A stretch of 64,000 nucleotides of DNA from a bacterium (GTDB lineage Bacteria > SM23-81 > DAOVCL01). A model generated the notes under the pieces. The model did no database searches, was not told the origin of the DNA, and saw only the letters and a program-made list of their open reading frames with translations. The translations under genes and the position numbers were made by a program. The DNA is taken from positions 24,099 through 88,098 of the forward strand of contig JAOZPP010000001.1 of the NCBI GenBank assembly GCA_029932675.1. The letters are read 5' to 3'. Positions within the stretch are counted from its first letter, which is position 1. Every line of letters starts with the position of its first letter. Below, one piece after another: positions 1 to 64,000 of the stretch.

Positions 1-1067
1 TCATATTTTTCATATACAAGCCTCTTCGCTCTTTGTCCCATTGCATTAGCTAAATTCGGGTTCCGTAATAACCATAAGATAGCCTCGGCAAGGGGCTCAG
101 GTTGAGCCACTGGGACAATAAAACCACATTTATTCTTTTCTAGTAATTGCCGATTTCCCCCTACATCAGTGGCAACCACAGGTTTGCCACAGGCCATTAC
201 CTCCAAAATAGCCAAAGAAAGCCCCTCCTGCAAGGAGGGGAAAACTGCTAAATCAAATGTCTGAATGATTTCTTCGATGTTATCCCTGTGGCCAAGAAAT
301 CTAAAATAAGGCTCCAATCCCAATTTAACTACCAGATTGAAAAGTTCGCCTTTCAGTTCACCAGCCCCTGCTATAATGAATCTGGTTTGAGGAAATTGGC
401 TGACCACTTTTTGTACGGCCTTTATTAAGTATTCTTGACCCTTCACTTTTGTCAAGCGACCAATAGTTCCAACTACAAATGCATTTTCCTCTATTCTTAA
501 AGAGTTCCTTTCCACCTGAGTGCTAACCTTTTTCTTAAATCTACTCAAGTCTATTCCATTGGGGATAACCACAATTTTTTTTGCATTTATTCTGGCCCTC
601 GATATTAGAAATGCCTTTGTCTTTTCGTCCGGGACGATTATTATTTCAGAAAAAGAACTCTTAAACCGGTCATACAAATTCCTCACAAATTGGTTTCCCA
701 AATCTTCCCTACCTATTCCATGCCTCGTCTCAATTCTTACTGGAACCCGCTCCAAAGCAGCAGCTAACAGGGCCAATCTGGCTGTATGTGTATGTAATAA
801 TTCGAACTTCTTTAATCTCAAGAATTTCACAAAATTGGGGAAAATGTTTAAAAAAAGATGTTTATTTCTTGGAAAAACAGTAGTTTGAATCCCCAATTCT
901 CTTACCTTTCTAACAAAAGGACCCTGCGTAAAACAAGCCACCTCCACCAAAAACTTCTCTTTGTCAATTCCCTCAAGCAATGTTATCAAATGCCTTTCTG
1001 TTCCGCCAGATTGAGTAGGTCCGATAGTCTCCAAGATTTTATGTCTTGCTTTTCTCACTTTTTCCAT
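1..1067 (-). CDS. glycosyltransferase family 4 (GT1 fold), partial; 3' end lies beyond window start
   Basis: Minus-strand frame from ATG at 1065-1067 (MEKVRK...) stays open to position 1. It contains EGLSLAILEVMACGKPV, the typical GT4 C-terminal domain motif. Confidence 0.65.
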   Translation of the reverse strand, partial: MEKVRKARHKILETIGPTQSGGTERHLITLLEGIDKEKFLVEVACFTQGPFVRKVRELGIQTTVFPRNKHLFLNIFPNFVKFLRLKKFELLHTHTARLALLAAALERVPVRIETRHGIGREDLGNQFVRNLYDRFKSSFSEIIIVPDEKTKAFLISRARINAKKIVVIPNGIDLSRFKKKVSTQVERNSLRIEENAFVVGTIGRLTKVKGQEYLIKAVQKVVSQFPQTRFIIAGAGELKGELFNLVVKLGLEPYFRFLGHRDNIEEIIQTFDLAVFPSLQEGLSLAILEVMACGKPVVATDVGGNRQLLEKNKCGFIVPVAQPEPLAEAILWLLRNPNLANAMGQRAKRLVYEKY

Positions 1068-2047
1068 TGGGTTAAAGGGTGAGGTCGAAAAACAAAAACA
1101 AATAATTTAATAAAAGAGGAAAGTATACCCAAAATAGTGATCAAAACCGCACTTCGCAAATCTTTAGAAATCCTCAAATATTTCAACAACAAACAGAGAA
1201 AAGCTAAAATAAGAAAAGAGATAGAAAGTAACCCCCCGATCTTAATTCCTCCCCAAATAAAAAGAAAACCGATAATAAACAAAATTGTCACTGTCCTTTT
1301 CAAATGAAATATAAAACCATAATCTTTCAATTTTTTTTGTTTGAACTTTTTCCTTGCAATTAGATCCCAGCAGGTAAATCTATAACTCCTTTTTAAAAAT
1401 TTTGATAGAGTATCTGGTAAGGGATGAAAAACTATCAAATCCGAAATGTACTTTATTTTCGACCCTTCTTCAATGGCCTTATATATGAAAGCACGGTCAT
1501 ATCCGATTCTTAGAGTGGTATCAAATCCTCCTAAGCGATAAAAAATAGCCTTTTTATAAAAAAAATTCGTTCCAACAGGTGGAAACCGCTTTACGCAATC
1601 CTCCATATAGTTACAACTATTTTGAGGGAAGGAAATCGTGGAAGCTAAGGTCCTCTCAAAAAAATTTCTTGGATGGCAAACAAATGGTCCAAAAATTATG
1701 TCATTATCTTCAAATTTCTCACTGGCTTTTGATAACCAGTTCCTACTGGCTACTGCATCTCCATCAATAATGGCAATTCGGTCGTATCTGGCTTTCTCAG
1801 TACCTAAATTCATACAGGACGCAGCGCCTCTGTTCTCCTCTCTAAAGTAAATTCTGACATTTTTGTAATTTACAAACTCACTTAAAATTTCGTCAGAGGA
1901 GTCGGTAGATCCATCATCAACTATAATCAATTCAAACAAGTGGTAATCTTGATCTAATACAGATAAAACGGTATCCCTTACCGTTGAGGCATTGTTAAAT
2001 ACTGGTAGTATTACGGATATTCCCGATTTGATATTCATTGTCATCAC
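1055..2047 (-). CDS. glycosyltransferase family 2 with C-terminal TM segments
   Basis: N-terminal ILPVFNNASTVRDTVLSVLDQDY...IIVDDGSTD is a GT2 signature. Stop TGA at 1055-1057. Overlaps the next gene by 14 nt. Confidence 0.8.
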   Translation of the reverse strand: MMTMNIKSGISVILPVFNNASTVRDTVLSVLDQDYHLFELIIVDDGSTDSSDEILSEFVNYKNVRIYFREENRGAASCMNLGTEKARYDRIAIIDGDAVASRNWLSKASEKFEDNDIIFGPFVCHPRNFFERTLASTISFPQNSCNYMEDCVKRFPPVGTNFFYKKAIFYRLGGFDTTLRIGYDRAFIYKAIEEGSKIKYISDLIVFHPLPDTLSKFLKRSYRFTCWDLIARKKFKQKKLKDYGFIFHLKRTVTILFIIGFLFIWGGIKIGGLLSISFLILAFLCLLLKYLRISKDLRSAVLITILGILSSFIKLFVFVFRPHPLTQWKK

Positions 2048-3401
2048 AAATTTTACACTCTGAAATTCTTTTCAATACACTCGATAACGCCAGCATAATA
2101 AAAAATATCTTATATTCTTGTACTGATAAGAAAAAACCTGAAATTAGAAACCCAATAAACCCTACCATCAGCCCTCTTGAAATGGCTAACATTTCAAATT
2201 CTTGAAGATCCGAGAATCCCACAGACCCTTTTTGAAAATTCCTTAATGCTAACCAAATAATACCTATGAATGGAATGAATCCAATTACGCCCATCTCGGC
2301 AAGCACTTCTAAATACATATTATGAGCTAAACCTCCAAAAAGCCCAATATATCCTTCAGAAGCGTTAACAAAATTTCCCCAACCTATTCCAAGAAAAGGA
2401 TGATGTAAGAACATGGAGATGCCAGTCTTAAATAACATTAATCTCTTTATGATTGAAAGATCGGCTTGGAAATTTACAATTGATTTAACTCTTAACCAAA
2501 ATTGCGGAGGGACAACCTGAGAGAGAACAAAGGCAATTAGGAAAATACTGAGGAGATTTCGCTTTAGGTTTCGCCGATTGAACAACAATATACCTAAGAC
2601 TGAGACCAGGCCAACAACCCCTCCTCGGGAATAAGAGAAAACAATCCCCATAAAAAAAAGGAGAAATAGAACACTGAGGGCTATCCGTTTCCATATTATG
2701 ATCTCTTTCACAAGTAAAGTAAAAATGAGTGGAATGATCATGACTAAAGTAATTGCAAAATAATTAGGATCTGTACTAAAACCTCTCATTCGAAGCAAGT
2801 GAAAAACGTGTATGTATGTCCCCAACCCACTGCTGCAAAAACCATAAACAACACTAAAAGTTAAAATTCCAATAATTACAGAGAGGATTTCATTAATATG
2901 TTTGGACTTAGACACTAAGTTAATAACCAAAATAAAGAAAAAAAAGTCTTTTGACCACGTAAAAAGTGTTTTGAATCCGGTCTCAAAATTCCCTGTATTC
3001 AAAATTGAAAGACACCCTGCAAATAAGAAAACTAATAAGTATTTGCCTTGTTGGTCAAAATAAATGCGGGCTTCGCCGCGATGGACCAAGCGAATTATCC
3101 AAGCGGTGAAAGTAACTATAGCCAAAAAAGCGAATAAACCCTTAATCGAGAATCCATATTCAATCCCAGAAAACCTTATCGCGGCACAACTATATAAACC
3201 AAATTCCGGTTTGAGGTAGATAATACCAATGGTTGCCAAAATTGCCAAAAAAATTAGGAATTTAATTGGATAGGTGAATAAAAAATAAAAACAGCATATT
3301 TCAAGGAACACTAAACATAGAATGCTCCTGGCCCCATGATCCTTTGTGAGATACAGGTGTCTACCAGATGAGTAACCTTCAGCTTTATTTAGAGTTACCA
3401 T
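1995..3401 (-). CDS. O-antigen ligase / Wzy-like polysaccharide polymerase family membrane protein
   Basis: Polytopic membrane protein with FSYSRGGVVGLVSVLG, a Wzy_C-type motif. Sits in a glycan locus. Confidence 0.65.
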   Translation of the reverse strand: MVTLNKAEGYSSGRHLYLTKDHGARSILCLVFLEICCFYFLFTYPIKFLIFLAILATIGIIYLKPEFGLYSCAAIRFSGIEYGFSIKGLFAFLAIVTFTAWIIRLVHRGEARIYFDQQGKYLLVFLFAGCLSILNTGNFETGFKTLFTWSKDFFFFILVINLVSKSKHINEILSVIIGILTFSVVYGFCSSGLGTYIHVFHLLRMRGFSTDPNYFAITLVMIIPLIFTLLVKEIIIWKRIALSVLFLLFFMGIVFSYSRGGVVGLVSVLGILLFNRRNLKRNLLSIFLIAFVLSQVVPPQFWLRVKSIVNFQADLSIIKRLMLFKTGISMFLHHPFLGIGWGNFVNASEGYIGLFGGLAHNMYLEVLAEMGVIGFIPFIGIIWLALRNFQKGSVGFSDLQEFEMLAISRGLMVGFIGFLISGFFLSVQEYKIFFIMLALSSVLKRISECKICDDNEYQIGNIRNTTSI

Positions 3402-3444
3402 TCTCCTATCTTTACAAATATTCTTTCATGAAAACACTACCCCT

Positions 3445-4302
3445 CTATGCTGGTCCAATGTGAGAGGAGGAGTTTCCAAAAAGCTGCAGATAGCGATTAC
3501 GGATTTCTTCCCTCTTTACTATTCTCAGAGCATGATAAACACACAGTAGGGGAAATAATAAACCATAAAATAAAAGCACTGTGAGATATAGAAAAGGACG
3601 GAGATTGTTTAATGGAGGAACAAATACTGTAATCAAGACAATGGCCGTGACCAAAATCACTACTATTGTGTAATTAAAGGGCTTAATCAAGACATAGGAA
3701 AGTAGATTTTTCAATTGACTCGGCCTTGGGGAGGAAGAAAACTTAGAGTTAATACTTGTATTCACCGTAGGAACGCTGCGGTTACTTTTGCCAATCGCCT
3801 TTTTATACACCTCAATAATCGCTGAATCTTGGCAACCTAAATCCAACTGTTTATTGATGAACATAGAGATTGATGCCGAAAACGCCAGGGCGAAGATGCC
3901 CACCTTTGGTATCCCCTGATATGCGGCAAAGGCTAAACAGATAAAAGTTAAAGGATCAACTACACAATGGCCCACAAGGTCTAAGAATAAACCGTTTATG
4001 CTTGATTGGTTCCTTACCCGCGCTATCTCCCCATCGACACAGTCGAAGACGAACCAAAGCTGAAGGAGGAAAATACCTAAAAGCGATAACCCCGCCTTAT
4101 TAAAGGCTAACAGAATACTTCCAGCCACCCCAAAGCCAATAGAAAAGAGGGTAGCCTGGTTGGCGGTTATACCAAGGGGGAGGAGGAACTTGGTAAAATA
4201 GACGGAGATCTTCCTCCCTACAAGTTTACCATACCACCCGTCGTGAGTACGTGCTGGTTCCTGCCCCAGCTTTTTCAAATCCTTAATGGAATAAGCACCC
4301 AT
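3445..4302 (-). CDS. CDP-alcohol phosphatidyltransferase family protein
   Basis: Contains FDCVDGEIARVRNQSSINGLFLDLVGH, matching D-x2-DG-x2-AR...G-x3-D. Multi-TM. Confidence 0.65.
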   Translation of the reverse strand: MGAYSIKDLKKLGQEPARTHDGWYGKLVGRKISVYFTKFLLPLGITANQATLFSIGFGVAGSILLAFNKAGLSLLGIFLLQLWFVFDCVDGEIARVRNQSSINGLFLDLVGHCVVDPLTFICLAFAAYQGIPKVGIFALAFSASISMFINKQLDLGCQDSAIIEVYKKAIGKSNRSVPTVNTSINSKFSSSPRPSQLKNLLSYVLIKPFNYTIVVILVTAIVLITVFVPPLNNLRPFLYLTVLLFYGLLFPLLCVYHALRIVKREEIRNRYLQLFGNSSSHIGPA

Positions 4303-4413
4303 CTTTGAGTCTGGATTATATCTCCTAAGAGCTAAACCAAGTCCCAGAGGGCTATGTGGTCCCCTACCGTTGATTCCCCTCTTAGAGGATTTTGACGAGA
4401 CAATTGGGGGAAA

Positions 4414-5394
4414 TTATGTGACCACAAGATTTAGGTCATCAATCAACAACTCCCTATTAACTGCCCTAGTCCCAATCCCACCAATGACAATCCCTGCCGC
4501 ATGATTAGATAACTTTGCTGCTTCCCGGAGTGAGGCCCCGGCCAATCTGCTCACGACAAAAGTGGCGATAACTGTATCCCCAGCACCGGTGACATCGTAG
4601 ACCTCTTTGGCGACCGTAGGAAAGTGGGTAAAAACGCGTTTGGGCTCAAAAAGGGCCATCCCCCTTTCTCCCAAAGTGATCAACAAAACATCCACCCCAA
4701 CCTTCCTCCAAAGATCCCATCCCACCTCCTGCAGGTTCTCCTCATCTATGATGGGACGACCAGCGATCTCCTCTGCCTCCCGTCGATTAGGGGTGAGCAA
4801 GGTAGCCCCTTTATACATTTCCCCATGTCCCCTGGTGGGATCAACGGCTATAAAAACACCTTTCTCCCTGGCTAAGGAGATCGCCTCCTTGAGAAGATTA
4901 GGGCTTAGTGTCCCCTTCCCATAATCGGAGATTATCACCCCCTGAACGGAGTTCAGCTCCTTCTTAAATGAGTCCCACATCCTGTTTGAGATCTCCTCTC
5001 CTACCTCCGAAATCTCCTCCCTATCCACCCGCACAACCTGCTGCTGATGGGCTATGATCCTTGTCTTTGTGGTTGTCGGCCTGGAATCATCCTTGACAAG
5101 AGAGTAATCTTCAATCCTTTCCTTGCGTAAAAGGGAGTGGATACGCCTTCCCTCCCTATCATTCCCCACAACACCGATCAGAATAGGTTTAGCACCTAAC
5201 TGTTTGATATTATAGGCAACATTTGCCGCCCCCCCCAACTTTAGGGATTCACTCCTCACCCGCACAATAGGAACCGGCGCCTCTGGTGATACCCTCTCGA
5301 CCTCACCCCAGACATAGGCATCCAACATCACATCCCCCAAAATGAGCACTTTAACCAGAGGAAATCCCTCCACTATCCCCTTAAGACTTCCCAT
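4414..5394 (-). CDS. D-glycero-beta-D-manno-heptose-7-phosphate kinase (RfaE/HldE domain I type, pfkB family), stand-alone kinase
   Basis: LILGDVMLDAYVWGEVERVSPEAPVPIV...GGAANVAYN and EVYDVTGAGDTVIA closely parallel the HldE kinase domain. Confidence 0.65.
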   Translation of the reverse strand: MGSLKGIVEGFPLVKVLILGDVMLDAYVWGEVERVSPEAPVPIVRVRSESLKLGGAANVAYNIKQLGAKPILIGVVGNDREGRRIHSLLRKERIEDYSLVKDDSRPTTTKTRIIAHQQQVVRVDREEISEVGEEISNRMWDSFKKELNSVQGVIISDYGKGTLSPNLLKEAISLAREKGVFIAVDPTRGHGEMYKGATLLTPNRREAEEIAGRPIIDEENLQEVGWDLWRKVGVDVLLITLGERGMALFEPKRVFTHFPTVAKEVYDVTGAGDTVIATFVVSRLAGASLREAAKLSNHAAGIVIGGIGTRAVNRELLIDDLNLVVT

Positions 5395-5395
5395 C

Positions 5396-6457
5396 TTAGC
5401 TCCTTCCCATCAGTTTCTCTATCCCTTCTAAGACCTCCTCCACGGAAATAGATTCAATACAGCGAAAATCCCCATACTGACAAGAAAGGGGTCTGGCAGA
5501 ATAAAAAAAACAAGGGCTACACGAAAAATCCCTCCTAATGATTTCATACTTAGTCTTCCATGGGTGAACCCACCCTGGATTTGTAGGTCCGAAGATGGCT
5601 ACAGTGGGCAAACCTACGGCGGCGGCAATATGCATTAAACCAGAGTCATTGGTAACGAAGAGGTCACATCTTTTCATCAGTGCAGCAGTCTGCTTAATCG
5701 TGGTCCCTTTTACCATGTAGCCATCCCCCTCCAAGGACTGATCTATTCGCTGGTTTGTTTGCACCTCATCCGGGCCTCCGAAGATGAGGATCTTGGCCTT
5801 ATATCTCTGAACAAGAGCCTTCCCCAACTGGATGAACTTCCCCTCAGCCCATCTCCTCTTCGCTTGATTCTTGAAACGAGCACATCCAGCATGGAACCCC
5901 ACTTTAAAATCCCTGGCAATCCCCCTCTTCACCAACCAATCCCCCGCAAATTTCTCATCCCCCTCATCCAAGAATATCTCCAATTTCCCCGGGGAATCAT
6001 CCCTTATCCCTAAAAGACCGATCAGAGCCAAATTCTCCTCTACATCATGGCGTGGGTAGGATTCAGATACCCTTCTGTTGTTGAGAAAATTTAGGCTCAA
6101 AAGATCCAAATGATCATACCTGTGCCCCAACCTCAGTTTTGCCCCCACGAGTAGGCTGATCAGATTATATTCCCTCCGATTAGCTGGATAGGCGTTGATG
6201 GAGATATCATACCTGCAGGCTCTAAGCTGGGTTAGGAACTTAAGTGAGCGAAAGGCACCCTCCTTAATAAAATTCCAATGAATTACTTCATTTAGATGGG
6301 GATTTCCCTCCAGAATCTCGGCGGCGCCCTTGAACATGACCAAAGCGACAATATAAGCTGCGGGGAACCCCCTTCTGAGCAACCTCAAGGCAGGAGTGAA
6401 TAAAAGGGTGTTTCCAATTCCAGCAAGACTTATTACCAATATCTTCTTCACGCTCAC
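5396..6457 (-). CDS. glycosyltransferase family 9 (ADP-heptose:LPS heptosyltransferase-like)
   Basis: KILVISLAGIGNTLLFTPALRLL N-terminus and VTNDSGLMHIAAAVGLPTVAIFGPTNP C-terminal motif are typical of RfaF/RfaC/WaaQ family. Confidence 0.7.
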   Translation of the reverse strand: MSVKKILVISLAGIGNTLLFTPALRLLRRGFPAAYIVALVMFKGAAEILEGNPHLNEVIHWNFIKEGAFRSLKFLTQLRACRYDISINAYPANRREYNLISLLVGAKLRLGHRYDHLDLLSLNFLNNRRVSESYPRHDVEENLALIGLLGIRDDSPGKLEIFLDEGDEKFAGDWLVKRGIARDFKVGFHAGCARFKNQAKRRWAEGKFIQLGKALVQRYKAKILIFGGPDEVQTNQRIDQSLEGDGYMVKGTTIKQTAALMKRCDLFVTNDSGLMHIAAAVGLPTVAIFGPTNPGWVHPWKTKYEIIRRDFSCSPCFFYSARPLSCQYGDFRCIESISVEEVLEGIEKLMGRS

Positions 6458-6515
6458 CAGACTGCCAGTTCACCGAGGTAAAGGGGACTACTTCCCCATT
6501 TTAAGAACAATCTGC

Positions 6516-7508
6516 TCACCTTTTCTCCTGAACTGCCTTTGGGGTGATACCTCCCTTCACTACACCCTTTATGTCGACCAATGCGAATAGTATCCCCCCC
6601 ATCACCCCCACCAAAAGGGTAACAATGTAAGTCAACAACTGCATAGAGGCTGCCTGGGTGGCGACGACACCCACCTTTTGGAAAAGGATCATCCCTGAGC
6701 TTTCCCTCACCCCGATGCCGGCAATGGAGATGGGAAGGGCAATGGCTAAAGCGATAAGGGGAATGATGAGAAAAAAATAGAGAAGTTCAATCCTGATACC
6801 AATGGAAAGCGCTATCATATAGTTTATCAGAATCCTAATCGATTGAATTACTAAAGAGAGGCCAAGAAATTTAAAAAAGAACCCTGTGTTCCCCTTAAAG
6901 GAGTAGATTGAACCATAGATCTCTCTCAAAGTCCCCCTCAATCCAGAGGGGAGGAAATGAAAGAAAAACCTATCCCCCATCCTGGCCACCCATCGATTAA
7001 AGAAAACGAAAAATATAGAGAGGAGGATGAAAAGGGAAGCCAAAGTCAAGCTCAAGAGCTGGAGGCGCTGGAGGTTTCTTATAGAGAGCAGAGTAGCTAA
7101 AAGGGCTAAGGCAACTAAGGCCACAAACCCCATCAGCCTATCCATTATGGTGGCAGCAATCACCCCTTCCTTTCTCCTTACCCTCTTCGAGAGATCGTAT
7201 GCTTTGTAAACATCCCCACCAATATTGGTGGGGAGAAAGTTGTTGAAGAAAAGGCCGACAAAATAATAGTAGAGAGCCGCCTTTGGGGTTATCTCTATCC
7301 CCTGGATCTTCAGAAGTAACCACCACTGAATGGTCCCCAGCACGTTGCTGAGGGCAAAGAGGAAAACCCCTCCCAGGAAGAGAAATTTGTCCGCCTGGAG
7401 TAGTTGCTCAAGGATCTGCCCCACCCCAACCTTATAAAAGACCCAAGAGAGAAGAGCAATACTGAGGAGAGCCTTGAGTGAAGTAGTGAGAAATTTTTTA
7501 GAACTCAC
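6516..7508 (-). CDS. flippase-like domain membrane protein (UPF0104 / LPG-synthase TM-region family)
   Basis: Multi-TM protein with MSSKKFLTTSLKALLSIALLSWVFYKVG N-terminus, typical of TIGR00374-like proteins. A paralog lies at 37006..38028. Confidence 0.55.
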   Translation of the reverse strand: MSSKKFLTTSLKALLSIALLSWVFYKVGVGQILEQLLQADKFLFLGGVFLFALSNVLGTIQWWLLLKIQGIEITPKAALYYYFVGLFFNNFLPTNIGGDVYKAYDLSKRVRRKEGVIAATIMDRLMGFVALVALALLATLLSIRNLQRLQLLSLTLASLFILLSIFFVFFNRWVARMGDRFFFHFLPSGLRGTLREIYGSIYSFKGNTGFFFKFLGLSLVIQSIRILINYMIALSIGIRIELLYFFLIIPLIALAIALPISIAGIGVRESSGMILFQKVGVVATQAASMQLLTYIVTLLVGVMGGILFALVDIKGVVKGGITPKAVQEKR

Positions 7509-7521
7509 TCACCTCCCCCCA

Positions 7522-9990
7522 TCATCCGCTACCTCCCTTCTGAGCCGTATCCGCTTCTCCCTTGTTAATCAGGTTCTGCAGCAGCCCCTTAGCCCCTTTA
7601 TCATCAGGATGCCTCCCTACCCACTCCTCAAGCTGGCTTACCGCATCACTATCCCTCTTGGCCGCTAAATAGAGGCCAATCAGCCTCTTCATCCCCTCCT
7701 CGAAGTCTGGATCGATCTCTAAGGATTTCTTCAGACTGCTAATTGCCTCTTCTTCCTGGCCGAGTTGGTGTTGGATCATAGCTAAATTGACATAGTTGTT
7801 CAACTTCTCTGGCCATTTCCCTATCTCTTCCTGCACAACTTCCAAGGCTTTATCAAACTGCTTGTTTTTCACATATATCTGAGCGAGAAGTTCATAAGGC
7901 CTAAAGTCATCTGGCAGCACCTCAATGCATTTCTCCAGGGCAGCTACAGCTTCTTCGGTCCTCCCCTGCTGGTCATACTCATAGGCCAAAAAGACAAAGG
8001 CCGTCGTATAGTTGGCCAAAAGTTTCTTCATATTCTCGTTCTTGTAAACCGCGGGATCGGCCAGCCCCCTGAACTTGTAGACATCCCAGAGGTTGTGGTG
8101 CATCCTCTCCACATCAATCTGATGAGGCTTCTTCTCTGAGACCAACCTGTAGACCAACCCCTCCATCCTCAGGTAGTCCTGTAAACCAACCTTGTTGTCA
8201 TCGGAAACAGTAACCGCAAAGAAGATGGGTTTCCTCCACTCATTGGTAGTAATTATATTTTTCACCATGATGTCCTGCACCCTGATGATCTTTCCATTCT
8301 TCAACCTATAGGCCATAAGCCTCTCAATTTGATCGTCAGAAAGGCTAATGGGTACCTTAGGCTCCTGGTGCTTTAACTGAAGGATATACCAGGGTGTATT
8401 CAACAGGCTGAGGTTAACCACTCGTACGTCCTTCCTCACCCCCTCTACCTCCTGGATATACCAGAGGGGAAATGTGTCATTATCCCCGTTGGTGAAGATT
8501 ATCCCATTTCGATCACAGGATTCCAGCATATTATAGGCGTAATCATGGGCAATATAGTTGCCGGTGCGATTATGGGTTCTATAGTTATGGACAAAAGGGA
8601 TCACCGGAGTGACCAAAAAAACTACAGAGGCAAAGGCGATAAAACTTCTGCCCCCATTGTGAACCCTCTTCAGCCTCGACTTCAACCATTCGAGAATGGT
8701 GGAAACCCCTATACCTATCCAGAGGGCGAAGTAGACGAATCCTGGGGTATAGAAGTAGTCCCTATCCCTTACTTCCAGCCTCACCCCCTTTGTCCCATCA
8801 GAGAAGTTCATATAGAGGATGAGGCCCATAGTACCAATAAAGAGAAGGGAGAAGAGAAAGACGCCTAACCTCCTCCTCCTCTTCAGGAGAGAGGGTATTC
8901 CAATGAGGCCCAAAATGACTGGGAGGATCCAAAACCTCGCCGGGGTATACTGCTGGCGAAAGAAACCCCAGAAACCCATATGCCGATAGACCCCAAACTG
9001 ATGCGCCCAGGTCCCCTTGCGTTGGAACATCCCCTTCATCATCCCGGTTTGGCCATACTGTTTTCTCTCCAAGAACATCTTGAACCGCGTCCAGTTGGCT
9101 GGGTCGTTTTCGTCTATGGCCGGGTTGAGATGGGAACGGATGGGGATGTAGGCATTGGTCGAATAGCCTAAGAGGGCAACAAAAACGATCCAAAAGGCAA
9201 ACCGCCACCGCCTTTTCCTTTCTCCAGTTGTAGAAAGGGACATAAGCAGGGTGAGGATGAGGGCCCCGCTGGAGAGCACAAAGAAGGGCTCAATTCCCTC
9301 CGAATAGGAGACAAAGGCCAAAGGAATGATTGCCAGCCAGAACCTGAAGTCTCCAGCCTTCCTCCGATCGACAAGGAGAACTAAGAGAAGAAGTGCTGGG
9401 GCGGCCAAGAAGACCGTCATATGAAAACCTATCCCCACAAAGAGTAGGTAGACCATCAAGAGCAAAAGTTTGTCGCTCTGAGGTTTCTCCCAGTTCTGGT
9501 ACCAGCGCAGGGCTAACCAGCTAAGGAAGACCATAAGAAACATTGCCACTCCATAGACCTCAGCTTCCGTGGAATTGAACCAATAGGTGTCAGAGAAGGC
9601 CATAAACAGGCTCCCCACAATCCCCCCTACCGCGGGGACTACCTGGTTCCATCCCTTCCGCAACTCAGAGGAATAGAGCTTGACAACTCCGGAGATAAAG
9701 AGATAAGCAAAAGCTACTGTCCCTGCGCTGAAGAGAACGGAGATAAAGTTAACCCTCCTGGCCACAGAGCTAAAGATGGGCAGAAGGGTAAAGAGTCTGC
9801 CCAAAAGGACAAAGAGAGGAGTTCCCGGTGGATGGGGTATTCCTAAGATATACGAACAGGCGATAAACTCCCCACAGTCCCAGAAGGGGACAGATGGAGC
9901 CATAGTCCTCAGATAGACAATCAAGCTAATGAGAAAGACTAATCCAGCCAAACAAAGATCTAATGCCCATTCCCTTCTCTTTGTTTCCAT
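7522..9990 (-). CDS. DUF2723 (GT-C fold, PMT-like) membrane protein with C-terminal TPR repeats
   Basis: N-terminal PFWDCGEFIACSYILGIPHPPGTPLFVLLG motif with many TM helices. C-terminal ~250 aa are TPR-like repeats. Confidence 0.65.
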   Translation of the reverse strand: METKRREWALDLCLAGLVFLISLIVYLRTMAPSVPFWDCGEFIACSYILGIPHPPGTPLFVLLGRLFTLLPIFSSVARRVNFISVLFSAGTVAFAYLFISGVVKLYSSELRKGWNQVVPAVGGIVGSLFMAFSDTYWFNSTEAEVYGVAMFLMVFLSWLALRWYQNWEKPQSDKLLLLMVYLLFVGIGFHMTVFLAAPALLLLVLLVDRRKAGDFRFWLAIIPLAFVSYSEGIEPFFVLSSGALILTLLMSLSTTGERKRRWRFAFWIVFVALLGYSTNAYIPIRSHLNPAIDENDPANWTRFKMFLERKQYGQTGMMKGMFQRKGTWAHQFGVYRHMGFWGFFRQQYTPARFWILPVILGLIGIPSLLKRRRRLGVFLFSLLFIGTMGLILYMNFSDGTKGVRLEVRDRDYFYTPGFVYFALWIGIGVSTILEWLKSRLKRVHNGGRSFIAFASVVFLVTPVIPFVHNYRTHNRTGNYIAHDYAYNMLESCDRNGIIFTNGDNDTFPLWYIQEVEGVRKDVRVVNLSLLNTPWYILQLKHQEPKVPISLSDDQIERLMAYRLKNGKIIRVQDIMVKNIITTNEWRKPIFFAVTVSDDNKVGLQDYLRMEGLVYRLVSEKKPHQIDVERMHHNLWDVYKFRGLADPAVYKNENMKKLLANYTTAFVFLAYEYDQQGRTEEAVAALEKCIEVLPDDFRPYELLAQIYVKNKQFDKALEVVQEEIGKWPEKLNNYVNLAMIQHQLGQEEEAISSLKKSLEIDPDFEEGMKRLIGLYLAAKRDSDAVSQLEEWVGRHPDDKGAKGLLQNLINKGEADTAQKGGSG

Positions 9991-10004
9991 CTCTTCTCCT
10001 TTCT

Positions 10005-10730
10005 CTACCTCCCCAACGCCAGCCTATCGGCCAGGTAAACAGGCAGTTTTACTTCCGCCATCTTCTCCTGTGTCCGCCCCACATCATAAGCATATCTCTT
10101 CAACTCCATAAAACCTTTCTTGGTGTCATAAATACAAGCGGCGGCTCTGAAGTCCCCATCCCTGGGCTGACCTACACTACCCACATTAACTATATACCTC
10201 AGATCAGGATTCAGCTTCAGTCCATCAAATCCCATCTTATGGCAACCATCCTCCTGCTGGGTAAAGAGAACAGGCTGATGGGAATGGCCAATAAGACATA
10301 TCCTCTCCGAGAAGGTTCTGAATTCCTGGCAAGCTTCCTCCGGAGAGAGCACATAGTTCCAAAGACTCGGCTCGGAGGGGGCAGAGTGAACCATAAGGAT
10401 ATCCCCCTCTATCCACCTCAGGGGAAGGCCTTTAAGATATGCCTTGTTCTCCTCACTCAAGACCTCTGATGTCCACCTTATGGCCATGCGGGCAAAAGTA
10501 TTAAAGTATTCTATTCCTGTTTTCCCCACCGCGGCCCAATCATGATTACCGGCGATTACCACTCCATTGGTCTCTCTAATCAATTGACAACATTCATTGG
10601 GATTAGGCCCGTACCCTACTAAGTCCCCTAAACAGAGAAGGAGATCATATCCTGTCCTTTGAAGGTTGTCGAGAACGGTCTCCAAAGCCTCTAAGTTCCC
10701 ATGCACATCCGAAACTATAGCATATCTCAC
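10005..10730 (-). CDS. metallophosphoesterase (calcineurin-like phosphoesterase)
   Basis: MRYAIVSDVHGNLEALETVL...LCLGDLVGYGPNPNE with GNHD/GH motifs. Confidence 0.7.
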   Translation of the reverse strand: MRYAIVSDVHGNLEALETVLDNLQRTGYDLLLCLGDLVGYGPNPNECCQLIRETNGVVIAGNHDWAAVGKTGIEYFNTFARMAIRWTSEVLSEENKAYLKGLPLRWIEGDILMVHSAPSEPSLWNYVLSPEEACQEFRTFSERICLIGHSHQPVLFTQQEDGCHKMGFDGLKLNPDLRYIVNVGSVGQPRDGDFRAAACIYDTKKGFMELKRYAYDVGRTQEKMAEVKLPVYLADRLALGR

Positions 10731-11164
10731 TGTTCTTCTCCCTTTCCTTCATGTTTTTCCACCACCTGTTTAGCTATCGAATCAAGTATTCCGTTTACAA
10801 ACCTACCCGATTCCTTAGTGCTGTACTTTTTGGCCAGCTCAATAGCTTCATTTATAGAAACCTTGGCTGGGATATCTGGAAACCAAAGGAGTTCACAGAT
10901 GGCCAACCTGAGGATGTTTCGATCCACGGTAGCAATTCGCCGCAACTCCCAGTGTTTAGCCACCTTACCGATCAGTGCGTCGATCTCCTCCCGATGAGAA
11001 AAGGCCTTCTGGCTCAGCTCAACAAGGAATGATTTGGTCCTCTCACCAAGTTCATTGTTGTTTAAAAGATACTCCAAAATGGTAGGCAATTCTACCTCAC
11101 CTACCTCTATGGCATATAAGGCCTGGAGGACAACCTCCCTGGCTTTCCTCCTTCTCCCCTCCAT
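10727..11164 (-). CDS. nusB: transcription antitermination factor NusB
   Basis: RRKAREVVLQALYAIEV... NusB signature. Start taken at the internal ATG (MEGRRRK, 11162-11164), 5 nt after the ribH stop. The longer ORF to 11227 would overlap ribH by 57 nt. This is the classic ribH-nusB linkage. Confidence 0.8.
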   Translation of the reverse strand: MEGRRRKAREVVLQALYAIEVGEVELPTILEYLLNNNELGERTKSFLVELSQKAFSHREEIDALIGKVAKHWELRRIATVDRNILRLAICELLWFPDIPAKVSINEAIELAKKYSTKESGRFVNGILDSIAKQVVEKHEGKGEEQ

Positions 11165-11169
11165 AATTT

Positions 11170-11637
11170 CTATTTCAACTTGGAGATAAGATCGATCATC
11201 TCTATTGCAGAAAGCGCTGCATCCCAACCCTTATTCCCCACCTTAGCCCCCGCCCTATCCAGAGCTTGATCTAAACTATCTGCGGTGATCACCCCAAATC
11301 CCACCGGAACCCCACTCTCCATCCCCACCTGCGCTACCCCCCGGGAAACCTCTTTGGCCACAAAGTCGAAATGCGGGGTCTCCCCCCTAATCACTGCGCC
11401 TAAGCAGATGAGAGCATCATACCTCCCCGTGTGGGCTAACCTTTTGGCTAAAAGCGGAAGCTCAAAGGCCCCTGGCACCCAAAAGATATCCAGTCCCTTT
11501 TCCTCCGCTCCATGCCTGCGGAGGCAATCCAAGGCCCCCTCTAAAAGACGGACACTAATCAGCTCATTGAACCTCCCTACCACTATGGCAAACCTTCTTC
11601 CTTCTGCCCTTAGTTGCCCTTTAATCTCCTTGCCCAT
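11170..11637 (-). CDS. ribH: 6,7-dimethyl-8-ribityllumazine synthase
   Basis: [19 protein letters not shown]...[19 protein letters not shown] is a lumazine synthase signature. Confidence 0.9.
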
Positions 11638-11848
11638 TTCTCCTCCTTCTCAGGGGGGTTAATCCACTCTATTCATAAATTGCCGCTGTTCACCCTCCAC
11701 CACCGTTGAGCCCTGTTTTTCGGCCTTGCCCGAAAGAGGCGGAGAACCATAAATAGCTAAAAAAGGTTAGGCCTATTGTTAATCAGTTTATGAATAATTG
11801 GGTTAATTACCAAGTCCATCCTCCCATTTACTCTCCCTGACCCTAATA

Positions 11849-13054
11849 TTAGATATTAAGGAGATGCCCCAATTTCTCTCTCTTTGTCCTCAGATATTTA
11901 AGGTTCTCCCGATTGGGAGGAACCTCTATGGGGACCCTCTCCACCACCTTCAGGCCATATCCTTCTAAACCAGCGATCTTTTTAGGATTATTGGTCATTA
12001 TCCTTACCGTTGTCAGGCCCAAATCAGCCAATATTTGGGCACCTATCCCATAGTCCCTTAGATCCGGGGGGAAACCCAGGGCTTGATTAGCTTCCACCGT
12101 ATCCTTTCCCTCATCTTGCAGCACATAAGCCCTAAGCTTGTTAGCCAGACCAATACCCCTTCCCTCCTGTCTCATATATAAAAATACACCCAGCCCCTCT
12201 TTTTCTATCATCCCCAGGGCATAGGCCAACTGCTCGCCGCAATCACACCTTAAAGAACCAAAAATATCCCCTGTGAGACACTGGGAATGAACCCTGACCA
12301 AAACATTCTTCTTACCAGCAACCTCACCCTTGACCAAGGCAATGTGGTGGTTGCCGGTAATCAGGCTCTCGTAGAGGTGAAGTTTAAAATTACCAAATTT
12401 GCTGGGCAAATTGGTAGTTACAACCCTAACTACCAACTTCTCGGTGCGGCGACGATAGCTGATTAGATCTTTTATGCTAATAAGCCTTAAGCCATGCTTC
12501 TGAGCCAATTCTTTCAGTCTGGGTAATTTGGCCATCGAACCATCATCATCCATTATCTCACAGAGGATACCTGCCGGGTAAAGACCAGCTAACTTAGCCA
12601 GGTCAACCACTGCCTCGGTGTGACCCGCCCTGCGTAATACGCCTCCATCCATAGCCTTCAGGGGAAAGATGTGGCCTGGCCGGGCCAGATCCTCCGGTCG
12701 GGTTTGCGGATCAATCAAGACCTTAATGGTCTCTGCTCGATCATATGCAGAAATCCCCGTAGTAGTGTTTCTAATAGCGTCAACAGAAACTGTAAAAGGC
12801 GTCCCCCATTTTGCCGTATTCTCAGCGACCATAGGGGAGAGCTTCAACTCCTCCAGCCTCTCCTTAGTCATCGGCACACAGATGAGGCCTCTCCCATACT
12901 TGGTCATAAAATTAATGGCCTCAGGGGTAACCTTTTCAGCGGCCATAATAAAATCCCCTTCATTCTCCCTATCCTCATCATCGACTACTATCACCATTTT
13001 CCCCTTCTTTACATCCTCAATGGCCTCAGCTATCTGGCTAAATATCTTTTCCAT
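11849..13054 (-). CDS. ribBA: bifunctional 3,4-dihydroxy-2-butanone-4-phosphate synthase / GTP cyclohydrolase II
   Basis: Shows DHBP synthase ([18 protein letters not shown]) and GTP cyclohydrolase II (CDCG zinc motif) signatures. Start taken at ATG 13052-13054 (MEKIFSQ). The upstream in-frame extension to 13132 overlaps ribE. Confidence 0.85.
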
Positions 13055-13628
13055 AATTCCTCTGGATAGCTTGCAGGTACTTGACGAAAAGGTCAAACTC
13101 CACATTAACCCTATCTCCCACCTTCTTCTCACCCAAGTTTGTAGCCATCAAGGTATAGGGAATAAGAAAGATAGAGAACCGATCCCCTGCGATCTTCCCT
13201 ACGGTGAGGTTGACCCCATTTATGGCCACAGAGCCCTTCTCCACTAAGAAGGGAATGAACTTTCGGTCTACCTCTATGGTTAGGGAAGTATCTATCTTTC
13301 CCCTTATCCTTCCCACCGTATCAATATGTCCGCTGAAAATCCAACCTCCGAGGCGGGAGGCAAGGGAGAGGGATCTCTCTAAGTTTAATTTCTCCCCAAC
13401 CTTCACCCTCCCCAACGTAGTCTCCTCAAGGGTATTCTTCACCACTTGCACTGAGAAGGAGGATCTACCTACTTCGGTCACTGTGAGGCAAACCCCATCT
13501 ACGGCTAAGCTCTCTCCCTCCTCTAATCCATCTAAAACCAAATCAGCCCCTATCCTCAACTGGCTCCCCCTGGCAATGGAAGAGATCCCCTCTAATCTTC
13601 CCAGTTCTTCAACTATTCCGGTGAACAT
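13038..13628 (-). CDS. ribE: riboflavin synthase alpha subunit
   Basis: [12 protein letters not shown]...two lumazine-binding repeats ([13 protein letters not shown] / [12 protein letters not shown]). Confidence 0.85.
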
Positions 13629-14706
13629 AGGCAGTTATGAGAAGGTCTTCACCTATCTTTCGGACCTTCATATTATAAAGTCTGTAAAGCGAGGAAAGTT
13701 CCCTCACCCCCAGATCCCCAAATCCCCCCCTGCCCTCCCCCATAATCTTTGGGGAGAGGAAGATGAGCACTTTGTCCACTATACCCTCCCGCAGAGCGGA
13801 GGTAAAAACTTCCCTTCCCCCTTCTATCAACAGGGAAGTTATCCCTTTGGCGCCTAAGACCTTTGCAGCCTCCCTCAGATCTATCATACCATCACTGGTT
13901 GCGGGTACCTCCCATATCTTTGCCCCCCTCTTTTCCATCTTCTCCTTCCACGCAGGGGAAGCCTGCGAAGTAGTCATTATAATCAATTTACCATCAGAGG
14001 AGAGCACATTGGCCCCCGGAGGGGTCCTTCCTTTACTATCCAACACGATCCTCAAAGGGGACTTACCCTTGATATGCCTCACGGTCAATTGGGGATCATC
14101 CTGCAAAACGGTTCCAATGCCGACAACAACAGCATCTACCCCACTGCGCAGGCGATGTACGCTGCGCCGTGACTCAAAGGAGGTAATATATCTTGAGATC
14201 CCCTCTGTGGTGGCGATCTTACCGTCCAGGGTCTGGGCTACCTTCAGGATAACAAAAGGCAATTTAGTGCGCACATACTTAAGATATGCTTCATTTAACT
14301 GGGTCGCCTCTTCAGCCAAAAGTCCCACCTCTACAGCAATGCCCTGGGAAGAGAGCTCGGCGAATCCCTTGCCATCAACGAGGGGATTCGGGTCCCTAAT
14401 TGAGGCTACCACCTTAGATATCTTCGCCCTGAGGATGGCCTCAGTACAGGGGGGGGTCCTTCCCCAATGACAACATGGCTCTAAATTGACATAAAGAACA
14501 GCACCCTCGGCCCTTCCACCCGCTTCCTTCAAGGCGACCACTTCAGCGTGAGGCTCACCAACTGCTCGGTGATAACCCTTCCCCACCACCTCTCCATCAT
14601 TCACTATTACCGCGCCCACTAAAGGGTTGGGGCTGGTCTTGCCCCATCCTCTCCTGGCCAACCTGATGGCCAACCGCATATATCTCAAATCGAGGTGATT
14701 CTTCAC
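13609..14706 (-). CDS. ribD: bifunctional diaminohydroxyphosphoribosylaminopyrimidine deaminase / 5-amino-6-(5-phosphoribosylamino)uracil reductase
   Basis: YMRLAIRLARRGWGKTSPNPLVGAVIV...HAEVVAL...PCCHWGRTPPC deaminase motifs plus a C-terminal reductase domain. GTG start at 14704-14706. Confidence 0.85.
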   Translation of the reverse strand: MKNHLDLRYMRLAIRLARRGWGKTSPNPLVGAVIVNDGEVVGKGYHRAVGEPHAEVVALKEAGGRAEGAVLYVNLEPCCHWGRTPPCTEAILRAKISKVVASIRDPNPLVDGKGFAELSSQGIAVEVGLLAEEATQLNEAYLKYVRTKLPFVILKVAQTLDGKIATTEGISRYITSFESRRSVHRLRSGVDAVVVGIGTVLQDDPQLTVRHIKGKSPLRIVLDSKGRTPPGANVLSSDGKLIIMTTSQASPAWKEKMEKRGAKIWEVPATSDGMIDLREAAKVLGAKGITSLLIEGGREVFTSALREGIVDKVLIFLSPKIMGEGRGGFGDLGVRELSSLYRLYNMKVRKIGEDLLITAYVHRNS

Positions 14707-14887
14707 AGAATCTCACGGAAGGAGCTCCATCGATGATTAACAACATTTGAGAACTTAAGGCAAATCAGAGATCCTAAGGTGCGTGCCGTTTTTCATCGAT
14801 GGTTGCTCATTGATCATTGACCATCTCCATTTCGGTATCTACTCATCCCCTGGAGGCCATTCATTTACAAAGGCCAATTTACCTCAA

Positions 14888-14915
14888 AATATAAGCCACT
14901 CTTCCCTAAAGTCAA
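14888..14915 (-). promoter_or_regulatory. candidate sigma-70-like promoter for the rib operon (TTGACT-N16-TATATT on minus strand)
   Basis: -35 TTGACT (~14910-14915) and -10 TATATT (~14888-14893) read on the minus strand, about 175 nt upstream of the ribD start. Confidence 0.3.
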
Positions 14916-14977
14916 GCCTTTTTCTCCCCTTGACATCCATATCAGGCCCCTATATCTTCTCTAAAAAAGGAGGAGTG

Positions 14978-15604
14978 ATGAAAAAATGGACAATTGGGCT
15001 GTTTTCCCTCACTTTAATTCTGATTAGCTCAGCCCAGGGGGGAATTGTTTTGGGGATAAGGCCTTCTGCCAAGTATGGAACCAACTACATCGGGCTGGAA
15101 CTTTCCCCCCGATTTTCCCTCTATGGGGGAGCGGACCTTTTACAAATCGATTTTAGGGAGGAATACTTGGGCGGGCAGGCCACAGCCTCTCTCTTCGTCC
15201 CCAATTTAGGCTTTAAGTTACTTCTGGGGGAGAAGGAATTGAAGGAGATTACTCCCTATTTTTCCTTGATGTTGCTCAAATCCTTTGCCACTTTGGAGAT
15301 CGATGATAACTCATCCTTAGGGGATTATCTAAGCGAAGCCGATGAAAAAGTGATGGAAGAGTTATTAGGGTTTTGGGGGGTAAGCCCGGCAGTGGGAGCT
15401 GAATACCCCTTCTCCCCTAAGTTCAGTTTAGGTGGAGAGATCGGGTACAGGATCTTCTTCGCCCAGGGAAAACTGGAAAGGGCAAGATGGGGAGGCTACT
15501 ATCTCTTTTCTGATCCTGAAATCAATCCTCCCAGCAACGAGGCTGTGATTAAAATGGATATGACCCGTACCTACGCAACTGCCTGCCTCAACTTCAGGTT
15601 CTAA
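14978..15604 (+). CDS. secreted hypothetical protein, possible outer-membrane beta-barrel
   Basis: AAGGAGG RBS at 14967-14973. ATG at 14978 gives the signal peptide MKKWTIGLFSLTLILISSAQG. Alternating hydrophobic pattern and C-terminal ...NFRF. The upstream in-frame extension from 14783 has no RBS. Confidence 0.5.
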   Translation: MKKWTIGLFSLTLILISSAQGGIVLGIRPSAKYGTNYIGLELSPRFSLYGGADLLQIDFREEYLGGQATASLFVPNLGFKLLLGEKELKEITPYFSLMLLKSFATLEIDDNSSLGDYLSEADEKVMEELLGFWGVSPAVGAEYPFSPKFSLGGEIGYRIFFAQGKLERARWGGYYLFSDPEINPPSNEAVIKMDMTRTYATACLNFRF

Positions 15605-15608
15605 ACCA

Positions 15609-15642
15609 AAGAGGCGGAATTTCTTAGAAATTCCGCCTCTTG
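15609..15642. terminator. perfect 15-bp-stem hairpin immediately after the stop of 14978..15604; possible bidirectional terminator
   Basis: AAGAGGCGGAATTTCT / AGAAATTCCGCCTCTT inverted repeat. The plus side lacks a U-tract. The minus side is followed by TTGGTTTAG. Confidence 0.4.
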
Positions 15643-15919
15643 ACATAAAACTGCCATCAATCTATACAAAAACTACAAATAGTGGGTAATTCTCATAGAT
15701 TAGAGATACTCTACAGAATATCGATGTTTTTCACAATTGGAGCAGGTGTAAATATCTCTATAAATAATCTCGTGGTCTTCTGGATGTTTTGCGATTTATC
15801 ATTACTCAATCTTCAGTGTCTACAAGCGCACGATCATTGGGAGCAATTATCTATAAAAGAGGAACGCGCAAAGAATCAAAAGTCTCCTCCTACTCCATTC
15901 TATTATAACCTTCTTCCAC

Positions 15920-18900
15920 TCATCTAATCAACACCATTTTCCTACTCTTTATCATCTTACCCCTATCACCTATCACCTGTAACCTACAAATGTATACCCC
16001 ACTGGCTACTGGTTTGCCCCAGCTATCCCTTCCATCCCAAAGGACCCGATAGTAACCAGGTTTTTGCTCTTCATCCACCAGCGTCCTCACCAGTCCCCCC
16101 AATACATTATAGACCTTCAAACTAACGTGGATCGTGCTCGTAGCCCCTGCTCGTGAACCCCCAATGGCTGAGGGTTGGTAACGGTCTCCGGGTAACGAGT
16201 AACGAATCACGGTTGTTGGATTAAAAGGATTGGGATAGTTCTGGGCAAGGCCAAATTCCTTAGGAAGATTGGCAGTTAACCCTTGGTTGTCCACCCCCTC
16301 CGGAGGCAAGATGATAAACGAAGAGTCACTTTCATCCATCCCCACATTCCCTGACCTGTCATAGGCCAAAATTCTGACGATACAGCTATCAGAAGTCAGA
16401 CTATCAGTAATCTCCCAGACAAATAAGGAATCAGCTACTACACCTCGAGCTATTGTATCCCCATAGGTCCTCCCTCCATCATAGGAGAGGAAAACACTCA
16501 GACTCTCAATCCCTATATTGTCTTCAGCCTTAAACTTAATGGTATCCCTCTCCCCTACCCTCCACCTCTCCCCCCCATTGGGCACCAAAACCTGAACCTG
16601 GGGAGGGGTTCTATCCACTATGCTGAAAAAACCTTTGGTTTGGCCCTGTCCGCTGTTGTGCAGGAAATCATAAGCTACCACCCTCAACTGGCAGCTATCC
16701 GAAACAATATTGGGAACTTGCCATAGGTATGTGCTGTCACTGCCTTCAACGACTGCTATGGAGTCCCATTCCGTTTCTTCTTGGAATTTATAGAAAATGT
16801 GAAGTGTCAGGATGTCATTCTCATCTGTGGCGCTCCAGAGAATTTGGGTTTGAGCTCCACAGCTTAAAGTCTCGCCAGGCGATGGGGAATAGATGGTAAC
16901 CACAGGGCCTTTTGTGTCCACCAAGGTTGAGCCTTCGGGAGCATCGGTGAAGGCTTCCACATTCCCGGCGCTATCCTGGGCAATGGTCTGAAACCAATAG
17001 TACCCATCTCCGCTATCGGCAGAAAAGTAAAAGGTGCTCCCTGATGCAGCCTCCCCGGAAAGTATCCAGTCTACCTCTTTCCACTTGTACTTGTAGAATA
17101 GCTGTATTTGGTAAATACCACTTGATGGTTGAGAATCCGTGGCTGCAAAGTGAATTTCAAAAAAGGAAGCATTAGAGGAGTCCGGAACCTCTGTCACCCA
17201 GGATGTTGGGTTCACTCGATCCAGGAAGATGCTGTCATTTGCTACAGGGCTTAGATTGTCGGCAACATCCTTAACCTGGGCATATACCCTGCGCCAGCCA
17301 TCACCCAAGGAGGGGGAGAGAACAAACATCAAGGTGTCTTGGAGGGGGATCCACCCAGTAGAATTCATATTAAAGGAGGGATCCTCTGCCAGCCTTACTG
17401 AATTGGGGTAACCACCATAACCAAGGGCAACAACTACGGTATCGCCGTTCGTGTATCGACTGGAGGAAGGGGGGCGGTTGGACAAGCTAATAGAACAAGA
17501 TAGTCGATCAGTTTTCACCACCACCGAATCCTCAGCCAGGAAACTCCTCTCCTCCCAATTTCCCGCTGAATCCTCGGCAATCATCTCAAAGAGATAAAGC
17601 GTATCGCCGGTAGCATTGAAAATAATAGGATTACCAGGGGAGGCACTACCATAAAGATGCCACTCCCCCCCCTTCTTCCTATAATAAAGCTTCACTTGGG
17701 CTACACCGCTTGAAGGAGCTGGGTCGGAGTAGGTATAAGGAATTTGGAAATTGACCTGGTTGATATAATCTGGCAAACCGGAAACCTCAGCCTGTGGTGG
17801 TGCCTTATCTAAAAAAATGCTCTTGCTCAAAATAGAGCTTCTATTACCTGCTGGATCTCTCACTTGAGCAAAAACACTCCGCCATCCCTCGGCACCTGGA
17901 GTTAGAATATACAAGTAGCTTTCGGCTATATCGATCCACCCAGTCGAATTCACGGAAAAACTGGGGTCCTCAGCCAATCTCATCTGGCTCGGTGAACCGG
18001 TATAGAAAAGGGAAAGGGCAAGGGAGTCGCTATTGGTAAACCGGGGTGAACCCGAACTTATGTCCCCCATTATCAGACTCTCCAGCACAGGAGCCGTAGT
18101 ATCTACAACCACGGAATCCTCGGCCTCAAAGATCTGGTTCTCGATGTTGCCCGCCGAATCTTCCGCCACCACCACAAAGAAGTAGGTCCCCTCCCTCCCT
18201 GAATGGAAAGAAAAGCTCCCATCAGGGCTCTCAGTTCCATAACTTACCCAACCCTCACCATTCTTCTTATAGAAAAGCTCCACTTGGGTCACACCACTTG
18301 AAGGATATGGATCGGAATAGGTATAGGGTATCTGAAAAGAGAGGGTATTAATATAATCAGGCAACCCTGAGACCTTGGCCTGCGGTGGAGCCGTATCCAA
18401 GAAGATACTCTCGCAAACCACCTGACTCGTGTACCCTAGAGAATCTCGCAACTGGGTATAAATCTCCCTTAACCCATCCCCAGAAGTGAGCATATAGGAT
18501 AATTCAGGAGTGAGCTCTTGCCAATCTGTGGAATTAATGGAGAAGAGGGCATCCTGTGCCAATCTCATCTCAGTTATGCCCCCTTTATACTCCTCTATCT
18601 TGACCCTCACTGATTCTTCGTTGGAGTATTTGGGAGAACCGGAATCCAGGTCCTCTAAGGTAACTCTTGTTAAGGTTAGCACTGTATAGGAAGGTGACTC
18701 TGGAGAGAGGGGTCCAACATTACCAATAGAATCTACTGCCGCTACCCGCACCTTATAGGTGTGGCCTCGTAAACCCTCTATGGAAGAACAAGTATCCGTC
18801 GCTGTTGCCACCTCTACATACTCCGAACTATCAACTGATTCGTAAATGTTATAGTGATCCACTGGTGATCCTTGAGTAGGAGGTGACCAACAGAAGCCAA

Positions 18901-18991
18901 TAGAGAGGGAATCGGCGAGAAGGGATTTCACCCCCAAAGAAAGGCTAAGGAGGAAGATAACAAAAGGAACCGTGGCTTTTTTTAACTTCAT
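15920..18991 (-). CDS. large secreted cell-surface protein with three tandem ~190-aa repeats, an FN3-like N-terminal domain and a T9SS type-A C-terminal sorting domain
   Basis: Signal peptide MKLKKATVPFVIFLLSLSLG. Repeats begin MRLAQDALFSINSTDW / MRLAEDPSFSVNSTGW / VRLAEDPSFNMNSTGW. C-terminal NYPNPFNPTTVIRYSLP...VSLKVYNVLGGLVRTL...SGVYICRLQV matches the Por secretion tail. Confidence 0.75.
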   Translation of the reverse strand: MKLKKATVPFVIFLLSLSLGVKSLLADSLSIGFCWSPPTQGSPVDHYNIYESVDSSEYVEVATATDTCSSIEGLRGHTYKVRVAAVDSIGNVGPLSPESPSYTVLTLTRVTLEDLDSGSPKYSNEESVRVKIEEYKGGITEMRLAQDALFSINSTDWQELTPELSYMLTSGDGLREIYTQLRDSLGYTSQVVCESIFLDTAPPQAKVSGLPDYINTLSFQIPYTYSDPYPSSGVTQVELFYKKNGEGWVSYGTESPDGSFSFHSGREGTYFFVVVAEDSAGNIENQIFEAEDSVVVDTTAPVLESLIMGDISSGSPRFTNSDSLALSLFYTGSPSQMRLAEDPSFSVNSTGWIDIAESYLYILTPGAEGWRSVFAQVRDPAGNRSSILSKSIFLDKAPPQAEVSGLPDYINQVNFQIPYTYSDPAPSSGVAQVKLYYRKKGGEWHLYGSASPGNPIIFNATGDTLYLFEMIAEDSAGNWEERSFLAEDSVVVKTDRLSCSISLSNRPPSSSRYTNGDTVVVALGYGGYPNSVRLAEDPSFNMNSTGWIPLQDTLMFVLSPSLGDGWRRVYAQVKDVADNLSPVANDSIFLDRVNPTSWVTEVPDSSNASFFEIHFAATDSQPSSGIYQIQLFYKYKWKEVDWILSGEAASGSTFYFSADSGDGYYWFQTIAQDSAGNVEAFTDAPEGSTLVDTKGPVVTIYSPSPGETLSCGAQTQILWSATDENDILTLHIFYKFQEETEWDSIAVVEGSDSTYLWQVPNIVSDSCQLRVVAYDFLHNSGQGQTKGFFSIVDRTPPQVQVLVPNGGERWRVGERDTIKFKAEDNIGIESLSVFLSYDGGRTYGDTIARGVVADSLFVWEITDSLTSDSCIVRILAYDRSGNVGMDESDSSFIILPPEGVDNQGLTANLPKEFGLAQNYPNPFNPTTVIRYSLPGDRYQPSAIGGSRAGATSTIHVSLKVYNVLGGLVRTLVDEEQKPGYYRVLWDGRDSWGKPVASGVYICRLQVIGDRGKMIKSRKMVLIR

Positions 18992-19250
18992 CTCCTTTAC
19001 CTCCTATTTGAACGCAGATAAATGCAGGTTGTCCCAATTTAAGACGACTGCGGTTATCAGCGAAAAGCTGCGTCCCAATTAATTCTACAAACTCCTTTTT
19101 AACAGAATTAACGAGATAAACTGAGTAGGCATCTTCGAGGAAGCAGAACCCCGATTCTGCCACCTCATTTTGTTTCAATCAAATTTATACAAATTTTCGT
19201 GATATTTCAAATGAACACAATAAAAGTTCTACAGAAAGGAACTGCTTCTC

Positions 19251-20705
19251 TTAATTTCCAATTCTAAATACGCTTGCCACCTCATCCCTATACAAAAAGG
19301 TGGTGGTCTCCTTGAGAAACTGCTCCAACCGTTTTTCATGGCCAAAAACTAAAACATAATCATATTGGGGCAAAAATTCCTTCCAGTCAATAGCTCCTTT
19401 GAACTTATAGTAAAATTCGTCTGGAGCATAGTATGCTTTTCTATATCTCAATGGCTGTTGACCCCTGTAAGCAAACAGATAAGGGGTAATACCCGCTTTT
19501 TCAATTACATAGTAAGCCCAAAAATGCTGGTAAGGATTGATACGGCCCTTTTCCGCGATGCAATTGATGGGTAAAATGACCTTGTAGGGCGGATTTTTCA
19601 TCATCGCCTCATAAGAAGGCTCTAACTCCTTATCAATAGATCTATAATTGACAAATGTCGTGCCGACCTGTAAGAATTGTATAGTTACAACAGCAGGAAG
19701 AAAATATTTGATCATTTTCTCTTCTGGAGGTTTCACTAAAACAAGACCAATAAACATAAGAAATGGCAACATACGAACATCTACGTCCCCTCCTCCATGG
19801 AACCCATAGGGGAGAATCAGATACACTATAAATAGGGATATGAATACCCATAGCCATTTGCTTTTCCTTAAGGGAGAACGATGGAACCAGTCTGAGCTAA
19901 AGCCCATTATCAACACCACGGTGCACATCAGCAAGAAAATATCCTTTAACGGAGAAAAGTTTATATACATTCCTCCTAATGCTAAAAGCTTTTTGTAAAG
20001 TGTGCGGAAATAAATCCGCTGACTCCCCCCACCAGAACTCATATAGAAAATAAATAAAGCCAAGGAGGGAAGAGCTGTCAGAAAAATTTTTATAACCCTT
20101 CGACGATCTTCAAAGATCTTGAATACCACAAACAGGGGGAGAGTAAGCATCATCAAGGTGTAAGAAAACAGATGCGAAAAGTAAAGGACAACCCAGCTCA
20201 TCAAAAGGATAATCCACTTTCTAATCGATGGTTTTCCATAATATCTCAATCCGAGGGATAAACATAAGAAGAATATGGAAATACTTGCATAGTAATTCAA
20301 ATACCCCATATTAAAAAACCAATTATAAGCCCATAATACCGCAATCATAGCATAAGATAGATTTCTGGGTTCCACGGTGGCAACAAAGCAGGCAACAGCC
20401 AATGGTAGCAAAAGCAAATAAAAACTAAGCAGTAATTTACCAGCAAGTAAAGGGGAAACAAAACGGACAAGGGGGACTAAGATGAAATCAGAAATTAAAT
20501 TGGGCAGAGGGTAATAGCTTATAGAGAAATTCCGCTGGTATATGCTCTCGGAACTGTAGTCGGCAATTATCTTCGCTCGGGCTAAATGGTTAGGGTAATC
20601 CTGCAACGGCGGAAACTTCACAGACCACAGAGGAATCAAGTTAGACAGGAGAAGCAGGATAAATACAATAAGAATGTATCTTCTATGTTCAAAAGGTTCT
20701 TCCAT
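19251..20705 (-). CDS. polytopic integral membrane protein of unknown function (possibly polysaccharide-related GT-C-like)
   Basis: About 12 predicted TM helices. No recognised catalytic motif. Confidence 0.5.
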   Translation of the reverse strand: MEEPFEHRRYILIVFILLLLSNLIPLWSVKFPPLQDYPNHLARAKIIADYSSESIYQRNFSISYYPLPNLISDFILVPLVRFVSPLLAGKLLLSFYLLLLPLAVACFVATVEPRNLSYAMIAVLWAYNWFFNMGYLNYYASISIFFLCLSLGLRYYGKPSIRKWIILLMSWVVLYFSHLFSYTLMMLTLPLFVVFKIFEDRRRVIKIFLTALPSLALFIFYMSSGGGSQRIYFRTLYKKLLALGGMYINFSPLKDIFLLMCTVVLIMGFSSDWFHRSPLRKSKWLWVFISLFIVYLILPYGFHGGGDVDVRMLPFLMFIGLVLVKPPEEKMIKYFLPAVVTIQFLQVGTTFVNYRSIDKELEPSYEAMMKNPPYKVILPINCIAEKGRINPYQHFWAYYVIEKAGITPYLFAYRGQQPLRYRKAYYAPDEFYYKFKGAIDWKEFLPQYDYVLVFGHEKRLEQFLKETTTFLYRDEVASVFRIGN

Positions 20706-20896
20706 TCGTATCTTTATTCACTGGAGAGACAGATATTTATTATCTCTCCGCATCCTTCAGATTCTAATAGCTGGAGCTCGCGGCTATAAGGAGTAAAATC
20801 TCTCCGCCCTGTACTATATCATATTCTCGAAGAACTTCCAAGTCCTTTCTTTAAGAAATTGAATTGAGGACCTCGTGGCAGAATATCAACAATCGT

Positions 20897-21538
20897 TCAA
20901 TGCGGTAAGGATTCACATATATAGGGGAAAATCTGTTGAATGAACTCCTTTTCTAACTTCAAGGTTGCCTGCGGGTTACCCCCCATAACTGGTGCAGAGA
21001 TCCGAATTAGAGCCCTATCACTTCGCTTGCCTAAAATTCTCTTCATAATTAATTTGATCCTTTGCCTCAGTTCGTCACTGGTCACCTTGTCTCCGGATTG
21101 AAACCAATACAGGACGAGCCGAGTCTGGTCACCTTTGCGAAGGAGGAGTTTATCAACCTTGATTTTTTTTTCGCTTATATTTATCGGTTCCCTTCCTTTC
21201 TCAAGCACCGTCCATCCCAAAGCAGGATAACAGGTGCCCGGGGTATGCTCCAAAAATGATCCGCTTTGTTGCGAATAGTAACCTAAATAGAAGTAAATAC
21301 TTTCGTCCCCCCCGTTAGTATACCTCCTGAAGAAAGTAGTATCTGCCCTCACCGCCGCATAGACATAATCGTCGAACTCAAGCTCTATGCCTTCCCAATC
21401 CCCAAGTCTCTCTGGTAAATTCCCAAAAGAGGAAACCACCTTGGAAGACTCAGCAAAGTAAGTCAGATAGTTAGTATAAAACCCAGTCAGGGCAACAATG
21501 GCAAGTGCTACCCAGTAACTTTTCTGCACTCTATTCAT
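20897..21538 (-). CDS. epsI: exosortase-associated EpsI family protein
   Basis: About 210 aa with an N-terminal TM. Family-like profile. Lies just downstream of the exosortase gene, as in XrtA/EpsH-EpsI pairs. Confidence 0.55.
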   Translation of the reverse strand: MNRVQKSYWVALAIVALTGFYTNYLTYFAESSKVVSSFGNLPERLGDWEGIELEFDDYVYAAVRADTTFFRRYTNGGDESIYFYLGYYSQQSGSFLEHTPGTCYPALGWTVLEKGREPINISEKKIKVDKLLLRKGDQTRLVLYWFQSGDKVTSDELRQRIKLIMKRILGKRSDRALIRISAPVMGGNPQATLKLEKEFIQQIFPYICESLPH

Positions 21539-21745
21539 CCTTTTGCCACAGAAAGTGAAATATTTCAGAGAAAGTTGGACTTTTTAGGGCTTTTAAAATG
21601 TTGTGGTTCCCTAACGCATAACGCAGGATTTTTATTCGGTGACCTTCGGTGCTGAATGAATGTTATTTACCCTGTTCATCCTGTCAATCCTGTCTAAAAA
21701 TGGAAGTTCTCACGATTTAAGGTTCAAAATCTACAAAATCTGCGG

Positions 21746-22582
21746 TCATCTGTGTTCTTCAGTGGCAGTCTTCCCCTTTAAGATAGCCCCAAATATAGCT
21801 AACAAAATCAGGGAAAAGGCAAAGACCGTAATCCCGGAGAATTTATGAAAAAAGCCCTCTGCCATCTCTCTTCCAAAAAGATGTGAAAGAACCCCGGTAA
21901 GGGAGATTCTCGCTATGTTGGCAGCAATGGCTATAGGGATAGTAAAAAGAAATAGAACCGCTCTCTTCCAAAGAATCTTCTGATGAAGATAAGAAAAGAT
22001 GGCGCCAAGAGCCATCAATGAAATCAGAGACCTGAGCCCACTGCAGGCAGTTGCCACTTCCATAGTAAGATTAGGCAGATAGATGACATTCCCCTCCCTA
22101 ACGGCGGAGACACCAAGAGAGGAAAGAATTATCATCGATAATCTGCTGGCAAAAAGTTTAAGGGGAAGGGTGATTTGATTGTAGAGACTATCCGGGAAAG
22201 GGAAGAGGAAAACAAGATATAACCAGGGGAAAAGGAGCTCTGTGGTCATCTCTCTTCCAGTGAGCCAAAGGAGCAGTCCCCCTAAGACCATCAAGAAAGA
22301 GATGTTTGTACCAGTTGAAGACCAGGTTAACGTGCTCAAAATATATAAAAGACAACCGAATATCAACACGGGTAACCCAAACTCCGCTGGATCATTTCCA
22401 ATGGATGATATTCTCCCTCTCTTTCGCCAGACGATAAAAAGGGAAATGGGAAGGATGAGAAAACCATGGGAGTAGTCAGGATCCCAATGCCATCTATCCA
22501 CCAAACTAAAGAACATCGGATGATAGGCAAAGATCACCAAGAGAGAGATTAAAAATATTCTCCAGAATTTCTTTATAGACAT
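21746..22582 (-). CDS. xrt: exosortase (EpsH/Xrt family transpeptidase)
   Basis: N-terminal WHWDPDYSHGFLILPISLF motif. Active-site-like ATACSGLRS (Cys) and ANIARIS (Asn/Arg) motifs. Eight TM segments. Confidence 0.8.
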   Translation of the reverse strand: MSIKKFWRIFLISLLVIFAYHPMFFSLVDRWHWDPDYSHGFLILPISLFIVWRKRGRISSIGNDPAEFGLPVLIFGCLLYILSTLTWSSTGTNISFLMVLGGLLLWLTGREMTTELLFPWLYLVFLFPFPDSLYNQITLPLKLFASRLSMIILSSLGVSAVREGNVIYLPNLTMEVATACSGLRSLISLMALGAIFSYLHQKILWKRAVLFLFTIPIAIAANIARISLTGVLSHLFGREMAEGFFHKFSGITVFAFSLILLAIFGAILKGKTATEEHR

Positions 22583-22651
22583 TTCCTATGGATAGGAAGG
22601 TGTTAGGTTTTAGGAAATAGCTTAGAGAAGACGGGTGATAGGTGTTAGGTG

Positions 22652-23071
22652 TTAAGTGGAGAGGCGATGCTCATCCTTCCATTTGAGCAAGGATTTCTCC
22701 AATGCTCTCAGCATCTTTCCACACTCCTCGTAGGACTTACTCAACCTCTCGTATTGCCCCCTGGTCAAATAATCCTTGCGAAAAGCTATGAACAAGTGAT
22801 GCAGAGTCTCTTGGAGCTCCCCAAGAGAACGATTTATCCCCTCCAAGTAGATATTTATGTGCTTGTTATTCCAGCCCTCAGCTAAATTAGCTGCTATGGA
22901 ATTAGAAGACCTTCTTATCTGCGATCCTAATTCATAAAGCTCAAACTTAGGGAACTTAAGAGAGAACTTGCTAATCTCCAAATGCAGATCACAAAGCCTT
23001 TTGTATACCTCCAAATCCCCAAAGCTCTCTATCTTCTTATTGTCTTTTACCTTAAACCTACCACCTTCCAC
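22652..23071 (-). CDS. four-helix-bundle protein (23S rRNA intervening-sequence protein family, TIGR02436-like)
   Basis: SFGDLEVYKRLCDLHLEISKFSLKFPKFELYELGSQIRRSSNSIAANLAEGW is a typical family signature. Apparent GTG start. Confidence 0.6.
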   Translation of the reverse strand: MEGGRFKVKDNKKIESFGDLEVYKRLCDLHLEISKFSLKFPKFELYELGSQIRRSSNSIAANLAEGWNNKHINIYLEGINRSLGELQETLHHLFIAFRKDYLTRGQYERLSKSYEECGKMLRALEKSLLKWKDEHRLST

Positions 23072-23120
23072 CTTCTACCTTCTACCTTCTACCTATCACC
23101 TCTAACCTATCACTCACCTA

Positions 23121-23867
23121 TCACCTGATTACCACCATCCTTTTCGTCTTTCTCGCCTTTAACCTATCACCTACCACCTCTAACCTATAAAAATATACCC
23201 CACTGCAAACCTCTTCCCCAAAATTGTCCCTTCCATCCCACACGACCCTATAATAACCCGGCTCCTTTTCTCCGTCAATCAGATCTCTCACCTTCTCTCC
23301 CAAGCTATTGTAAACTTTTAAGGTTATGGGTATGAGGTGAGAGGCGTTAGGTTCCCCTTTCACCTTAAACCTTTCACCTATCACCTGGGGGACGGTGTAG
23401 CGGATGGTGGTGGACGAATTGAACGGATTGGGGAAATTTTGACTTAGTGAAAATCTTTTAGGCAATTCTTTCCCTTGAGTCTCATCAACACCCGATAAGG
23501 TAGTATCAGGAGAGGCTTCAGACAATGGCCCCTCCACTCCATCTGAGTCCACAGCAGAGACTTTAACCCAATAGGTATGCCCGGCTGAGCCGACAATAGA
23601 AGATATAGTATCATAAGCAATCTTTACGAACTTATAGCTCGTATCATTGTTTACATCTACCGCCCTATAGACCTTATAATGGTCAACAGGAGCCCCAGTT
23701 TTCGGAGGCGACCAGTGAAAAACAAGTGCATTTTCCTGCCCCAACGCAGAGGTGTTCCCAGGAGACAAAACAGAGTAGAGAACCACGATAGTCAGTAGAA
23801 AAAATGGCAACATCCGCAATTTTTGGGTCAATTTCCCCTCTCTCAAAAGTATAGCAGGAACAGGCAT
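23121..23867 (-). CDS. secreted FN3-like domain protein with T9SS type-A C-terminal sorting domain (paralog of the N- and C-termini of 15920..18991)
   Basis: FHWSPPKTGAPVDHYKVYRAVD matches CWSPPTQGSPVDHYNIYESVD in the larger protein. C-terminal NFPNPFNSSTTIRYTVP...ITLKVYNSLGEKVRDL...SGVYFYRLEV. Start is ambiguous (ATG at 23867, 23813 or 23933). Confidence 0.7.
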   Translation of the reverse strand: MPVPAILLREGKLTQKLRMLPFFLLTIVVLYSVLSPGNTSALGQENALVFHWSPPKTGAPVDHYKVYRAVDVNNDTSYKFVKIAYDTISSIVGSAGHTYWVKVSAVDSDGVEGPLSEASPDTTLSGVDETQGKELPKRFSLSQNFPNPFNSSTTIRYTVPQVIGERFKVKGEPNASHLIPITLKVYNSLGEKVRDLIDGEKEPGYYRVVWDGRDNFGEEVCSGVYFYRLEVVGDRLKARKTKRMVVIR

Positions 23868-23942
23868 TAGGTTCGTGGACTGTTCCTTCCCTAACGCTTG
23901 GATATTACTCGTCTTACGGACTCTTCTCCTCATAGTACACCT

Positions 23943-25625
23943 CTATCGCCATTGGGGTTGACCTGGTTGACCGATGGGCCACAAGGTATCACACATAACC
24001 CTAACTTCTTGACCCTTCTTTGGTAGGTCCGTAGCTCGTATAATTACAGGATAAGCGTTTGAGGTAGGAAAGGTATAATCAAGATAGTATTCCTTTGCTC
24101 TCTTGCTATCTTCTGTAATGGAAGGATGAACAGCAACCGTATCCCCATCCCCAAAGTCAACTTTCATTACAATGGTAGCGCTATCAACCCCTATACCTTT
24201 GTCCCGAATAGCAAAATGAATATGGGGTAGATTTCCATCCGATGTCCAGCTCGTGTCCGCAATATAAGGCGGGTTTGTGTCATCCCAACCGTCGTAAGGG
24301 AGTGCCCCTATATCTCCCCCATCATCAGCAGCCCTGATGCAGGGTGAACCCTCACGCAAGCGGTAGTCATCACTGGCAGGGTCAACAAACATAGGATCAG
24401 CTTTCATCCCATGGATTTCACACCCTTTAGATGTTCTAATACCGCTTAAAGTATAATTTGTATAATGGTTCCATTGCTGGATATATTCCGAGGCATCATA
24501 ATAACAATTATAATCGACATAATAGGAATCAGGTTGACTGGCGTCTGGATTTTCCGTCCACATCTCTAACCCCCTATACCCCCCATATATGTAGCATATA
24601 TTATTTTTGACGGTGACACCGTTAGCGCCACCTGGGGGGTTAGATGGACTCTCCTCGGGGATGCTAATACTCGCCTGAGTCATATTCACCACAGTATTAT
24701 GTTCTACCTTGGAATAATCACCACCAGTAACATCTCCCAAATCAAAACCAATCTGGATTCCATAAGATTCGCTCCCTCGTCCATCGTAAATCAAATTGTT
24801 TTTAACTATTGTCGAGTCATAACGAGCGTGGATACCTATTATTATATCGTGAATTTTATTGTTTAAACAATAGAAATGCCCTGGTTCTCCTGGTTCTTTA
24901 TATTTTATCCCAACATTCATATCGTAAAATTCGCAATTTTCAATTCGGATTTCCCTTGTCCTCCGAGGTGTAGGATCGTGAGAACTGCTTCCATATATTG
25001 TTATGCCCGTATTGTTCATTTTAACTGGCTCAAAAGCCAATGTATCCTCTCGGTTATGAAATATGGTGCAATTTTTTATCGTTATCGAATCGGAAAATTG
25101 GATAAAAAAAGCTCCAACATTGTCGTCCCCTTGAGTGCTGCAGATAACACAATTTTTAAACTCTAATTTTTTACATTCCCAGATGAAGATTGCCTGTCCT
25201 CCCCAGTCGTTGGTTTTAGTGACATCACCACTGTTAACTATGTTTACAGAGTCCACAGTGATATAATTTCTTGCACTATCGGGCTGGTGATCCTTGCCGA
25301 ACCGCCAGACATGATGGATACTATGCTGAGCATCTATCCATACATCGGCTCCTGGGTATGCTTTATAGACTATCCTATTAGAGTATGTACCCGAATTTGC
25401 TGGAATAATGTTACTCTCATAGTATCTTCCCTCCATAATCAGCACTGTATCCCCAGCCTGCAGAGTCTGAGCGGCGTGGTTTATCGTGGCCCAGGCGTTG
25501 GCCGTGTCCAGTCCAGAGTTGGCATCGTTGCCAGTCTTGGATACATAATAAGTTGTGGAGCTTACCTCACCCCACGAGAAGAAAACTGCTAACATTACAA
25601 TACCGAAAACCGGGAATTTCTTCAT
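23943..25625 (-). CDS. secreted right-handed parallel beta-helix repeat protein (pectate-lyase fold; probable polysaccharide lyase/hydrolase)
   Basis: Signal peptide MKKFPVFGIVMLAVFFSWG. Multiple PbH1-type repeats (ITIKNCTIFHN, IRIENCEFYDMNVGI, VVNMTQASISI). Confidence 0.65.
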   Translation of the reverse strand: MKKFPVFGIVMLAVFFSWGEVSSTTYYVSKTGNDANSGLDTANAWATINHAAQTLQAGDTVLIMEGRYYESNIIPANSGTYSNRIVYKAYPGADVWIDAQHSIHHVWRFGKDHQPDSARNYITVDSVNIVNSGDVTKTNDWGGQAIFIWECKKLEFKNCVICSTQGDDNVGAFFIQFSDSITIKNCTIFHNREDTLAFEPVKMNNTGITIYGSSSHDPTPRRTREIRIENCEFYDMNVGIKYKEPGEPGHFYCLNNKIHDIIIGIHARYDSTIVKNNLIYDGRGSESYGIQIGFDLGDVTGGDYSKVEHNTVVNMTQASISIPEESPSNPPGGANGVTVKNNICYIYGGYRGLEMWTENPDASQPDSYYVDYNCYYDASEYIQQWNHYTNYTLSGIRTSKGCEIHGMKADPMFVDPASDDYRLREGSPCIRAADDGGDIGALPYDGWDDTNPPYIADTSWTSDGNLPHIHFAIRDKGIGVDSATIVMKVDFGDGDTVAVHPSITEDSKRAKEYYLDYTFPTSNAYPVIIRATDLPKKGQEVRVMCDTLWPIGQPGQPQWR

Positions 25626-25743
25626 TGATGCTCCCTCCCAGATTTTTTGACTCACCCACTGAAAGTTAAGCTTCTGATTCTAAAATATTTATGCAATTCT
25701 TGTGCCAAGCGACAGAAAACGATTTTAAGGACTTAACTGATAG

Positions 25744-25866
25744 TACGGCAAAAAGTCCAATTAAAAGCTATAACTGGTTAAGCCTCAAAATGTAACCCAT
25801 TTATTTTCAATGCGATGCATTTTGCATCTGTAGTGCCCTAGAGCAAATTTTGACTTTTTGCCGTAC
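25744..25866. repeat. 123-bp palindromic element: perfect 15-bp terminal inverted repeats GTACGGCAAAAAGTC with an inner GATGCAtttTGCATC palindrome
   Basis: Arms at ~25744-25758 and ~25852-25866, with the inner palindrome at ~25814-25828. Lies at the GC-content transition. Confidence 0.6.
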
Positions 25867-26025
25867 CATCTTAACTTACTTATTAACAAAATCATAGTCA
25901 TCCTCTCTGTAATTGTGCTTTTCTATTAAGTGCCTATTTTTAGACCACTCTGTTCTAAAAATTACCAAATCACCATACAAAATTGAGGTATCTAAACTCA
26001 ATAAGTAACACTCAGATTTTATGCC

Positions 26026-27369
26026 TTAAGAAATAAGAGATACAAAGTTTCTCAATTTGCCCGATTTTTCTCTTGGAATCAGGTTAACAAATTCATAGTC
26101 AATATTCATAGATTCACCAAAATATTGGTGAATTTTTATATCCAAATATTCAATGGTTTGCTTTGAGAAATTACTATCTTTGACTATTTCCATTTTTATT
26201 TTATTGACGGTTTCTTGATAAATCTTAAATTGCCGAATTCCCCCATCTCTATTGATTAAATCTTTTATAATGTAATCAAAAATATAGCTATGGAGATGCT
26301 TTCCATCTGGGGTAATTACTACATCGTCTGTCCTACCCACTATCTTTTCAATAAGGGGCAAACCTCTTCCGCATTTACAAATTTTACTTGAAGCCGTACC
26401 CATATCACCAATATCATATCTGATGATGGGAAAGGAGTAGTTGTTTAAATCCGTTACAATTATTTTCTTGAGATTGGCATCATTTTTTAAGTCAGTTTCC
26501 AGAAACTCGGTATAGGTACAGTCGGCCATAAGATGATGACCACCTGATGGACATTGGAAAGCTATTAGACCTGTCTCTGCGGCCCCATATTCGCTCACAA
26601 GCTGACATCCGAAAACTGACTCAATTAAATCTCTTTGAAACTCACTAATAGTCTCTGAAGTACATTTAACCATTTTGAAATTTAGAATCTTACCATTTAA
26701 AGCATTTTCTTTTATAAAAAGGGCAAATTGATAAACCATAGAGGTATAACCCGTAAGGTATTCTGGTTTTTTTCTCAACATCATTTGATAAAAGCGATTT
26801 AAAGTTTCAGGATATAAATTATATTCTTTCTCTCTAAATCTGTTAAGAAGTAAGTCCTTTGCCTTTGTTTTTAGCCTTTCCTTCCAATTTACAGGAACAC
26901 CCCACAACATAGCTTCTTTTGCACCGATATCCAAGCCATACCACCTATGCCCTCTATACATAGCGGCATTGGCATATCCTGTAGCTCTCCTATCTTTGTA
27001 AAATTCTAGAGGTATACCAGTAGAACCAGAGGTTTCAGCTAAGGTAAGAGGCTTACTATGGTTAACCGCCAACATATTTTGCACATTCTTCCTTAAAGTT
27101 TCCTTAGTTAAAATAGGAATCTTAGCGAAATCCTCTGGATTACTTATATCATTCGGATATATGTTATGTTTTTTAAACAAGTTGTGATAATAGCGCACAT
27201 TTTCATAGGCATGTTCCATTAACTTCAATAACTTTCTCCATTGCAATTCCCTAATCTCATCTGGGGAGAGCCATTGATTTTCTTCAAGTTCCTTTAAATA
27301 TCTAAATAAAGGCTCTCTGCGCAGCTTCTCAATTATGTAGAATGTAGTCTTTGCTATTTTTTGATTCAT
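26026..27369 (-). CDS. phenylacetate-CoA ligase family adenylate-forming enzyme (CapK-like, capsule biosynthesis)
   Basis: SGSTGIPLEFYKDRRATGYANAAMYRGHRWYGLDIGAKEAMLWG is an AMP-binding motif of the PaaK/F390-synthetase family. Start at ATG 27367-27369 (MNQKIAK). Confidence 0.65.
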   Translation of the reverse strand: MNQKIAKTTFYIIEKLRREPLFRYLKELEENQWLSPDEIRELQWRKLLKLMEHAYENVRYYHNLFKKHNIYPNDISNPEDFAKIPILTKETLRKNVQNMLAVNHSKPLTLAETSGSTGIPLEFYKDRRATGYANAAMYRGHRWYGLDIGAKEAMLWGVPVNWKERLKTKAKDLLLNRFREKEYNLYPETLNRFYQMMLRKKPEYLTGYTSMVYQFALFIKENALNGKILNFKMVKCTSETISEFQRDLIESVFGCQLVSEYGAAETGLIAFQCPSGGHHLMADCTYTEFLETDLKNDANLKKIIVTDLNNYSFPIIRYDIGDMGTASSKICKCGRGLPLIEKIVGRTDDVVITPDGKHLHSYIFDYIIKDLINRDGGIRQFKIYQETVNKIKMEIVKDSNFSKQTIEYLDIKIHQYFGESMNIDYEFVNLIPREKSGKLRNFVSLIS

Positions 27370-27426
27370 TGTCTCTGATGCCGTCTCTGATTCCAGCTTC
27401 TTCGCAATAGGCGGCATATAATTTAG

Positions 27427-28410
27427 TCAAGAAGATATGGTTAAACGGAGTAACAGTTTTTTGAAGTCTGCTTCCCACATTTTTTGCTTTATGGTTTTGA
27501 TATATGCAATTTCTTTACATATAGTTTTCTTCTTTTTAAGTACTGTATTTATTGATCTCGCTATGTCTGATGGAGTATTCGCTGTAAAAACTGCGCCAGA
27601 ATTAAAATAGTCCCTTAAAGCTTTCTTATCAGAAAGTATCAAAGATTTCTCAACAGCAAGTGCTTCATACATTCCACAAACCAGGCAATCTTCAGATTTT
27701 GTCAAATCCATAATCAAATCAACAGAATGAAGCATTTGAATGTATTTCTCCTCTGGAAGATAACCAGTAAAGATTACATTTGTGGGTATTTTTTCAGGAA
27801 GTTTTTGCAAGTATCTCCTGTAATTTCCAGTGATGTAAATAAATATATTTTTATCAAGTCTTTTGGCCGCACCAATTACCTCTTCTATGGGTTCATCCTC
27901 ACCAAAAGACGAGATATAAAGGATATTGTATCTCCCCTTCAGTCTAATAGGTTCGATCTTAGGAAAATGAGGTATCGGGTCCGGTAAAACAAATCCCTTG
28001 CCACTGTATTTTTCAATCTCGTTTTTGAGATTACTATTCGTTACGATGGTCAAATCGGTGTTACGAATTATGTATTTAGTTAAATTAGTCAACAAAGGTT
28101 CTCTTGAATTCAAATGGTCGATAACTGAATTATGGGCATCGACGACTGCTTTAGCTCTAGTGATTTTTTTATATATTACTGCAAGTAAAGCAAGGACGAT
28201 TGAAGGATTTTCAACAAATAAAGTCCTTGGCCTTTTTATAATAAGCAGGTATACCGTTCTAAAAATGAGAACTGGATATCTAAGGCAACGAGGACCCTTG
28301 AGATCAAATTCATACAATTTAATATTTAACCTTTCACTCAGCGAAATATTTCTGCGTTGGTGTTCCCAGGTCACCCAAATTGTTTTATCTTTCGCTTTAA
28401 AAGTTCCCAT
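27427..28410 (-). CDS. glycosyltransferase (GT1 fold, GT4-like)
   Basis: Rossmann-like two-domain pattern, with C-terminal DCLVCGMYEALAVEKSLIL. Confidence 0.5.
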   Translation of the reverse strand: MGTFKAKDKTIWVTWEHQRRNISLSERLNIKLYEFDLKGPRCLRYPVLIFRTVYLLIIKRPRTLFVENPSIVLALLAVIYKKITRAKAVVDAHNSVIDHLNSREPLLTNLTKYIIRNTDLTIVTNSNLKNEIEKYSGKGFVLPDPIPHFPKIEPIRLKGRYNILYISSFGEDEPIEEVIGAAKRLDKNIFIYITGNYRRYLQKLPEKIPTNVIFTGYLPEEKYIQMLHSVDLIMDLTKSEDCLVCGMYEALAVEKSLILSDKKALRDYFNSGAVFTANTPSDIARSINTVLKKKKTICKEIAYIKTIKQKMWEADFKKLLLRLTISS

Positions 28411-28451
28411 CTATTCATCTCTCTATTGTGTGTATTTACCCTCACCAATCC

Positions 28452-28685
28452 TTAAAACCAAGGGTTCTTTAACCTGGCAATTTGAGTAAGCAATAACAAC
28501 AACTCCTTGGCCACTTTATATCTTCCCAATTTGTTAAGATGACAACCGTCATTGGCAATTCGAATAAATTCTTGGTCGTGATCAACTTTAGGTGGTTTAA
28601 ACATCGACTCCCCCCGCTTGCAAGCTACTAAGGCTGCTGCAAGTAAAGATAACATGATAAGAAAGTCTTTTAGAAATCTATGCAT
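28452..28685 (-). CDS. small predicted lipoprotein (hypothetical)
   Basis: MHRFLKDFLIMLSLLAAALVAC has a positively charged n-region, hydrophobic core and LVAC lipobox. No homolog recognised. Confidence 0.3.
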   Translation of the reverse strand: MHRFLKDFLIMLSLLAAALVACKRGESMFKPPKVDHDQEFIRIANDGCHLNKLGRYKVAKELLLLLTQIARLKNPWF

Positions 28686-28744
28686 TTCTCCACATTACTG
28701 TACCATACCATTCTGATACCTACGGCAGGATTTATTCGCTTTCC

Positions 28745-29578
28745 TCAAGGCAACAAAAGATGAGGGCATCTGCAAATAAGCTGATTTAGATGATCAGGTG
28801 TAAGAAAAAAGTAGTTAACAGACTTGTTACCAATTAAATGTTCTCTTAGCTTGTATCCATCAAACCAGTAGGATTTGTACCCAACCTCATAGAGAATGTG
28901 TAAAAGCTCCCAGGCTGTTGAACCTTCCTTATCTGGATCCGAAGAAAGCTCGATGAGCCAAGCAGGCTTAAATCTTGTAATAATTTCTGAAGCGCCCTTG
29001 ATAACCGCCAATTCATGACCCTCCACATCACACTTAATGAACGAGACCCCCTTTTTGAAACTTGTAATCAAACTATCAAGAGATTTGAGCTTCACAGTAA
29101 AATTCCTGGAGGTGCTATCTCGTTTCTTTCCATTTACAAGCCTAGCCTGATAGAAATTAGACCCACCAAAATCATATTTAGGTACCTCCATCTTACCTAA
29201 ACCTTCTTTGTCCGAGATCGCATAATTAAAGAGCTCAACATTGGGTAGAGAAAGCCTCTTGACACACCAAGATAATATTGTGAATGTTTCTGGAACTGGC
29301 TCTATACTGATAACATGTCCCGAACTGGAAACTAAATCTGAAAGCACCGTAGTATACCAACCAACATTGGCTCCAATATCAATAACGGTTTCGCCCTTAC
29401 CTACAATATATCTAAGGATTTTTAAGTCAGGTTCGTTCCTATTCCCAAATTTCTTAAGTGAGTTAAGATAGTGTAACCTTTTTAGCCAGATTATTGCTCT
29501 ATTTGGCAATATACTCAGAAAAATCCCCTTAAGTTTTCGCTCGATTGGCATGTCTTTCACGAATCTAATTTGACTCAT
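28745..29578 (-). CDS. FkbM family methyltransferase
   Basis: VIDIGANVGWYTTVLSDLV...ISIEPVPETF is a FkbM signature. Confidence 0.75.
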   Translation of the reverse strand: MSQIRFVKDMPIERKLKGIFLSILPNRAIIWLKRLHYLNSLKKFGNRNEPDLKILRYIVGKGETVIDIGANVGWYTTVLSDLVSSSGHVISIEPVPETFTILSWCVKRLSLPNVELFNYAISDKEGLGKMEVPKYDFGGSNFYQARLVNGKKRDSTSRNFTVKLKSLDSLITSFKKGVSFIKCDVEGHELAVIKGASEIITRFKPAWLIELSSDPDKEGSTAWELLHILYEVGYKSYWFDGYKLREHLIGNKSVNYFFLTPDHLNQLICRCPHLLLP

Positions 29579-29586
29579 CTATAGGC

Positions 29587-30738
29587 TCAAATTGTATTAT
29601 GCTTAACTAAAAGTTCGCTATAAACCTCTTCATATTTTTGGGTCATAACTTCTGCCGAAAATTCATTTAACACTAATTGGTAACCTCTATCAGCCAATTC
29701 ACAAGATTTTTTCTCATCACCAAGAAGTTCAAGAGTAGAATTAGTCAAAGCATCTACATCTTTGGGTTCCAATAAAATACCAGTTCTTCCGTTCTGAACA
29801 ATTTTTGAAACGGCTCCTACATTAGTAGCAATTACCGGAACTTTTGCCGCTAATGCTTCAAGAACAACCATCGGTAATCCTTCATCAAGAGAAGTGGAAA
29901 CAAAGAGATCTATTGTATTATATATTTCATTGATGTCGCTCCTTACTCCAGTGAAAATCACTTTGCTCGCAATACCCAAATTTTCAGTTAACCTTTCTAA
30001 ATCTTTCCTCAATATCCCATCCCCCACTATCAAAAAGATAACATCGTTTCTAATAGCTAATACACGCTTAGCAGCCTGAAGTAGATATTTATATCCTTTC
30101 TGCTCAGTTAGACGCCCCACAGTTCCCACTATTTTGCATCTTTTTTCATCTATCTGAAATTCCTTTATAAGTTTTCGTGATTTCCTATCGTTTGAGGTGA
30201 ATTTCCCTGTATCAACTCCATTATAGATAGTCCGTATTTTCACATCCGAAACCCCTCTATCTAACAAATCCTGATGAATGGCATCTGACACCGCTATTAT
30301 CTTATCGAAAAACTTGAGAGTAAGAGAATCTATTGCTCTATAAAAGGCCATTTTGCCGCTTTTGTTTGGCCACAGGTGGTCAGTAGAAATCAATTTGAGT
30401 TTTAAACCCACAGATGCGAGTAATCCTATGAGATTTGCTTTATAATCATGGCAGTGTAATATTTTAATCTTGTTGGTCTTTATGATCTCTCGAACTGCCT
30501 TAACACAGGTTAAGTCATACGGAGACCTCAAATCAATCCTGAAATTAGTGATATTCAAGTTCTCCGCGTAGTCCAACATCTCTACTCTTTCATCCCTTGG
30601 ATCTTTGAAGCAAAGGACTATAGGTTTAAACTTTCGTGGGCTGGCAAACTTTGTCAAAGCTAAAATTACATTTTCAGCCCCAAATAATCCACCACTACTT
30701 CTCAAATGCATTATATTAACCATATAGATCTTAGACAA
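29587..30738 (-). CDS. glycosyltransferase family 4
   Basis: EGLPMVVLEALAAKVPVIATNVGAV is a GT4 C-terminal motif. Confidence 0.8.
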   Translation of the reverse strand: MSKIYMVNIMHLRSSGGLFGAENVILALTKFASPRKFKPIVLCFKDPRDERVEMLDYAENLNITNFRIDLRSPYDLTCVKAVREIIKTNKIKILHCHDYKANLIGLLASVGLKLKLISTDHLWPNKSGKMAFYRAIDSLTLKFFDKIIAVSDAIHQDLLDRGVSDVKIRTIYNGVDTGKFTSNDRKSRKLIKEFQIDEKRCKIVGTVGRLTEQKGYKYLLQAAKRVLAIRNDVIFLIVGDGILRKDLERLTENLGIASKVIFTGVRSDINEIYNTIDLFVSTSLDEGLPMVVLEALAAKVPVIATNVGAVSKIVQNGRTGILLEPKDVDALTNSTLELLGDEKKSCELADRGYQLVLNEFSAEVMTQKYEEVYSELLVKHNTI

Positions 30739-30750
30739 TCTATGTTGCAG

Positions 30751-31893
30751 CTAAGTTCTGCTTGAGGGTTCCCACGCAGCAAATTTCTTTCCGCATAGCA
30801 GCTTTATCCACGCAGAAAGAATTGCTAAATTAGAAATAAAGAAAAAAAGTGGAATCTTGTAGATAGCTGAGAGTTGTTTCCCTTCCTTCTCTCTGATGTA
30901 GCCAAAAATAGTCAGGGCAAAAAAGAGAAGTTGGATTAGAAAAATCAACACATAGAAAATACTATTTTTCTCACAAAAAGTCAAACACATACTGCTGAGG
31001 AAAAAGATTATGTATAAAAATGGGACAACCCATCTCATCAGTTTATGACTTAGTAGTTGGATAGAGAAAAAACCATACCTCAAGGGGTTCAATAGCTCTC
31101 TCTTAGCGACTAATACCCTCAGCCCCCTTGCTACTGTCCTCACCTTTCTTTGAAACTCTGCGGTTGAGGAAGAAAGAACCCTATAGTATCCTATTGCTTG
31201 ATGATCAATAATACTTCGGTACCCTTTCTTGACAGTTGACAAAACTGCAAGGAAATCACTAGGTAGTTCCGATGGCCACTCTTGACATAGTCCCTTGCGT
31301 ATTACAAAAAATGAACCACTTAATCCCACCAAAGAGTAGATTTTACTTTCCAATTTTCTCAAGAACATCTCGTATCTTACATAAAAGCCTTCACCTTCTG
31401 ATTCGGAATTTAAAATTTTATCTACACTACTTACACAGCCAACTGTTCTGTCATTGAAATTTCTTACTATATTGCGAAGAGCATCCTTATTTAGCATTAT
31501 GGAAGCATCGGTGAGAACCAATATTTCTCCTTTGGCCTCCTTTATCGCTTCCCTTTGAGCGGATTCTTTCCCTCTTCTTTCTGGTATGGAAATGAGTTTA
31601 ACTCCTCTCTTTTCAAATTCAGAAACAATTTCGTCTGTTTTATCATCTGAGCAATCAGAGGCAACTATTATCTCAAGTTTATCTTCAGGATAATCTTGAG
31701 ACAGGCTATTTTCGAGCTTTTCTCGGATAACTTTTTCTTCATTATGAACTGCTATAATCAAACTAACATCAGGGAAAATATCTGCCTGTTCGACATCTTG
31801 GTGCTTGAAAAGGGAAACAACCATCAACAGCAAAGGATAACCTAAGTAAGCGTAAAAAATGCCAAAAGCCGACAGCCAAAATAACCATTTCAA
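30751..31893 (-). CDS. membrane-anchored glycosyltransferase family 2 (processive-GT2-like topology)
   Basis: N-terminal TM, then VSLIIAVHNEEKVIREKLENSLSQDYPEDKLEIIVASDCSDDKTDEIV. C-terminal TM helices. Confidence 0.75.
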   Translation of the reverse strand: MKWLFWLSAFGIFYAYLGYPLLLMVVSLFKHQDVEQADIFPDVSLIIAVHNEEKVIREKLENSLSQDYPEDKLEIIVASDCSDDKTDEIVSEFEKRGVKLISIPERRGKESAQREAIKEAKGEILVLTDASIMLNKDALRNIVRNFNDRTVGCVSSVDKILNSESEGEGFYVRYEMFLRKLESKIYSLVGLSGSFFVIRKGLCQEWPSELPSDFLAVLSTVKKGYRSIIDHQAIGYYRVLSSSTAEFQRKVRTVARGLRVLVAKRELLNPLRYGFFSIQLLSHKLMRWVVPFLYIIFFLSSMCLTFCEKNSIFYVLIFLIQLLFFALTIFGYIREKEGKQLSAIYKIPLFFFISNLAILSAWIKLLCGKKFAAWEPSSRT

Positions 31894-31972
31894 ACTTTGA
31901 CCTCCTATATCTCATTCTCATTAGACAGGATTTACCGGATGATCAGGATAATAGAAAATCAATTTAGTAATA

Positions 31973-33208
31973 CTACCCAAAATCTATAAGAAACTTAAAG
32001 ATAGACTCTATATCCGTGCTGGTGACATATTTATGTGTAGGTAAGGTCAAAATTCTTTCCGCCAAGAATTTCGCCTGGGGGCAATTTACTGCATTGCCAG
32101 CAAGATATTTTCCAATTCGAGGGATCTCAGCGATGGATTTTGGATACATCGTGGAGGCCCCTAAACCCGAACTGGAAAGAGTTTTATATAGTTTCGACCG
32201 CAAGCTCTCATTCTTAAGGATCAATGGAAATCTAAGGTAAACGGGATCGCCATTCTCAATTGGCAAAGGATATGAAATATTCTTGTTCTGTTTAATCCTC
32301 CTCATTATCAAATCAGCGATCCTTTTCCTCTGCTGATTAAGTCCATCTAACCTTTCTATTTGAGATATACCCAGAGCTGATTGGAACCTGCTGGGTTTTT
32401 GGATTTTGAAATTAGGATCAAATTTGGAAACACCCAATTGAAGAAAAGGCAATTTTTCGGGGAACCAATAGAGCCGAGGGCGAAGAAACGCCGAATACAG
32501 CAAAGCCTTGATGAGAAACTCTACATCTTTCAGTAATCCCGCTTCTGGTAACTCCAATAGGTATTTCTCAATTAACGATGCAATCCTATCGGAATTGGTG
32601 ACTATAACTCCTCCTCCCAGAGTAGTAACATTTTTCCCTCTGCCCAGACTGAAGAAGCCTACATCCCCCAAGGTCCCACAGCATTTCTCCTCAATCTTTG
32701 CTCCAAACGCCTGAGCAGCATCATCAACCACAAACACATTGTTGTGCTGAGCTATCTCACAGATTCTCTTTAGATCACTGGGCAATCCAAATAGGCTGCT
32801 GGGAACAATACAGAGGACATCACTGTAGTCTGTCCCCTTTAGCTTCTCGTAATCAAAGTCCAAGGTTTTCAGATCAATATCGCACAATTTGATTTTTAAC
32901 CCGGCTCTGACAATCGCTGAGGGGACAGAAAAACAGGTATAAGCGGGGATTAGAGCTATATTCCTATTTTTATCGGCTAATTGTGAAAGAGCTTTCAATA
33001 TAAGGGTAAAACCGGCTCTACCGGAGGAAACTAAGAAAACATATTTGACTTGTAAGTAATCCCTTATCTCCTTTTTAAATCTCTCTCTGCAGGATTCCTT
33101 GGAAAAATAGAATTTTAAACTCTCCAATATCTCTTTGATAGCAATTGGTGTTCCTGCCGGCGGAAGGGACTTGAACATTCTTCTCCATCTATAGCTGACT
33201 TTATTCAC
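31973..33208 (-). CDS. DegT/DnrJ/EryC1/StrS family PLP-dependent sugar aminotransferase
   Basis: VVDDAAQAFGAKIEEKCCGTLGDVGFFSLGRGKNVT (Lys in GKN) is a family motif. GTG start listed, and the true start is uncertain. Confidence 0.7.
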   Translation of the reverse strand: MNKVSYRWRRMFKSLPPAGTPIAIKEILESLKFYFSKESCRERFKKEIRDYLQVKYVFLVSSGRAGFTLILKALSQLADKNRNIALIPAYTCFSVPSAIVRAGLKIKLCDIDLKTLDFDYEKLKGTDYSDVLCIVPSSLFGLPSDLKRICEIAQHNNVFVVDDAAQAFGAKIEEKCCGTLGDVGFFSLGRGKNVTTLGGGVIVTNSDRIASLIEKYLLELPEAGLLKDVEFLIKALLYSAFLRPRLYWFPEKLPFLQLGVSKFDPNFKIQKPSRFQSALGISQIERLDGLNQQRKRIADLIMRRIKQNKNISYPLPIENGDPVYLRFPLILKNESLRSKLYKTLSSSGLGASTMYPKSIAEIPRIGKYLAGNAVNCPQAKFLAERILTLPTHKYVTSTDIESIFKFLIDFG

Positions 33209-33236
33209 ATCGAAAGTTCCAATACCATTAACTCAT

Positions 33237-33472
33237 TTGACAGGATGAACAGGATTTACTGGATTTTTAATTTTCTCAAGGAAACACCGAAGGAGACGGA
33301 AAAGTTGACCTAAGAAGCGCAGATTCCGTAGATCGTAGTTCGTGGATCGTAAATCGCTGTTCGTCACTCGTAAATCGGCTAATAATTTCGTGAATTTTCG
33401 TGGCCCCCTAACGCATAATCCATATTTATCATTGTGCTTAATGAACGTTATTTATCCTATTCATCTTGTCAG
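33237..33472. repeat. full-length copy of a TIR-bounded MITE-like structured repeat (archetype copy B)
   Basis: Left terminus TTGACAGGATGAACAGG (~33237-33253). Right terminus CCTATTCATCTTGTCA (~33456-33471) is its imperfect reverse complement. Internal CACCGAAG...CTTCGGTG sub-terminal inverted repeats. Eight CGTNNNT heptamers at ~33327-33382. CCCTAACGCATAA box at ~33406-33418. Confidence 0.6.
33327..33382. repeat. 7-bp-period microsatellite (CGTNNNT x8)
   Basis: CGTAGAT CGTAGTT CGTGGAT CGTAAAT CGCTGTT CGTCACT CGTAAAT CGGCTAA. Related arrays at ~35295-35336 and ~50121-50155. Confidence 0.6.
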
Positions 33473-33485
33473 CCCTGTTACACTA

Positions 33486-33725
33486 TCAGGATGAACTATA
33501 TTCAAGGACCTTACCAATCTCCTTCAATCTTCTCCTACCTCCCTTCAATTCGCTTTCCACCTTTTCCAAATAACGAATGGTGCGTCGATCATAGTAATGC
33601 TCGCCACAACTCCGACAAACCGGGGTCTTAATGTTAACATAAACGACATCTTTACCAACTGAAATCACTTCTTTGACATCCATCACTTGAACATCTTCGC
33701 TATGACAAATTACACACCTCATCAC
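33486..33725 (-). CDS. YgiT-type zinc-finger protein (MqsA-like antitoxin-type Zn ribbon)
   Basis: CVICHS...CRSCGEHYYD CxxC...CxxC ribbon. Overlaps the upstream DUF4258 gene by 4 nt (ATGA). Confidence 0.6.
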   Translation of the reverse strand: MMRCVICHSEDVQVMDVKEVISVGKDVVYVNIKTPVCRSCGEHYYDRRTIRYLEKVESELKGGRRRLKEIGKVLEYSSS

Positions 33726-34045
33726 GTCCTCCTTCTCCGATAATCAATCCATAATTTAGGATTAGGATGATATACCGTAATGACGATTGTTAAATCTTCG
33801 TCTTTACCATATGCACATAGGATGTGCAATGGCCGGCTTTTGCGGGTCTTGCCAAACATCAAAACACTGGGATAGGGTTTATCCCTCGGGTATTCCCGAA
33901 TTACCTCCGCGCTACAGACCGCTTCGTAGACTTCGTTTTCTTTAATCTCACCAAACATCTCATTTCTCATCTCAACCCTTGCATGCTGAGTATAAAACAC
34001 ACGATTACTCTCAAAGCATCGCTGAATCTTCTTAACCCACTCCAT
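33722..34045 (-). CDS. DUF4258 domain protein (putative toxin partner of the YgiT zinc-finger protein)
   Basis: YTQHARVEMRNEMFGEIKENEVYEAV...PYPSVLMFGKTRKSRPLHILCAYGKDEDLTIVITVYHP matches the DUF4258 profile. Confidence 0.6.
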   Translation of the reverse strand: MEWVKKIQRCFESNRVFYTQHARVEMRNEMFGEIKENEVYEAVCSAEVIREYPRDKPYPSVLMFGKTRKSRPLHILCAYGKDEDLTIVITVYHPNPKLWIDYRRRRT

Positions 34046-34061
34046 TTCATTAACATTTATT

Positions 34062-34233
34062 TTGACAGGATGAACAGGATTTACTGGATTTTTGACTTCC
34101 TCAAGGCAACACCAAATGGCACCGAAACGACCGAAAAATTATCACGCACATCCTTCCTTAGAACTTATTGATATTCAGTTGCTTTCGGTGTTTAATGAAT
34201 ATTATCCTGTCAATCCCTGTCTATCCTGTCTGA
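34062..34233. repeat. second copy (C) of the MITE-like structured repeat
   Basis: A 32-nt stretch TTGACAGGATGAACAGGATTTACTGGATTTTT is identical to copy B. Right end ATCCTGTCAATCCCTGTCTATCCTGTC. Internal CACCGAAACG...CTTTCGGTG. Confidence 0.6.
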
Positions 34234-34242
34234 GTTTCCAAG

Positions 34243-35274
34243 TTAGGGAAAGTGTTTAACGATCTTTGGCCCAAAATGGTTTGCTACTGATAAGGGTAAC
34301 TTCCTCCACAGTTTTATAGCCATTTTATACTTGGGATTGCTGGGGTTCAATGAGGGGATTTCGTCTATGGAGTTTAGATAATATTGCCAATGTAACTGCT
34401 TTATCTCCCCGCCCCACTGCTTTTTAAATTTAAAAGTCCCTGAATCCCAACTGGACCTGCCGAAATCAAAATATTTGAAGCCATTTTCACATCCATATTT
34501 TATTGCCTCCCAATATAATAAATCATTCGGACAATATCTAAAATAGGATCTTAAGGAAGAAGCAGAAGGAATATATACCCGGTCCTTCCATAGAAGCATT
34601 AGGGCACCGCCGACAACTTTCTTACCTAATTTAACCAAAATAACCTTGGTATCCAAAGGAAATTCTTGGATAATGTTTTTGAACAGACTGTAACCCCAGA
34701 CTGGTGTCCCCAGATCCCTCATATTCTCCCCAAAGACCCTGTAGAAATGTTTTAAGTGAGTTTCACCTCCGATATCAACTTTCAATCCAGACTTTACGGC
34801 CTTCCTCACCTGGTTTCTTACCTTCGCCTTGAAACTTTTCCATATCTCCTCCGGGTTGGGTGTAAGGGGTAAAATAAATGTTACTTTGTCCTCTTTAGTT
34901 TTGAGACCCAAACCTGAACCATTAACAGACCTCATCTCCAAGAACTGGGCATTCTCCTTTTTGACAAATTCTATTGCCTTAGTTAAGAGCAGTTCCTCAA
35001 TTTCCTGGCTATCAGCACAGATTCCCCCATAGTCAATCCAAGGGAGGGAGATGAACAGTTTTCGTCTCAAGATTCCTTTGATACAAACCATAGGGAAAAT
35101 TCCTTTAATCCTCTCATTATCAATAGCCATAAGGTAGGAAGATTTGTGACCAAAGCTTCTCTCAAAAACTCTAAGCCAACCGATTCGATGGGCTATGGTG
35201 ACCCGTGGGGATTTAGCCACATACTGCTCCCATAGTTTTTCATATTTATCGGAATAACGGACGATTCGTAACAC
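34243..35274 (-). CDS. FemAB-related / GNAT-fold acyltransferase (exopolysaccharide locus type)
   Basis: About 340 aa with a FemAB-like pattern. Resembles the PEP-CTERM-system-associated FemAB family. Confidence 0.55.
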   Translation of the reverse strand: MLRIVRYSDKYEKLWEQYVAKSPRVTIAHRIGWLRVFERSFGHKSSYLMAIDNERIKGIFPMVCIKGILRRKLFISLPWIDYGGICADSQEIEELLLTKAIEFVKKENAQFLEMRSVNGSGLGLKTKEDKVTFILPLTPNPEEIWKSFKAKVRNQVRKAVKSGLKVDIGGETHLKHFYRVFGENMRDLGTPVWGYSLFKNIIQEFPLDTKVILVKLGKKVVGGALMLLWKDRVYIPSASSLRSYFRYCPNDLLYWEAIKYGCENGFKYFDFGRSSWDSGTFKFKKQWGGEIKQLHWQYYLNSIDEIPSLNPSNPKYKMAIKLWRKLPLSVANHFGPKIVKHFP

Positions 35275-35468
35275 GACGATTAACTCCTTAATCTCGTAGA
35301 TCGTGGATCGTTGCTCGTTGCTTGTTACTCGTAGGGATTTTAAGGTTTAGGTCTCTATGTCATTCGTCATCAGGGTTTTGGCATTAACTTGAGGCCCACA
35401 CCAAAGTGCGGTAGAAGTCCTCTACTCAAGGCAATCTGAAAACTGATCTCTGACCCTATTAACCGATT
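35275..35468. repeat. divergent/partial copy (D) of the intergenic repeat family containing a CGTNNNT heptamer array
   Basis: CGTAGAT CGTGGAT CGTTGCT CGTTGCT TGTTACT CGTAGGG at ~35295-35336. Shares CTCAAGG...CACC motifs with copies B and C but lacks clear TIRs. Confidence 0.4.
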
Positions 35469-36878
35469 CTAAGAACTATGCTCTATTCCCTGTCCGCTGA
35501 AAACTGAATTCTTAAGCATTACTGTTATTGCCGTAATTGTATATAAATGTGGATAATACAGAGCCGAGAGAAATGTGGATGCCACCAAGAAACCTATCAT
35601 ACTCCCGTTAACGGAATTTCCCACATATTGACCAAATCCATACTGTGTATGTGATGAACTATAAATATGTGAAATGCGCCGGGTATCTCTGAAGTTAAAA
35701 CAGAAAAAAGCTAAAAAGCAGAAAAACCCTATAATACCCAATTCTGACATCACCTGGGGAATTGTCCCGTGAAGGACTCGCCCCCATTGTGTATTTGGGT
35801 TACTTTTCCCTTTATAATACAAGGGAAGATAAATCCCATCGTTGCCAGCACCAACCCCAATGATAGGATGGTCTTTGAACATCTTAAAACCGGCTTTCCA
35901 ATATTCCCTCCTTGTTTCAGCCGTTCCTTGAGTGGTATTTCTTATAGATTTCAGTTCCTCCACATACTTCTTGGGAACAAGAACACTGAAAGCAATTATG
36001 AAAATTGAACCCACCAAGACAGCACGAATCTTTTGAGGACTTTTCCACCAACAGTACCCCAAAACTGCTACCAAGCCGATAAATCCGCCACGTGACATTG
36101 TAAAGACAATACAAAGTATATACAAAAAGAGCAGAAACAAAGCAGAAAGTCTTTTTAGCTGGGTCTTTGCATGAAAAACTAAGAAATAGGAAAAGGGTAG
36201 GATAACAACTAATGCCAAAGCCAAATCATTTTCGTCACTGAGGAAATCACCTAAAACGATTCCAGTAGTCCCCCAAGGGTTCCCTGCTAAATATTGATAA
36301 ATACCCTTAATAGCTATGTAACCATAAATGATCAGCAACATCCAGATAAACTTTTTTAGTTTGTCTTCGGTTTTTATCAAATTGGTAGCCAAGAAAAAGG
36401 TAACAAAGAGCAACATCATTGAATAAAAGGTGCGGTAGGCCCAGAAATTGTTCCTGGCGGTAAGAACCGTCAAACCAATAAGTGCCATATAAAAAAGAAA
36501 CACCCAGCTTTGATTAGTCCAGATTACTCTCCTCTTTTTTGTAACGAAACTCAACAGAAAGGAGACAAAAACAACAATCGTAGTCAGCATTGCTATCCGC
36601 AACGGAGCCAACTGAGGAAATTGGTCCTGGGGACGAGCATATTCAATGAAATAGACTGCCATAATTCCCCACACTGGATACTTTATTATCCAAAAAAAGA
36701 TAACTATCCCAGGAATTAAAACAATAGGCAAAACTGAAGAAAATTTAAGAGGCAAACGTAATAAGATAGCACCTAACAGTATGGAAAGTAGTATAATTAA
36801 AGGGATTTTTAGTTTAGACAAGGTAAGGTGCCAACTAAGACCAAACCCTCTACTTGCATTAGTATTCCTTTTATACAT
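35469..36878 (-). CDS. O-antigen ligase / Wzy-like polymerase family membrane protein
   Basis: FTMSRGGFIGLVAVLGYCWW is a Wzy_C-type motif. About 12 TM helices. Confidence 0.65.
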   Translation of the reverse strand: MYKRNTNASRGFGLSWHLTLSKLKIPLIILLSILLGAILLRLPLKFSSVLPIVLIPGIVIFFWIIKYPVWGIMAVYFIEYARPQDQFPQLAPLRIAMLTTIVVFVSFLLSFVTKKRRVIWTNQSWVFLFYMALIGLTVLTARNNFWAYRTFYSMMLLFVTFFLATNLIKTEDKLKKFIWMLLIIYGYIAIKGIYQYLAGNPWGTTGIVLGDFLSDENDLALALVVILPFSYFLVFHAKTQLKRLSALFLLFLYILCIVFTMSRGGFIGLVAVLGYCWWKSPQKIRAVLVGSIFIIAFSVLVPKKYVEELKSIRNTTQGTAETRREYWKAGFKMFKDHPIIGVGAGNDGIYLPLYYKGKSNPNTQWGRVLHGTIPQVMSELGIIGFFCFLAFFCFNFRDTRRISHIYSSSHTQYGFGQYVGNSVNGSMIGFLVASTFLSALYYPHLYTITAITVMLKNSVFSGQGIEHSS

Positions 36879-37005
36879 AGGTCAAGACGGAAAGAATCAC
36901 CTTTCCCTTTCCAGCTCCCTCCGTAAATTTGCCAGCTCGATGAAAGAGCTAAATTTAGCACCATTACTTCAATGATCTCATTAACGCTCCTCAAAGTATC
37001 TATAT

Positions 37006-38028
37006 CTATATTACTCTACTTGTCTTTCTACTGAAAACAAACAAAACAAATCCAAAAACAATAATACTCCAATAACTTATTACCCGATCCAAAATAGCCA
37101 CTGAGAAGGCAACCTCCTTATCAAAGTTAAAAAATAACAAAATCCCCATTATGGCAAACTCAACTGCGCCCAACCCAGCAGGAGAAATGGGTATCGCTGT
37201 TAATAACGCGGAGGCAAGGGCAACAAAGGTTATTAGCGACAACCGGACTTCCAAGTGTAAAGAGTGTGTTACGAAAAATAACCTTCCTATCTCCAGTAAC
37301 CAGATGAGAAGGGTAAAACAGGCAAGCAACGGGACTCTTTTGATGGAATTGATTGTTCCCTCTTCAAAGCGACCATAAATATCTTCAATCTTGCCAGGAA
37401 GTATTTTCCTTATAAATCTATCAAAATACCTCATAGACAAAAGAACGAGAACAAAAATTACTACGATTGAAAATCCGGCTCCAAAAAGAGAAAGAATTTT
37501 AGGAGGGAGTTTACTTCTAAAACTCAATAGACCAGCAAATCCAAATAGAACGAAAAGAATCAGCATATCAGAAACCCTCTCCACAAAGATTGATCCCATA
37601 GTCTTTGATAATGAAAAATCATAATTTTTTTTAACAAGATAAGCTCTATACAAATCTCCCAACTTAGCCGGTATAACACAATTGGTAAACCAGGAAATAA
37701 AAAGTATCTCAGTAGCATCTTTTCTCGAAGCCCTAAAACCTGCATTTGTCAAGATCATCCTCCACCTAATTCCCCTAATGGGCACGGTAAAATAGAACAC
37801 TACAAAAGCCATAAAATATAAAAACCAGTTTGTTTTCTCTAAAATTCTTATCGTTTTATGAGTGTCAATTCGGGTATATAAAAAATACAATATTATAAAA
37901 GCTGCCGAAAAGGAAATTAATGTTTTTAGGCTAAAGAATTTCTTCCTTAGCGAAACTCCTTTGACAGAACTATCATTCATAATTAATATCTCGTTACCCG
38001 TAAAGATGCTTTTCGTATAACCTCTCAT
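37006..38028 (-). CDS. flippase-like domain membrane protein (UPF0104 family), paralog of 6516..7508
   Basis: Multi-TM protein with the same family pattern (RGIRWRMIL...). Overlaps the upstream GT4 gene by 35 nt. Confidence 0.55.
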   Translation of the reverse strand: MRGYTKSIFTGNEILIMNDSSVKGVSLRKKFFSLKTLISFSAAFIILYFLYTRIDTHKTIRILEKTNWFLYFMAFVVFYFTVPIRGIRWRMILTNAGFRASRKDATEILFISWFTNCVIPAKLGDLYRAYLVKKNYDFSLSKTMGSIFVERVSDMLILFVLFGFAGLLSFRSKLPPKILSLFGAGFSIVVIFVLVLLSMRYFDRFIRKILPGKIEDIYGRFEEGTINSIKRVPLLACFTLLIWLLEIGRLFFVTHSLHLEVRLSLITFVALASALLTAIPISPAGLGAVEFAIMGILLFFNFDKEVAFSVAILDRVISYWSIIVFGFVLFVFSRKTSRVI

Positions 38029-39112
38029 AGCTCTCCACCATCTTATCCACAGTGAATTTTTCTTTATATAATTGGAAAGCCTTTTGTCGCATTAAATCTC
38101 TTAAGTGGTCATCAAGCAAGATTTTTATTATCTTTTGAGCAAACTCTTTAGGCTCCCTGGTGTAGACGAGGTAGCCAGTTTCACCGTCTTTCACCGCTTC
38201 AGGAACTCCACCCACCGCAGTAGCCACAACCGGCTTTCCCGCAGCCATAGCCTCAAGCAAGACTATGGGTAGCCCCTCAGAACGAGAGGGGAGAGCAAAG
38301 AGATCGAATATACGCATTATAGAGGGAACATCCAGACGAACCCCAGTGAAGATGACTTTATTAGCGATACCCAAAGAATGAGCAAGATTAAGCAATTTTG
38401 CCTTTTCCTTTCCATCACCTACGATTAAGAACTTTACATTGGGAATCTTCTTGACAACTAGTGGGACTGATCGAAGCAACAATTCATAACCCTTTACCTT
38501 AGTAAGACGAGAAATGGAGCCAACCACTTTTTCCTCAGGAATTATACCGAATTCTTCTCTGATTTCCTTTTCATTATTTGGATCAGCATTGACAGAAAAA
38601 TTCGTACCATTGTAGATGACCCTTATCCTTCGGGGACTTATATGTTCGTATTTTATCAAATCATCTCTAAGGTGCTGAGACACAGCAACTATCTCACCAG
38701 TGAAGTGAGAAGCTACTCTCTCAGCCATCATATACCTCCCTTTATCTGGCCATTCTCTCATATGGTCAGTATGGATAAAAACTGGAGTTCCAGTAAGTCT
38801 TGTCGCAAGAAATCCGTCGAGAAAAGCCCCTGTGTTATGAGTGTGCACTATATCTATCTTTTCCCTTACCAATAGTTTTCTTACCTGCAACCAAACAAAA
38901 TATTTGCCATATTTTGACTTTCCCGAACAGAGAAATACCTTAAAGCCATCAGATTCTAACTGCTCAGCATATTCTCCCCCTTCTCTTAAACAGCAGACCA
39001 TTACCTGGAAACGGCGAGGATCCAGATAACGGCACAGATCCAGGATTACCTTTTCCAGACCACCAATTCCCATTCCCAGAGTTATTTGCAACACATTTAT
39101 GCGTCCTGCCAT
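37994..39112 (-). CDS. glycosyltransferase family 4
   Basis: RSEGLPIVLLEAMAAGKPVVATAVGGVPEAVKDGETGYLV. Confidence 0.8.
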   Translation of the reverse strand: MAGRINVLQITLGMGIGGLEKVILDLCRYLDPRRFQVMVCCLREGGEYAEQLESDGFKVFLCSGKSKYGKYFVWLQVRKLLVREKIDIVHTHNTGAFLDGFLATRLTGTPVFIHTDHMREWPDKGRYMMAERVASHFTGEIVAVSQHLRDDLIKYEHISPRRIRVIYNGTNFSVNADPNNEKEIREEFGIIPEEKVVGSISRLTKVKGYELLLRSVPLVVKKIPNVKFLIVGDGKEKAKLLNLAHSLGIANKVIFTGVRLDVPSIMRIFDLFALPSRSEGLPIVLLEAMAAGKPVVATAVGGVPEAVKDGETGYLVYTREPKEFAQKIIKILLDDHLRDLMRQKAFQLYKEKFTVDKMVESYERLYEKHLYG

Positions 39113-39196
39113 ATTCCTTAACCTCCAAGAAACTAATATCGTTATTCGTTACTTAATCACGCTTACAAAAAAGGTCTGTTCCCCCCTCTCCTCTAT

Positions 39197-39224
39197 ATCC
39201 TGACAATCCTGTTAATCCTGTCTA
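39197..39224. repeat. right-end fragment of the repeat family (ATCCTG x3) abutting a stop codon
   Basis: ATCCTGACAATCCTGTTAATCCTGTCTA. The TAG stop of 39222..40361 lies inside it. On the mRNA strand it reads UAGACAGGAUUAACAGGAUUGUCAGGAU. Confidence 0.45.
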
Positions 39225-40361
39225 AGAGTTCACAGTTTTCTTGACCATATCGTAGTATTTCTCAAGATAACACTCTTCAGAGAGGTATTTATGGACATAA
39301 TGATAACCGTTCTCAGCTAACTTACGGGCATAAACTCTATCAGACAATAGCTCCCGCATTTTTTCGGCGAGATCCTGGACATTTTCTGATTGAAAGAGGA
39401 GACCATTATATCCATCCTTTATGTAAGTAGGAATCCCACCGACATTTGATGCAATTATAGGCTTTTTTGAAGCCATTGCTTCAAGAAGCACCCTTCCCAT
39501 AGCTTCTGACCTTGATGGTAAAACAAACAGAGAGCATTCAGACATCAGTTGGATAGCCTCTTCATAAAAGACAGGATCACATAATTCAATTTTGTTATTG
39601 CCTCTCGCTAAGTCTGCAAAATATTCTTTATGACTGGGACACCAACCAACTATTTTCAAGCTATATTCAGGGAAATCAGGAGAAATAATCTTGAATGCCT
39701 TAATCAATATATCAACCCCTTTTAGATACCAGGGGTAACCGAGAAACAGGATATATTTTTTATCCTTTTTACCTTCTTTGAATAAATTAAGAGGGATAAA
39801 ACCAGCGAAGCGATAGTATCCTTCCGGGTATTTTAATTTTTTATAAGATTTTATCTGATTTTTGTTTAAGAGTTTGACTGCATTCGCCCGATTTAACACG
39901 AAGGGCATAATTATATGGGTGATATTGTGTTTGATCCGATCCATAAGAATAGGTTTCCCAGAACTTTGCTTAAATGCCGATTCGAAATTCCCATTTACCT
40001 CAACTATTACTTTTACTCCGGTTAATTTGCCGATAAGAAGAGCAATAATTCCTGTGAGCAATGGGTCGGGTGAAACTATTACATCAAACTTATTTTTGAA
40101 ATAATGTAACCACAATCCTTTGATTGGAAAAGAGATTAGCATAATTAGATTGCGAATAACGGTGGACCTCCTGGCTACACCTGCATGGAATCTAAAATCA
40201 CCAATAGTAGCATTTCGGTCTTCTTTTCTGCTCCTATAGACCGCAGTGATCACATCGCCACAAAATCCCTGAGATAAACATCTATATTTCTCTTGTGGAT
40301 AAGTCCAGTGCAGGGTACTTGGTCCTGGCTTAACAAATAGGATTCTATATTTTTTTTGCAA
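39222..40361 (-). CDS. glycosyltransferase family 4
   Basis: RSEAMGRVLLEAMASKKPIIASNVGGIPTYIKDGYNGLLF. Confidence 0.75.
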   Translation of the reverse strand: MQKKYRILFVKPGPSTLHWTYPQEKYRCLSQGFCGDVITAVYRSRKEDRNATIGDFRFHAGVARRSTVIRNLIMLISFPIKGLWLHYFKNKFDVIVSPDPLLTGIIALLIGKLTGVKVIVEVNGNFESAFKQSSGKPILMDRIKHNITHIIMPFVLNRANAVKLLNKNQIKSYKKLKYPEGYYRFAGFIPLNLFKEGKKDKKYILFLGYPWYLKGVDILIKAFKIISPDFPEYSLKIVGWCPSHKEYFADLARGNNKIELCDPVFYEEAIQLMSECSLFVLPSRSEAMGRVLLEAMASKKPIIASNVGGIPTYIKDGYNGLLFQSENVQDLAEKMRELLSDRVYARKLAENGYHYVHKYLSEECYLEKYYDMVKKTVNS

Positions 40362-40403
40362 CCGTTTACCTCCGTGAATTGAGGGAAAAGGCCAAAGGAG
40401 TTT

Positions 40404-41843
40404 TTAGCCTTTTCTCAAATTACGAATCGAAATTAAGGTATTTCTTTCAAACAATAAAAGGTAACCAAGATAAAAGATGGTACCAACCAGTATTTCTAAC
40501 AACAAACTCATTGTAGAATTTACGGAAAGAGGTTTAAAAATATATCGACTCCCTAAAACCCCAATTAACATAACTGCAGTAGCAATAAAAGGGGTTAATA
40601 GATTCCTGAAATATTTAAGAACGGAGATGTCAATCTTTCTTAAAGTCACCAATGTCCAGATTAAAGATATTACGGGATAAACCGTTAGCCAGGGTAAAGG
40701 TAGAACCTTAAATCCGTTTAAGCAAGCTATGTAAAAGGAGAATGGCAAAAAGATAGAATTTGCCAAATTAAAGTAAAGTCCCCAATGGGGGCGCCCCTGA
40801 GCATTATTTGCCAGATTGTTCACTACGGTAATAGAGACAATTATCTGTGCCAAGCATAGCAAGCGAAAGGGATAAATTGCAGGCAACCATTTCTCACCCA
40901 AAATAACAGGTATGATTTCACCAGCCAAAAAGGCTCCGCCAACAAATATAGGTAACACAATAATGGCAATAAATCTTGTTATTTTCAAGTAAAAATTTTC
41001 AAACTCACCAGGGTCGTTCTGAAATTTTGAAAATACAGGAAAGGAAACCCGTTGAATAAGTGACACTATTTTATCCGTGGGAATACTGGATAGTTGGAGG
41101 GCAAAGGAGTAAAAACCGACAGGTTGCGTCCCCAAGATTTTACCCGCAAAAAACCTGTCCGATTTTTTATAGACATAAAAAAGGGACCTGGATCCAGCAA
41201 CATTAATCCCGAATCGTAAAAAGGATTTTACTTCACTGAATTCATAATGTAATTTTGGTCTCCATTTTGTCAGAGCAAAAGTGACAAATACTCTCGCTAT
41301 TTGTCTCAATATATGGCCACCAATTAGAGTCCAGACGCCAAATCCGGCCTTTGCCATTGATAACATTGCGCTACTGGAAATCACTACGGCCATTAAATCA
41401 ATAAATCCAATTCTCTTGAACTTCAGGTTGCGATCTAATAACTTGTATGGAACAATCAAGGTTGCACCTATTACAAAAAGTGCGGAGGCTACTCGTGTAA
41501 TTGGAATGAGCCTACTTTCGTTAAAGATCCTCGCCGTTGGGTAGGCCAAGCCAAAAGCTATCATTCCCAAAAATATGCCGATAAATATCATAAACCAAAA
41601 TGTACTGGAAAGTTCGTCCTCAGTGACTTTTTCCTTCTGGATTATTGCTGCACCCAGACCCAGATCACTAAAAATCATAATATAACCGGTCAAAATGGTA
41701 GCTATCTCCATCAGCCCATAATCCTCAGGAACAAGTATGCGGGCTACCATAACAGTAATAAACCATGAGAATACTTGACTTAACGCTTTGAGTAACCCAA
41801 GCCATAGACCTCCTTTAAAGGCATCCTTAGTTATATTAGCCAT
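40404..41843 (-). CDS. wzx: Wzx-type polysaccharide flippase (MOP superfamily polysaccharide biosynthesis protein)
   Basis: Has 12-14 TM helices. N-terminal KGGLWLGLLKALSQVFSWFITVMVARIL...YGLMEIA is typical of Wzx/RfbX. Confidence 0.7.
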   Translation of the reverse strand: MANITKDAFKGGLWLGLLKALSQVFSWFITVMVARILVPEDYGLMEIATILTGYIMIFSDLGLGAAIIQKEKVTEDELSSTFWFMIFIGIFLGMIAFGLAYPTARIFNESRLIPITRVASALFVIGATLIVPYKLLDRNLKFKRIGFIDLMAVVISSSAMLSMAKAGFGVWTLIGGHILRQIARVFVTFALTKWRPKLHYEFSEVKSFLRFGINVAGSRSLFYVYKKSDRFFAGKILGTQPVGFYSFALQLSSIPTDKIVSLIQRVSFPVFSKFQNDPGEFENFYLKITRFIAIIVLPIFVGGAFLAGEIIPVILGEKWLPAIYPFRLLCLAQIIVSITVVNNLANNAQGRPHWGLYFNLANSIFLPFSFYIACLNGFKVLPLPWLTVYPVISLIWTLVTLRKIDISVLKYFRNLLTPFIATAVMLIGVLGSRYIFKPLSVNSTMSLLLEILVGTIFYLGYLLLFERNTLISIRNLRKG

Positions 41844-42047
41844 AAGAATCTATCCAAATTATGTACCGAATTCACAGCAACCCCGAGGAAAATCTCACAC
41901 CCAAATTGTTCCTCACCGGAGGTGCCATGTCTCTATCGAAATACAGCAAAAACGCTAAACGGTATGGAAAACACCATCGCTCGACTTTCAGGCACTCGAA
42001 AATGTTGATTCTCACGCTCTATTTGCATCAATCGCCTATAAGGTCAA

Positions 42048-42076
42048 TTGACCCCTAGTCGAGGATGTGTTATATT
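42048..42076 (+). promoter_or_regulatory. sigma-70-like promoter TTGACC-N17-TATATT embedded in 12-bp perfect palindrome GGTCAATTGACC
   Basis: -35 at ~42048-42053 and -10 at ~42071-42076. AAAGGGGG RBS and ATG at 42107. The palindrome is at ~42042-42053. Confidence 0.45.
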
Positions 42077-42106
42077 GGCTTGAACTTCTCAACCAAAGGG
42101 GGTCAA

Positions 42107-42916
42107 ATGAAGACTAACACACTCTTTGACAGAATGTCACCGAAGTCCCTGAGTGGCTTAATGGCCTCTCACTTTCAACACCAGTATAGGCTATCTCCTC
42201 AAGCAGCCAAGACTATCTGCCATGATGCAGTGTTATTTCGCAATCTCTTAGGTCAGCCAGCAAGGAGTGAGGGACAGATCCTCTATTATGCTGTCAAGCT
42301 GGGGGAGCCACCCAGCAAGCCCATTAAGGACTGTCAACTCCTCCCGGTGAAGCTGACTGTGTTTGACCCTGATGATCTTGACTACCGCAGAAGGTATGGT
42401 CAGAGGAGGCTGCTGGGATATATTATGATCCGCATCTGCCGGGAGGCCTATGAGCAGGGAGCAGTGTTGAGCATTGAGGATGTTGCCTCTATACTCCACA
42501 TCAGTGAAAGCACTGTGAAGCGGTATAAGAAGGCCTTAAGCCTTGCGGGTACTCCCCTGATCCTGCGGGGTGATACCGCTGATATGGGGCCGGGCACCTG
42601 CCATCGGGTTCCCATCGTTGAACTCTTCCTGCAGGGCTACTCAGAGACCGAGGTTGCCCAGAGGGTCAACCATAGCTTAGAGAGGGTGGAGGCCTATCTC
42701 TACGATTTTTTGCGGGTCTCCCTGCTGCTTGCCGATGGCTATAGCCCTGGTATGGCCTCCCGGATTGCCCATCTGTCCAAGGGCAAGGTCTCCTCTATCA
42801 GCCAACTGTATCACCGCTTGGCCCAGGATGCCTTCTACCAGGAGCCTCTGGCCAAGGTCTTGCAGCTCTACCAGTTGAGGCGGGACCTGAAAAAAGGAGG
42901 ATCTCCAGATGAGTGA
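42107..42916 (+). CDS. hypothetical protein with two predicted helix-turn-helix motifs (paralog A; DUF1670-like)
   Basis: HTH1 GAVLSIEDVASILHISESTVKRYKK. DMGPGTCHR box. HTH2 LQGYSETEVAQRVNHSLERVEAYLYDF. Paralogous to the next gene, with higher GC than the flanks. Confidence 0.6.
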   Translation: MKTNTLFDRMSPKSLSGLMASHFQHQYRLSPQAAKTICHDAVLFRNLLGQPARSEGQILYYAVKLGEPPSKPIKDCQLLPVKLTVFDPDDLDYRRRYGQRRLLGYIMIRICREAYEQGAVLSIEDVASILHISESTVKRYKKALSLAGTPLILRGDTADMGPGTCHRVPIVELFLQGYSETEVAQRVNHSLERVEAYLYDFLRVSLLLADGYSPGMASRIAHLSKGKVSSISQLYHRLAQDAFYQEPLAKVLQLYQLRRDLKKGGSPDE

Positions 42917-43709
42917 CCATTTCCCGCGGCGCCACTACAAGGCCGTCTATGGTCCCTTGGCTCAGAAGACATTGCACAACCTGCTGAAGCGAGAGCTTAT
43001 GGAGGAGTTTGGCTTTGAGAGTATGGGGTTGATTGCCGATGCCTTAATCAACCGCTTGCTGGAGCTGGTGGATACCTACACCCCTGAGCACTTCAGGCTC
43101 CTTCCTGGTCAGATGCTCTGGTTGGCTGTGGCCCGACAGGAGAAGGTGGGATATGGCAAGTCTATGTTGAGAAGCAAGTTAGTGCCAGTGATAGTCACAG
43201 TGATCAGTGCTGAGGACCTGGAAGCAATGGCAGAGGAGAGGGTTGACTTCAGAGAATTGAGACCCAAGGTAGTGGCTCGCATTCTTAAGGAGACTGATGC
43301 TCAAGGTGGGGTGCTGGCCTTAAGTGATGTGGGGATTATGCTGAGCATCAGTCCGGCAGCGGTCTCCTCTGCTGTCAAAGCCTACCAGGCAGAGCATCCA
43401 GGTGAGGTCTTGCCTTATCGAGGCACCTTGCATGATATGGGACCGACTATGACCCATAAGTTGCAGGCCATAGAATTGAAGCTCCAGGGATGCTTAACCC
43501 AGGAGATTGCCAGACGCATCCATCATGACCCTCAGAATGTGGACATCTACCAGACAGACTTTGAGAGGGTCTACCAGTTGTACCAGGATGGCAAAACCCC
43601 TCGCCAGATCAGCTTTCTGACCAAACTCTCCCTACATCTGGCAGAGGAATATATAGAGCTGATCAACAAGTATGTGGCTGAGGATGACTCATCGGTGTCA
43701 AAGAGCTAA
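42909..43709 (+). CDS. hypothetical protein with two predicted helix-turn-helix motifs (paralog B)
   Basis: GGVLALSDVGIMLSISPAAVSSAVK, DMGPTMTHK and LQGCLTQEIARRIHHDPQNVDIYQTDF align with paralog A. The start overlaps the upstream stop (ATGAGTGA), indicating translational coupling. Confidence 0.6.
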   Translation: MSDHFPRRHYKAVYGPLAQKTLHNLLKRELMEEFGFESMGLIADALINRLLELVDTYTPEHFRLLPGQMLWLAVARQEKVGYGKSMLRSKLVPVIVTVISAEDLEAMAEERVDFRELRPKVVARILKETDAQGGVLALSDVGIMLSISPAAVSSAVKAYQAEHPGEVLPYRGTLHDMGPTMTHKLQAIELKLQGCLTQEIARRIHHDPQNVDIYQTDFERVYQLYQDGKTPRQISFLTKLSLHLAEEYIELINKYVAEDDSSVSKS

Positions 43710-43878
43710 TGTCAAGTGGTCGGAACTGCCCACCTTATATTAGCTGGATAGCATCAGGGGGGCAACTGGAGAGGTGGACAGTGGAGACCACTCCACACTT
43801 CTTTGAGCAAAAGGGGGAAAACCCTCACAAAGCTTTAATTTGGCTAAGTAATCCCTCTCAGTTAACCGAGACTGGGGT

Positions 43879-44880
43879 TCAATTGACACTATCGCTTGTT
43901 TCAGAAATTGCTACCACTAAGCTTCGGACAAAATAGGCTAATGGTTCATTGCCTGCACAGACCCTTCTAAGTAAAAATAAATTAGATCCCTTGCTTACAT
44001 GCCCAAATTCTGCTGTGCAAGCATAGCGGTAACCCCTCTTAGCGACTAGTTCCTTCACCTTTTCATTGTAATGTTCGTTTAACCCAATAGGATAACAAAA
44101 CCCTGTAACGGGCTCGTCTAACTCTTCTTCGATTTTTTCTTTCGAGGCTTTAAGCTCTTCCTCAACTTCTTCCTCAGAAATGGTAGTTAAATTGTAATGA
44201 TTCACCGTGTGAGAACCAAACTCTATGCCATCCTTATGCATTTCCCTTATTTGCTGCCAGGAAAGCAGGCGGGCTGTTCGCTTTGGCCTGATGGTGGACC
44301 TTAACTCAGTGCGTAGTTGCTCAAGTATGTGGCGAATTTCAGCATCTTTAAGTCTTGCCAGGTATTTTTCCACCTCAAAATTCTTCCAGGTTGAGAATTC
44401 CACTTGCGGCATCTGCCTCTTTAAAACTGAACCAAGCTTTTCTCTAAATTCTTCGTGAGGAGAAAATTCCCCCATCCCTCGAATTTCATCCCACCAGAAC
44501 ACCTTGTCTGTCTCAATATATCCGGTAACCAAGAAAACTGTAGCTGGGATGCTATACTTCCGTAGTATTGGGAATGCAATATTATAAACGCTTTCGTAAC
44601 CATCATCAAAGGTTATAGCAATAGCCTGGGGGGGAAATTGTCCCTTTCCCCTAAGAGAATCTACTAATTCGTTCAACGAAATGGGATACATATAATCTTG
44701 CAGAAACCGCATTTGTTCCTCAAATCTGTTTCTCCAATGGGTGGTTATGTTATGATACATGAGAATAATCGCTCTGCTTTTCCCTTCTCTATGCAGAAGC
44801 CGATGATAGTAACCGAATTTATATGCTAAAGGAACTATTGTTTTTCTGGCGATGGATTTTACTACAAACTTCTTTACCAT
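43879..44880 (-). CDS. polysaccharide deacetylase (NodB-homology domain)
   Basis: AITFDDGYESVYNIAFPILRKYSIPATVFLVTGYI...FGSHTVNHYNL. Confidence 0.7.
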   Translation of the reverse strand: MVKKFVVKSIARKTIVPLAYKFGYYHRLLHREGKSRAIILMYHNITTHWRNRFEEQMRFLQDYMYPISLNELVDSLRGKGQFPPQAIAITFDDGYESVYNIAFPILRKYSIPATVFLVTGYIETDKVFWWDEIRGMGEFSPHEEFREKLGSVLKRQMPQVEFSTWKNFEVEKYLARLKDAEIRHILEQLRTELRSTIRPKRTARLLSWQQIREMHKDGIEFGSHTVNHYNLTTISEEEVEEELKASKEKIEEELDEPVTGFCYPIGLNEHYNEKVKELVAKRGYRYACTAEFGHVSKGSNLFLLRRVCAGNEPLAYFVRSLVVAISETSDSVN

Positions 44881-44964
44881 AGTTAGGTATATGTGCAGAG
44901 AATAAGAACAGGGTGAAACAAAAGACTTCCACTCCTCTCGTTTCCTCTGTTAGCTAAACTTTTT

Positions 44965-46062
44965 CTATGATCTTCTTATTATCTTAGTCTGATAAAAAAG
45001 CTTAAGTTTTTGGCTCAGCTGGACTCGCATGCTTTCGAAACTACTTCTATAAATTGTCATACTCAAGTTCACTCTTGCCTCTTTGGCCCAGTCGAACTTG
45101 TATTCTTCGTCACCACGCAAGAAATCAAATTCCTTCGCACCTTCTAAGATCGCATTCTCAATGCAATAACTGAACAACAAGAATCCGGGGCTTAGCTTCG
45201 CCCACTGCGGGTCAAAGCCGGCCTGATAATAGTAATACTTGCCGCCGTATGCAAAGGTATACATTGAAGCTATAGGTTTGCTCCCTATCTTTAAAAAACA
45301 GAGCCTCAACCAGTTCCTTTTGAAGAATAACCACATCATGTTTCTGTGGAATTCAGAAAATAATTTGTCCTGAAATGGACCGCGCAAACTCCTCTCACGC
45401 ATCCTACTTGTATTCAGCCTTACCAAATCGTTAAATGATTGCTTAAACTCACTGTCCTTTTTTAGAAGGGTGAACTCGCCATCGAATTTATTTTCGAACT
45501 TGTTCCTCTTCCGTTTTATGTTGTACCTCATACTTGGGCTGAGCGATTTAAGGTAGGATTCATAATTGGAAGGCAAGTGCACATAGGGACAAACAGCTTG
45601 CAACCTCGTGAACAGATACCAATCACGATTACAGTATCTGTGAATTAACCATACAGTTTTTGACCCAGCCGGAATGTCAGTAAGCTCGATAGCCCGCCAC
45701 TTAGGTTTCCGTGCGTTTAGATAGTCACGAATCTGAAAAAGGACCTCCGACTCATTCCCATCCTCTATTATGAAGTCTAAATAGTCAGAACCAACAGATG
45801 TTGAGCCCAAGAACTTTACTACACTACCACCCATCACTTTATTTTTAAGTAAGAAGAATGGTGCAATGCCTTTTAGTCTATAACCATCCCGAATGAGCAA
45901 TATCATTAACTCCTTGCCATCTTTGAAGCACTTCCACCAATTATATAGCCAATCCCAAGTTAGAAACAAGACATTTGATTTACTTCTCAACAGCAGTTCG
46001 TTCCACTCATCTCTCAAACCGTAAAAACCTTTATCTGTTCTTATTTCCTCAACTGTAGGCAT
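44965..46062 (-). CDS. GNAT-fold acyltransferase (FemAB/BioF2-like)
   Basis: About 365 aa. Family-level resemblance to exopolysaccharide-locus GNAT acyltransferases. Confidence 0.5.
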   Translation of the reverse strand: MPTVEEIRTDKGFYGLRDEWNELLLRSKSNVLFLTWDWLYNWWKCFKDGKELMILLIRDGYRLKGIAPFFLLKNKVMGGSVVKFLGSTSVGSDYLDFIIEDGNESEVLFQIRDYLNARKPKWRAIELTDIPAGSKTVWLIHRYCNRDWYLFTRLQAVCPYVHLPSNYESYLKSLSPSMRYNIKRKRNKFENKFDGEFTLLKKDSEFKQSFNDLVRLNTSRMRERSLRGPFQDKLFSEFHRNMMWLFFKRNWLRLCFLKIGSKPIASMYTFAYGGKYYYYQAGFDPQWAKLSPGFLLFSYCIENAILEGAKEFDFLRGDEEYKFDWAKEARVNLSMTIYRSSFESMRVQLSQKLKLFYQTKIIRRS

Positions 46063-46123
46063 TCTTTTGCACAGGATAATTTTATTCCACCTGCGTGGAT
46101 TTTATCTCGCTCTCTTAAGTGGG

Positions 46124-47482
46124 TCAACCGTTAGACCCTTTGACTCCCAGTGATCTGCAAAACTTAGAGAAAACCCTCCTGACCTTAGCAGATAGAAAAC
46201 CTGTTATTGAAGTTAAAAATGGTATTATGTCATCCCAAGCAAAGACAGCCCACTGCTTCTTCCCCAATGTTGAACGAAGCCAGCCCAGTAAGGAAATCGA
46301 GCCCTCTTTTCTATAATCCAAAAATGCGTTAAAGTCGAGAGAAGTCGAAAGCCACTTTATTCCAGTTCTATAAGAGAGATTGGAGGATACTCTTTTCCCA
46401 ATTGTGTCGCAGTAAGCAATATAGGCAAGGTTTACTCCACATCTGGTTCCCAACACATCCCAAAGGCCAAAGCGGGTATTGAATTCAATGAGTTTGAATT
46501 TGCCATCCCTTGAATCCAGTTTAAATTCCATACCACCCAACCCATTATACCCTATATCCTTCAGAAATTTGATACTAATCCTTTCCAGCTCCTCTTCGTA
46601 CACAGATTCAACAAAACTCGCACTGCCGAAGTGAATAGGGTTTAAACGCAGCTTTCTACCGGCGAAGTGACCTAATACCTTGTGAGTTTTAGAGATGTAA
46701 AATACAAAATAAAACAAGTCACTATCATCCCCTGGAATAACCTCTGAAATGATTACATTTGGGTCATAGACTGCAATTCTGCTATAGAAACTTAACAGTT
46801 CGCTACTCTTTGAGATGACAATGACTTTTCCCCATCCGCCCAGGATTTTTCGTATAGACTCTCTGTGCCATGAATCTGACCTCACTGGCTTAATGATACA
46901 GGGATAGGATATCTTTGTAGCTATCTCCCTAACTTCACTTAGGGAATTGGGAATGTATGTAACAGGAACTGGCACATTGAACTCAACGGCTGTTCTATAA
47001 AGTGCGTCCTTTGTAGTCAACTTTTCAATTGTGCTATGCTGGGGCCCAGTAAATAAAAAGAAGTCCTCTAAAATATTTTCATACTTGGCATAGCATAAAA
47101 CGGTGTTGTCCCCGGTAGGGAAGAGAACTGGTTTCTCTCCTAAAGTCTTGCTTAGACTAATCAAGTATTCTATATGTTCATTTTCATTTGATTCAACAGA
47201 GGGACAGATCTTACTTTGACAGTAGCGAGAGTTCATGCCTATTTGCTTTGGATTGGGATCCAAGGCGTATACTGGGATACCTTGTCTACCCAGGGACCTA
47301 ACGATCCCCAGCCCCGAGTAAGACATATAAGTTACCACCGCTGGTGGGTATCGGGAACCACTTTCCCTATAGATAGATTTAGGAGTCAACCGCGAAATAG
47401 GCTCCAACTCCACTGTGGACAAGCTATTTGCCTTGTCTGGGTAAACTTCTTTTTCTTGCATATCCCATAAGTATCTTCCCAT
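46124..47482 (-). CDS. ATP-grasp domain enzyme
   Basis: PPAVVTYMSYSGLGIVRSLGRQGIPVYALD N-domain plus C-terminal ATP-grasp features (EFNTRFG). Start uncertain (47482 or 47461). Confidence 0.6.
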   Translation of the reverse strand: MGRYLWDMQEKEVYPDKANSLSTVELEPISRLTPKSIYRESGSRYPPAVVTYMSYSGLGIVRSLGRQGIPVYALDPNPKQIGMNSRYCQSKICPSVESNENEHIEYLISLSKTLGEKPVLFPTGDNTVLCYAKYENILEDFFLFTGPQHSTIEKLTTKDALYRTAVEFNVPVPVTYIPNSLSEVREIATKISYPCIIKPVRSDSWHRESIRKILGGWGKVIVISKSSELLSFYSRIAVYDPNVIISEVIPGDDSDLFYFVFYISKTHKVLGHFAGRKLRLNPIHFGSASFVESVYEEELERISIKFLKDIGYNGLGGMEFKLDSRDGKFKLIEFNTRFGLWDVLGTRCGVNLAYIAYCDTIGKRVSSNLSYRTGIKWLSTSLDFNAFLDYRKEGSISLLGWLRSTLGKKQWAVFAWDDIIPFLTSITGFLSAKVRRVFSKFCRSLGVKGSNG

Positions 47483-47895
47483 TAAGTAACCTCATTTTCA
47501 CCCAGAAATAGTCAAACCAGGTTAACGATAATATGACGAGGGATCTTAACAACCGGGGCAGGTTTAATGACCTACTAACTTCCTCCGAAAAAGCACCAAA
47601 GTTGTGAACTTTTTTAATGTCAAACAGATTTTCTATGACGGTAAGCATCTCCTCGCCCGTGCTGTTCTCGAATGAAGTATCTAACTCTTGGTTTTCTCCG
47701 CTAACACCGTGCAGCTTACTTCTTCTTAGCAAGTACTTGTAATAAGCAGCATTTAACATATTCTTTAAACTCTTCAGCCTCCTTGAGTAGGACCAGGTTA
47801 GCGGGAAACAAGCATTAACAACCCGAATTATTCATGAACTGAAAATGAATTGGCATAAATTTTTCAAGGCCAATGATTTGTGTATTTGTTTCGTA

Positions 47896-47991
47896 GGGAC
47901 AGACATTTATGTCCGTCCGCTTCCTCGAACTCCCTACAGCAAGAGACCTCAGCGATTTAAGAGGTGCTGTGAATTTATGAATAATCCGGGA
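47896..47991. repeat. left copy of a ~100-bp inverted repeat pair (partner at ~49867-49968)
   Basis: GGGACAG...CGCTTCCTCG...TCCCTACAGCAAGAGACCTCAGCGATTTAAGAGGTGCTGTGAATTTATGAATAATCCGGGA. Includes the last 5 codons and stop of the methyltransferase gene. Confidence 0.6.
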
Positions 47992-48424
47992 CAATAACTT
48001 CGAGGCTCTGACTTACTTTGGTTTTAAAGGTCCCTCCTTTTCCTCCCCAAATTCGCTCAGAAAAAAGGAACCATCCGCCCGGTTTTAATGAATGAAAAAT
48101 CTGCACACAAAGTCTCTCAATTTCCGGAATATGATGTAAAGCATCCCAAGCTGTAACCAGATCATATTTGTTTGGAGTTAACTCGTATTTATTCAAATCC
48201 GCCACAATCCAGTTGATTTTCCCTAGGGGTTTTTGCTTCAGTTGACTATGATATTTTTTAGCTACGTTGATTTCCCTTTCACTACAATCCACAGCATCGA
48301 CAATTTTCCCGGCCCATGCCATTTCTAAACTCAGCCACCCTGCACCGCGACCAAGATCAAGCGCTCTATCCCCGCGGCATCCCCTGGCAAACAGAGTCAA
48401 GGTTCTCCGAAATAAGCTCCTCAT
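47975..48424 (-). CDS. class I SAM-dependent methyltransferase
   Basis: Motif I ALDLGRGAGWLSLEMA. Start moved to ATG 48422-48424 (MRSLFRR) because the upstream in-frame extension to 48589 would overlap the ACP gene by 224 nt in another frame. Confidence 0.5.
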   Translation of the reverse strand: MRSLFRRTLTLFARGCRGDRALDLGRGAGWLSLEMAWAGKIVDAVDCSEREINVAKKYHSQLKQKPLGKINWIVADLNKYELTPNKYDLVTAWDALHHIPEIERLCVQIFHSLKPGGWFLFSERIWGGKGGTFKTKVSQSLEVIVPDYS

Positions 48425-48626
48425 CCTCAACCTGAATGCCAAATGTCTCCTCGACGAAGGAAACCAATTCGAGAACTCCAGTTGAATCGATGATCCCCTT
48501 TTCCAGAAAGGAATCATTGTTCTTAAGCTTATCTTGGTTGTGTCCAAACGGGAAATTATCAAAAATGAATTTTCTAATCTGTTCCTCAATGGACATCTCT
48601 GCTTCTCCTGCAGAAGGGTTCAACAT
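48366..48626 (-). CDS. acyl carrier protein-like
   Basis: 85 aa with GIIDSTGVLELVSFVEETFGIQVEDEE, an ACP-type phosphopantetheine-attachment helix (DSxG). Confidence 0.55.
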   Translation of the reverse strand: MLNPSAGEAEMSIEEQIRKFIFDNFPFGHNQDKLKNNDSFLEKGIIDSTGVLELVSFVEETFGIQVEDEELISENLDSVCQGMPRG

Positions 48627-48684
48627 AAAGAACAGGGATTAAACCGTTCAAGTCGTTTGGCCGTTTAAATAGTTCACAACCAGC

Positions 48685-49524
48685 TTAAGGAAAATTGGTA
48701 TTCCTAAGCACCTCCTCTACCGGGGCGAATTCAAAGTCCCGGAGAAGTTTCTTGATTTTAATCTCTGTCACATCTAAGTTGGTGTAAGTCCGGAACTTAC
48801 TCAAAAATTTAAGCTCAACCTTTGGGGGAGTGGGATCTATCTCCCAGGGGTGGAAATAGATAATGGCCGGTTTACCCTCTGAATTAATCTTCCTTATCCC
48901 CTTCTTCACGAACCAATATGGATAAATCCTCAAATAGCCTCCGCCAGCTATGGGCATATTTCTTCCCCACAGCCGATAGGTGGACAAGGGAAATTCGAAG
49001 AATCTCTTCCCACTCTCCAGCTTCACTCGATAAGGGAAGCGCGGAGCGGTGGGGACTCCATACCTATCGTGGAGGATAGGAAAGACGCTGGAGTCATATT
49101 CAAATCCCAATTCGCTTAGAATATCCCAAGCCCAAAAGGTATCAACTGTTATGGAAAAGCTTGGTGCTCTGTACCCCCTAACCTTCACTCCGGAGACCTT
49201 TTCAATCGCCTCCATTGCCCTGGTTACATCTTCTCTAAACTCCTCTTTGCTCTGTTTATAGATTAACCGATGGGCATATCCATGGGTGGCTATCTCATGC
49301 CCTTCCTCCTTTATCTTAAGGACCAGCTCTGGAAATCTTTCGGCAATCCAACCGAGAACGAAAAAGGTGGCTTTTGTCCTTTTAACATTCAACAATTTTA
49401 AGATGTGAAGGAGGTTAGCCTCCACCCTGCTCTCACACTTATCCCAGTTCTTATATCCTATAACCTCATCGAATTCAGAGGCCTGAAACCAGTCCTCCAC
49501 ATCTATGCTAAGGGCATTCTTCAT
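48685..49524 (-). CDS. polysaccharide deacetylase family protein (PEP-CTERM/exosortase-locus subfamily type with DUF3473-like C-terminus)
   Basis: LSIDVEDWFQ...ATFFVLGWIAERFPELVLKIKEEGHEIATHGYAHRL...GYRAPSFS. Confidence 0.7.
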   Translation of the reverse strand: MKNALSIDVEDWFQASEFDEVIGYKNWDKCESRVEANLLHILKLLNVKRTKATFFVLGWIAERFPELVLKIKEEGHEIATHGYAHRLIYKQSKEEFREDVTRAMEAIEKVSGVKVRGYRAPSFSITVDTFWAWDILSELGFEYDSSVFPILHDRYGVPTAPRFPYRVKLESGKRFFEFPLSTYRLWGRNMPIAGGGYLRIYPYWFVKKGIRKINSEGKPAIIYFHPWEIDPTPPKVELKFLSKFRTYTNLDVTEIKIKKLLRDFEFAPVEEVLRNTNFP

Positions 49525-49866
49525 AACCTATTTCCAATGAAGCCCACATACAATTAGAAACTTTCCCGGCGGGTAAAACCATCCATAAACCACAGATGAC
49601 CTCCCTTAACTAAAAACCCCCTGGGGAATGCGTTGAGGTTTCTCTCTAAACTATTTAACTGGGTGAACACAGACTTCCGCGGATAAAATCAACACTGCTC
49701 GTGGCTTGTTACACTACGCTAAATTTCCTTCCCAGTGCTTATAGCTTGAAGAATGAAGTGGTTCTTATTTCGTTTCATTCACCTCCCCAGTAGCCAGTGA
49801 CCCATAAAGGATGACCTGGGAAATATCAAATTTTCTACTTCTCTCAAGATCAAATCTGCAGATTTT

Positions 49867-49968
49867 ATCCCGGATTATTCACAAATTCACAGCACCTCTC
49901 AAATCGCTGAGGCCTCTTGCTGTAGGGACTCCGCCTTAGCGGAGCCCGAGGAAGCGAACAGACTGTCC
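49867..49968. repeat. right copy of the inverted repeat pair (about 90% identical to ~47896-47991 in opposite orientation, with a 17-nt insertion)
   Basis: TCCCGGATTATTCACAAATTCACAGCACCTCTCAAATCGCTGAGGCCTCTTGCTGTAGGGA... The plus strand reads ATC CCG GAT TAT TCA CAA (IPDYSQ), a pseudo-copy of the methyltransferase C-terminus VIVPDYS*. Confidence 0.6.
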
Positions 49969-50120
49969 CTCCAAGACATAATACCTTAAATTTAAAAGGA
50001 TTGTGCCATTTCGTTTCCAATTTGTGAACAATTGAGGTTAACGACTTTAAGGCAAAATATTCATAAACCACCGATGAGCACAAGTTTTCCCAGGCACAAT
50101 CGCAACCCCCCAAAAAAACA

Positions 50121-50155
50121 TCGTAGTTCGTTGATCGCAGCTCGTTACTTGTGAG
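50121..50155. repeat. CGTNNNT heptamer array (third locus)
   Basis: CGTAGTT CGTTGAT CGCAGCT CGTTACT TGTGAGG. Confidence 0.5.
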
Positions 50156-50497
50156 GGGCCTCGGAGGAGCTTACTATCGAAAACCTTTAACCACTTTAAA
50201 ATGCCTCTCCCACCAGGGGACGAAGGATTCTCGAACCAGGTATAATCCTCACCCTCTCCCTAGTCCTCCCCCATCAAGGGGGAGGAGACCTTCCTGAACG
50301 CCCACTCCTGTGAGCGAGGAGGTTCACTAAATTCAATTAAGTTGTCAAAAATCATAAGTGGGGGAGAGTTAGCCCCTCAAGCCTACCTGGAAAACCTTGC
50401 TCAAAAACAAGATCTTGCAAATTTTAGCACAAACAGCTAACTACATAGATGTTAACTCATCGTCTGCTCGCTTAGAACCTAAGGGGATAAGCAAGAT

Positions 50498-51232
50498 CTA
50501 TCTTGTCTGCAGATTCCCCTTCCCAGATCTTCTGGTCCCCGGTCGCGGTTTCTTATAATACTTGTAGCCGTAATACTTGTAGTCATAGTAATATGGAAGG
50601 ACCTTCTTCGCGTTGTTCAGCACCACCCCAATCAGGTTCACCCCCCCCTCCCTGAGGAGGTCCACTGCCCTCTTAGCCACCTCCCTCTGGGTCTTCCCCG
50701 CCTCTATTACCAAGAGGACCCCGTCCATCTCAGAGCTCAAGATCAATGGGTCACTCACCGGGATGACTGGAGCACAGTCAACGACTATGGTTTGAAAGTA
50801 AAATTTGAGCTCGGAGAATATCTCTTTTATTAGGTTAGAGTTGAAAAGCTCCACTGGGCTTCCGTCCAAGATCCCACTGGTGAGAACCTTCAGGTTCGGC
50901 AAGGGGGTGGATTTGAAACAGGTCTTCAAGGGAACCCCCTTAGTAAGAACTTCGGCTATTCCCCCCTCTCGTTCCAAACCAAAAAGGCTATGTTGAATCG
51001 GCCGGCGGAGGTCACAGTCCACCAAGAGAGTCTTGGTCTCCCTATATTTGGAAATGGCTATAGAGAGGAAAGCGGCCAGAGTACTCTTTCCTTCCCCCAC
51101 AGATGGGCTGGTGATCAAGAAATTCTTCATCTCCCCTTGGGAGGATAACCCCCTGATCCGGGAGTAAAGCCTCCGGAACTCCGTGGGACCGGGAGACTCC
51201 TCGTCGTAAAAAGAGAGTATGTTGTTGTTCAT
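50498..51232 (-). CDS. BY-kinase (CpsD/CapB-type tyrosine autokinase, P-loop ATPase) with C-terminal tyrosine cluster
   Basis: Walker A SPSVGEGKST, A' LLVDCDLRRP, B IVVDCAPV. C-terminal YYYDYKYYGYKYYKK. Confidence 0.75.
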   Translation of the reverse strand: MNNNILSFYDEESPGPTEFRRLYSRIRGLSSQGEMKNFLITSPSVGEGKSTLAAFLSIAISKYRETKTLLVDCDLRRPIQHSLFGLEREGGIAEVLTKGVPLKTCFKSTPLPNLKVLTSGILDGSPVELFNSNLIKEIFSELKFYFQTIVVDCAPVIPVSDPLILSSEMDGVLLVIEAGKTQREVAKRAVDLLREGGVNLIGVVLNNAKKVLPYYYDYKYYGYKYYKKPRPGTRRSGKGNLQTR

Positions 51233-51282
51233 TTTACCTCAATGCGATGTTAACGACCAATAGTCAATATACAATAATTAAT

Positions 51283-51339
51283 TAGCAATGATCAATTAGC
51301 AAGCTCAAATTAAGAATTGAGCAATGGTCAATTAACAAG
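51283..51339. promoter_or_regulatory. paired direct repeats TAGCAATGATCAATTAGCAAG / GAGCAATGGTCAATTAACAAG flanking an imperfect palindrome; candidate regulator binding site
   Basis: 18/21 identical copies spaced 36 bp, upstream of the BY-kinase gene. A related ATCAATTAGCAAG lies at ~52541-52553 upstream of the TPR gene. Confidence 0.35.
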
Positions 51340-51403
51340 TGGGAGAAAAGCGAGATGTTCATTGATAATTGTCCACTGCTCATTGACCATTTTTACTTGC
51401 TTC

Positions 51404-52522
51404 CTATTTCATAAAGACCTTGAGGAGGAGGTGGAAACCCTTGCTGTCGTTTTCAGCGAGCTTTAGGTTCCTTTTCGCCTTTTCATAGTCTGGGTTTATC
51501 CTTAATGCCTGTCTGAAGTGGTGGATTGCCCGTTCGTTGATATACTTGCAGAGGACGGTATAGGCTATCCCTAAATCGTTATGGATATCCGCAAAGTGGG
51601 GATTCTTCTTAGCAAAATCCTCTAAGCTTTGAATGTACTGCCTCATCGTGGTATCATCTATCTCATCCTCCCTATGTAGAAACCGGAGATAGAAGTCCAG
51701 GGAGAGGGATTCAGCTTGCGAAATGCCCTCCTCGTCCCTGGCCTGATTAAACTCCTTCCAAGCCTCCTCCAATTGATCATTGAGGAGGTGCGCCTTTCCC
51801 CTCTCAAAACCCTCATTACGATAGCCAGGGTTCAATGTTGCCGCCTTTTCCATTGCTTCTAAGGCCTTCCTCTTCAGGTCTGTAGCCAGGGAGTAATCCT
51901 CCTTTACTATTCCATTGAGGATCAAGGCCAAGCTCAGGTTATAATATGCCTCTGCATAATAAGGATTGATCCCCACAGCTTTCTGAAAGCTGTCCGCAGC
52001 AAGCTTGCATTTTTGGGCCTTCAAATAGGCTGCCCCTAAGTTGTTATAGTAGTCCGCATAGTCAGGATCGATGCTTAAGGCCCTCTGAAAGGATAAGATG
52101 GCCTCTGCGGTTCTCTCTAAAGCCAGTTGAGCTTTACCTAAATTGTTGTATATTTTAGAGATGCTCGGATTTGCCCTTATGGCCTCCTGAAATTCGGCAA
52201 TCGCTTCCTCATACATTCCCTTTTCCAGGAAGGCTAAACCAACCCTGTTCTTCGCCTCCGCCTGATTAGAACCTGCAAGGCTCTCGGAAAGCTTAAGAAG
52301 GGATTCAGTCTCTTCCTTCTTCTCCTCATGAAGGGATTTAACCAAGGCTAAAAGAGATTCGTCAGATATCTGCGGATCATAGGAAATTTCATAAGATTTT
52401 ATTAAATTTCCTCCTTCGAAAAGGGAGCAAATTATCCTGTTTTGGAAGGCGTTATTTGATGTCTGAAGTAGATATTCTTTCCCTTTAGCCTTTATGGAAC
52501 TGCTAAAGCCAAAATTAGCCAT
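51404..52522 (-). CDS. TPR repeat protein (exopolysaccharide locus)
   Basis: Multiple TPR motifs (AIAEFQEAIRANPSISKIYNNLGKAQLAL...). Start taken at ATG 52520-52522 (MANFGF). The listed longer ORF begins at a TTG. Confidence 0.6.
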   Translation of the reverse strand: MANFGFSSSIKAKGKEYLLQTSNNAFQNRIICSLFEGGNLIKSYEISYDPQISDESLLALVKSLHEEKKEETESLLKLSESLAGSNQAEAKNRVGLAFLEKGMYEEAIAEFQEAIRANPSISKIYNNLGKAQLALERTAEAILSFQRALSIDPDYADYYNNLGAAYLKAQKCKLAADSFQKAVGINPYYAEAYYNLSLALILNGIVKEDYSLATDLKRKALEAMEKAATLNPGYRNEGFERGKAHLLNDQLEEAWKEFNQARDEEGISQAESLSLDFYLRFLHREDEIDDTTMRQYIQSLEDFAKKNPHFADIHNDLGIAYTVLCKYINERAIHHFRQALRINPDYEKAKRNLKLAENDSKGFHLLLKVFMK

Positions 52523-52577
52523 CTTCCTCCTCACAAACAAATCAATTAGCAAGTTAAAGTAAACCCCAAGTGAGCCA

Positions 52578-53717
52578 CTAATCGGTCATTGTTCCGCCGC
52601 CCAGGGAGGCAAATCTAATCCTCTTCTCCTTAGTATTCAACCCCCTTTCCCTTAACCGGCGGTATATTGTGGAAGCGCTGAGATTTATAAACCCATAAGC
52701 AGAGGTACTCAATTCCCTTTGAATCGATTTGGGGCCCAATTGAGGGTTCTGTTTTACTATCTTCACTATTTCGTTGAAATGGGTGGGACCCCTCCGCGAA
52801 GCTCCGAACCCTGCTTTGCGCCGAGCCTTAATAAGGGCAATTCTCTCCCTTTTCACCTTCTCCCACTCTTCCCTTAACTTCTCCCTCTCCCTCTCCAATA
52901 ACCTCCTCTCCTCATCTAACTTTGCCCTCTCCTCCTTCAGTTTAGCCCATTCATCCTTCTCTGCCCCAGGCTGAACAGCGGGGGTCCCCTTAGAAGGGGC
53001 GGAAACAGACCTTTCGGCAAGTTCCTGACGCAGGGATTTTACTACAAGATGAAGGCGACGCAAACCGACTTTGGTATGACCATATCTCGCAGACCTAAGC
53101 ACTTTCCTCACCTTCCAAACCCCATAGGTGGGATTCTCCTGCAATATCTCCTCTACCTTCTCCTCTATGGTAAGTTCCCTCTTCTCCGGAGGTGGCTCTC
53201 CTCTTGGAGGGAGTTTTTGTTCCTCCTCCATTAAGGGAGCGACCTCCTCTGATAACGATGGGGCCCTCTTCTCCAATGGCGGGGGCACAGCCTCCTCCAC
53301 CTCAGGCTCCTCTGGCTGAATCATTATGGTCTCTTTAACCGGGGATATGGGGATTCCCAATCGGCGAAGAAACCTTTTCTCGGCTTCCTCTACTGTATCA
53401 AATGATTGAATGAAATAATCAAGCTCCAAGAGTTGAAAGACCTCCTGTACTCCGGGTTGCATTGCTGCAAGCTTGATATCTCCTCCGCGACTGCGCACCT
53501 CCTTTATCTGCCCGGTAAATATACCCCATCCCGCACTGCTAATGTAATTCACCCCAGAGAGGTCCACAATTACGCGCCATAGTCCCTTCTCTATGATGGT
53601 GGTCAAAGCCTTCTCCAAGTCATCAGCCGATTCGGCATCGAGCACCCCTCTCACCTCAACTATACATATCCTCCCCTCAGGAGGACCTACTGCCCTTATA
53701 GATATCTCAGCGCTCAT
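52578..53717 (-). CDS. STAS-domain (anti-sigma-factor-antagonist-like) protein fused to a Pro/Glu-rich coiled-coil region and two C-terminal HTH-like repeats
   Basis: N-terminal IVEVRGVLDAESADDLEKALTTIIEKGLWRVIVDLSGVNYISSAGWGIF is SpoIIAA-like. C-terminal repeats ENPTYGVWKVRKVLRSARYGHTKVGLRRL and QNPQLGPKSIQRELSTSAYGFINLSASTIYRRL. Confidence 0.5.
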   Translation of the reverse strand: MSAEISIRAVGPPEGRICIVEVRGVLDAESADDLEKALTTIIEKGLWRVIVDLSGVNYISSAGWGIFTGQIKEVRSRGGDIKLAAMQPGVQEVFQLLELDYFIQSFDTVEEAEKRFLRRLGIPISPVKETIMIQPEEPEVEEAVPPPLEKRAPSLSEEVAPLMEEEQKLPPRGEPPPEKRELTIEEKVEEILQENPTYGVWKVRKVLRSARYGHTKVGLRRLHLVVKSLRQELAERSVSAPSKGTPAVQPGAEKDEWAKLKEERAKLDEERRLLEREREKLREEWEKVKRERIALIKARRKAGFGASRRGPTHFNEIVKIVKQNPQLGPKSIQRELSTSAYGFINLSASTIYRRLRERGLNTKEKRIRFASLGGGTMTD

Positions 53718-55285
53718 TAACCCCTTCCTTGGAAAAAGGTGAGGTAGAAAAAGATGGAAAGAAGAACTAAGATAAAGAAAACCTTTAACCCAATGAATCT
53801 CTCCCTTTGCCTTAGCCTATGGGGGATCCCCATCCAGGGAATCGTTCCCAGGACAGGAAGTCCCAATAGAGCCTCCACTTCTTCAACTTTTTTAAAAGAG
53901 TGGTCCATATATTCGGTCAAAAACACCAAGCCAAAACCGGTCATAGAGCCGAGGATAAAACCTAAGAGGAGGAGTTTCCTGCGATCTGGTTTCACTGGTT
54001 TAAGGGGTTTGGTCGCCGGCTCCAGTATTTTGAACCTGTATTCTGCCTCTGCTCTTTTCAGGGATTCCTCGATCTGAGAGCCCTGCGATTGCTCTAAGAA
54101 CATATTGTAAAGCCTTCTGTTGGCCTCAACTTCATCCTGAAGCCTGGAAAGGGCCAGCTCCTGGGCAGGGCCTTTGGTCAAGCTCTTTGTATATTCACCA
54201 ATGAAATTTAAGAGGTTCTCCCTCTTTCTCTTCAAAAACTCCATACTTTCCTTGGTTATCTCAGCCTCAGCCAAGTTAGAGGAGGAGGTTTCCTTCCTGA
54301 TTAGTTGTTCAATTCTTCCCCGGATATCGGCAACAAGTTGGTTCAGCTTCACCACCTTTGCATCAGTCCAGGAATACCTCCCCAATAGCCCTGGTAGCTG
54401 GTCTATTGCCTTCCTTAGCTCATCTTTCAACCTGAGAAGTTGGGGAGAGGAATGGTGATTAAGGAGAGAAAGCTCCTGAGGGGTAAGCTTTGATTTGAGA
54501 AAATTTAGGTGATCCTCCGCCTCCTTTAACTCCATCTCGGTAGAGGAAATCATTGAATTTATCTGAGCTAAATTGGCGGAGGTAATGGAATAGTCCTGAA
54601 TTTGGCTTTTTAGCATCTTCTCCTTAAATTTGCGCAGTTTTTCCTCTGACTCCTTCAGTTTGGCTTGATAGATCTCCAACTGCTCTTTGCTGAAGTTCAA
54701 GGCCTCCCGGATTCCTCCCAGTTCGCCCTTCAGAGTCTCTTGAATAAAGATCTCGCTTAAGGTCTTCGCCACCTTATAGGCCCCCTCGGGAGTTGAGCTT
54801 CGTGCCTTTATCTTCAGGATGCCCTCCTGCTCAGAGTGAACATCAATTTTTCTCCGTAAAGAGTTAATTAACCAGGTCTCCATAATTTGATCTACCGTAA
54901 GGTCAGGGTAATTAGGCTTGGCCTTCATCGCTTTCTCCCTAAGAAGAGGATTATTCATTAAGCCTAATTTAACTATCAATTTACTCATATACTCCCGACA
55001 GGTGACTCTCCTCTTTAAGGCGTTGATCCACCATTGATACTCCCTACTTCCCGGCCTTTGGTCAGAACGGGAGCCAGGAACCATCCTCTGGACGGAGGAA
55101 CTTAGGAAATTTGTCCCCCCAACCATAATGGTAGTGGAGGACTCATAAACTGGAGATATCTTATAACTTCCCAAAAATACGGTAAGGAGGATAACCACTA
55201 AGGGCAAGAGGAAGAGATGTTTCCTCCGTAAAAAAATCTGCCAATACTCTCTAATATCTACTTTAATTCCCTGTTCCAACTGCAT
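53717..55285 (-). CDS. polysaccharide chain-length determinant protein (Wzz/GumC/EpsF-like co-polymerase)
   Basis: N-terminal TM after IDIREYWQIFLRRKHLFLLPLVVILLTVFLG. Long periplasmic coiled-coil. C-terminal TM. Overlaps the next gene by 1 nt. Confidence 0.7.
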   Translation of the reverse strand: MQLEQGIKVDIREYWQIFLRRKHLFLLPLVVILLTVFLGSYKISPVYESSTTIMVGGTNFLSSSVQRMVPGSRSDQRPGSREYQWWINALKRRVTCREYMSKLIVKLGLMNNPLLREKAMKAKPNYPDLTVDQIMETWLINSLRRKIDVHSEQEGILKIKARSSTPEGAYKVAKTLSEIFIQETLKGELGGIREALNFSKEQLEIYQAKLKESEEKLRKFKEKMLKSQIQDYSITSANLAQINSMISSTEMELKEAEDHLNFLKSKLTPQELSLLNHHSSPQLLRLKDELRKAIDQLPGLLGRYSWTDAKVVKLNQLVADIRGRIEQLIRKETSSSNLAEAEITKESMEFLKRKRENLLNFIGEYTKSLTKGPAQELALSRLQDEVEANRRLYNMFLEQSQGSQIEESLKRAEAEYRFKILEPATKPLKPVKPDRRKLLLLGFILGSMTGFGLVFLTEYMDHSFKKVEEVEALLGLPVLGTIPWMGIPHRLRQRERFIGLKVFFILVLLSIFFYLTFFQGRG

Positions 55286-55360
55286 TTTTTATTGAAGTAA
55301 AATTTATTTTTAAGGGACTCATATACCTTCTCTAATACCATTTTTTCATTTAGCTCATCC

Positions 55361-56305
55361 TCACCGGGAGGAGAGCCTATCCACCAGGAGGTAGATTCCA
55401 CTAAGCGTGCCCAAAATTCCAATTACATCCCTGGTTGTTCCCCAAAATCCCCTCCAAAACGTGGACTTACGGGGGACGAAAACCGTGTCTCCAGGCCTTA
55501 GAAGAAAAGGAGAAGGGACCCCGGAAGGTGATTCTTCCAAGTTAACCTTTGCCACCCGGGAATAGGGGAGCCCCTGGCTCACTACCGTCACCTCACTCAG
55601 CTTGGCCTCAGGTGTGGGACCTCCAGCCATCACGATGGCCGCCAGAAGGCTCATATTCTTCTCAATGGTATAGGCTCCAGGGCGGCTGACCTCACCATAG
55701 AGATAAACCCTTTTGCCTCCCAGCTCAGTCGATCCCCCTCCGGTTGATATTCCCGGTATATAGACTGTATCCCCTGATTTGAGGGAAGGGAGAAGGGAGG
55801 GGTCCCCTGTCTCCAGAAATTTGGTCAAGTCCACCAGAATTGGCCTCTGCCCTTGGCCTCTGATGATGGTTACCCCACTCAAGATAGCGGTCTCCGTGGG
55901 ACCTCCAGCCTCAAGGATAGCCTGCCAGAGGTTGGGGAGTGCCTCAAATGTATACTTGCCTGGGGTGAGAACCTGCCCAGTAAGATATATCTTCTTACTT
56001 CCATATTGGGTAACAACCACAGTGGCCTGGGTAATCCCCTTGTTGTAGATAGAGATTTTTTCCACTATCTTCTTGCCCAATTGAGTAGGGGTGAGGCCGG
56101 CCGCGGTTACTGAACCTATTATGGGTAGGGTTATCTTACCATCCCGCCCTACCCTGACCTGAGCGTTCAGATCGGGCTGCTGCCAAAACTGAATGGAGAG
56201 GACGTCATCTTGACCAATCACATACTCCCCAGCAACCAGGGAGAGCGACCAGAGAAGAAGAACGAATAAGACGATTCCCCATTTTATATATCGGCAATCC
56301 ATCAT
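55361..56305 (-). CDS. polysaccharide export protein (Wza/EpsE-like, Poly_export + SLBB domains)
   Basis: Signal peptide, then YVIGQDDVLSIQFWQQPDLNAQVRVGRDGKITLPIIGSVTAAGLTPTQL. Duplicated SLBB-like GDTVYIPG/GDTVFVPR. Confidence 0.75.
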   Translation of the reverse strand: MMDCRYIKWGIVLFVLLLWSLSLVAGEYVIGQDDVLSIQFWQQPDLNAQVRVGRDGKITLPIIGSVTAAGLTPTQLGKKIVEKISIYNKGITQATVVVTQYGSKKIYLTGQVLTPGKYTFEALPNLWQAILEAGGPTETAILSGVTIIRGQGQRPILVDLTKFLETGDPSLLPSLKSGDTVYIPGISTGGGSTELGGKRVYLYGEVSRPGAYTIEKNMSLLAAIVMAGGPTPEAKLSEVTVVSQGLPYSRVAKVNLEESPSGVPSPFLLRPGDTVFVPRKSTFWRGFWGTTRDVIGILGTLSGIYLLVDRLSSR

Positions 56306-57120
56306 TACTCCTTTAGTCTATTTTGAATAAAACATACTGGAAAAAAATGAAATTGGCAAGGGAAAAAGCCACGGAAAATACTTCGGCGGTTTAAACCGTT
56401 CAATAATAGGCAAAAAGTAACCACTATGCGGGAATAGAATTGGCTAACCCCAAAGAAACCCCAAGAAAGAACTTGGTTCACTACAAGTCCTCCCTATAGC
56501 GGCTATCACCCCTCTGGTCTACAATAATCCCCCTCATCCCTTGAGGGGGTCATAACTTCTGTAAACAACCCTTTGCTTTGGGCATTTCTGAGAAGCTCCA
56601 AAAGGTTCTATAAAAGCTGCTCAGGAGCGGATCAGGGCAAAATGGGCATAATAAGATATAAGCAAAATCTGTGCCAAGGAAGGGGAACAAGTAAGTAATT
56701 CGGGGTTTCTCCTTCTATCCCCAAATTCTCCCCCCTTGGAGAGACTAATTTACCCTCCTTTGCCATAGAGTGTTTTCCTTTTATCTCCGCATTTTGCAAA
56801 GGGCTGCAAAGTTTATGCAAATACCTTCAACGAGAAGAGAAATTCCTCTTGATTTTCCCTCCCCCACTGCTTATTTTATAACCATCTCTACTACCTCAGT
56901 GGAACTGCTTACCTAACCCGGATTGTTCATAAGCACCTCACGGATGGATCTCAAGAGCTGTTCCTACAGCAAAAATATTAAGAAATTTGGGACTCGATGC
57001 TAATTTCTGAATAAATCGGGAAAGGGAAATCCGCAACCGGGCAGGAGCGGTTAGGTAAAAACTTTTAGCGTCAAGGCTTTCATATAGGGAAACATCTGCT
57101 AACCCTTGAGGATATCGATT

Positions 57121-58365
57121 ATGAAGGACCTCACCGGTCAACTTGAGCTGACAAACAAGAAACTGAAGAGGAGGCTTTACGATCTATATACCCTCTTCGA
57201 GCTTAGTCAACACCTTAACTCTGTACTGGAGCTTGATCCCCTCCTTGACTCCATCCTCCTGATCTGCCTAGGCCAAATGGGGGTAGGGGGGGCAGTTCTT
57301 TTTCTCACCCAAAGGGGGACGTTGAAGGTAGCCAAAGCCAAGGGGATGAAATCCCAAGATCTTCAGGGAAAGGAGATCGGGCTTCACAGCACCTTGGGAC
57401 AGTTCCTCTCTAAGGCCAACCGAGCCATCCTTTTTGGTGATTTAGAGAAAATAGCGGGGGCTGAGGAGGAGGTAAAAAGGCTAGACAGCTTAGAGTGCGA
57501 GGTGTGCATCCCCCTTAATATAAAGGGAAGGTTAAAGGGAATTTTAACCCTTACCCCGAAGATCTCTGGTGCTCCTTTTACAAGTAACGACTTAGAGTTT
57601 CTCACCACATTGGCCAATCAATTGGGGGTAGCCATCGAGAACGCTGAACTTTATGAGAGTGTAAAATTAACCAACCTCGAACTGAGGAGAACGCAGCAAC
57701 AGTTGATCCATAGCGAAAATTTAGCTACCGTAGGGAGACTGGCAGCTACTCTCGCTCATGAGATAAACAATCCCCTTGGGATAATAAAGAACTACCTCAC
57801 CCTTCTCAGCAAAAAGGGGAACCATAATTCAGAGACCATAGAGGTAGTAAAAGAGGAAGTGGAAAGAATTGGCAAAATCGTGGGACAGCTCCTCGACCTC
57901 TCCCGGCCGATGTCAGAACCAAGAAGCCCTATCGACTTAAATCAATTGATCAGGGAAACCTCCTCGGTCCTAAGAGAACAACTCCTCCGAGATGGAATCA
58001 CCTTAGAAGAGAACCTTTCCCCCATCTCATTAGTAAATGCCTCTCCTGGCCAATTAAAACAGGTCTTCCTCAACCTGATTGCCAATGCTAAAGAAGCAAT
58101 GCCTCGGGGTGGGAAGTTAGTGATAAATACCAAAATGGAAGATAACTTTGTGGAGATAAGTTTCTCAGATACCGGAGAGGGTATTAAGGAGGGGGAGATA
58201 AAACGGCTTTTTCAACCATTCTATACCACTAAAAAGGATGGTATGGGGTTAGGTCTCTCCATCTGTGAGGAGATAATTCGCAACCATAGAGGTGAGATAT
58301 TGGTCAAGAGGGGTAAAGAAAAAGGAAGTATCTTCACCGTTAGGTTGCCGGAGGTTGGTAAGTAA
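57121..58365 (+). CDS. GAF-domain sensor histidine kinase
   Basis: GAF N-terminus. H-box ATLAHEINNPLGII. HATPase_c N/G boxes (NLIANAKEAM, DTGEGI, GMGLGLSI). ATG at 57121. The listed 57106 start is a TTG. Confidence 0.8.
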   Translation: MKDLTGQLELTNKKLKRRLYDLYTLFELSQHLNSVLELDPLLDSILLICLGQMGVGGAVLFLTQRGTLKVAKAKGMKSQDLQGKEIGLHSTLGQFLSKANRAILFGDLEKIAGAEEEVKRLDSLECEVCIPLNIKGRLKGILTLTPKISGAPFTSNDLEFLTTLANQLGVAIENAELYESVKLTNLELRRTQQQLIHSENLATVGRLAATLAHEINNPLGIIKNYLTLLSKKGNHNSETIEVVKEEVERIGKIVGQLLDLSRPMSEPRSPIDLNQLIRETSSVLREQLLRDGITLEENLSPISLVNASPGQLKQVFLNLIANAKEAMPRGGKLVINTKMEDNFVEISFSDTGEGIKEGEIKRLFQPFYTTKKDGMGLGLSICEEIIRNHRGEILVKRGKEKGSIFTVRLPEVGK

Positions 58366-60425
58366 TGGGAGGTAGGATTCTTGTTGTAGACGACGAGGAA
58401 AGGATGTGCGAAAGCATGCGCGCCCTCCTCTCTCAAGAGGGATATGAGGTAGATACAGCCTTAGATGGAATTGAAGCCATCAAGAAGGCTCAAAAAGGAA
58501 GATTCGACATGGTAATTACCGACCTGAGGATGTCCCCGATAGATGGGATCAAAGTATTGGAGGGCGTAAAGGAAGCATCTCCTCAGACACTTATAGTCAT
58601 CCTCACCGCTTATGCCACCCTGGATTCAGCCATAGAAGCCATAGGCAAAGGGGCTTATGATTACCTGATGAAACCGGTGGAATTCCCAGATTTGAAGAAA
58701 ACGGTGGAGCGGGGGATGGAGAAGTTAGAATGGGAGCGAAGGCAGAGAGAGCTCATGATAGAACTCCGGGAGAAGAATATCCTCTTGGAACAGAGGCTAC
58801 GGGAATTAGACGCTGTCTATGAGGCTTCGACTTCTCTTATCTCCGTGCTCAAGCTCGATGATAGCTTAGAGAGGATTGTGAACTTAGCTGCGGATGTCTT
58901 AGGGGCTAAATTAGGTTCTTTAATGATCTTAGATGAGAAAGGAAAGTATTTAACTATAAAGGCAGCAAAAGGGCTGGAAGAAGATATCATTAGGCAGACA
59001 AGACAAAAGGTTGAGGGAAGCATCTCTGGTTGGGTAGCCCAGAAGGGAGAACCTCTGCTTGTGGAGGATATCGAATTAGACCCCCGCTTCCGAAGATTGA
59101 ACCGACAAAAGTACGAGACCAAATCTCTTCTCAGCGTTCCCCTAAAGATCAAGGGAAAGATTTTAGGGGTGTTGAATATGAACAACAAATCATCGGGAGA
59201 CCCTTTTAACAAATCTGACCTCCGCCTTCTTTCTACCTTCGCCTCTCAAGCCGCTTTGGCCATTGAGAACGCTGCCCTCTTCGAGGAGAGCCGAAAGAGG
59301 ATTAAGGAACTCTCTGTCCTCTATAGGATTGCCAGTAACCTCCCATCTTCTGAAAACCGGGAGTCTATGATCCTTATGGTCTGTCAGGGTTTAATGGAGA
59401 TAATGAATGTAGAGAACTGTTATTGGTTCCAGGGTGAGGGCAAAGAGTTCAATCTCGTTTACACTTGCCAGGAAGGGAAACCCACCTCCTTCCCCCCCCT
59501 TAAGCTAAAAATTGAAGAAGACCTTAGCTCAGAAAACCTTTCCCAAAGGGTGCACGCCTTCTTGGTCGCTAATGGCCTGCTCTCTTCCCAGGCTAAGGGA
59601 ACCCTCTCAGTCCCCCTGATGATTAGAGGAAAACTGAGGGGCATCTTCTCCCTATCAGCTCCAGAGGAACTCTCCGAGCGGGAGAAGAAGCTAACGTCAA
59701 TCTTAGTCTCCCAGGCCACTTCCCTCTACGAGACCCAAAGCGCCATCCTCTCAGCCGGCCAACTGATGATTATGGGCCAACTTGTTTCAGAGATCAGCCA
59801 TGACCTTAAACAACCATTGACCAGTATGCGTGGAACCCTCCAGATGCTCAAACAAAAGTGGGACAAACTGCCCTCGAAGGAGGAATATCTGAACAACTTG
59901 GAAAAGGATATAATGACGCTCTCTGATTTGGTCAGGGAATTACTTCGCTTCTCCAATCCTCAGTCATATGCTCGCCAACCAAAACAGATTACCGTGATAA
60001 TTGATCGGGCCTTGGAGCTAGTGGGAAGTGAGTTAGAGGCAAATGATATCAGGGTAGAGATCACTTCCCCCTCCCCACTACCCTCGCTTCTCTTAAACGA
60101 AAACGAGATCCTCCAGGCAATAATCAACATCATCTTCAATTCGATCCAGGCCATGCCATCTGGGGGGAGACTGGGGATAAAGGTCCAAGAGGTGAAGAAA
60201 AAGGGAAGAAATTTCCTAAAAGTTGAAATTTCCGATACCGGGGTAGGTATACCGGCCGAGAACTTAAGTCACATATTTGACCGTTACTTCACCACCAAAG
60301 AAGGAGGGACTGGTCTAGGCCTCTCTATCGTCAAAAGAATCATTACCGCTCATCAAGGAGAAATGGAGGTAAAAAGCACCCTTGGGAAGGGGACAACTTT
60401 TAACATCTATCTACCCATATTATGA
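58365..60425 (+). CDS. hybrid response-regulator receiver / tandem GAF / histidine kinase protein
   Basis: REC ILVVDDEERM...MVITDLRMSPIDG. Two GAF-like regions. HisKA/HATPase_c (EISHDLKQPL, DTGVGI, GTGLGLSI). Overlaps neighbours by 1 and 4 nt. Confidence 0.75.
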   Translation: MGGRILVVDDEERMCESMRALLSQEGYEVDTALDGIEAIKKAQKGRFDMVITDLRMSPIDGIKVLEGVKEASPQTLIVILTAYATLDSAIEAIGKGAYDYLMKPVEFPDLKKTVERGMEKLEWERRQRELMIELREKNILLEQRLRELDAVYEASTSLISVLKLDDSLERIVNLAADVLGAKLGSLMILDEKGKYLTIKAAKGLEEDIIRQTRQKVEGSISGWVAQKGEPLLVEDIELDPRFRRLNRQKYETKSLLSVPLKIKGKILGVLNMNNKSSGDPFNKSDLRLLSTFASQAALAIENAALFEESRKRIKELSVLYRIASNLPSSENRESMILMVCQGLMEIMNVENCYWFQGEGKEFNLVYTCQEGKPTSFPPLKLKIEEDLSSENLSQRVHAFLVANGLLSSQAKGTLSVPLMIRGKLRGIFSLSAPEELSEREKKLTSILVSQATSLYETQSAILSAGQLMIMGQLVSEISHDLKQPLTSMRGTLQMLKQKWDKLPSKEEYLNNLEKDIMTLSDLVRELLRFSNPQSYARQPKQITVIIDRALELVGSELEANDIRVEITSPSPLPSLLLNENEILQAIINIIFNSIQAMPSGGRLGIKVQEVKKKGRNFLKVEISDTGVGIPAENLSHIFDRYFTTKEGGTGLGLSIVKRIITAHQGEMEVKSTLGKGTTFNIYLPIL

Positions 60426-61810
60426 GAAAAGAAGAGGAAAACAAGGTCCTTGTAGTCGACGATGACCCCCGCATCTGCTGGATGCTTAATGAAGCCCTTA
60501 AAGACGAAGGTTATCAGGTCTTCACCGCCAGGGATGGACAATCTGCACTCCAGATAGCACTCAAAGAGAATCCTCAGGTGATGGTCTTGGATATAAAACT
60601 ACCCGATATAAGCGGATTGGAAGTACTGGAAAGGTTGCGTCAAGCAGAACTAAGGGTGGAGGTAATCATCCTCTCCGCCCACGGGGAGACTAAGAATGTA
60701 GTGAAGGCCATAAAATTAGGGGCGGCGGATTTCGTTAACAAACCATTCGATATTGAGGAAGTAAAGATGCATATCCGCAATACCCTGGAGAAGGGGAGAC
60801 TGAAGAAAGAAGTGCAGTTTCTCCGCTCCGAGTTGAAGGCCAAGAACAAGTTCGAGAGCTTCATTGGAGATAGCCCCCAGATCATAGAGATAAAGAAATT
60901 AATAGAAGAGGTGGCGGATAGTGGCCTTACCGTTCTCATCCGTGGTGAAAGCGGAACGGGGAAGGAGATCATCGCCAGGATACTCCACCACATCTCCTCC
61001 AGAAGAAGTGGACCATTCATTAAGGTTAACTGCGCGGCTATCCCCAAGGAGCTCTTAGAGGCAGAGCTTTTCGGATATGAAAGAGGAGCCTTTACCGGAG
61101 CCTACAAGCGAAAGCCGGGTAGGTTCGAGTTGGCCAACCAGGGAACCATCTTCCTCGATGAAATCGGTGACATGCCTATTGAACTCCAAGCGAAGCTTCT
61201 TCAAATCTTAGAACATCGGGAATTCGTCAGGGTGGGAGGGGTGGAGACCATCTCTGTGGATGTGAGAATCATCTGTGCCACAAATCAAGATCTGGAAAAG
61301 AACTTAGCTGAGGGAACTATGCGCGAGGACCTCTATTACCGGTTAAATGAGATAACCATCCCCATACCACCTTTAAGGGAGCGGAGAGAGGATATCCCCC
61401 TTCTGATAGAACACTTCATCAATATCTATAATAAACAATTCAACCGGCAATTCCCTCCCCTCTCCCCCTCCACTTTGCAAGCCATAGAGGAATATGACTG
61501 GCCCGGAAATGTAAGGGAATTGGAGAACCTGATAAAACAGACCATAGTTCGGGGAGATGAAGGGATCATTAAATCTGAACTGAAAAAGAGAAGTTCCCTT
61601 TCTTCCTCCTCCCCCTCTCCCCCCCAGACCACTGAGGATGAGCTCTCCCTGAAGAAAGCCAGCCAGAAGGCCATAGAGGAGACGGAAAAGAACCTGATCA
61701 GCAAGGCTTTAAATCAGACCAATTGGAATAGGAGGAAAGCCTCCCAGCTTCTGGGGATAAGCTATAGGTCCCTCCTCTATAAAATCAAGGAATACGGGCT
61801 GGGTACTTAA
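60422..61810 (+). CDS. sigma-54-dependent Fis-family response regulator (NtrC class; PrsR-like)
   Basis: REC domain. AAA+ GESGTGKE. GAFTGA-type ERGAFTGA. C-terminal Fis HTH QLLGISYRSLLYKIKEYGL. Confidence 0.85.
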   Translation: MRKEEENKVLVVDDDPRICWMLNEALKDEGYQVFTARDGQSALQIALKENPQVMVLDIKLPDISGLEVLERLRQAELRVEVIILSAHGETKNVVKAIKLGAADFVNKPFDIEEVKMHIRNTLEKGRLKKEVQFLRSELKAKNKFESFIGDSPQIIEIKKLIEEVADSGLTVLIRGESGTGKEIIARILHHISSRRSGPFIKVNCAAIPKELLEAELFGYERGAFTGAYKRKPGRFELANQGTIFLDEIGDMPIELQAKLLQILEHREFVRVGGVETISVDVRIICATNQDLEKNLAEGTMREDLYYRLNEITIPIPPLRERREDIPLLIEHFINIYNKQFNRQFPPLSPSTLQAIEEYDWPGNVRELENLIKQTIVRGDEGIIKSELKKRSSLSSSSPSPPQTTEDELSLKKASQKAIEETEKNLISKALNQTNWNRRKASQLLGISYRSLLYKIKEYGLGT

Positions 61811-62012
61811 TCGCTAATGAAGGGAGTATCATCTTAAATCTAAGAGTTCTTGACCTTAGTCAAAGGGTCTAGAGCTATCATTTCCTCAGTAGCTCTATGA
61901 TTAATTAGGTATTCACTGCTTTTGCTATGGTTGATAAGGGATTAGACGTTTATTGACCTAAGTTTCCAGGGTCCACTAGTGCGGTAGAATTCTTGTGCCC
62001 TGTTTAGTCTAA

Positions 62013-62045
62013 GGTGGCAGGAGATGGTTCTGCCGCCTTATTTTT
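62013..62045 (+). terminator. Rho-independent terminator downstream of the two-component operon
   Basis: GGCAG-gagatggtt-CTGCC hairpin followed by GCCTTATTTTT. Confidence 0.5.
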
Positions 62046-62079
62046 AGAAGACTTAGCCCTCTAAGTAAGGCAAAACCAA

Positions 62080-63807
62080 TTGAAGGTAAAAATTGCCCGA
62101 TACGCTGGTTTCTGTTGGGGAGTAAGAAGAGCGGTAAATATGGTTCTGGAGGCTGTACACAGAAGGGAACCGAACCTATTCACCTATGGGGCTCTCATCC
62201 ACAATCCTCAAGTCACTGGGCTCCTCCAAAACCTCGGCGTGGGGATTATAAATAACCCCTCGGATGTTACTCCCAACATCAACCTTTTCATAAGGTCGCA
62301 TGGGATATCCCCTCGGGAGAGGAAAGAGCTTCAGGACCGGGGAGCAAAGATCCATGATGCCACTTGCCCTTTGGTGGAGGTCGTGCAGAAGACGATCGAA
62401 AAATTTTCCCAAGATGGATATGGAATAATCATCGTCGGAGAGGCTCACCACCCCGAGGTATCCGCTTTATTGGAGTTTGCTCAGGGCAAAGGGGTAGCGA
62501 TCTCGAAAGAGGATGAGGTGAGGAAGCTTCCCCAATGGGAGAAGGTGTGCGTGGTTGCCCAGACGACCCAGGAGAGGAGAACTTTCAAAGAATTGGCTAA
62601 ACAAATTAGGGCCAAATACCGAAACTGCAGAGTATTTGACACCATCTGCCCAGCAACTGGAAAGAGACAGGAGGAGGTGCGAAAACTTTGTTCCAGGGTA
62701 GAGGCGATAGTGGTAGTTGGGGGGAGAAATAGCGCCAATACAACCCGCTTAGCCCAGATCTCCCGCTCCTTAGGGAAACCTACCTTCCATATAGAAACTG
62801 AGGAGGAGATAGGAAGGAAAGATTTTATAGGGGTAAAATCTATAGGTATAACTGCAGGAGCCTCCACGCCCAATTGGATAATTCAAAGGGTAGTGGAGAG
62901 GATAGAAAACCTGGAGAGGAGCGGTGGGTTGAGAGGACTTTTCTTCCGCGGGATAAGGTTCCTCATCCGCAGCAACCTCTACCTAGCCTTTGGAATAGCC
63001 TGCTTCAGCTATGCAGCAAGCCGCTTGCAGGGGGGCGAGCCCAGACTGGCTTTCCTTCTGGTAGCCTCGGGATACGTCTTCTCTATGCACCTTATCAACC
63101 ACTATACAGACCCCTCCCCGGCGAATTTCAACGAACCCTACAGGGTTTCCTTCTACCGCCAGCATAGATCCGCTCTGCTGAGCTTAGCTCTCCTCTCGTT
63201 GGTACTTACCATATCTTTATCCATTTATTTGGGTTCTCTCCCCTTCATCCTGCTTGCTTTTTTATCCTTAATGGGGGCAGTTTATCGGTTAAAGATCATC
63301 CCCCCTAGCTGGCCAATACTTCCTTATCGAAGGTTAGTGGAAATACCAGGCTCGAAGGATATCTTCCTCGCCTTGGCCTGGACCCTGGTAATAGTGGCTC
63401 TCCAGGGCCTGAGCAAGGGGAATAAGCTATCGCCTTCCTTGGGAGTAGCCTTTGCCTTCACCTTCATCCTCTCTTTGGTTAGGTCTACCCTCTTCAGCCT
63501 CAAGGACATTCAAGGGGATAGAATCGTGGGGAGAGAAACCTTACCGATAATCTTAGGAAAGAAGAAAACAAAACTGTTTCTGGTGACCATTTTAGCCCTC
63601 CTTAGCCTCCTCCTCCCCTTCTCCTGGATGCGGGGGTGGACATCCTCCCTAAGCCTCTGGTTACTCCCTACAGTGGCCTATTCTTACTTCTACCTTTTCC
63701 TCTACCATAAAAGAGTTATCTTTCAAGGTATTCTTTCCGAGGCGGTAGTGGATACGGGCTTTATCCTCTCCGGTGTCAGCGGTTATCTCTGGTCTCTTAT
63801 CCACTAA
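62080..63807 (+). CDS. ispH: fusion protein: 4-hydroxy-3-methylbut-2-enyl diphosphate reductase (IspH/LytB) N-terminal domain + UbiA-family prenyltransferase-like membrane domain
   Basis: IspH motifs GFCWGV, DATCPLV, GEAHHPEV, VVAQTTQ, ICPATGKRQ, VVVGGRNSANTTRL, GITAGASTP. C-terminal ~290 aa has 8-9 TM helices with UbiA-like NHYTDPSPANFNEPYR and KDIQGDRIVGRETLPI Asp-rich motifs. Confidence 0.75.
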   Translation: MKVKIARYAGFCWGVRRAVNMVLEAVHRREPNLFTYGALIHNPQVTGLLQNLGVGIINNPSDVTPNINLFIRSHGISPRERKELQDRGAKIHDATCPLVEVVQKTIEKFSQDGYGIIIVGEAHHPEVSALLEFAQGKGVAISKEDEVRKLPQWEKVCVVAQTTQERRTFKELAKQIRAKYRNCRVFDTICPATGKRQEEVRKLCSRVEAIVVVGGRNSANTTRLAQISRSLGKPTFHIETEEEIGRKDFIGVKSIGITAGASTPNWIIQRVVERIENLERSGGLRGLFFRGIRFLIRSNLYLAFGIACFSYAASRLQGGEPRLAFLLVASGYVFSMHLINHYTDPSPANFNEPYRVSFYRQHRSALLSLALLSLVLTISLSIYLGSLPFILLAFLSLMGAVYRLKIIPPSWPILPYRRLVEIPGSKDIFLALAWTLVIVALQGLSKGNKLSPSLGVAFAFTFILSLVRSTLFSLKDIQGDRIVGRETLPIILGKKKTKLFLVTILALLSLLLPFSWMRGWTSSLSLWLLPTVAYSYFYLFLYHKRVIFQGILSEAVVDTGFILSGVSGYLWSLIH

Positions 63808-64000
63808 AATGTCGAAAAGGTTAACAACCAAACTACCAAAGCACCATGGAGATTGCCTAAATAAATAGCTAAACTGTCGGGGAAGGTTACAAAAGCAAAG
63901 TGATTATCTATTGGTTAAATTATGTAACAGCTTGAGAAGTAGTGAGTTAAAGGTTAAACTTAACTGGCATTAATTTTGCATTTTAATAGTTTTGAAATGA

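Follow-up and report, generated by a model that had tools for sequence, protein, structure and literature searches.

What does an exosortase sort when its gene is surrounded by genes for surface proteins with T9SS-type tails? This question is raised by a 64,000-nucleotide stretch of bacterial DNA (the window), in which the exosortase gene xrt and its partner epsI are flanked by two genes for secreted proteins with T9SS-type C-terminal domains (CTDs), one 0.5 kb upstream and the other 1.9 kb downstream. To our knowledge, exosortases still lack biochemical characterisation, as regards both the molecule that accepts their clients and the route of export. For comparison, 163 related exosortase loci were used for the recurrence of neighbouring genes and about 165 for the PEP-CTERM and CTD scans, with at most 20 kb seen per genome.

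The exosortase, EpsI and the polysaccharide locus

20897..21538, (-): epsI, exosortase-associated protein, 213 aa, with an N-terminal TM anchor
21596..21697, (-): interspersed repeat copy, a triple heptad (GACAGGAT-NN, three times) with a conserved tail
21746..22582, (-): xrt, XrtA-like exosortase, 278 aa

An earlier note on this DNA had claimed a clear exosortase with three motifs and an EpsI-like partner, and both assignments hold. The motifs WDPDYSHG, ACSGLRS and NIARIS can all be read from the xrt product, which scores 215 bits against TIGR02602 (cutoff 105.6) and 245 bits against PF09721 (cutoff 25.7), while residues C180, R225 and H246 are invariant in an alignment of 27 sequences. EpsI scores 124 against TIGR02914 (cutoff 42.8) and 148 bits against PF11984. 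Its gene adjoins xrt, as expected of an XrtA system and as observed in 136 of the 163 related loci. The two genes are separated by an unusual spacer of 207 nt, which is occupied by the repeat copy; the reading frames of xrt and epsI overlap in the related loci L047, L049 and L090, unlike in the window. RNA folding of the repeat was not significant (z = 0.38), and Rfam and tRNA scans of the window returned no matches.

The subtype, which the note had left to be classified, is near-standard XrtA, although the enzyme itself narrowly misses the model, with 200.0 bits against the TIGR03109 cutoff of 208, a shortfall of 8 bits. Its clade straddles this cutoff, with P0003 (220.6) and P0026 (215.6) above and P0120 (204.7) and P0006 (193.7) below. 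The nearest exosortase is 50% identical, and the proteins checked from the locus are each the sole member, or one of two, of their 90%-identity cluster. A scan of species representatives reached at most 44% identity. For RibBA, the best matches are 88-90% identical, and those at about 74-77% identity carry mixed labels ('candidate division…', 'Calditri…', 'Firm…', 'Bact…'). Both halves of the fused exosortase-EpsI proteins XrtD (VPLPA-CTERM) and XrtW also align, with 207–222 bits to xrt and 112 and 78 to EpsI; however, the window has separate genes, the scores reach about half of the cutoffs (400 and 425), and a VPLPA-CTERM-type tail is absent.

The pair is located inside a ~40-kb XrtA-type exopolysaccharide (EPS) locus, spanning about 15.9–56.3 kb of the window.

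26026..33208, (-): low-GC, variable glycan-tailoring block (CapK-like adenylating enzyme, GT1/GT4, FkbM methyltransferase, GT4, GT2, DegT aminotransferase)
34243..35274, (-): FemAB-family XrtA/PEP-CTERM system-associated protein (VimA-like)
35469..41843, (-): O-antigen-ligase-like protein (TIGR03097-like), flippase-like protein, two GT4 (stp2-like), Wzx flippase
43879..49524, (-): CE4 deacetylase, FemAB-like GNAT (Acetyltransf_6), ATP-grasp ligase, methyltransferase, ACP-like ORF (48366-48626), XrtA-system deacetylase
48685-49524, (-): the XrtA-system polysaccharide deacetylase of this block
50498..56305, (-): export and chain-length module (BY-kinase, TPR, STAS-HTH, Wzz-like PCP, Wza-like OPX; TIGR01007 140 against 108)

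Two XrtA-system markers exceed their equivalog cutoffs, namely the FemAB protein (TIGR03019, 349.6 against 260.35) and the deacetylase (TIGR03006, 375.7 against 276.2). The locus further encodes two O-antigen-ligase-like proteins, Wzx and many glycosyltransferases. Four other XrtA-specific models are each the best or near-best match for their protein, yet stay below cutoff: TIGR03027 for export (118 against 180), TIGR03007 for chain length (187 against 279), TIGR03018 for the tyrosine kinase (118 against 231) and TIGR03097 for the O-ligase (156 against 188). The XrtA amidotransferase model TIGR03108 had no match in any ORF of the locus. The Wza, Wzz, BY-kinase and TPR genes are present, and the previously proposed XrtA-like EPS locus is supported.

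Related loci point in the same direction. Besides EpsI, the recurrent neighbours among the 163 are an NtrC-like regulator within 10 kb of xrt (46 loci), Wza (41), BY-kinase (36), CE4 (24) and FemAB (18). The closest loci, L090, L091 and L175, have the canonical gene order of XrtA systems: Wzy_C, amidotransferase (773 against 817), glycosyltransferases, FemAB (378), xrt, epsI, a glycosyltransferase and a sigma-54 regulator. There xrt adjoins the FemAB gene, whereas the two are 11.7 kb apart in the window.

T9SS-tailed proteins and other inserted genes

15920..18991, (-): secreted multi-Ig/fn3 protein, 1023 aa, with a paralogous T9SS-type CTD (fn3, Big_13, Big_7 and FlgD_ig matches; PorU CTD region match)
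19251..20705, (-): polytopic membrane protein, 484 aa, about 8 TM segments, without a Pfam or NCBIfam match
22652..23071, (-): four-helix-bundle protein (23S rRNA IVP/Avd-like), 139 aa (TIGR02436 87 against 24; PF05635 93 bits)
23121..23933, (-): small secreted protein with fn3 and a T9SS-type CTD, 270-aa ORF
23943..25655, (-): secreted right-handed beta-helix protein (Pel9A-like beta-helix and PelN N-terminal matches)

The gene for the 1023-aa protein forms the left end of the locus. Both tails are divergent and remain below the cutoffs of the T9SS type-A models, with 16 against 23 for TIGR04183 and 16.6 and 16.9 against 27 for PF18962, which aligns over about its first half only (profile positions 2-35 and 2-38 of 75). 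In contrast, FlgD_ig exceeds its cutoff of 27 on both CTDs (31.6 and 32.3), and CHU_C does so on one (28.3 against 27). For the 1023-aa protein, a CTD HMM scores 123-129 bits. Each tail is a terminal beta-sandwich of about 80-100 aa with PNPF, GxY and C-terminal Lys motifs, akin to known CTDs. Since the fold search with the whole CTD protein was dominated by the fn3 domain, a search with the CTD alone was used for its identity. Homology and fold thus support the tails as T9SS-type CTDs, and the claim of two T9SS-tailed secreted neighbours stands. T9SS core genes (porK/L/M/N, sprA/sov, porU, porV) were not found by the NCBIfam scan among window ORFs of at least 150 aa; from the CTDs by themselves, we infer that the host genome carries T9SS machinery.

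Translation of the small CTD protein probably begins at a Met inside the ORF, ahead of a signal peptide, and the beta-helix gene likely starts at the ATG at 25625, after the RBS GGGAGGGAG. These two genes form a module comparable to a large-protein/fn3-CTD pair in L088. The CTD proteins, the beta-helix protein and the 484-aa protein are absent from all 163 related loci, and their genes are therefore regarded as lineage-specific insertions; the four-helix-bundle gene occurs in only 3 of the 163. The 484-aa protein belongs to a large family, with 5038 cluster representatives at E <= 0.001. A conserved linkage between fn3-CTD genes and exosortases was rejected, as the proteins most similar to the small CTD protein do not have exosortases as neighbours. 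With none in 163 loci, the CTD genes are not supported as conserved exosortase partners.

Interleaving of an exosortase with any T9SS-tailed gene was seen, besides the window, in only 3 of about 165 related loci, all three FCB-type. In L047 (Zixibacteria), epsI and a Por_Secre_tail-positive gene form an overlapping operon, sharing 23 nt at the end of epsI, and in L049 (Ignavibacteriales) a CTD gene lies convergent at 77 bp from epsI. Outside the window, CTD genes occur in 3 of 12 FCB-type loci, about one per 60 kb, and they are absent from the closest exosortase loci. This adjacency in a few Zixibacteria and Ignavibacteriales loci is suggestive, without statistical support. The earlier view of the interleaving as unusual is correct as regards its rarity. 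Other aspects are not supported as unusual: the CTD genes recur in none of the 163 loci, a missing PEP-CTERM gene is common near exosortases, and an exosortase-family enzyme, XrtF, is known to coexist with T9SS in one genome in Flavobacterium johnsoniae (PMC10936215). The XrtF system of this member of the Bacteroidota resembles the present case in pairing an exosortase-family enzyme with a small partner in a T9SS-bearing organism, in its surface/biofilm role and in its clients, which have not been identified. It differs in subfamily, no XrtF model being among the 22 families matched by the window's exosortase, and is not tied to an XrtA-type FemAB/CE4 EPS locus.

Putative sigma-54 promoters and the two-component operon

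25692..25707, (-): sigma-54 -24/-12 promoter-like element TGGCACAAGAATTGCA, 11 of 12 consensus positions, upstream of the string beta-helix > fn3-CTD > four-helix-bundle > xrt
25814..25828, (-): palindrome GATGCAAAATGCATC, candidate enhancer (UAS), 119 nt upstream of the -24 element
56661..56676, (-): sigma-54 -24/-12 promoter-like element TGGCACAGATTTTGCT, 11 of 12 consensus positions, upstream of wza
57106..61810, (+): divergent operon with GAF-HK, REC-HK and an NtrC-family sigma-54 activator (PrsR-like)

The window has only two sigma-54-like sites, each of them between genes and in the right orientation; shuffled sequences gave a mean of 0.21 and reached two sites in 2% of cases. The sequence TGCAAAATGC is common to both upstream regions, at 119 nt from the promoter of the xrt string and 122 nt from that of wza (56789-56798), where the element is also preceded by TTTGCA repeats. 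The palindrome GATGCAAAATGCATC may thus serve as UAS. ACAGGAT arrays were also considered as an enhancer and ruled out, as none lies near either promoter. From the beta-helix gene to xrt, the gaps are 9, 49 and 69 nt, and xrt appears to be co-transcribed with the beta-helix and small CTD genes from a putative promoter resembling that of wza. Between 15.5 and 26.5 kb, sigma-70 promoters and terminators were no more frequent than in shuffled sequence, and sigma-54 promoters upstream of xrt were not enriched in relatives (5 on the same strand against 3 on the opposite strand). The promoter, UAS and operon assignments are predictions from sequence, and sigma-54 control of the locus is probable; RpoN-dependent control of PEP-CTERM/EPS systems is documented (PMC9850573).

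The GAF-HK, REC-HK and NtrC-like genes, which the earlier note had likened to PrsK/PrsR, are present, but the specific assignment fails. PrsR (TIGR02915) scores 429 against 502.6, with AtoC and NtrC models scoring similarly, and PrsK (TIGR02916) scores 118 against 300 in an alignment confined to profile positions 323-679, indicating that the kinases lack the PrsK membrane domain. The model for the TPR lipoprotein PrsT (TIGR02917) reaches 61 against 312, so that no member of the PrsK/PrsR/PrsT set passes its cutoff.

Taken against the XrtA/PEP-CTERM system (EpsH; Haft et al. 2006; TIGR03109, TIGR02914, TIGR03019, TIGR03006), the window shares an 8-TM exosortase with the Cys/Arg/His residues and EpsI directly downstream, a Wzx/Wzy-type EPS locus with FemAB-like, CE4, GT4 'stp'-like, O-ligase-like, Wza, Wzz and BY-kinase proteins, and an NtrC-family activator with predicted sigma-54 promoters. 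It differs in the exosortase score just under the XrtA cutoff, in the absence of TIGR03108, PrsK, PrsT and a PEP-CTERM gene from the window, in the lineage-specific genes, including T9SS-tailed ones, between xrt and the FemAB gene, and in a host that probably belongs to none of the phyla for which the system was defined.

Clients of the exosortase and competing explanations

The reported absence of a PEP-CTERM tail from the window's ORFs was borne out. Among six-frame ORFs of at least 30 aa, the best local HMM score was 6.2 bits (E = 11), from a spurious antisense ORF. Alignment of 149 ORF tails to TIGR02595, in which the positive control scored 27.8 against 16, gave histidine-kinase tails as the matches listed. 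A motif-free scan of the window for a C-terminal TM helix with a basic tail returned just the exosortase itself and polytopic membrane proteins, and the same scan of the FCB-type and closest loci likewise returned just exosortases and polytopic proteins. A PEP-CTERM gene lies within 10 kb in only 37 of about 165 related loci (about 22%), so its absence near xrt is normal; according to Haft 2006 (PMC1569441), over 65% of PEP-CTERM genes apparently form operons of a single gene.

We favour, with a probability of roughly 0.58, the reading that xrt and epsI are the sorting module of an XrtA-type EPS locus in an uncultured, probably FCB-like, T9SS-bearing bacterium, that the CTD genes are lineage-specific insertions, and that the clients are encoded elsewhere in the genome. 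The NtrC-like activator would fire both sigma-54 promoters, so that polysaccharide export would be switched on along with the genes running from the beta-helix protein to xrt; the xrt transcript probably runs on to epsI and the genes of the 484-aa and 1023-aa proteins. The exosortase would then cleave clients with a PEP-CTERM-type tail (motif, TM helix, basic cluster) and transfer them to a polysaccharide-linked acceptor; the deacetylase and the FemAB-like enzyme may supply this acceptor in the form of an aminoacylated amino sugar. The CTD and beta-helix proteins are unlikely substrates, because their ends are a beta-strand CTD and not a TM helix with a basic tail; they may exit via T9SS or by other means and have their function on or within that same matrix.

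It is conceivable, though unlikely, that exosortases of FCB-type lineages have no clients or different ones, using an undescribed signal, as proposed for XrtF, or serving, with EpsI, only in polysaccharide assembly or attachment. No PEP-CTERM client was found in the window, in 12 Zixibacteria, Ignavibacteria and other FCB-type loci (185 kb) or in L090, L091 and L175, against matches in 26 of 80 genome loci, all 26 from other phyla; moreover, in Zixibacteria xrt and epsI form an isolated pair among conserved housekeeping genes, with no EPS genes around them. Yet each genome was covered over at most 20 kb and PEP-CTERM genes tend to be scattered, the motif-free search suggested no alternative signal, the score is nearly at XrtA level, and the accessory markers are present. 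That the pair is a decaying, non-functional remnant cut off by insertions is very improbable: the distance between xrt and the FemAB gene, the repeat that opened the xrt/epsI gap and the score slightly below cutoff would fit, but both ORFs are full length, every invariant residue of the family is preserved, Cys180, Arg225 and His246 among them, the score of EpsI is three times as high as the cutoff, and the promoter is plausible and the gene spacing tight.

The CTD genes would be members of the system rather than passengers if the glycan coupled both sorting systems, with the FemAB-like and CE4 enzymes making a VimA/VimE-like linking sugar and PorU attaching the locus-encoded T9SS cargo to the polymer. 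In Porphyromonas gingivalis, where attachment uses the PorU sortase and the Wbp/Vim linking sugar, VimA matches TIGR03019 and VimE is a CE4 deacetylase, and Veith et al. drew the parallel with exosortase loci (PMC7468200). The window has CTD cargo and such an enzyme pair, which could build an aminoacylated sugar acceptor, both enzymes being above cutoff, and the apparent co-transcription of xrt with a CTD gene from a putative sigma-54 promoter and the arrangements in L047 and L049 are consistent with coupling. We nevertheless consider it rather improbable. Outside the window, which was chosen for this feature, adjacency does not exceed chance, CTD genes being abundant in FCB-type genomes; the proteins most similar to the small CTD protein are encoded away from exosortases, and the closest exosortase loci have no CTD genes. 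PorU, PorV, PorZ and Wbp genes are not visible in the window, whose enzymes score as XrtA-system members. Improbable, too, is the broader proposal that an FCB-type XrtA-like exosortase/EpsI pair has lost its connection with PEP-CTERM clients and become part of the T9SS surface-protein pathway, either with cargo anchored to a polysaccharide bearing the FemAB/CE4 linking sugar or with an unrecognised client class, of which the putative sigma-54 operon of the window and the xrt-epsI-CTD arrangement of L047 would be instances.

Taken together, the findings describe an ordinary EPS locus of the XrtA-like kind, into which lineage-specific genes for surface proteins have been inserted, and no new sorting mechanism. 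The locus adds a divergent case to the XrtA type, from an uncultured and rare lineage, and its value is mainly that of a pointer, since it places FemAB/CE4 enzymes, T9SS-tailed proteins and an exosortase under seemingly shared sigma-54 promoters. Such a layout suits a test of the proposal by Veith et al. that proteins become attached to an aminoacylated sugar in exosortase systems as well as in T9SS.

Exosortase, EpsI and the surrounding EPS locus

The 278-aa ORF at 21746-22582 carries the motifs WDPDYSHG, ACSGLRS and NIARIS and scores 245 bits against PF09721 and 215 against the exosortase subfamily model TIGR02602 (cutoff 105.6). The 213-aa ORF at 20897-21538 matches the EpsI models TIGR02914 (124 vs 42.8) and PF11984 (148 bits), so the exosortase (xrt) and EpsI pair described in the earlier note is borne out. 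Aligning it with 26 homologues shows no variation at C180, R225 and H246, so the exosortase looks catalytically intact.

The genes of the 15.9-56.3 kb stretch are all encoded on the minus strand, except a DUF1670 pair (42065-43709, plus strand). NCBIfam annotation of every large ORF identified a Wzx/Wzy-type EPS locus, bounded on the left by the rib operon (11.8-14.7 kb) and on the right by a divergent two-component operon (57.1-61.8 kb). The FemAB-family protein and the polysaccharide deacetylase pass the XrtA-system equivalogs TIGR03019 (349.6 vs 260.35) and TIGR03006 (375.7 vs 276.2), respectively, which supports the proposed XrtA-like EPS locus. For the O-ligase-like protein, Wza, Wzz, the BY-kinase and the GT4s, XrtA-specific models were best or near-best, yet all scores are below cutoff. 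The exosortase subtype is likewise near XrtA, although its own score of 200.0 is under the cutoff of 208; members of its clade fall on both sides of this value (220.6, 215.6, 204.7 and 193.7). Its closest homologues (46% identity, loci L090, L091 and L175) are found in the order Wzy_C, Asn-synthase-type amidotransferase (773 vs 817), GTs, FemAB (378), xrt, epsI, GT and sigma-54 response regulator, a textbook XrtA synteny. Based on the markers, clade scores and synteny of the closest loci, the window exosortase is a fringe XrtA and no separate exosortase class. The two-component operon had been likened to PrsK/PrsR, but its proteins belong to neither family by score: the kinase reached 118 vs 300, with only the cytoplasmic half of the PrsK model aligned, and the regulator 429 vs 502.6 with PrsR, while the AtoC and NtrC models score equally high.

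Several further genes were observed in or near the locus. An acyl/aminoacyl decoration set (44965-48626 and 26026-27417, minus strand) comprises an ACP-like ORF (48366-48626) hidden beneath a mechanically longer methyltransferase ORF, an ATP-grasp ligase, a second FemAB-like GNAT (Acetyltransf_6, 117 bits) and a CapK/PaaK-like adenylating enzyme, which hints that the polymer contains a sugar modified with an amino acid or an acyl group. With its roughly 8 TM segments, the 484-aa protein at 19251-20705 (minus) matches neither Pfam nor NCBIfam, and its relatives, mostly full length at 470-530 aa, number 5038 cluster representatives at E <= 0.001 and 1831 at <= 1e-10. It belongs to a large membrane-protein family without a model and is possibly a polymerase or GT-C-type enzyme. 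In the export module, the TPR and Wzz genes flank a gene for a 379-aa protein (52578-53717, minus) that is missing from related loci; it has a STAS (anti-sigma antagonist) domain at its N-terminus as well as HTH regions of the HTH_21, HTH_32 and transposase types. The ORF at 62080-63807 (plus) joins IspH (residues 1-280; TIGR00216 272 vs 188) with a UbiA-type prenyltransferase-like membrane domain (~337-540), and such a fusion of the last MEP-pathway enzyme to a prenyltransferase is unusual. Left of the rib operon, a second glycan set (1055-9990, minus) contains a GT2, a CDP-alcohol phosphatidyltransferase-like protein, an RfaE-type heptose kinase, a heptosyltransferase, a flippase-like protein, a second TIGR03097-like O-ligase-type protein (119 vs 188) and an 822-aa TMEM260-like protein O-mannosyltransferase fused to TPR repeats.

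T9SS-type C-terminal domains and the search for sorting tails

The two T9SS-tailed proteins of the earlier note, of 270 aa (23121-23933, within the exosortase region of interest at 20897-23933) and 1023 aa (15920-18991), both begin with an fn3 domain, and their C-terminal domains (CTDs), of about 110 aa, are paralogous. Both CTDs stay below the cutoffs of the curated type-A model TIGR04183 (16 vs 23) and of PF18962 (16.6 and 16.9 vs 27), the latter aligning only over the first half of the model and ending where both have a loop insertion. FlgD_ig passes its cutoff on both CTDs and CHU_C on one; PF18962 is present in homologues that are 40-66% identical over the CTD, and LSQNFPNPFN, SGxYFYRL and a Lys-rich terminal strand are conserved. 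Despite type-A scores below cutoff, we accept both domains as divergent T9SS-type CTDs. No T9SS core genes were found among the large window ORFs by NCBIfam annotation.

As a side observation, both CTDs (23124-23468 and 15923-16264, minus) have a common loop insertion of ~17-20 aa after the first strand and a further insertion, 'VVGDRLK' or 'VIGDRGK', before the last. Both insertions are missing from most homologues and kept in the closest one, P0130.

The CTD proteins are predicted not to be exosortase-type substrates because they end in a beta-strand instead of a TM helix with a basic cluster. A motif-free scan of the window for a C-terminal hydrophobic helix with a basic tail returned nothing beyond the exosortase and polytopic membrane proteins. 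An HMM built locally from 27 genuine PEP-CTERM tails of related loci, which scores at least 15 bits in 26 such loci, gave a top score of 6.2 bits (E = 11) over all six-frame window ORFs of at least 30 aa, and this match is a spurious antisense ORF of 50 aa. As a positive control for TIGR02595, a control tail scored 27.8 vs 16. PEP-CTERM is thus absent from the window, as first noticed. Since PEP-CTERM genes lie inside the sampled flanks of only 37 of ~165 loci, and more than 65% of them are apparent single-gene operons (Haft et al., PMC1569441), their lack in a 64-kb window is unremarkable.

Related loci, sigma-54 elements and repeats

The sample with this exosortase type consisted of 80 loci from species-representative genomes, 80 metagenome loci and a few exact look-ups. 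When all window locus proteins were compared by tblastn with 163 loci within 10 kb of xrt, EpsI recurred in 136, the NtrC-like regulator in 46, Wza in 41, BY-kinase in 36, GT4 and GT2 in 26-31, CE4 deacetylase in 24, FemAB in 18 and Wzz in 16. The 1023-aa CTD protein, the beta-helix protein, the 484-aa membrane protein, the DUF1670 pair, the TPR protein and the STAS protein recurred in none, and the fn3-CTD protein in one, matched by its CTD alone. FemAB and xrt are adjacent in the closest relatives. This low or zero recurrence argues that the T9SS-tailed genes are lineage-specific insertions, placed between FemAB and xrt and downstream of epsI.

Within the flanks of this exosortase type, CTD-type proteins are confined to the window and three FCB-type loci, namely L047 and L068 from Zixibacteria and L049 from Ignavibacteriales, and in no locus do they accompany a PEP-CTERM protein. 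In L047 (Zixibacteria MAG contig CALCCW010000001.1), xrt, epsI and a CTD gene form a tight operon (5994-8288), where the start of the CTD gene, encoding a 286-aa secreted protein (Por_Secre_tail 34.8 vs 27), overlaps the epsI end by 23 nt. In L049 the CTD gene is convergent with epsI, 77 bp apart. The window was picked for this adjacency and is left out of any test of it; because L049 spans just 2 kb and such genomes are rich in CTD genes (~one per 60 kb of the FCB-type sample), adjacency in the remaining loci is not beyond chance. No exosortases lie beside the closest homologues of the window fn3-CTD protein. We regard the adjacency as a lead, not a result.

A strict sigma-54 scan of the whole window (GG and GC fixed, at least 11/12 consensus positions) gave two sites, both intergenic and each pointing into the minus-strand gene string, against a mean of 0.21 in shuffled controls, of which 2% reached two. 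These sites and two of the nearby genes are:

56661-56676, minus strand: sigma-54 promoter-like element TGGCACAGATTTTGCT, upstream of wza, facing the NtrC-like operon
25692-25707, minus strand: sigma-54 promoter-like element TGGCACAAGAATTGCA, 67 nt upstream of the probable ATG of the beta-helix gene
23943-25655, minus strand: beta-helix gene, probable ATG at 25625, after GGGAGGGAG
22652-23071, minus strand: four-helix-bundle protein, 139 aa (PF05635), between xrt and the next gene upstream

Upstream of both promoters, at 119 or 122 nt, lies TGCAAAATGC, which at 25.8 kb is within the palindrome GATGCAAAATGCATC and at 56.8 kb is preceded by two more TTTGCA repeats. Successive genes from the beta-helix gene through xrt are separated by 9, 49 and 69 nt. 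The simplest reading would be a single sigma-54 transcript of the beta-helix, fn3-CTD, four-helix-bundle and xrt genes, which the neighbouring NtrC-family activator may co-regulate with the export genes. Relatives show no enrichment of sigma-54 promoters upstream of xrt; within this region, sigma-54 co-regulation is probable. A third sigma-54-like site (10/12; 63965-63980) lies just downstream of the IspH-UbiA-type fusion gene.

An interspersed repeat was also observed, a triple heptad GACAGGAT-NN-ACAGGAT-NN-ACnGGAT of period 9 whose tail (...CATTCATTnAnCACCGAAGGnnACnGAA) is conserved. Many copies form inverted pairs separated by 30-200 nt. Its 13 window matches (0.41 expected) lie at six intergenic sites within 21.6-39.2 kb (21596-21697, 31925-31949, 33236-33302, 33393-33482, 34061-34127, 34214-34229 and 39187-39225), except for a weak 2-mismatch match inside the 484-aa gene (20645-20660). 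One copy fills the xrt-epsI gap, where the RNA fold is not significant, and none is near the window sigma-54 promoters. Exact copies occur, often right beside xrt, in 11 other loci of 37-57% GC (chance ~0.02): L087 (2713-2871), L148 (six sites), L104, L109, L129, L132, L147, L164, L165, L167 and L066. The repeat may represent either a MITE/REP-like element or an array bound by a regulator. Between the genes for the DegT aminotransferase and FemAB, direct repeats carrying the heptad array (33236-33302 and 34061-34127; 67 nt, 87% identical) flank an inserted toxin-antitoxin-like pair (33486-34045, minus), which consists of a DUF4258 protein (70.5 bits) and a zinc-finger protein of YgiT/MqsA type. 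The two tandem DUF1670 proteins have HTH motifs, and their block (51% GC vs ~40% in the surrounding locus) is probably an inserted element because it has no counterpart in 163 related loci. An 84-nt inverted repeat (47916-47999 and 49860-49943, 86% complementary) encloses the methyltransferase, ACP-like and XrtA-system deacetylase genes, its right arm lying within ~1 kb without a plausible ORF (49525-50497) between deacetylase and BY-kinase.

Explanations for the neighbouring systems

The best supported explanation, at a probability of roughly 0.58, is an XrtA-type system whose client genes would lie elsewhere in the genome and whose matrix locus has gained, and is expressed together with, genes for T9SS cargo and a beta-helix enzyme. 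FCB-type clade members may instead have lost their PEP-CTERM clients or use a different signal. Neither a PEP-CTERM match nor an alternative tripartite tail was found in 12 FCB-type loci (185 kb) or in the closest loci, which favors this alternative; we nevertheless consider it rather improbable. Less probable still is attachment of T9SS cargo to a Vim-like aminoacylated sugar that the FemAB and CE4 enzymes would produce, a parallel between the T9SS attachment sugar and exosortase loci that was drawn from the other side by Veith et al. 2020 (PMC7468200). That the exosortase pair is a decaying remnant appears very unlikely.

The observation that opened this analysis is confirmed and its interpretation upheld in part: the setting is a locus of XrtA type, whereas the PrsK/PrsR assignment and the notion of an unusual coexistence are not retained: an exosortase-family system and a T9SS in one genome are already known from F. 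johnsoniae (PMC10936215). Overall, the region adds a new, divergent representative, from a rare uncultured lineage, to the known XrtA-type exosortase/EPS systems and carries lineage-specific T9SS-tailed insertions.

Follow-up and report, generated by a model that had tools for sequence, protein, structure and literature searches.

An AT-rich tract that is likely the lineage-variable biosynthetic core of an exosortase-type exopolysaccharide locus

The AT-rich stretch described here, located within a window of 64 kb (the whole stretch of DNA analyzed), is likely the lineage-variable biosynthetic middle of a single exosortase-type (XrtA-like) exopolysaccharide (EPS) locus extending from approximately 19 to 62 kb, and not an island delimited by a palindrome. 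A variable-core locus of this sort is an ordinary kind of feature. The coordinates of all features are listed in Table 1.

Composition and edges of the low-GC tract

Initial annotation of the window had described an AT-rich island with edges at 25.7 and 49.5 kb. Its low GC content and shifted codon usage were both confirmed: positions 25656 to 49524 have a GC content of 0.401, compared with 0.483 (4.3 to 19 kb) and 0.468 (49.5 to 64 kb) in the flanks, and codon bias relative to backbone genes averaged 0.463 for 14 genes between 25.7 and 42 kb versus 0.291 for 21 backbone genes (Mann-Whitney, p = 7.6e-6). The edges themselves did not hold, as the low-GC tract spans 18.95 to 50.07 kb. Likelihood segmentation of the 64-kb window identified six change points, at positions 3870, 18950, 25640, 41880, 43800, and 50070, with the main edges of the tract at 18950 (LLR 69) and 50070 (LLR 43). 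A sharp boundary had been claimed at about 25.7 kb; a step does exist at 25640 (GC 0.421 to 0.380), 16 bp from that left edge, but with the lowest support of all six (LLR 16.7). At the other end, where a step had been expected at 49.5 kb, the tract continues to 50070 and its edge is gradual, with gene GC climbing through 0.41, 0.42, 0.44, and 0.454; the last gene of the supposed island (48685-49524) has a GC3 of 0.53 and codon usage that are both backbone-like. Within the tract, positions 41881 to 43800 form a GC-rich insert of 1.9 kb (GC 0.52).

On the left, the tract takes in the exosortase and EpsI genes, which lie outside the interval first proposed. The best nonself homolog of the exosortase in the protein collection shares only 50% identity, and no relative of this left side was found, with no homolog exceeding that identity in the collection. 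The assignment of the exosortase region to the putative variable portion rests on this and on composition. A further AT-rich patch at positions 1 to 3870 (GC 0.365) encodes a GT2 glycosyltransferase and a Wzy-like protein; AT-richness therefore tracks glycan genes in general.

Gene content and proposed pathway

Every gene named in the initial annotation was recovered using Pfam and NCBIfam, together with several missing from it: the flippase-like LPG_synthase_TM protein, the class-I methyltransferase, and the DUF4258/zinc-finger toxin-antitoxin pair. The block, which ends with the CapK-like ligase gene, is of Wzx/Wzy type; the claim that it forms a complete pathway went too far, since no priming sugar transferase (PF02397/PF00953 type) was matched among scanned open reading frames of at least 100 aa and the genes for export and chain length map beyond the interval, at 50.5 to 56.3 kb. 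Codon usage of the FemAB gene at 34243 and of the deacetylase gene at 48685 is backbone-like (B = 0.298 and 0.220, respectively). The exosortase scores 200 on the XrtA-specific model TIGR03109, just under the cut-off of 208, and the chain-length, kinase, exporter, and regulator proteins all score under their XrtA-specific cut-offs. No gene in the window codes for a PEP-CTERM substrate. Translation of the class-I methyltransferase probably begins at 48424, which yields the 149-aa protein called in L001.

These gene families suggest how the polymer may be made. Five glycosyltransferases would assemble a repeat unit on a lipid carrier, to be decorated by the DegT aminotransferase, the FkbM and class-I methyltransferases, and the two deacetylases, while the CapK-like ligase, the acyl carrier protein, the ATP-grasp enzyme, and the two FemAB-like transferases may form an acyl- or aminoacyl-adding set. 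Wzx would flip the unit and the Wzy-like protein polymerize it, with export via the conserved chain-length/kinase/Wza module on the right; the priming transferase would have to be encoded elsewhere.

Table 1. Features of the EPS locus, with coordinates given relative to the window
Feature	Position	Strand	Evidence
Whole low-GC tract, likely variable part of EPS locus	18951..50070	.	GC 0.38-0.42 apart from DUF1670 insert; change points, gene GC/GC3
Multi-pass membrane protein, 484 aa, without family match	19251..20705	-	
EpsI, exosortase-associated protein	20897..21538	-	TIGR02914, 124 bits (cut-off 42.8)
Exosortase, EpsH family, XrtA-like	21746..22582	-	TIGR02602, 215 bits, above cut-off (105.55)
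Four-helix-bundle protein (23S rRNA IVS/Avd-like)	22652..23071	-	TIGR02436, 87 bits; PHROG Avd
Secreted fn3 protein, FlgD_ig/CHU_C C-terminal domain	23121..23933	-	Family match
Secreted right-handed beta-helix protein	23943..25655	-	Pel9A-like beta helix
Perfect sigma-54 promoter consensus TGGCACAAGAATTGCA	25692..25707	-	0-mismatch match
MITE-like palindromic element including flanking repeats	25733..25876	.	Sequence reading, inverted-repeat search, fold, motif
CapK-like/F390-synthetase-type adenylate-forming ligase	26026..27417	-	NCBIfam PaaK/F390-type matches; CapK_C
Glycosyltransferase, GT1/GT4-type C-terminal domain	27427..28410	-	Family match
FkbM-family methyltransferase	28745..29578	-	Family matches
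GT4 glycosyltransferase	29587..30738	-	Best NCBIfam is XrtA-system TIGR03088, below cut-off
GT2 glycosyltransferase, C-terminal membrane segments	30751..31893	-	Family match
DegT/DnrJ/EryC1 aminotransferase	31973..33208	-	Family match
Small cassette between direct repeats	33236..34127	-	Repeats; Pfam/NCBIfam
YgiT-type zinc-finger protein	33486..33725		Pfam/NCBIfam
DUF4258 protein	33722..34045		Pfam/NCBIfam
FemAB-family XrtA/PEP-CTERM-system protein	34243..35274	-	TIGR03019, 349.6 bits (cut-off 260.35)
Wzy-like/O-antigen-ligase-like polymerase	35469..36878	-	PF04932; TIGR03097 155.9, below cut-off (188.1)
Flippase-like LPG_synthase_TM membrane protein	37006..38028	-	Family matches
GT4 glycosyltransferase	37994..39112	-	Family matches
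GT4 glycosyltransferase	39222..40361	-	Family matches
Wzx (MOP) flippase	40404..41843	-	PF13440, 264 bits; NF007773
IS-like DUF1670 insertion, GC 0.52, opposite strand	42036..43893	+	Pfam; ends set against L166, L162, L164
Polysaccharide deacetylase (PgaB/IcaB-like)	43879..44880	-	Family matches
FemAB-like GNAT (Acetyltransf_6)	44965..46062	-	Family match
ATP-grasp enzyme	46124..47482	-	Family matches; 40% identical to L083 counterpart
Class-I SAM methyltransferase	47975..48589	-	Family match
Acyl carrier protein	48366..48626	-	Family match
XrtA-system polysaccharide deacetylase	48685..49524	-	TIGR03006, 375.7 bits (cut-off 276.2)
Noncoding spacer, 973 bp; conservation with relatives breaks here	49525..50497	.	
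Conserved export module	50498..56305	-	Family matches; 65-89% identical in L083
Tyrosine autokinase (export module)	50498..51232	-	
TPR protein (export module)	51404..52552	-	
STAS-domain protein (export module)	52578..53717	-	
Chain-length determinant (export module)	53717..55285	-	
Wza-like exporter (export module)	55361..56305	-	
Second perfect sigma-54 promoter TGGCACAGATTTTGCT (56661-56676) and TGCAAAATGC (56789-56798)	56661..56798	-	0-mismatch match, motif
Two sensor histidine kinases and sigma-54-dependent response regulator (AtoC/NtrC/PrsR type)	57106..61810	+	TIGR02915, 429 bits, below cut-off (502.6)

IS-like insertion, toxin-antitoxin-like cassette, and repeats

The dual-HTH cassette had been read as a component of the island; it is better described as a 1.86-kb IS-like insertion, a single event, copies of which also occur in unrelated contexts. 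Its two genes overlap (42065-42916 and 42909-43709) and specify DUF1670 paralogs of 36% identity; the element has imperfect inverted ends of approximately 22 nt (TATAAGGTCAATTGACCCC... and ...GGGGTTCAATTGACACTATC). The ends were placed where similarity to independent copies stops, and inverted ends are also present in distant copies. A possible 5-bp duplication, ATCGC, flanks the element at 42031-42035 and 43891-43895. The last three codons and the stop codon of the deacetylase gene at 43879 lie within the element end, and the element appears to have inserted at this stop codon. Neither multi-HTH paralog had a significant match among solved structures, and no mention of DUF1670 (PF07900) was found in the literature searched. 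The two-gene unit looks like an undescribed insertion sequence.

Direct repeats (33236-33302 and 34061-34127), which match over 67 nt at 87% or 53 nt at 92%, flank the YgiT-type/DUF4258 pair, a toxin-antitoxin-like cassette. A repeat family had also been described as confined to the island, a statement that did not survive, as short-period arrays lie outside it at 15961, 21660-21693, 23049-23386, and 50120-50145, and the palindrome is single copy in the window. A heptamer array (23049-23108) precedes the four-helix-bundle gene, and the right-hand spacer contains an 84-nt inverted-repeat arm (49860-49943), a heptamer array (50120-50145), and a segment shared with L083 (50244-50351). The tract would also have gathered small mobile or selfish elements, namely, the 132-bp MITE-like palindrome, the DUF1670 element, and the toxin-antitoxin-like cassette.

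Comparison with relatives

In L083, from a related metagenomic lineage, the regulatory and export proteins of the right flank are 65 to 89% identical to those of the window, and L082, L084, and L088 also keep this flank at the same protein identities. Immediately past the tyrosine kinase, identity to L083 falls to 58% for the deacetylase (also 58% in L084) and 40% for the ATP-grasp enzyme, and the remaining genes differ. The Wzx/Wzy-type block is therefore variable, as had been proposed, and far from perfectly conserved in all relatives, its content differing in L083 and in L084/L088. Two relatives that are 85% identical in DNA lose all mutual similarity just past their deacetylase. The equivalent region of L083 after the kinase is equally AT-rich (GC 0.37 to 0.41), which argues that AT-richness is a standing property of the region and not the signature of a fresh donor.

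The more distant L089 and L090 carry kinase, deacetylase, FemAB, and GT2 genes in a row. The GT2 of the window (30751) shares 40 to 44% identity with the GT2 downstream of FemAB in these loci and with the one after the kinase in L087. Since these L089/L090 genes are 38 to 53% identical to those of the window, on a par with the flank (47 to 55%), the core genes belong to the XrtA-type system. The regulatory and export flank would have been inherited conservatively across the lineage, with the biosynthetic part changing both its genes and their sequences, either by recombinational replacement or by rapid divergence in place, much as O-antigen and capsule loci do, and staying low in GC in all variants seen.

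Sigma-54 promoters and the palindrome

Only two 0-mismatch matches to the sigma-54 promoter consensus occur in the 64 kb. One, TGGCACAAGAATTGCA, lies 37 bp upstream of the start codon (25655) of the beta-helix gene, the first gene of its operon; the other is conserved in L083, as is its TGCAAAATGC. The motif TGCAAAATGC, first spotted by eye, is found 116 to 119 bp upstream of both promoters, these being its only two exact sites. Aside from the layout in the window and L083, the composite of TGCAAAATGC and a sigma-54 promoter is absent elsewhere in the 2.28 Mb scanned (fetched loci and window). From sequence, these are putative sigma-54 promoters with an activator site; transcription would proceed from at least two of them, each presumably served by the sigma-54 activator of the locus itself, with one heading the export module and the other the operon running from the beta-helix gene to exosortase/EpsI.

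A 123-bp palindrome with perfect 15-bp terminal inverted repeats had been reported at 25.7 kb. The arms are indeed perfect over 15 nt (25743-25757 and 25852-25866), but can be lengthened to 19 nt by allowing one mismatch (18/19; 25739-25757 and 25852-25870; inverted ends GATAGTACGGCAAAAAGTC), and the body is 132 bp (25739-25870). It is abutted by a 6-bp direct repeat, TTAACT (25733-25738 and 25871-25876), folds at -47 kcal/mol (z = -5.5), and is centered on GATGCAAAATGCATC, with TGCAAAATGC at 25817-25826. No second copy was identified in the window, in 175 fetched loci, or in JGI metagenome contigs searched by exact arms. Rather than marking an island boundary, the palindrome bears the signature of a small transposon insertion and falls within the promoter region of the adjoining sigma-54-dependent operon, just upstream of the promoter at 25692. 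Because the palindrome and TGCAAAATGC lie at this promoter, the 25.7-kb boundary is probably an operon boundary, which would explain the change in composition there. On the features of its sequence, the palindrome is a probable small MITE-like insertion that now carries the probable activator site.

Alternative explanations

The palindrome could instead be native, forming the enhancer region of the promoter at 25692-25707 with the 6-bp repeat arising by chance. That the distance between its central TGCAAAATGC and a perfect sigma-54 promoter equals the one at the export module, and that no further copy was found in the DNA searched, would both fit; however, no long inverted repeat of this kind accompanies the export-module promoter, the arms are unlike the conserved upstream motif, and 19-nt inverted ends with a perfect 6-bp direct repeat immediately outside them are the classic footprint of transposition. 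A native origin seems the less likely reading.

Two readings of the whole tract that differ from a variable core appear quite improbable, to much the same degree. One is a discrete island of approximately 24 kb (25.7 to 49.5 kb) that arrived in one recent transfer from an AT-rich donor, with the palindrome as integration junction. The low GC, the shifted codon usage, the change point adjoining the palindrome, and the genes not conserved in relatives are in its favor, and atypical GC is read in the O-antigen literature as indicating transfer (PMC3715488). Nevertheless, the 25.64-kb step is the weakest, in a tract that begins at 18.95 kb and fades gradually on the right; the interval includes a TIGR03019 FemAB and a TIGR03006 deacetylase above curated cut-offs with backbone-like codon usage; the L083 equivalent is equally AT-rich; and the palindrome has its own inverted ends, 6-bp duplication, and neighboring promoter. 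No tRNA, integrase, or att-like border was found at the tract, nor a matching repeat at its right end. The other reading dispenses with exchange altogether, the block being vertically inherited, fast evolving, and owing its AT-richness only to the type of genes in it (membrane proteins, low expression). AT-richness common to L083 and the unrelated GT2/Wzy patch at 1 to 3.9 kb points this way, as do the shared order of deacetylase, methyltransferase, and ATP-grasp genes in the window and L083 and the matching core and flank identities of L089/L090. Against it, gene content differs among the window, L083, and L084/L088: an epimerase present in the relatives is missing from the window, the L083 methyltransferase is nonhomologous to that of the window, the place of the methyltransferase and ATP-grasp genes of L083 is taken in L084 by two GNAT-like genes, and identity falls abruptly from 89 to 58% across one intergenic spacer. 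Of the horizontally acquired, serotype-variable cassette originally envisaged, the variable cassette is retained and the discrete, self-contained foreign island is not.

Comparison with known systems

Like MITEs, the palindrome is short (132 bp) and noncoding, ends in 19-nt inverted repeats flanked by a 6-bp duplication, is located within an AT-rich intergenic spacer, and folds into a strong hairpin; it differs in having a single known copy and no identified parent IS, and in holding a probable sigma-54 activator site. The DUF1670 unit resembles insertion sequences in its length (1.7 to 1.86 kb), in inverted ends that covary with protein lineage, and in its unrelated flanks, and its homologs are nearly always on contigs of approximately 2 kb, as expected of assembly-breaking repeats, although a transposase domain of the DDE, serine, tyrosine, or HUH type is lacking.

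In O-antigen clusters, glycosyltransferase, wzx, and wzy genes are very low in GC (28 to 37% in a genome of 51 to 52%) and are adjoined by intermediate-GC segments (PMC3715488). Compared with such O-antigen and capsule Wzx/Wzy clusters (e.g., in Salmonella), the window cluster comes from an uncultured lineage, lies within an exosortase locus, and lacks a priming transferase; it shares with them intermediate-GC segments beside a low-GC center and conserved flanks around a center that varies among relatives.

PEP-CTERM/EpsH loci have an activator site, a sigma-54 motif, and a two-component system of the PrsK/PrsR type (Haft et al. 2006, PMC1569441). Unlike PEP-CTERM/exosortase (XrtA) EPS loci with PrsK/PrsR/PrsT regulation, the window has no PEP-CTERM protein or PF02397 sugar transferase, its exosortase falls just under the XrtA-specific cut-off and its export and regulator proteins below theirs, and the secreted proteins adjacent to the exosortase bear FlgD_ig/CHU_C (T9SS-type) C-terminal domains. 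What it has in common with them is an exosortase with EpsI, an XrtA-system deacetylase and FemAB above curated cut-offs, GT4 and Wzy-like proteins whose best matches are XrtA-associated families, a chain-length/kinase/exporter module with a TPR protein, histidine kinases and a sigma-54 response regulator, and sigma-54 promoters with a conserved upstream site.

Composition and boundaries of the low-GC tract

The interval 25656-49524 is the variable low-GC biosynthetic center of an exosortase-type polysaccharide locus in an uncultured lineage, a feature of an ordinary kind. The initial annotation had described this interval as an AT-rich exopolysaccharide island with a sharp compositional edge. 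Its GC content was 0.401, compared with 0.483 in the left flank (4.3-19 kb) and 0.468 in the right flank (49.5-64 kb), and codon usage was shifted as proposed, with a mean bias relative to the backbone of 0.463 for the 14 genes at 25.7-42 kb versus 0.291 for 21 backbone genes (p = 7.6e-6). Two genes inside the interval resembled the backbone in this measure, namely, those for FemAB (0.298) and for the XrtA-system deacetylase (0.220). When the window was segmented by likelihood, change points fell at 3870, 18950, 25640, 41880, 43800, and 50070, with the low-GC tract as a whole spanning 18.95-50.07 kb and enclosing a 1.9-kb GC-rich segment (0.52) at 41.9-43.8 kb. A step is present at 25640 (0.421 to 0.380), but the other five are all stronger and it lies within the tract, and the right side is a ramp, with gene GC of 0.41, 0.42, 0.44, and 0.454.

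A second AT-rich patch (1-3870; GC, 0.365) carries GT2 and Wzy_C (O-antigen-ligase-like/Wzy-like) genes and adjoins a PfkB kinase gene, a heptosyltransferase gene, and a CDP-alcohol phosphatidyltransferase-like gene that straddles the 3870 change point. We regard this patch as a probable LPS core or O-antigen region.

Gene content and membership in an exosortase-type locus

Family profile matches confirmed all of the genes that had been named within the interval. That they make up a complete Wzx/Wzy-type pathway was not shown, because no match to a priming phosphoglycosyl transferase (PF02397/PF00953-type) was found among the scanned window ORFs of at least 100 aa using Pfam or NCBIfam, and the chain-length/kinase (PCP) and outer membrane exporter (OPX) genes are located to the right of the interval, at 50498-56305. 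A priming sugar transferase family is typical of such loci (PMC1569441). No RNA families were identified in the window by Rfam at gathering thresholds.

Features of the locus, with amino acid identity to counterparts in the metagenomic contig L083
Feature	Position	Location relative to 25656-49524	Match or remark	Identity in L083
EpsI	20897-21538	left
Exosortase (EpsH-family 8-TM protein)	21746-22582	left	TIGR02602, 215.4 bits (cut-off 105.55)
Sigma-54 promoter match	25692-25707		37 bp before beta-helix gene
CapK-like ligase, FkbM, DegT, ACP		inside
ATP-grasp enzyme		inside		40%
Glycosyltransferases		inside	four GT4-type, one GT2
Two FemAB-like GNATs		inside	one listed below
XrtA-system FemAB	34243-35274	inside	TIGR03019, 349.6 bits (cut-off 260.35)
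Wzy-type polymerase	35469-36878	inside	PF04932, 78.6 bits
Wzx flippase	40404-41843	inside	PF13440, 264 bits
Flippase-like LPG_synthase_TM protein, class-I methyltransferase, DUF4258/zinc-finger pair		inside
Two DUF1670 genes	42065-42916, 42909-43709	inside	overlapping paralogs, opposite strand, 36% identity
Two deacetylases		inside	one listed below
XrtA-system deacetylase (first gene past the kinase)	48685-49524	inside	TIGR03006, 375.7 bits (cut-off 276.2)	58%
Tyrosine kinase		right		89%
TPR protein		right		81%
STAS protein	52578-53717	right		65%
Chain-length determinant		right		73%
Wza-like exporter		right		86%
Sigma-54 promoter match	56661-56676		before exporter gene
Two histidine kinases		right, beyond exporter		78% and 75%
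Sigma-54 response regulator (60422-61810)		right, beyond exporter		89%
Short-period intergenic arrays	21660-21693, 23049-23386, 31925-31949, 33231-33478, 34065-34089, 35293-35325, 39188-39221, 50120-50145
Further short-period array	15961-15985

As the exosortase and EpsI genes are situated to its left, the XrtA-system FemAB and deacetylase genes inside it, and the export and regulatory genes to its right, the interval is the central part of a single exosortase-type EPS locus that spans approximately 40 kb. The exosortase scored 200.0 bits against the XrtA-specific model TIGR03109 (cut-off 208); the XrtW and XrtD models scored similarly, yet far under their own cut-offs. The best matches of the GT4 and Wzy-like proteins were XrtA-associated families, also below cut-off. 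The XrtA-specific models for the chain-length determinant (TIGR03007, 186.7 versus a cut-off of 278.85), tyrosine kinase (TIGR03018, 117.7 versus 230.65), and exporter (TIGR03027, 117.9 versus 180) and the PrsR regulator model (TIGR02915, 429.4 versus 502.6) were among the top matches but scored below their cut-offs, while the generic families of these proteins were matched above theirs (TIGR01007, 140.4 versus 108). A six-frame scan for a C-terminal PEP, hydrophobic, and basic pattern identified no credible PEP-CTERM substrate in the window. With XrtA-specific scores under the cut-off for the exosortase, the export proteins, and the regulator, and with no PEP-CTERM protein encoded in the window, assignment to the XrtA subtype is tentative.

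Three further proteins of the region were noted. A four-helix-bundle protein (TIGR02436, 23S rRNA intervening-sequence/Avd-like) is encoded at 22652-23071, between the secreted fn3 protein and exosortase genes, and its gene follows a series of GGTAGAA-type heptamers. The STAS (anti-sigma antagonist) domain protein of the conserved export module has a long Glu/Lys-rich linker, and its C-terminal segments weakly match HTH regions of IS3/IS481 transposases. A 575-aa ORF (62080-63807) joins an IspH (LytB) domain (residues 1 to 280) to a C-terminal region with weak matches to UbiA-type prenyltransferases (approximately residues 337 to 539); the usual fusion partner of IspH is ribosomal protein S1.

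Variability among relatives and the question of an island

No close relative was found among species-representative genomes, where a contig scan with the XrtA-system deacetylase returned matches from several phyla at a best identity of 55%. The only exact-protein returns, L001 and L168 (Logan contigs, SRR21545388), are 100% identical to the window and thus come from the same genome, so they are uninformative on variation. A metagenome scan with the tyrosine kinase identified relatives at 85 to 89% identity, namely, L083 (a 154.8-kb contig) and the group L082/L084/L088. The right flank of L083 is collinear with the window, and past its kinase the GC content also falls to 0.37 to 0.41. An AAA ATPase, a nucleotidyltransferase, a DUF5678/aspartyl-protease pair, and a 276-aa methyltransferase at the L083 junction have no homolog in the window, nor does an epimerase that is present near the junction in both relative lineages. 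L083 and L084 share approximately 85% DNA identity over the kinase, epimerase, and deacetylase genes and have nothing in common past the deacetylase. In two distant loci (L089 and L090) kinase, deacetylase, FemAB, and GT2 genes are consecutive, with products 38 to 53% identical to those of the window, comparable to the flank identity of 47 to 55%. The expectation of alternative gene content was therefore borne out for the right half of the tract, as L083 and L084/L088 both show a break in content and identity past the kinase or the deacetylase. The comparison covers this half only: the left-flank search returned no exosortase homolog of >50% identity other than the exosortase itself, and RibD relatives (73 to 79% identity) were all on contigs of 2.6 kb or less. 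Our reading of these alignments is that the locus would consist of a conserved system core with variable additions, with turnover concentrated left of the kinase.

In the window, the kinase and deacetylase genes are separated by a noncoding spacer of 973 bp (49525-50497). At the corresponding spot, L083 has approximately 5.7 kb (10737-16410) with the AAA ATPase, an AbiEii/DUF6036-like nucleotidyltransferase, the epimerase, and the DUF5678/aspartyl-protease pair. The site appears to be a hot spot at which small accessory genes collect.

Horizontal acquisition of an island, as initially proposed, has in its favor the variable content among relatives in the right half and, in part, the atypical composition, whose right edge is gradual. 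Against it, none of the scanned ORFs encodes an integrase, a search of the window for tRNA and tmRNA genes was negative, and no att-type repeat joins the two borders. We read the AT-richness as a standing property of this gene class, for which O-antigen clusters provide a precedent (PMC3715488), and not as the signature of a fresh donor; a transfer cannot be dated from AT-richness alone. Overall, the original observation was partly confirmed and its interpretation partly supported.

A palindromic element in a predicted sigma-54 promoter region

The palindrome at the left step, initially taken to mark the boundary, has the perfect 15-nt arms attributed to it (25743-25757 and 25852-25866). These extend to 19 nt, GATAGTACGGCAAAAAGTC, with 18 of 19 positions matching (25739-25757 and 25852-25870), giving a noncoding element of 132 bp that is directly abutted on both sides by TTAACT (25733-25738 and 25871-25876) and is predicted to fold strongly (-47 kcal/mol; z = -5.5). 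A small, noncoding element with terminal inverted repeats and a target site duplication has the properties of a MITE, and a MITE-like origin would be the best reading given the inverted ends and flanking duplication. Whereas MITEs are expected in multiple genomic copies, no further copy was found in the 64-kb window or in the fetched loci. The exact-arm pattern gave 0 matches in JGI metagenome contigs, and a search for the arms allowing up to three mismatches returned only the two arms themselves and one match at chance level. An intrinsic terminator was also considered and rejected, as the palindrome lacks a U-tract and a consensus scan of 25656-26025 identified no terminator.

The surroundings of the element suggest a regulatory context. 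Only two perfect matches to TGGCAC-N5-TTGCW occur in the window, both of which are intergenic, on the coding strand, and at the head of operons. TGCAAAATGC occurs in exact form just twice in the window (25817-25826 and 56789-56798), 116 to 119 bp upstream of these two predicted promoters, with one site lying at the center of the palindrome, inside GATGCAAAATGCATC. In L083, TTGCATATACTTTGCA-N6-TGCAAAATAC and TGGCACACATTTTGCT are retained at the spacing seen in the window, in an otherwise unalignable spacer (4272-4431), and the composite pattern was found nowhere else in the 2.28 Mb scanned (fetched loci plus the window). A sigma-54-like site at 49993-50008 is not claimed, because its -12 element has two mismatches and a TGCA motif is lacking upstream.

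From the perfect promoter heading the beta-helix operon, we infer that the 25.7-kb step is where the end of the biosynthetic block meets a sigma-54-dependent operon that extends from the beta-helix gene to the exosortase and EpsI genes. Rather than a boundary mark, the palindrome is more plausibly a MITE-like element that lies in a sigma-54 promoter region and probably contributes to it; it carries the probable activator site. A lesser and likewise rather doubtful idea, companion to that on the DUF1670 unit below, is that the element delivered the activator site to the exosortase operon. The layout of promoter and TGCAAAATGC is a candidate regulon signature for the sigma-54 activator of the locus; it provides a testable signature for the exosortase system of this lineage and may outweigh the main finding.

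An IS-like DUF1670 unit

What had been counted as a dual-HTH cassette of the island is a unit of approximately 1.86 kb (42036-43893; GC, 0.52; GC3, 0.63) made up of the two DUF1670 genes. Its homologs are almost always on contigs of approximately 2 kb, as an assembly-breaking repeat would produce; among the best 120 homolog clusters, 4 had any contig of at least 5 kb, versus 55 of 120 for RibD. In a 95%-identical copy (L166), similarity ends exactly at window position 43893, and in two copies with 68 to 71% DNA identity (L162 and L164) the left end begins at the base matching 42037, with unrelated flanks. The unit is bounded by imperfect inverted repeats, TATAAGGTCAATTGACCCC and GGGGTTCAATTGACACTATC, and distant DUF1670 pairs (L169 and, from Anaerolineales, L170, L173, and L174) have their own inverted ends 1.7 to 1.8 kb apart. 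With the ends taken as C-TATAG...GACACT, a 5-bp flanking repeat is present in the window (ATCGC) and in L162 (ATCTT), with a 4/5 match in L169, although ATC follows every right end and may belong to the element. In the window the unit is located right at the stop codon of a deacetylase gene (43879-44880), to which it adds three codons.

A discrete unit with terminal inverted repeats that recurs in different genomic contexts has the properties of an IS. Judged by these properties, it is an IS-like insertion outside the polysaccharide pathway and not a component of the island. No recognizable transposase was found in it. The proteins contain multiple HTH motifs and the invariant residues D176, H183, H206, Y214, and R220, without a DDE, serine, tyrosine, or HUH fold. 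Nothing useful was returned from PDB sequences, PHROGs, or PADLOC, and no mention of DUF1670 or PF07900 was found in the literature library searched. The family comprises approximately 1,700 protein clusters at 50% identity (1,672 representatives at an E value of <=0.001), with two to four matched stretches in some proteins. That the unit is an autonomous insertion sequence belonging to an undescribed family, transposed by its two DUF1670 paralogs, is a tentative idea and rather doubtful. A pair that behaves as a transposable unit without a recognizable transposase is the most novel item of the region and, as a by-product, may outweigh the main finding.

Other repeats and cassettes

The short-period arrays, built from a 9-mer containing ATCCTGT and from the 7-mers ATCGTnn and ACCTnnn, did not occur in shuffled sequence. 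Several fall outside the interval, so the repeat family is not confined to it as had been thought. Related arrays were identified in L083 (5705-5737, 12241-12371, and 14355-14420), and the DUF1670 element of L162 is inserted within a similar GATCTnn heptamer tract. Two genes for secreted proteins of 1,023 and 270 aa are 77% identical in DNA sequence along 96 bp at their 3' ends (15962-16057 and 23163-23258); these stretches encode FlgD_ig/CHU_C-type C-terminal domains and overlap ACCTnnn arrays.

The DUF4258 and YgiT-type zinc-finger genes, whose products look like a toxin-antitoxin pair, are bracketed by direct repeats (33236-33302 and 34061-34127; 53 to 67 nt, 87 to 92% identical) that start with the ATCCTGT arrays, which would fit a small cassette having entered through recombination at the repeat. 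An 84-nt inverted repeat (47916-47999 and 49860-49943; 86% identity, with a 61-nt core at 95%) brackets the methyltransferase, ACP, and XrtA-system deacetylase genes, and its arms were considered as possible ends of an invertible or mobile segment. The short-read contig L001 ends within both arms, where a short-read assembler would break anyway, and the arms showed no unusual folding.

Comparison with known systems

The locus is of the kind described by Haft et al. in 2006 for exosortase-type EPS loci (PMC1569441). The same study reported an activator site with a sigma-54 promoter at PEP-CTERM genes (PMC1569441), and this layout is mirrored at the 25.7-kb promoter. The exosortase EPS locus of this lineage has the organization of an O-antigen or capsule locus, in which a conserved frame of regulatory and export genes surrounds a low-GC, fast-changing biosynthetic center, a pattern that is expected and not surprising and whose use lies mainly in annotation.

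Follow-up and report, generated by a model that had tools for sequence, protein, structure and literature searches.

Short, Degenerate Heptanucleotide Tandem Arrays in the Non-Coding Spacers of a PEP-CTERM/Exosortase Exopolysaccharide Cluster

Introduction

Tandem repeats of heptanucleotides have long been known in bacteria, the three tandem heptamers of Calothrix being among the early descriptions. As the work of Mrazek et al. (2007) is summarised in two later papers (PMC4679880, PMC4692102), heptanucleotide units are over-represented and rank first in abundance among the longer-unit simple repeats of many prokaryotic genomes, and this excess was attributed to the length of DNA that is held by the polymerase during slippage. 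The same two papers describe extensive variation in their length and sequence between related species (PMC4679880, PMC4692102). In the Beggiatoaceae, TAACTGA repeats are present in 2-6 copies, mostly just upstream of start codons (MacGregor 2015, PMC4679880), and a post-transcriptional role, exerted via S1, cold-shock-domain or CsrA-type proteins, was proposed for them; it was also noted there that CspB of Bacillus subtilis binds heptamer repeats, with one protein per heptamer. In Haemophilus influenzae, the (ATCTTTC)n tract in the 5′-UTR of hmw1A and hmw2A is a proven rheostat of expression, which acts via a long hairpin and RNase III (PMC12721329).

Here, we describe three heptamer arrays (A1, A2 and A3), to which a first-pass annotation had drawn attention, in a stretch of bacterial DNA of 64,000 nucleotides that was analysed as a whole (hereafter, the window), and we compare them with these systems.

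Results

Array A1 (33326-33381) consists of eight heptamers, which read CCGTAGA, TCGTAGT, TCGTGGA, TCGTAAA, TCGCTGT, TCGTCAC, TCGTAAA and TCGGCTA on the + strand. A2 (35294-35335) has six units (TCGTAGA, TCGTGGA, TCGTTGC, TCGTTGC, TTGTTAC and TCGTAGG) and A3 (50121-50155) has five (TCGTAGT, TCGTTGA, TCGCAGC, TCGTTAC and TTGTGAG), again as read on the + strand. In all three, the heptamers follow one another head to tail without spacers, and the best phase on the + strand is TCGT-N-R-N. The - strand carries every gene between about 15.9 and 41.8 kb and between 43.9 and 56.3 kb; since the neighbouring genes are thus all on the - strand, the arrays are assigned to it, their sense sequence is (NYNACGA)n, and the ACGA repeats lie on the sense strand of every gene that adjoins them. 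Reading the sequence therefore confirms the five to eight tandem heptamers that the first-pass annotation had reported at three loci, and the conserved CGT with a T at position 7 that it had described is the TCGT core of these 19 units.

The proposed check with an objective repeat finder gave the same answer, as both TRF and a shuffle test recovered the period-7 arrays. TRF found period 7 at 33327-33356 (score 39) in A1 and at 35293-35332 (score 38) in A2, as well as period 21 at 33327-33377 (score 60) in A1 and period 14 at 50120-50146 in A3. A de novo repeat search of the window grouped A1, A2 and A3 in a single family (D2), and one degenerate pattern that fits all three had three matches in the window and none in 100 dinucleotide-preserving shuffles. 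The arrays can be aligned in register and differ in length by whole units (eight, six and five). However, the order of the units at the variable positions was not significantly conserved between any two of them (715, 1215 and 966 of 5000 shuffles reached the observed value, p ~0.14 to 0.24 per pair), and hence we do not claim paralogy among A1-A3. A glycosyltransferase gene (37994-39112) has a GGAGG Shine-Dalgarno sequence that is preceded, at a distance of 12 nt, by a possible mini-array of two units (TCGTTAT and TCGTTAC, 39139-39152, - strand); on its own, this mini-array is not significant, with about two such pairs expected by chance in 64 kb.

Several known types of repeat were rejected. 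The arrays had been judged too short and spacer-less to be CRISPR, and this stands, since a CRISPR array needs repeats of ~23-50 nt with unique spacers of about the same length and A1-A3 are made of contiguous 7-nt units. Coding repeats, iterons and SARP- or OmpR-type DNA sites were likewise rejected, given the spacing of the units, their contiguity and the intergenic position of the arrays.

All three arrays are located between ORFs with Pfam support, that is, in non-coding DNA, and their spacers belong to co-directional genes of a PEP-CTERM/exosortase exopolysaccharide cluster. This cluster encodes the exosortase EpsH, a DUF3485 protein, a FemAB-family PEP-CTERM-associated protein, a Wzy-type polymerase or ligase, a DUF3473 polysaccharide deacetylase, glycosyltransferases and a DegT aminotransferase, together with GNVR and Poly_export proteins and a sigma-54 two-component pair. 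From A1 it is ~150 nt to the likely start codon of the DegT-family aminotransferase gene, an ATG at 33178, which lies downstream. A2 lies between the Wzy-like and FemAB-like genes and, on the mRNA strand, its end is followed after 4 nt by an AAGGAG Shine-Dalgarno sequence (35284-35289, - strand) and, after a 9-nt spacer, by the GTG start (35272-35274) of the FemAB-like gene (34243-35274, - strand), whose 343-aa reading is covered 100% by homologues. A3 is within a 973-nt stretch without a convincing gene, between the genes for a ParA-like ATPase and a polysaccharide deacetylase, and is ~600 nt from the next start codon. From these positions, we infer that the arrays are probably transcribed within leader or intercistronic RNA.

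Other repeats and sites were seen in the same region. On the mRNA, ~100 nt 5′ of A2, period-7 CTGANNN runs (CTGAAAA CTGATCT CTGACCC, and CTGTCCG CTGAAAA CTGAATT; 35436-35506) straddle the stop codon of the Wzy-like gene, reaching from the end of its coding sequence just into the spacer in which A2 lies, and have a partial likeness to the TAACTGA unit of the Beggiatoaceae. An inverted repeat of 84 nt (47916-47999 and 49860-49943, 86% complementary) brackets the genes for a methyltransferase and the DUF3473 deacetylase; one Logan contig ends inside an arm of it, which suggests that there are further copies in the genome. Lastly, TTGGCACAAGAATTGCAT (25656-26025, - strand), upstream of the gene for a 570-aa beta-helix protein, fits the sigma-54 promoter consensus TGGCAC-N5-TTGC, which is consistent with the sigma-54 activator/kinase pair encoded at 57106-61810.

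We then looked at the occurrence of such arrays in other genomes. The first-pass annotation had called a heptamer period unusual. This is not so: the class is over-represented in prokaryotes (Mrazek et al. 2007, as it is cited in later work), and at least 120 stretches of genomes that belong to many phyla contain arrays of the form (TCGTNGN)n. The search used the pattern TCGTNGNTCGTNGNTCGNNNNTCGNNNNTNG, which has 18 fixed bases and for which ~17 chance matches are estimated, assuming a uniform base composition, in the whole 596-Gb genome collection. Among the matches listed are Acidobacteriota, Chloroflexota, Bacteroidota, Cyanobacteria, Gammaproteobacteria, Nitrospirota and others. They include perfect tracts (TCGTAGC x10 in Alcanivorax, TCGTAGG x30 in stretch L108) as well as degenerate arrays in which a core is combined with variable positions (L012, L076, L088, L099 and L107), so this layout is not peculiar to the window. 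A literature search with unit strings (TCGTAGC/GCTACGA, ACAGGATT and others) matched only primer sequences.

In some unrelated genomes and metagenomes (L141, L107, L102 and L116), arrays with a TCGT/ACGA core are found on both sides of entire genes or blocks of genes. The inverted arrays of L141 (3211-3286 and 4510-4611) surround a gene that was judged to be TlyA-like by its N-terminal sequence alone, and in L107, direct arrays (790-1030 and ~4700-4950) surround a block of ~3.7 kb. A relative with 89% RibBA identity, L244, has no period-7 arrays in the 13 kb available, a stretch that ends short of the polysaccharide cluster. The spacers of its riboflavin operon (717-1839, 3464-3802 and 5009-5417) are much longer and filled with other repeats, among them long GC-rich hairpins and a ~130-nt sequence that is duplicated in direct orientation. 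Evidently, the repeats between genes are replaced rapidly in this lineage.

The TCGT arrays are not the only heptamers in the window, whose dominant short periodicity is 7. A 3-mer core occurring at least four times at period 7 gave 16 arrays, compared to 0.45 in shuffles, and the same count at other periods (5 to 11) gave 1-5 arrays each. An ACCTNNN array of ~12 units (23043-23126) lies 5′, on the mRNA, of a PF05635 gene (22652-23071, - strand, E = 1.6e-26), which encodes a 23S rRNA intervening-sequence/four-helix-bundle protein and is directly upstream of the exosortase gene. On the 3′ side of this gene are AGGT/GGTG-type heptamers (22598-22658, + strand) in inverted orientation relative to the ACCT array, and hence the gene is bracketed by inverted AGGT- and ACCT-type arrays. 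The predicted duplex of these two arrays has -57.7 kcal/mol, compared to -45 +/- 5.5 for shuffled partners, and the arrangement is reminiscent of the stems by which 23S rRNA is freed of its intervening sequences. Further ACCT arrays are found at 23156-23190 and 15955-15990, and an AGGT/ACCT hairpin (23322-23388, fold z = -2.7 against shuffles) is located inside the ORF of a protein with a FlgD_ig/CHU_C domain. The spacer that separates the ParA-like gene from the TPR gene contains CAATNNN units (51258-51340) together with inverted ATTG units (51356-51387), and the two sets are predicted to pair in a hairpin (z = -2.9). Unlike the ACCT/AGGT and CAAT/ATTG families, the TCGT arrays are solo, without an inverted partner.

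We next compared the core of the units with their free positions. Over the 19 units, positions 1-4 are T in 18, C in 17, G in 19 and T in 16, which means that 70 of the 76 core cells (92%) agree with TCGT, and 18 of the 19 units have a purine at position 6. At positions 5-7, the commonest base is matched in only 42-63% of the units of A1-A3. Departures from the consensus thus cluster at positions 5-7 (chi-square p = 2e-4, 19 units), with a p-value that is optimistic because the core is part of what made the arrays visible (ascertainment bias). Elsewhere, in 122 arrays from unrelated genomes among the matches listed, position 4 deviates from the first unit in 6% of the units and positions 5-7 in 14-18%; the comparison used only positions left free by the search pattern. 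A count of the mismatches in units flanking the pattern matches was dropped as biased by construction, since such units had failed the pattern. The unevenness between position 4 and positions 5-7 is not predicted by simple neutral decay and could be due either to a constraint on the core or to a need for core microhomology during slippage.

Neighbouring units are almost never the same: of the 16 pairs of adjacent units, only 1 consists of identical heptamers, and perfect period-7 repetition in A1-A3 extends over 8 bases at most, which makes the arrays poor substrates for slippage today. Of the suggestion that they are slippage or contingency tracts, the origin by slippage is plausible, but both of these observations speak against frequent slippage at present.

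The explanation that we prefer, to which we give about an even chance of being right, is that A1-A3 are short, decayed heptanucleotide tandem repeats in non-coding spacers, that is, long simple-sequence repeats of an STRR-like kind. Slipped-strand mispairing of a TCGTNRN unit would create the arrays, whole units would be gained and lost during slippage, and point mutation would then degrade the units. The arrays would now be largely a passive spacer, being too imperfect to slip often; at most, they may supply some unstructured sequence in front of a ribosome-binding site, but would not be an on/off switch. That period 7 occurs with several unrelated cores argues for a general mutational process rather than for one specific binding site, and the presence of A1 in one copy of a repeated element but not in its sister (see below) fits the local expansion that this explanation expects. 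The whole-unit differences in length, the similar arrays in other genomes, the low identity of adjacent units, and the lack of both a significant predicted RNA structure and an Rfam match also count in its favour. The points against decayed repeats are the unevenness between the core and the free positions, the common orientation of A1-A3 and the mini-array relative to transcription, and the position of A2 right beside a Shine-Dalgarno sequence, for which there is a published parallel in the TAACTGA repeats.

A role at the RNA level is possible, although we consider it unlikely. The unstructured (NYNACGA)n tract of the mRNA would act in cis as a platform that is coated by a single-strand-binding protein, one per unit, with a footprint of ~7 nt and a cold-shock-domain or S1-type OB fold, and this would tune the initiation of translation or the stability downstream. 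The same idea was proposed for the TAACTGA leader repeats, with CspB bound once per heptamer (PMC4679880). A 4-nt core with three free positions is what repeated contact with a protein is expected to leave, every array is oriented alike relative to the genes, and A2 and the mini-array lie 4 nt before AAGGAG and 12 nt before GGAGG, respectively. The predicted folding of A1-A3 and their spacers on the sense strand was no better than that of shuffled sequences (z -1.2 to +2.3), and hence the arrays would stay single-stranded. Duplex prediction for a complementary partner of the TCGT arrays within +/-3 kb gave only long-looped, uninformative pairings. Rfam gave no match at gathering thresholds in the whole window, nor at E <= 10 around A1 and A2. 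However, the position of the arrays is inconsistent for an RNA platform, with A1 ~150 nt and A3 ~600 nt from a start codon, and four arrays would share one orientation by chance in ~1 of 8 cases. The 120 listed loci elsewhere do not help here: relative to the flanking genes, 17 arrays are antisense and 9 are sense, but the ACGA strand is free of stop codons and ORFs run into the arrays, so both this split and the distances to start codons are confounded and were not used as evidence.

The surroundings of A1 bring mobile elements into consideration. A1 occupies the variable centre of a MITE-like element (33236-33482), whose inverted arms, (GACAGGATN)3 and (NATCCTGTC)3, are built of units with a 9-nt period. 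Like a MITE, this element is short and non-coding, has terminal inverted repeats and occurs in several copies (two full and three half copies in the window); Logan contigs terminate at the arms (33265 and 34064). A sister element (34061-34231) shares both arms, with 87% identity on one of them, but has no heptamer array in its centre, and A1 therefore looks like a local expansion or insertion rather than a component of the element family. Around A2 and A3, the repeat search of the window found no recognisable element. Thus, the arrays had been described as embedded in repeat elements, which is correct for A1 but not for A2 and A3.

The 9-nt-period units are found as intergenic inverted arms or hairpins at 33236-33265, 33453-33482, 34061-34090, 34203-34231, 21668-21697, 31921-31951 and 39187-39225. 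The arrangement of (GACAGGATN)3, a loop and (NATCCTGTC)3 was present in at least 120 JGI metagenome stretches, often as tight hairpins (L122, L131, L146, L159 and L186), and this hairpin motif had no match in Rfam or in the literature searched. Its CAGGAUG unit presumably resembles the CsrA-binding repeat of CsrB. The listed metagenome contigs, which were selected by this hairpin alone, have 11.9 period-7 arrays per 100 kb, with many different cores and often in inverted pairs, compared to only 0.7-4 arrays per 100 kb for periods 5, 8, 10 and 11. Between the two elements of the window (33486-34045), and hence amid the polysaccharide genes, a DUF4258 toxin gene (E = 1.5e-19) is inserted together with a 79-aa, weakly MqsA-like partner.

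The arrays could thus be remnants of mobile or recombining elements, either as internal parts of MITE-like elements or as junction repeats left by the insertion or exchange of cassettes in the cluster, which we regard as distinctly unlikely. A1 does lie within an inverted-arm element and beside an inserted toxin-antitoxin pair, other heptamer arrays bracket the inserted PF05635 gene in inverted orientation, and arrays flank gene blocks elsewhere (L107, L141 and L102). The cluster is also without a close relative elsewhere, as the closest FemAB-like homologue is 54-55% identical, compared to 88-90% for the RibBA relatives. An element origin is nevertheless hard to reconcile with the sister element that has no array, with the surroundings of A2 and A3, where no element is recognisable, and with the order of the units, whose conservation between arrays was not significant.

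More ambitiously, the TCGT arrays might be one 'word' of a wider, so far undescribed system of uncultured bacteria that acts at the RNA level, in which a 4-nt core and three free bases recur at 7-nt spacing, a proposal that we hold to be quite improbable. Solo tracts would then serve as docking sites of a protein that binds single strands and has a 7-nt footprint, and inverted pairs of tracts would be register-tolerant stems that bracket cistrons or cassettes for processing or stabilisation, as might be the case for the PF05635 gene here and for tlyA in L141.

We think it very improbable that the arrays are active contingency loci, in which the gain or loss of units would alter the length or structure of the leaders of surface-polysaccharide genes and thereby vary their expression. 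A surface-polysaccharide cluster is a typical target of phase variation, A1-A3 differ from one another by whole units, and a heptamer tract in a 5′-UTR is a proven rheostat in hmw1A of H. influenzae (PMC12721329). However, the tract of a contingency locus is long and perfect or near-perfect, while those in the window are short and imperfect, as their single identical adjacent pair and 8-base longest perfect run illustrate, and no long hairpin, cleaved by RNase III as the hmw mechanism needs, is predicted at A1-A3. Moreover, no difference in copy number was seen. Three Logan contigs of run SRR21545388, which are k-mer-based, span portions of the window, A2 and A3 included, and match it with 100% identity; they are unbroken at A2, A3 and the ACCT arrays, yet they break at other repeats (33265, 34064 and 49893). 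As the window is probably from the same run or population, this identity is weak evidence on copy number and shows only that no abundant length variant disturbed the k-mer assembly at A2 and A3.

A role in the initiation of transcription was also considered. The first-pass annotation had proposed that the arrays change the spacing of promoters, but they lie between co-directional genes of the cluster, one of them directly 5′ of a ribosome-binding site, and a consensus scan found no sigma-70-type promoter hexamers flanking A1-A3; given this location and this lack of hexamers, the proposal is not supported. Simple sigma-70 and terminator scans showed no enrichment, and no site at A1-A3. Nor is the period simply out of step with the helix, as had been argued, since three units make 21 bp, or two turns, which is the period-21 solution of TRF. 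Least likely of all is that the arrays, as double-stranded DNA, are bound by a transcription factor or a nucleoid protein and the cluster is controlled in this way. In favour of this, the core is conserved, every TCGT array of the window lies inside the polysaccharide cluster (33-50 kb) and every third unit (21 bp) is on the same helical face. Against it, sites that are 7 bp apart do not share a face of the helix with their neighbours, known binders of heptamer repeats, such as SARPs, have sites ~11 bp apart, and the arrays lie inside a co-directional run of genes without flanking sigma-70-type hexamers.

Discussion

Taken as found, the arrays are ordinary in kind and of little consequence. 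The bacterial heptanucleotide repeats, a class known for a long time, gain one lineage and one unit (TCGTNRN), and the result speaks against annotating A1-A3 as switches of phase variation or as features akin to CRISPR. Since solo arrays by a ribosome-binding site, heptamer hairpins and inverted arrays that bracket a gene are found together in the window, it offers a compact test case.

Like the hmw1A/hmw2A tract, the arrays described here would be heptamers in the leader of a surface-structure gene. The hmw tract, however, consists of at least 11 perfect copies, varies greatly in length and folds into a long hairpin that is cut by RNase III, and none of this is seen at A1-A3; a rheostat of the hmw type was rejected given the fold z values of -1.2 to +2.3 and the lack of a partner arm.

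The TAACTGA repeats of the marine Beggiatoaceae are more similar in their arrangement, being in one orientation and near the start codons of genes of many functions. Their copies do not deviate from the unit and often stand in for a Shine-Dalgarno sequence, whereas the units here are degenerate and a canonical AAGGAG is present, and only A2 (plus the two-unit mini-array) is close to a start codon. A leader repeat of the TAACTGA type was rejected on these grounds, as the unit is another one, AAGGAG follows 4 nt after A2, and A1 and A3 are 150-600 nt from the start codons.

The STRR of cyanobacteria (Calothrix/Nostoc) resemble the heptamers of the window in that there are several heptamer families per genome, in intergenic DNA and without an established function; they differ from A1-A3 in the sequence of the unit (TCGTNRN here). 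To our knowledge, TCGTNRN is not among the heptamers described for the STRR of heterocystous cyanobacteria. STRR in the strict sense were rejected, because there is no HIP1 palindrome in the 64 kb and the homologues of the host are non-cyanobacterial, the closest named protein homologues being those of Zixibacteria and other non-cyanobacterial MAGs.

The arrays are best compared with the broad class of heptanucleotide repeats, as A1-A3 are tandem and spacer-less, exceed what is expected from composition and are intergenic. As in the case of the long simple-sequence repeats (as far as the work of Mrazek, Guo and Shah 2007 is cited), the units are 7 nt in length and in tandem without spacers, mostly intergenic and over-represented, they are scattered across phyla, and they are thought to come from polymerase slippage. 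Compared to the typical catalogued tracts, A1-A3 are short (5-8 units) and far more degenerate, and they keep a 4-nt core while leaving three positions free.
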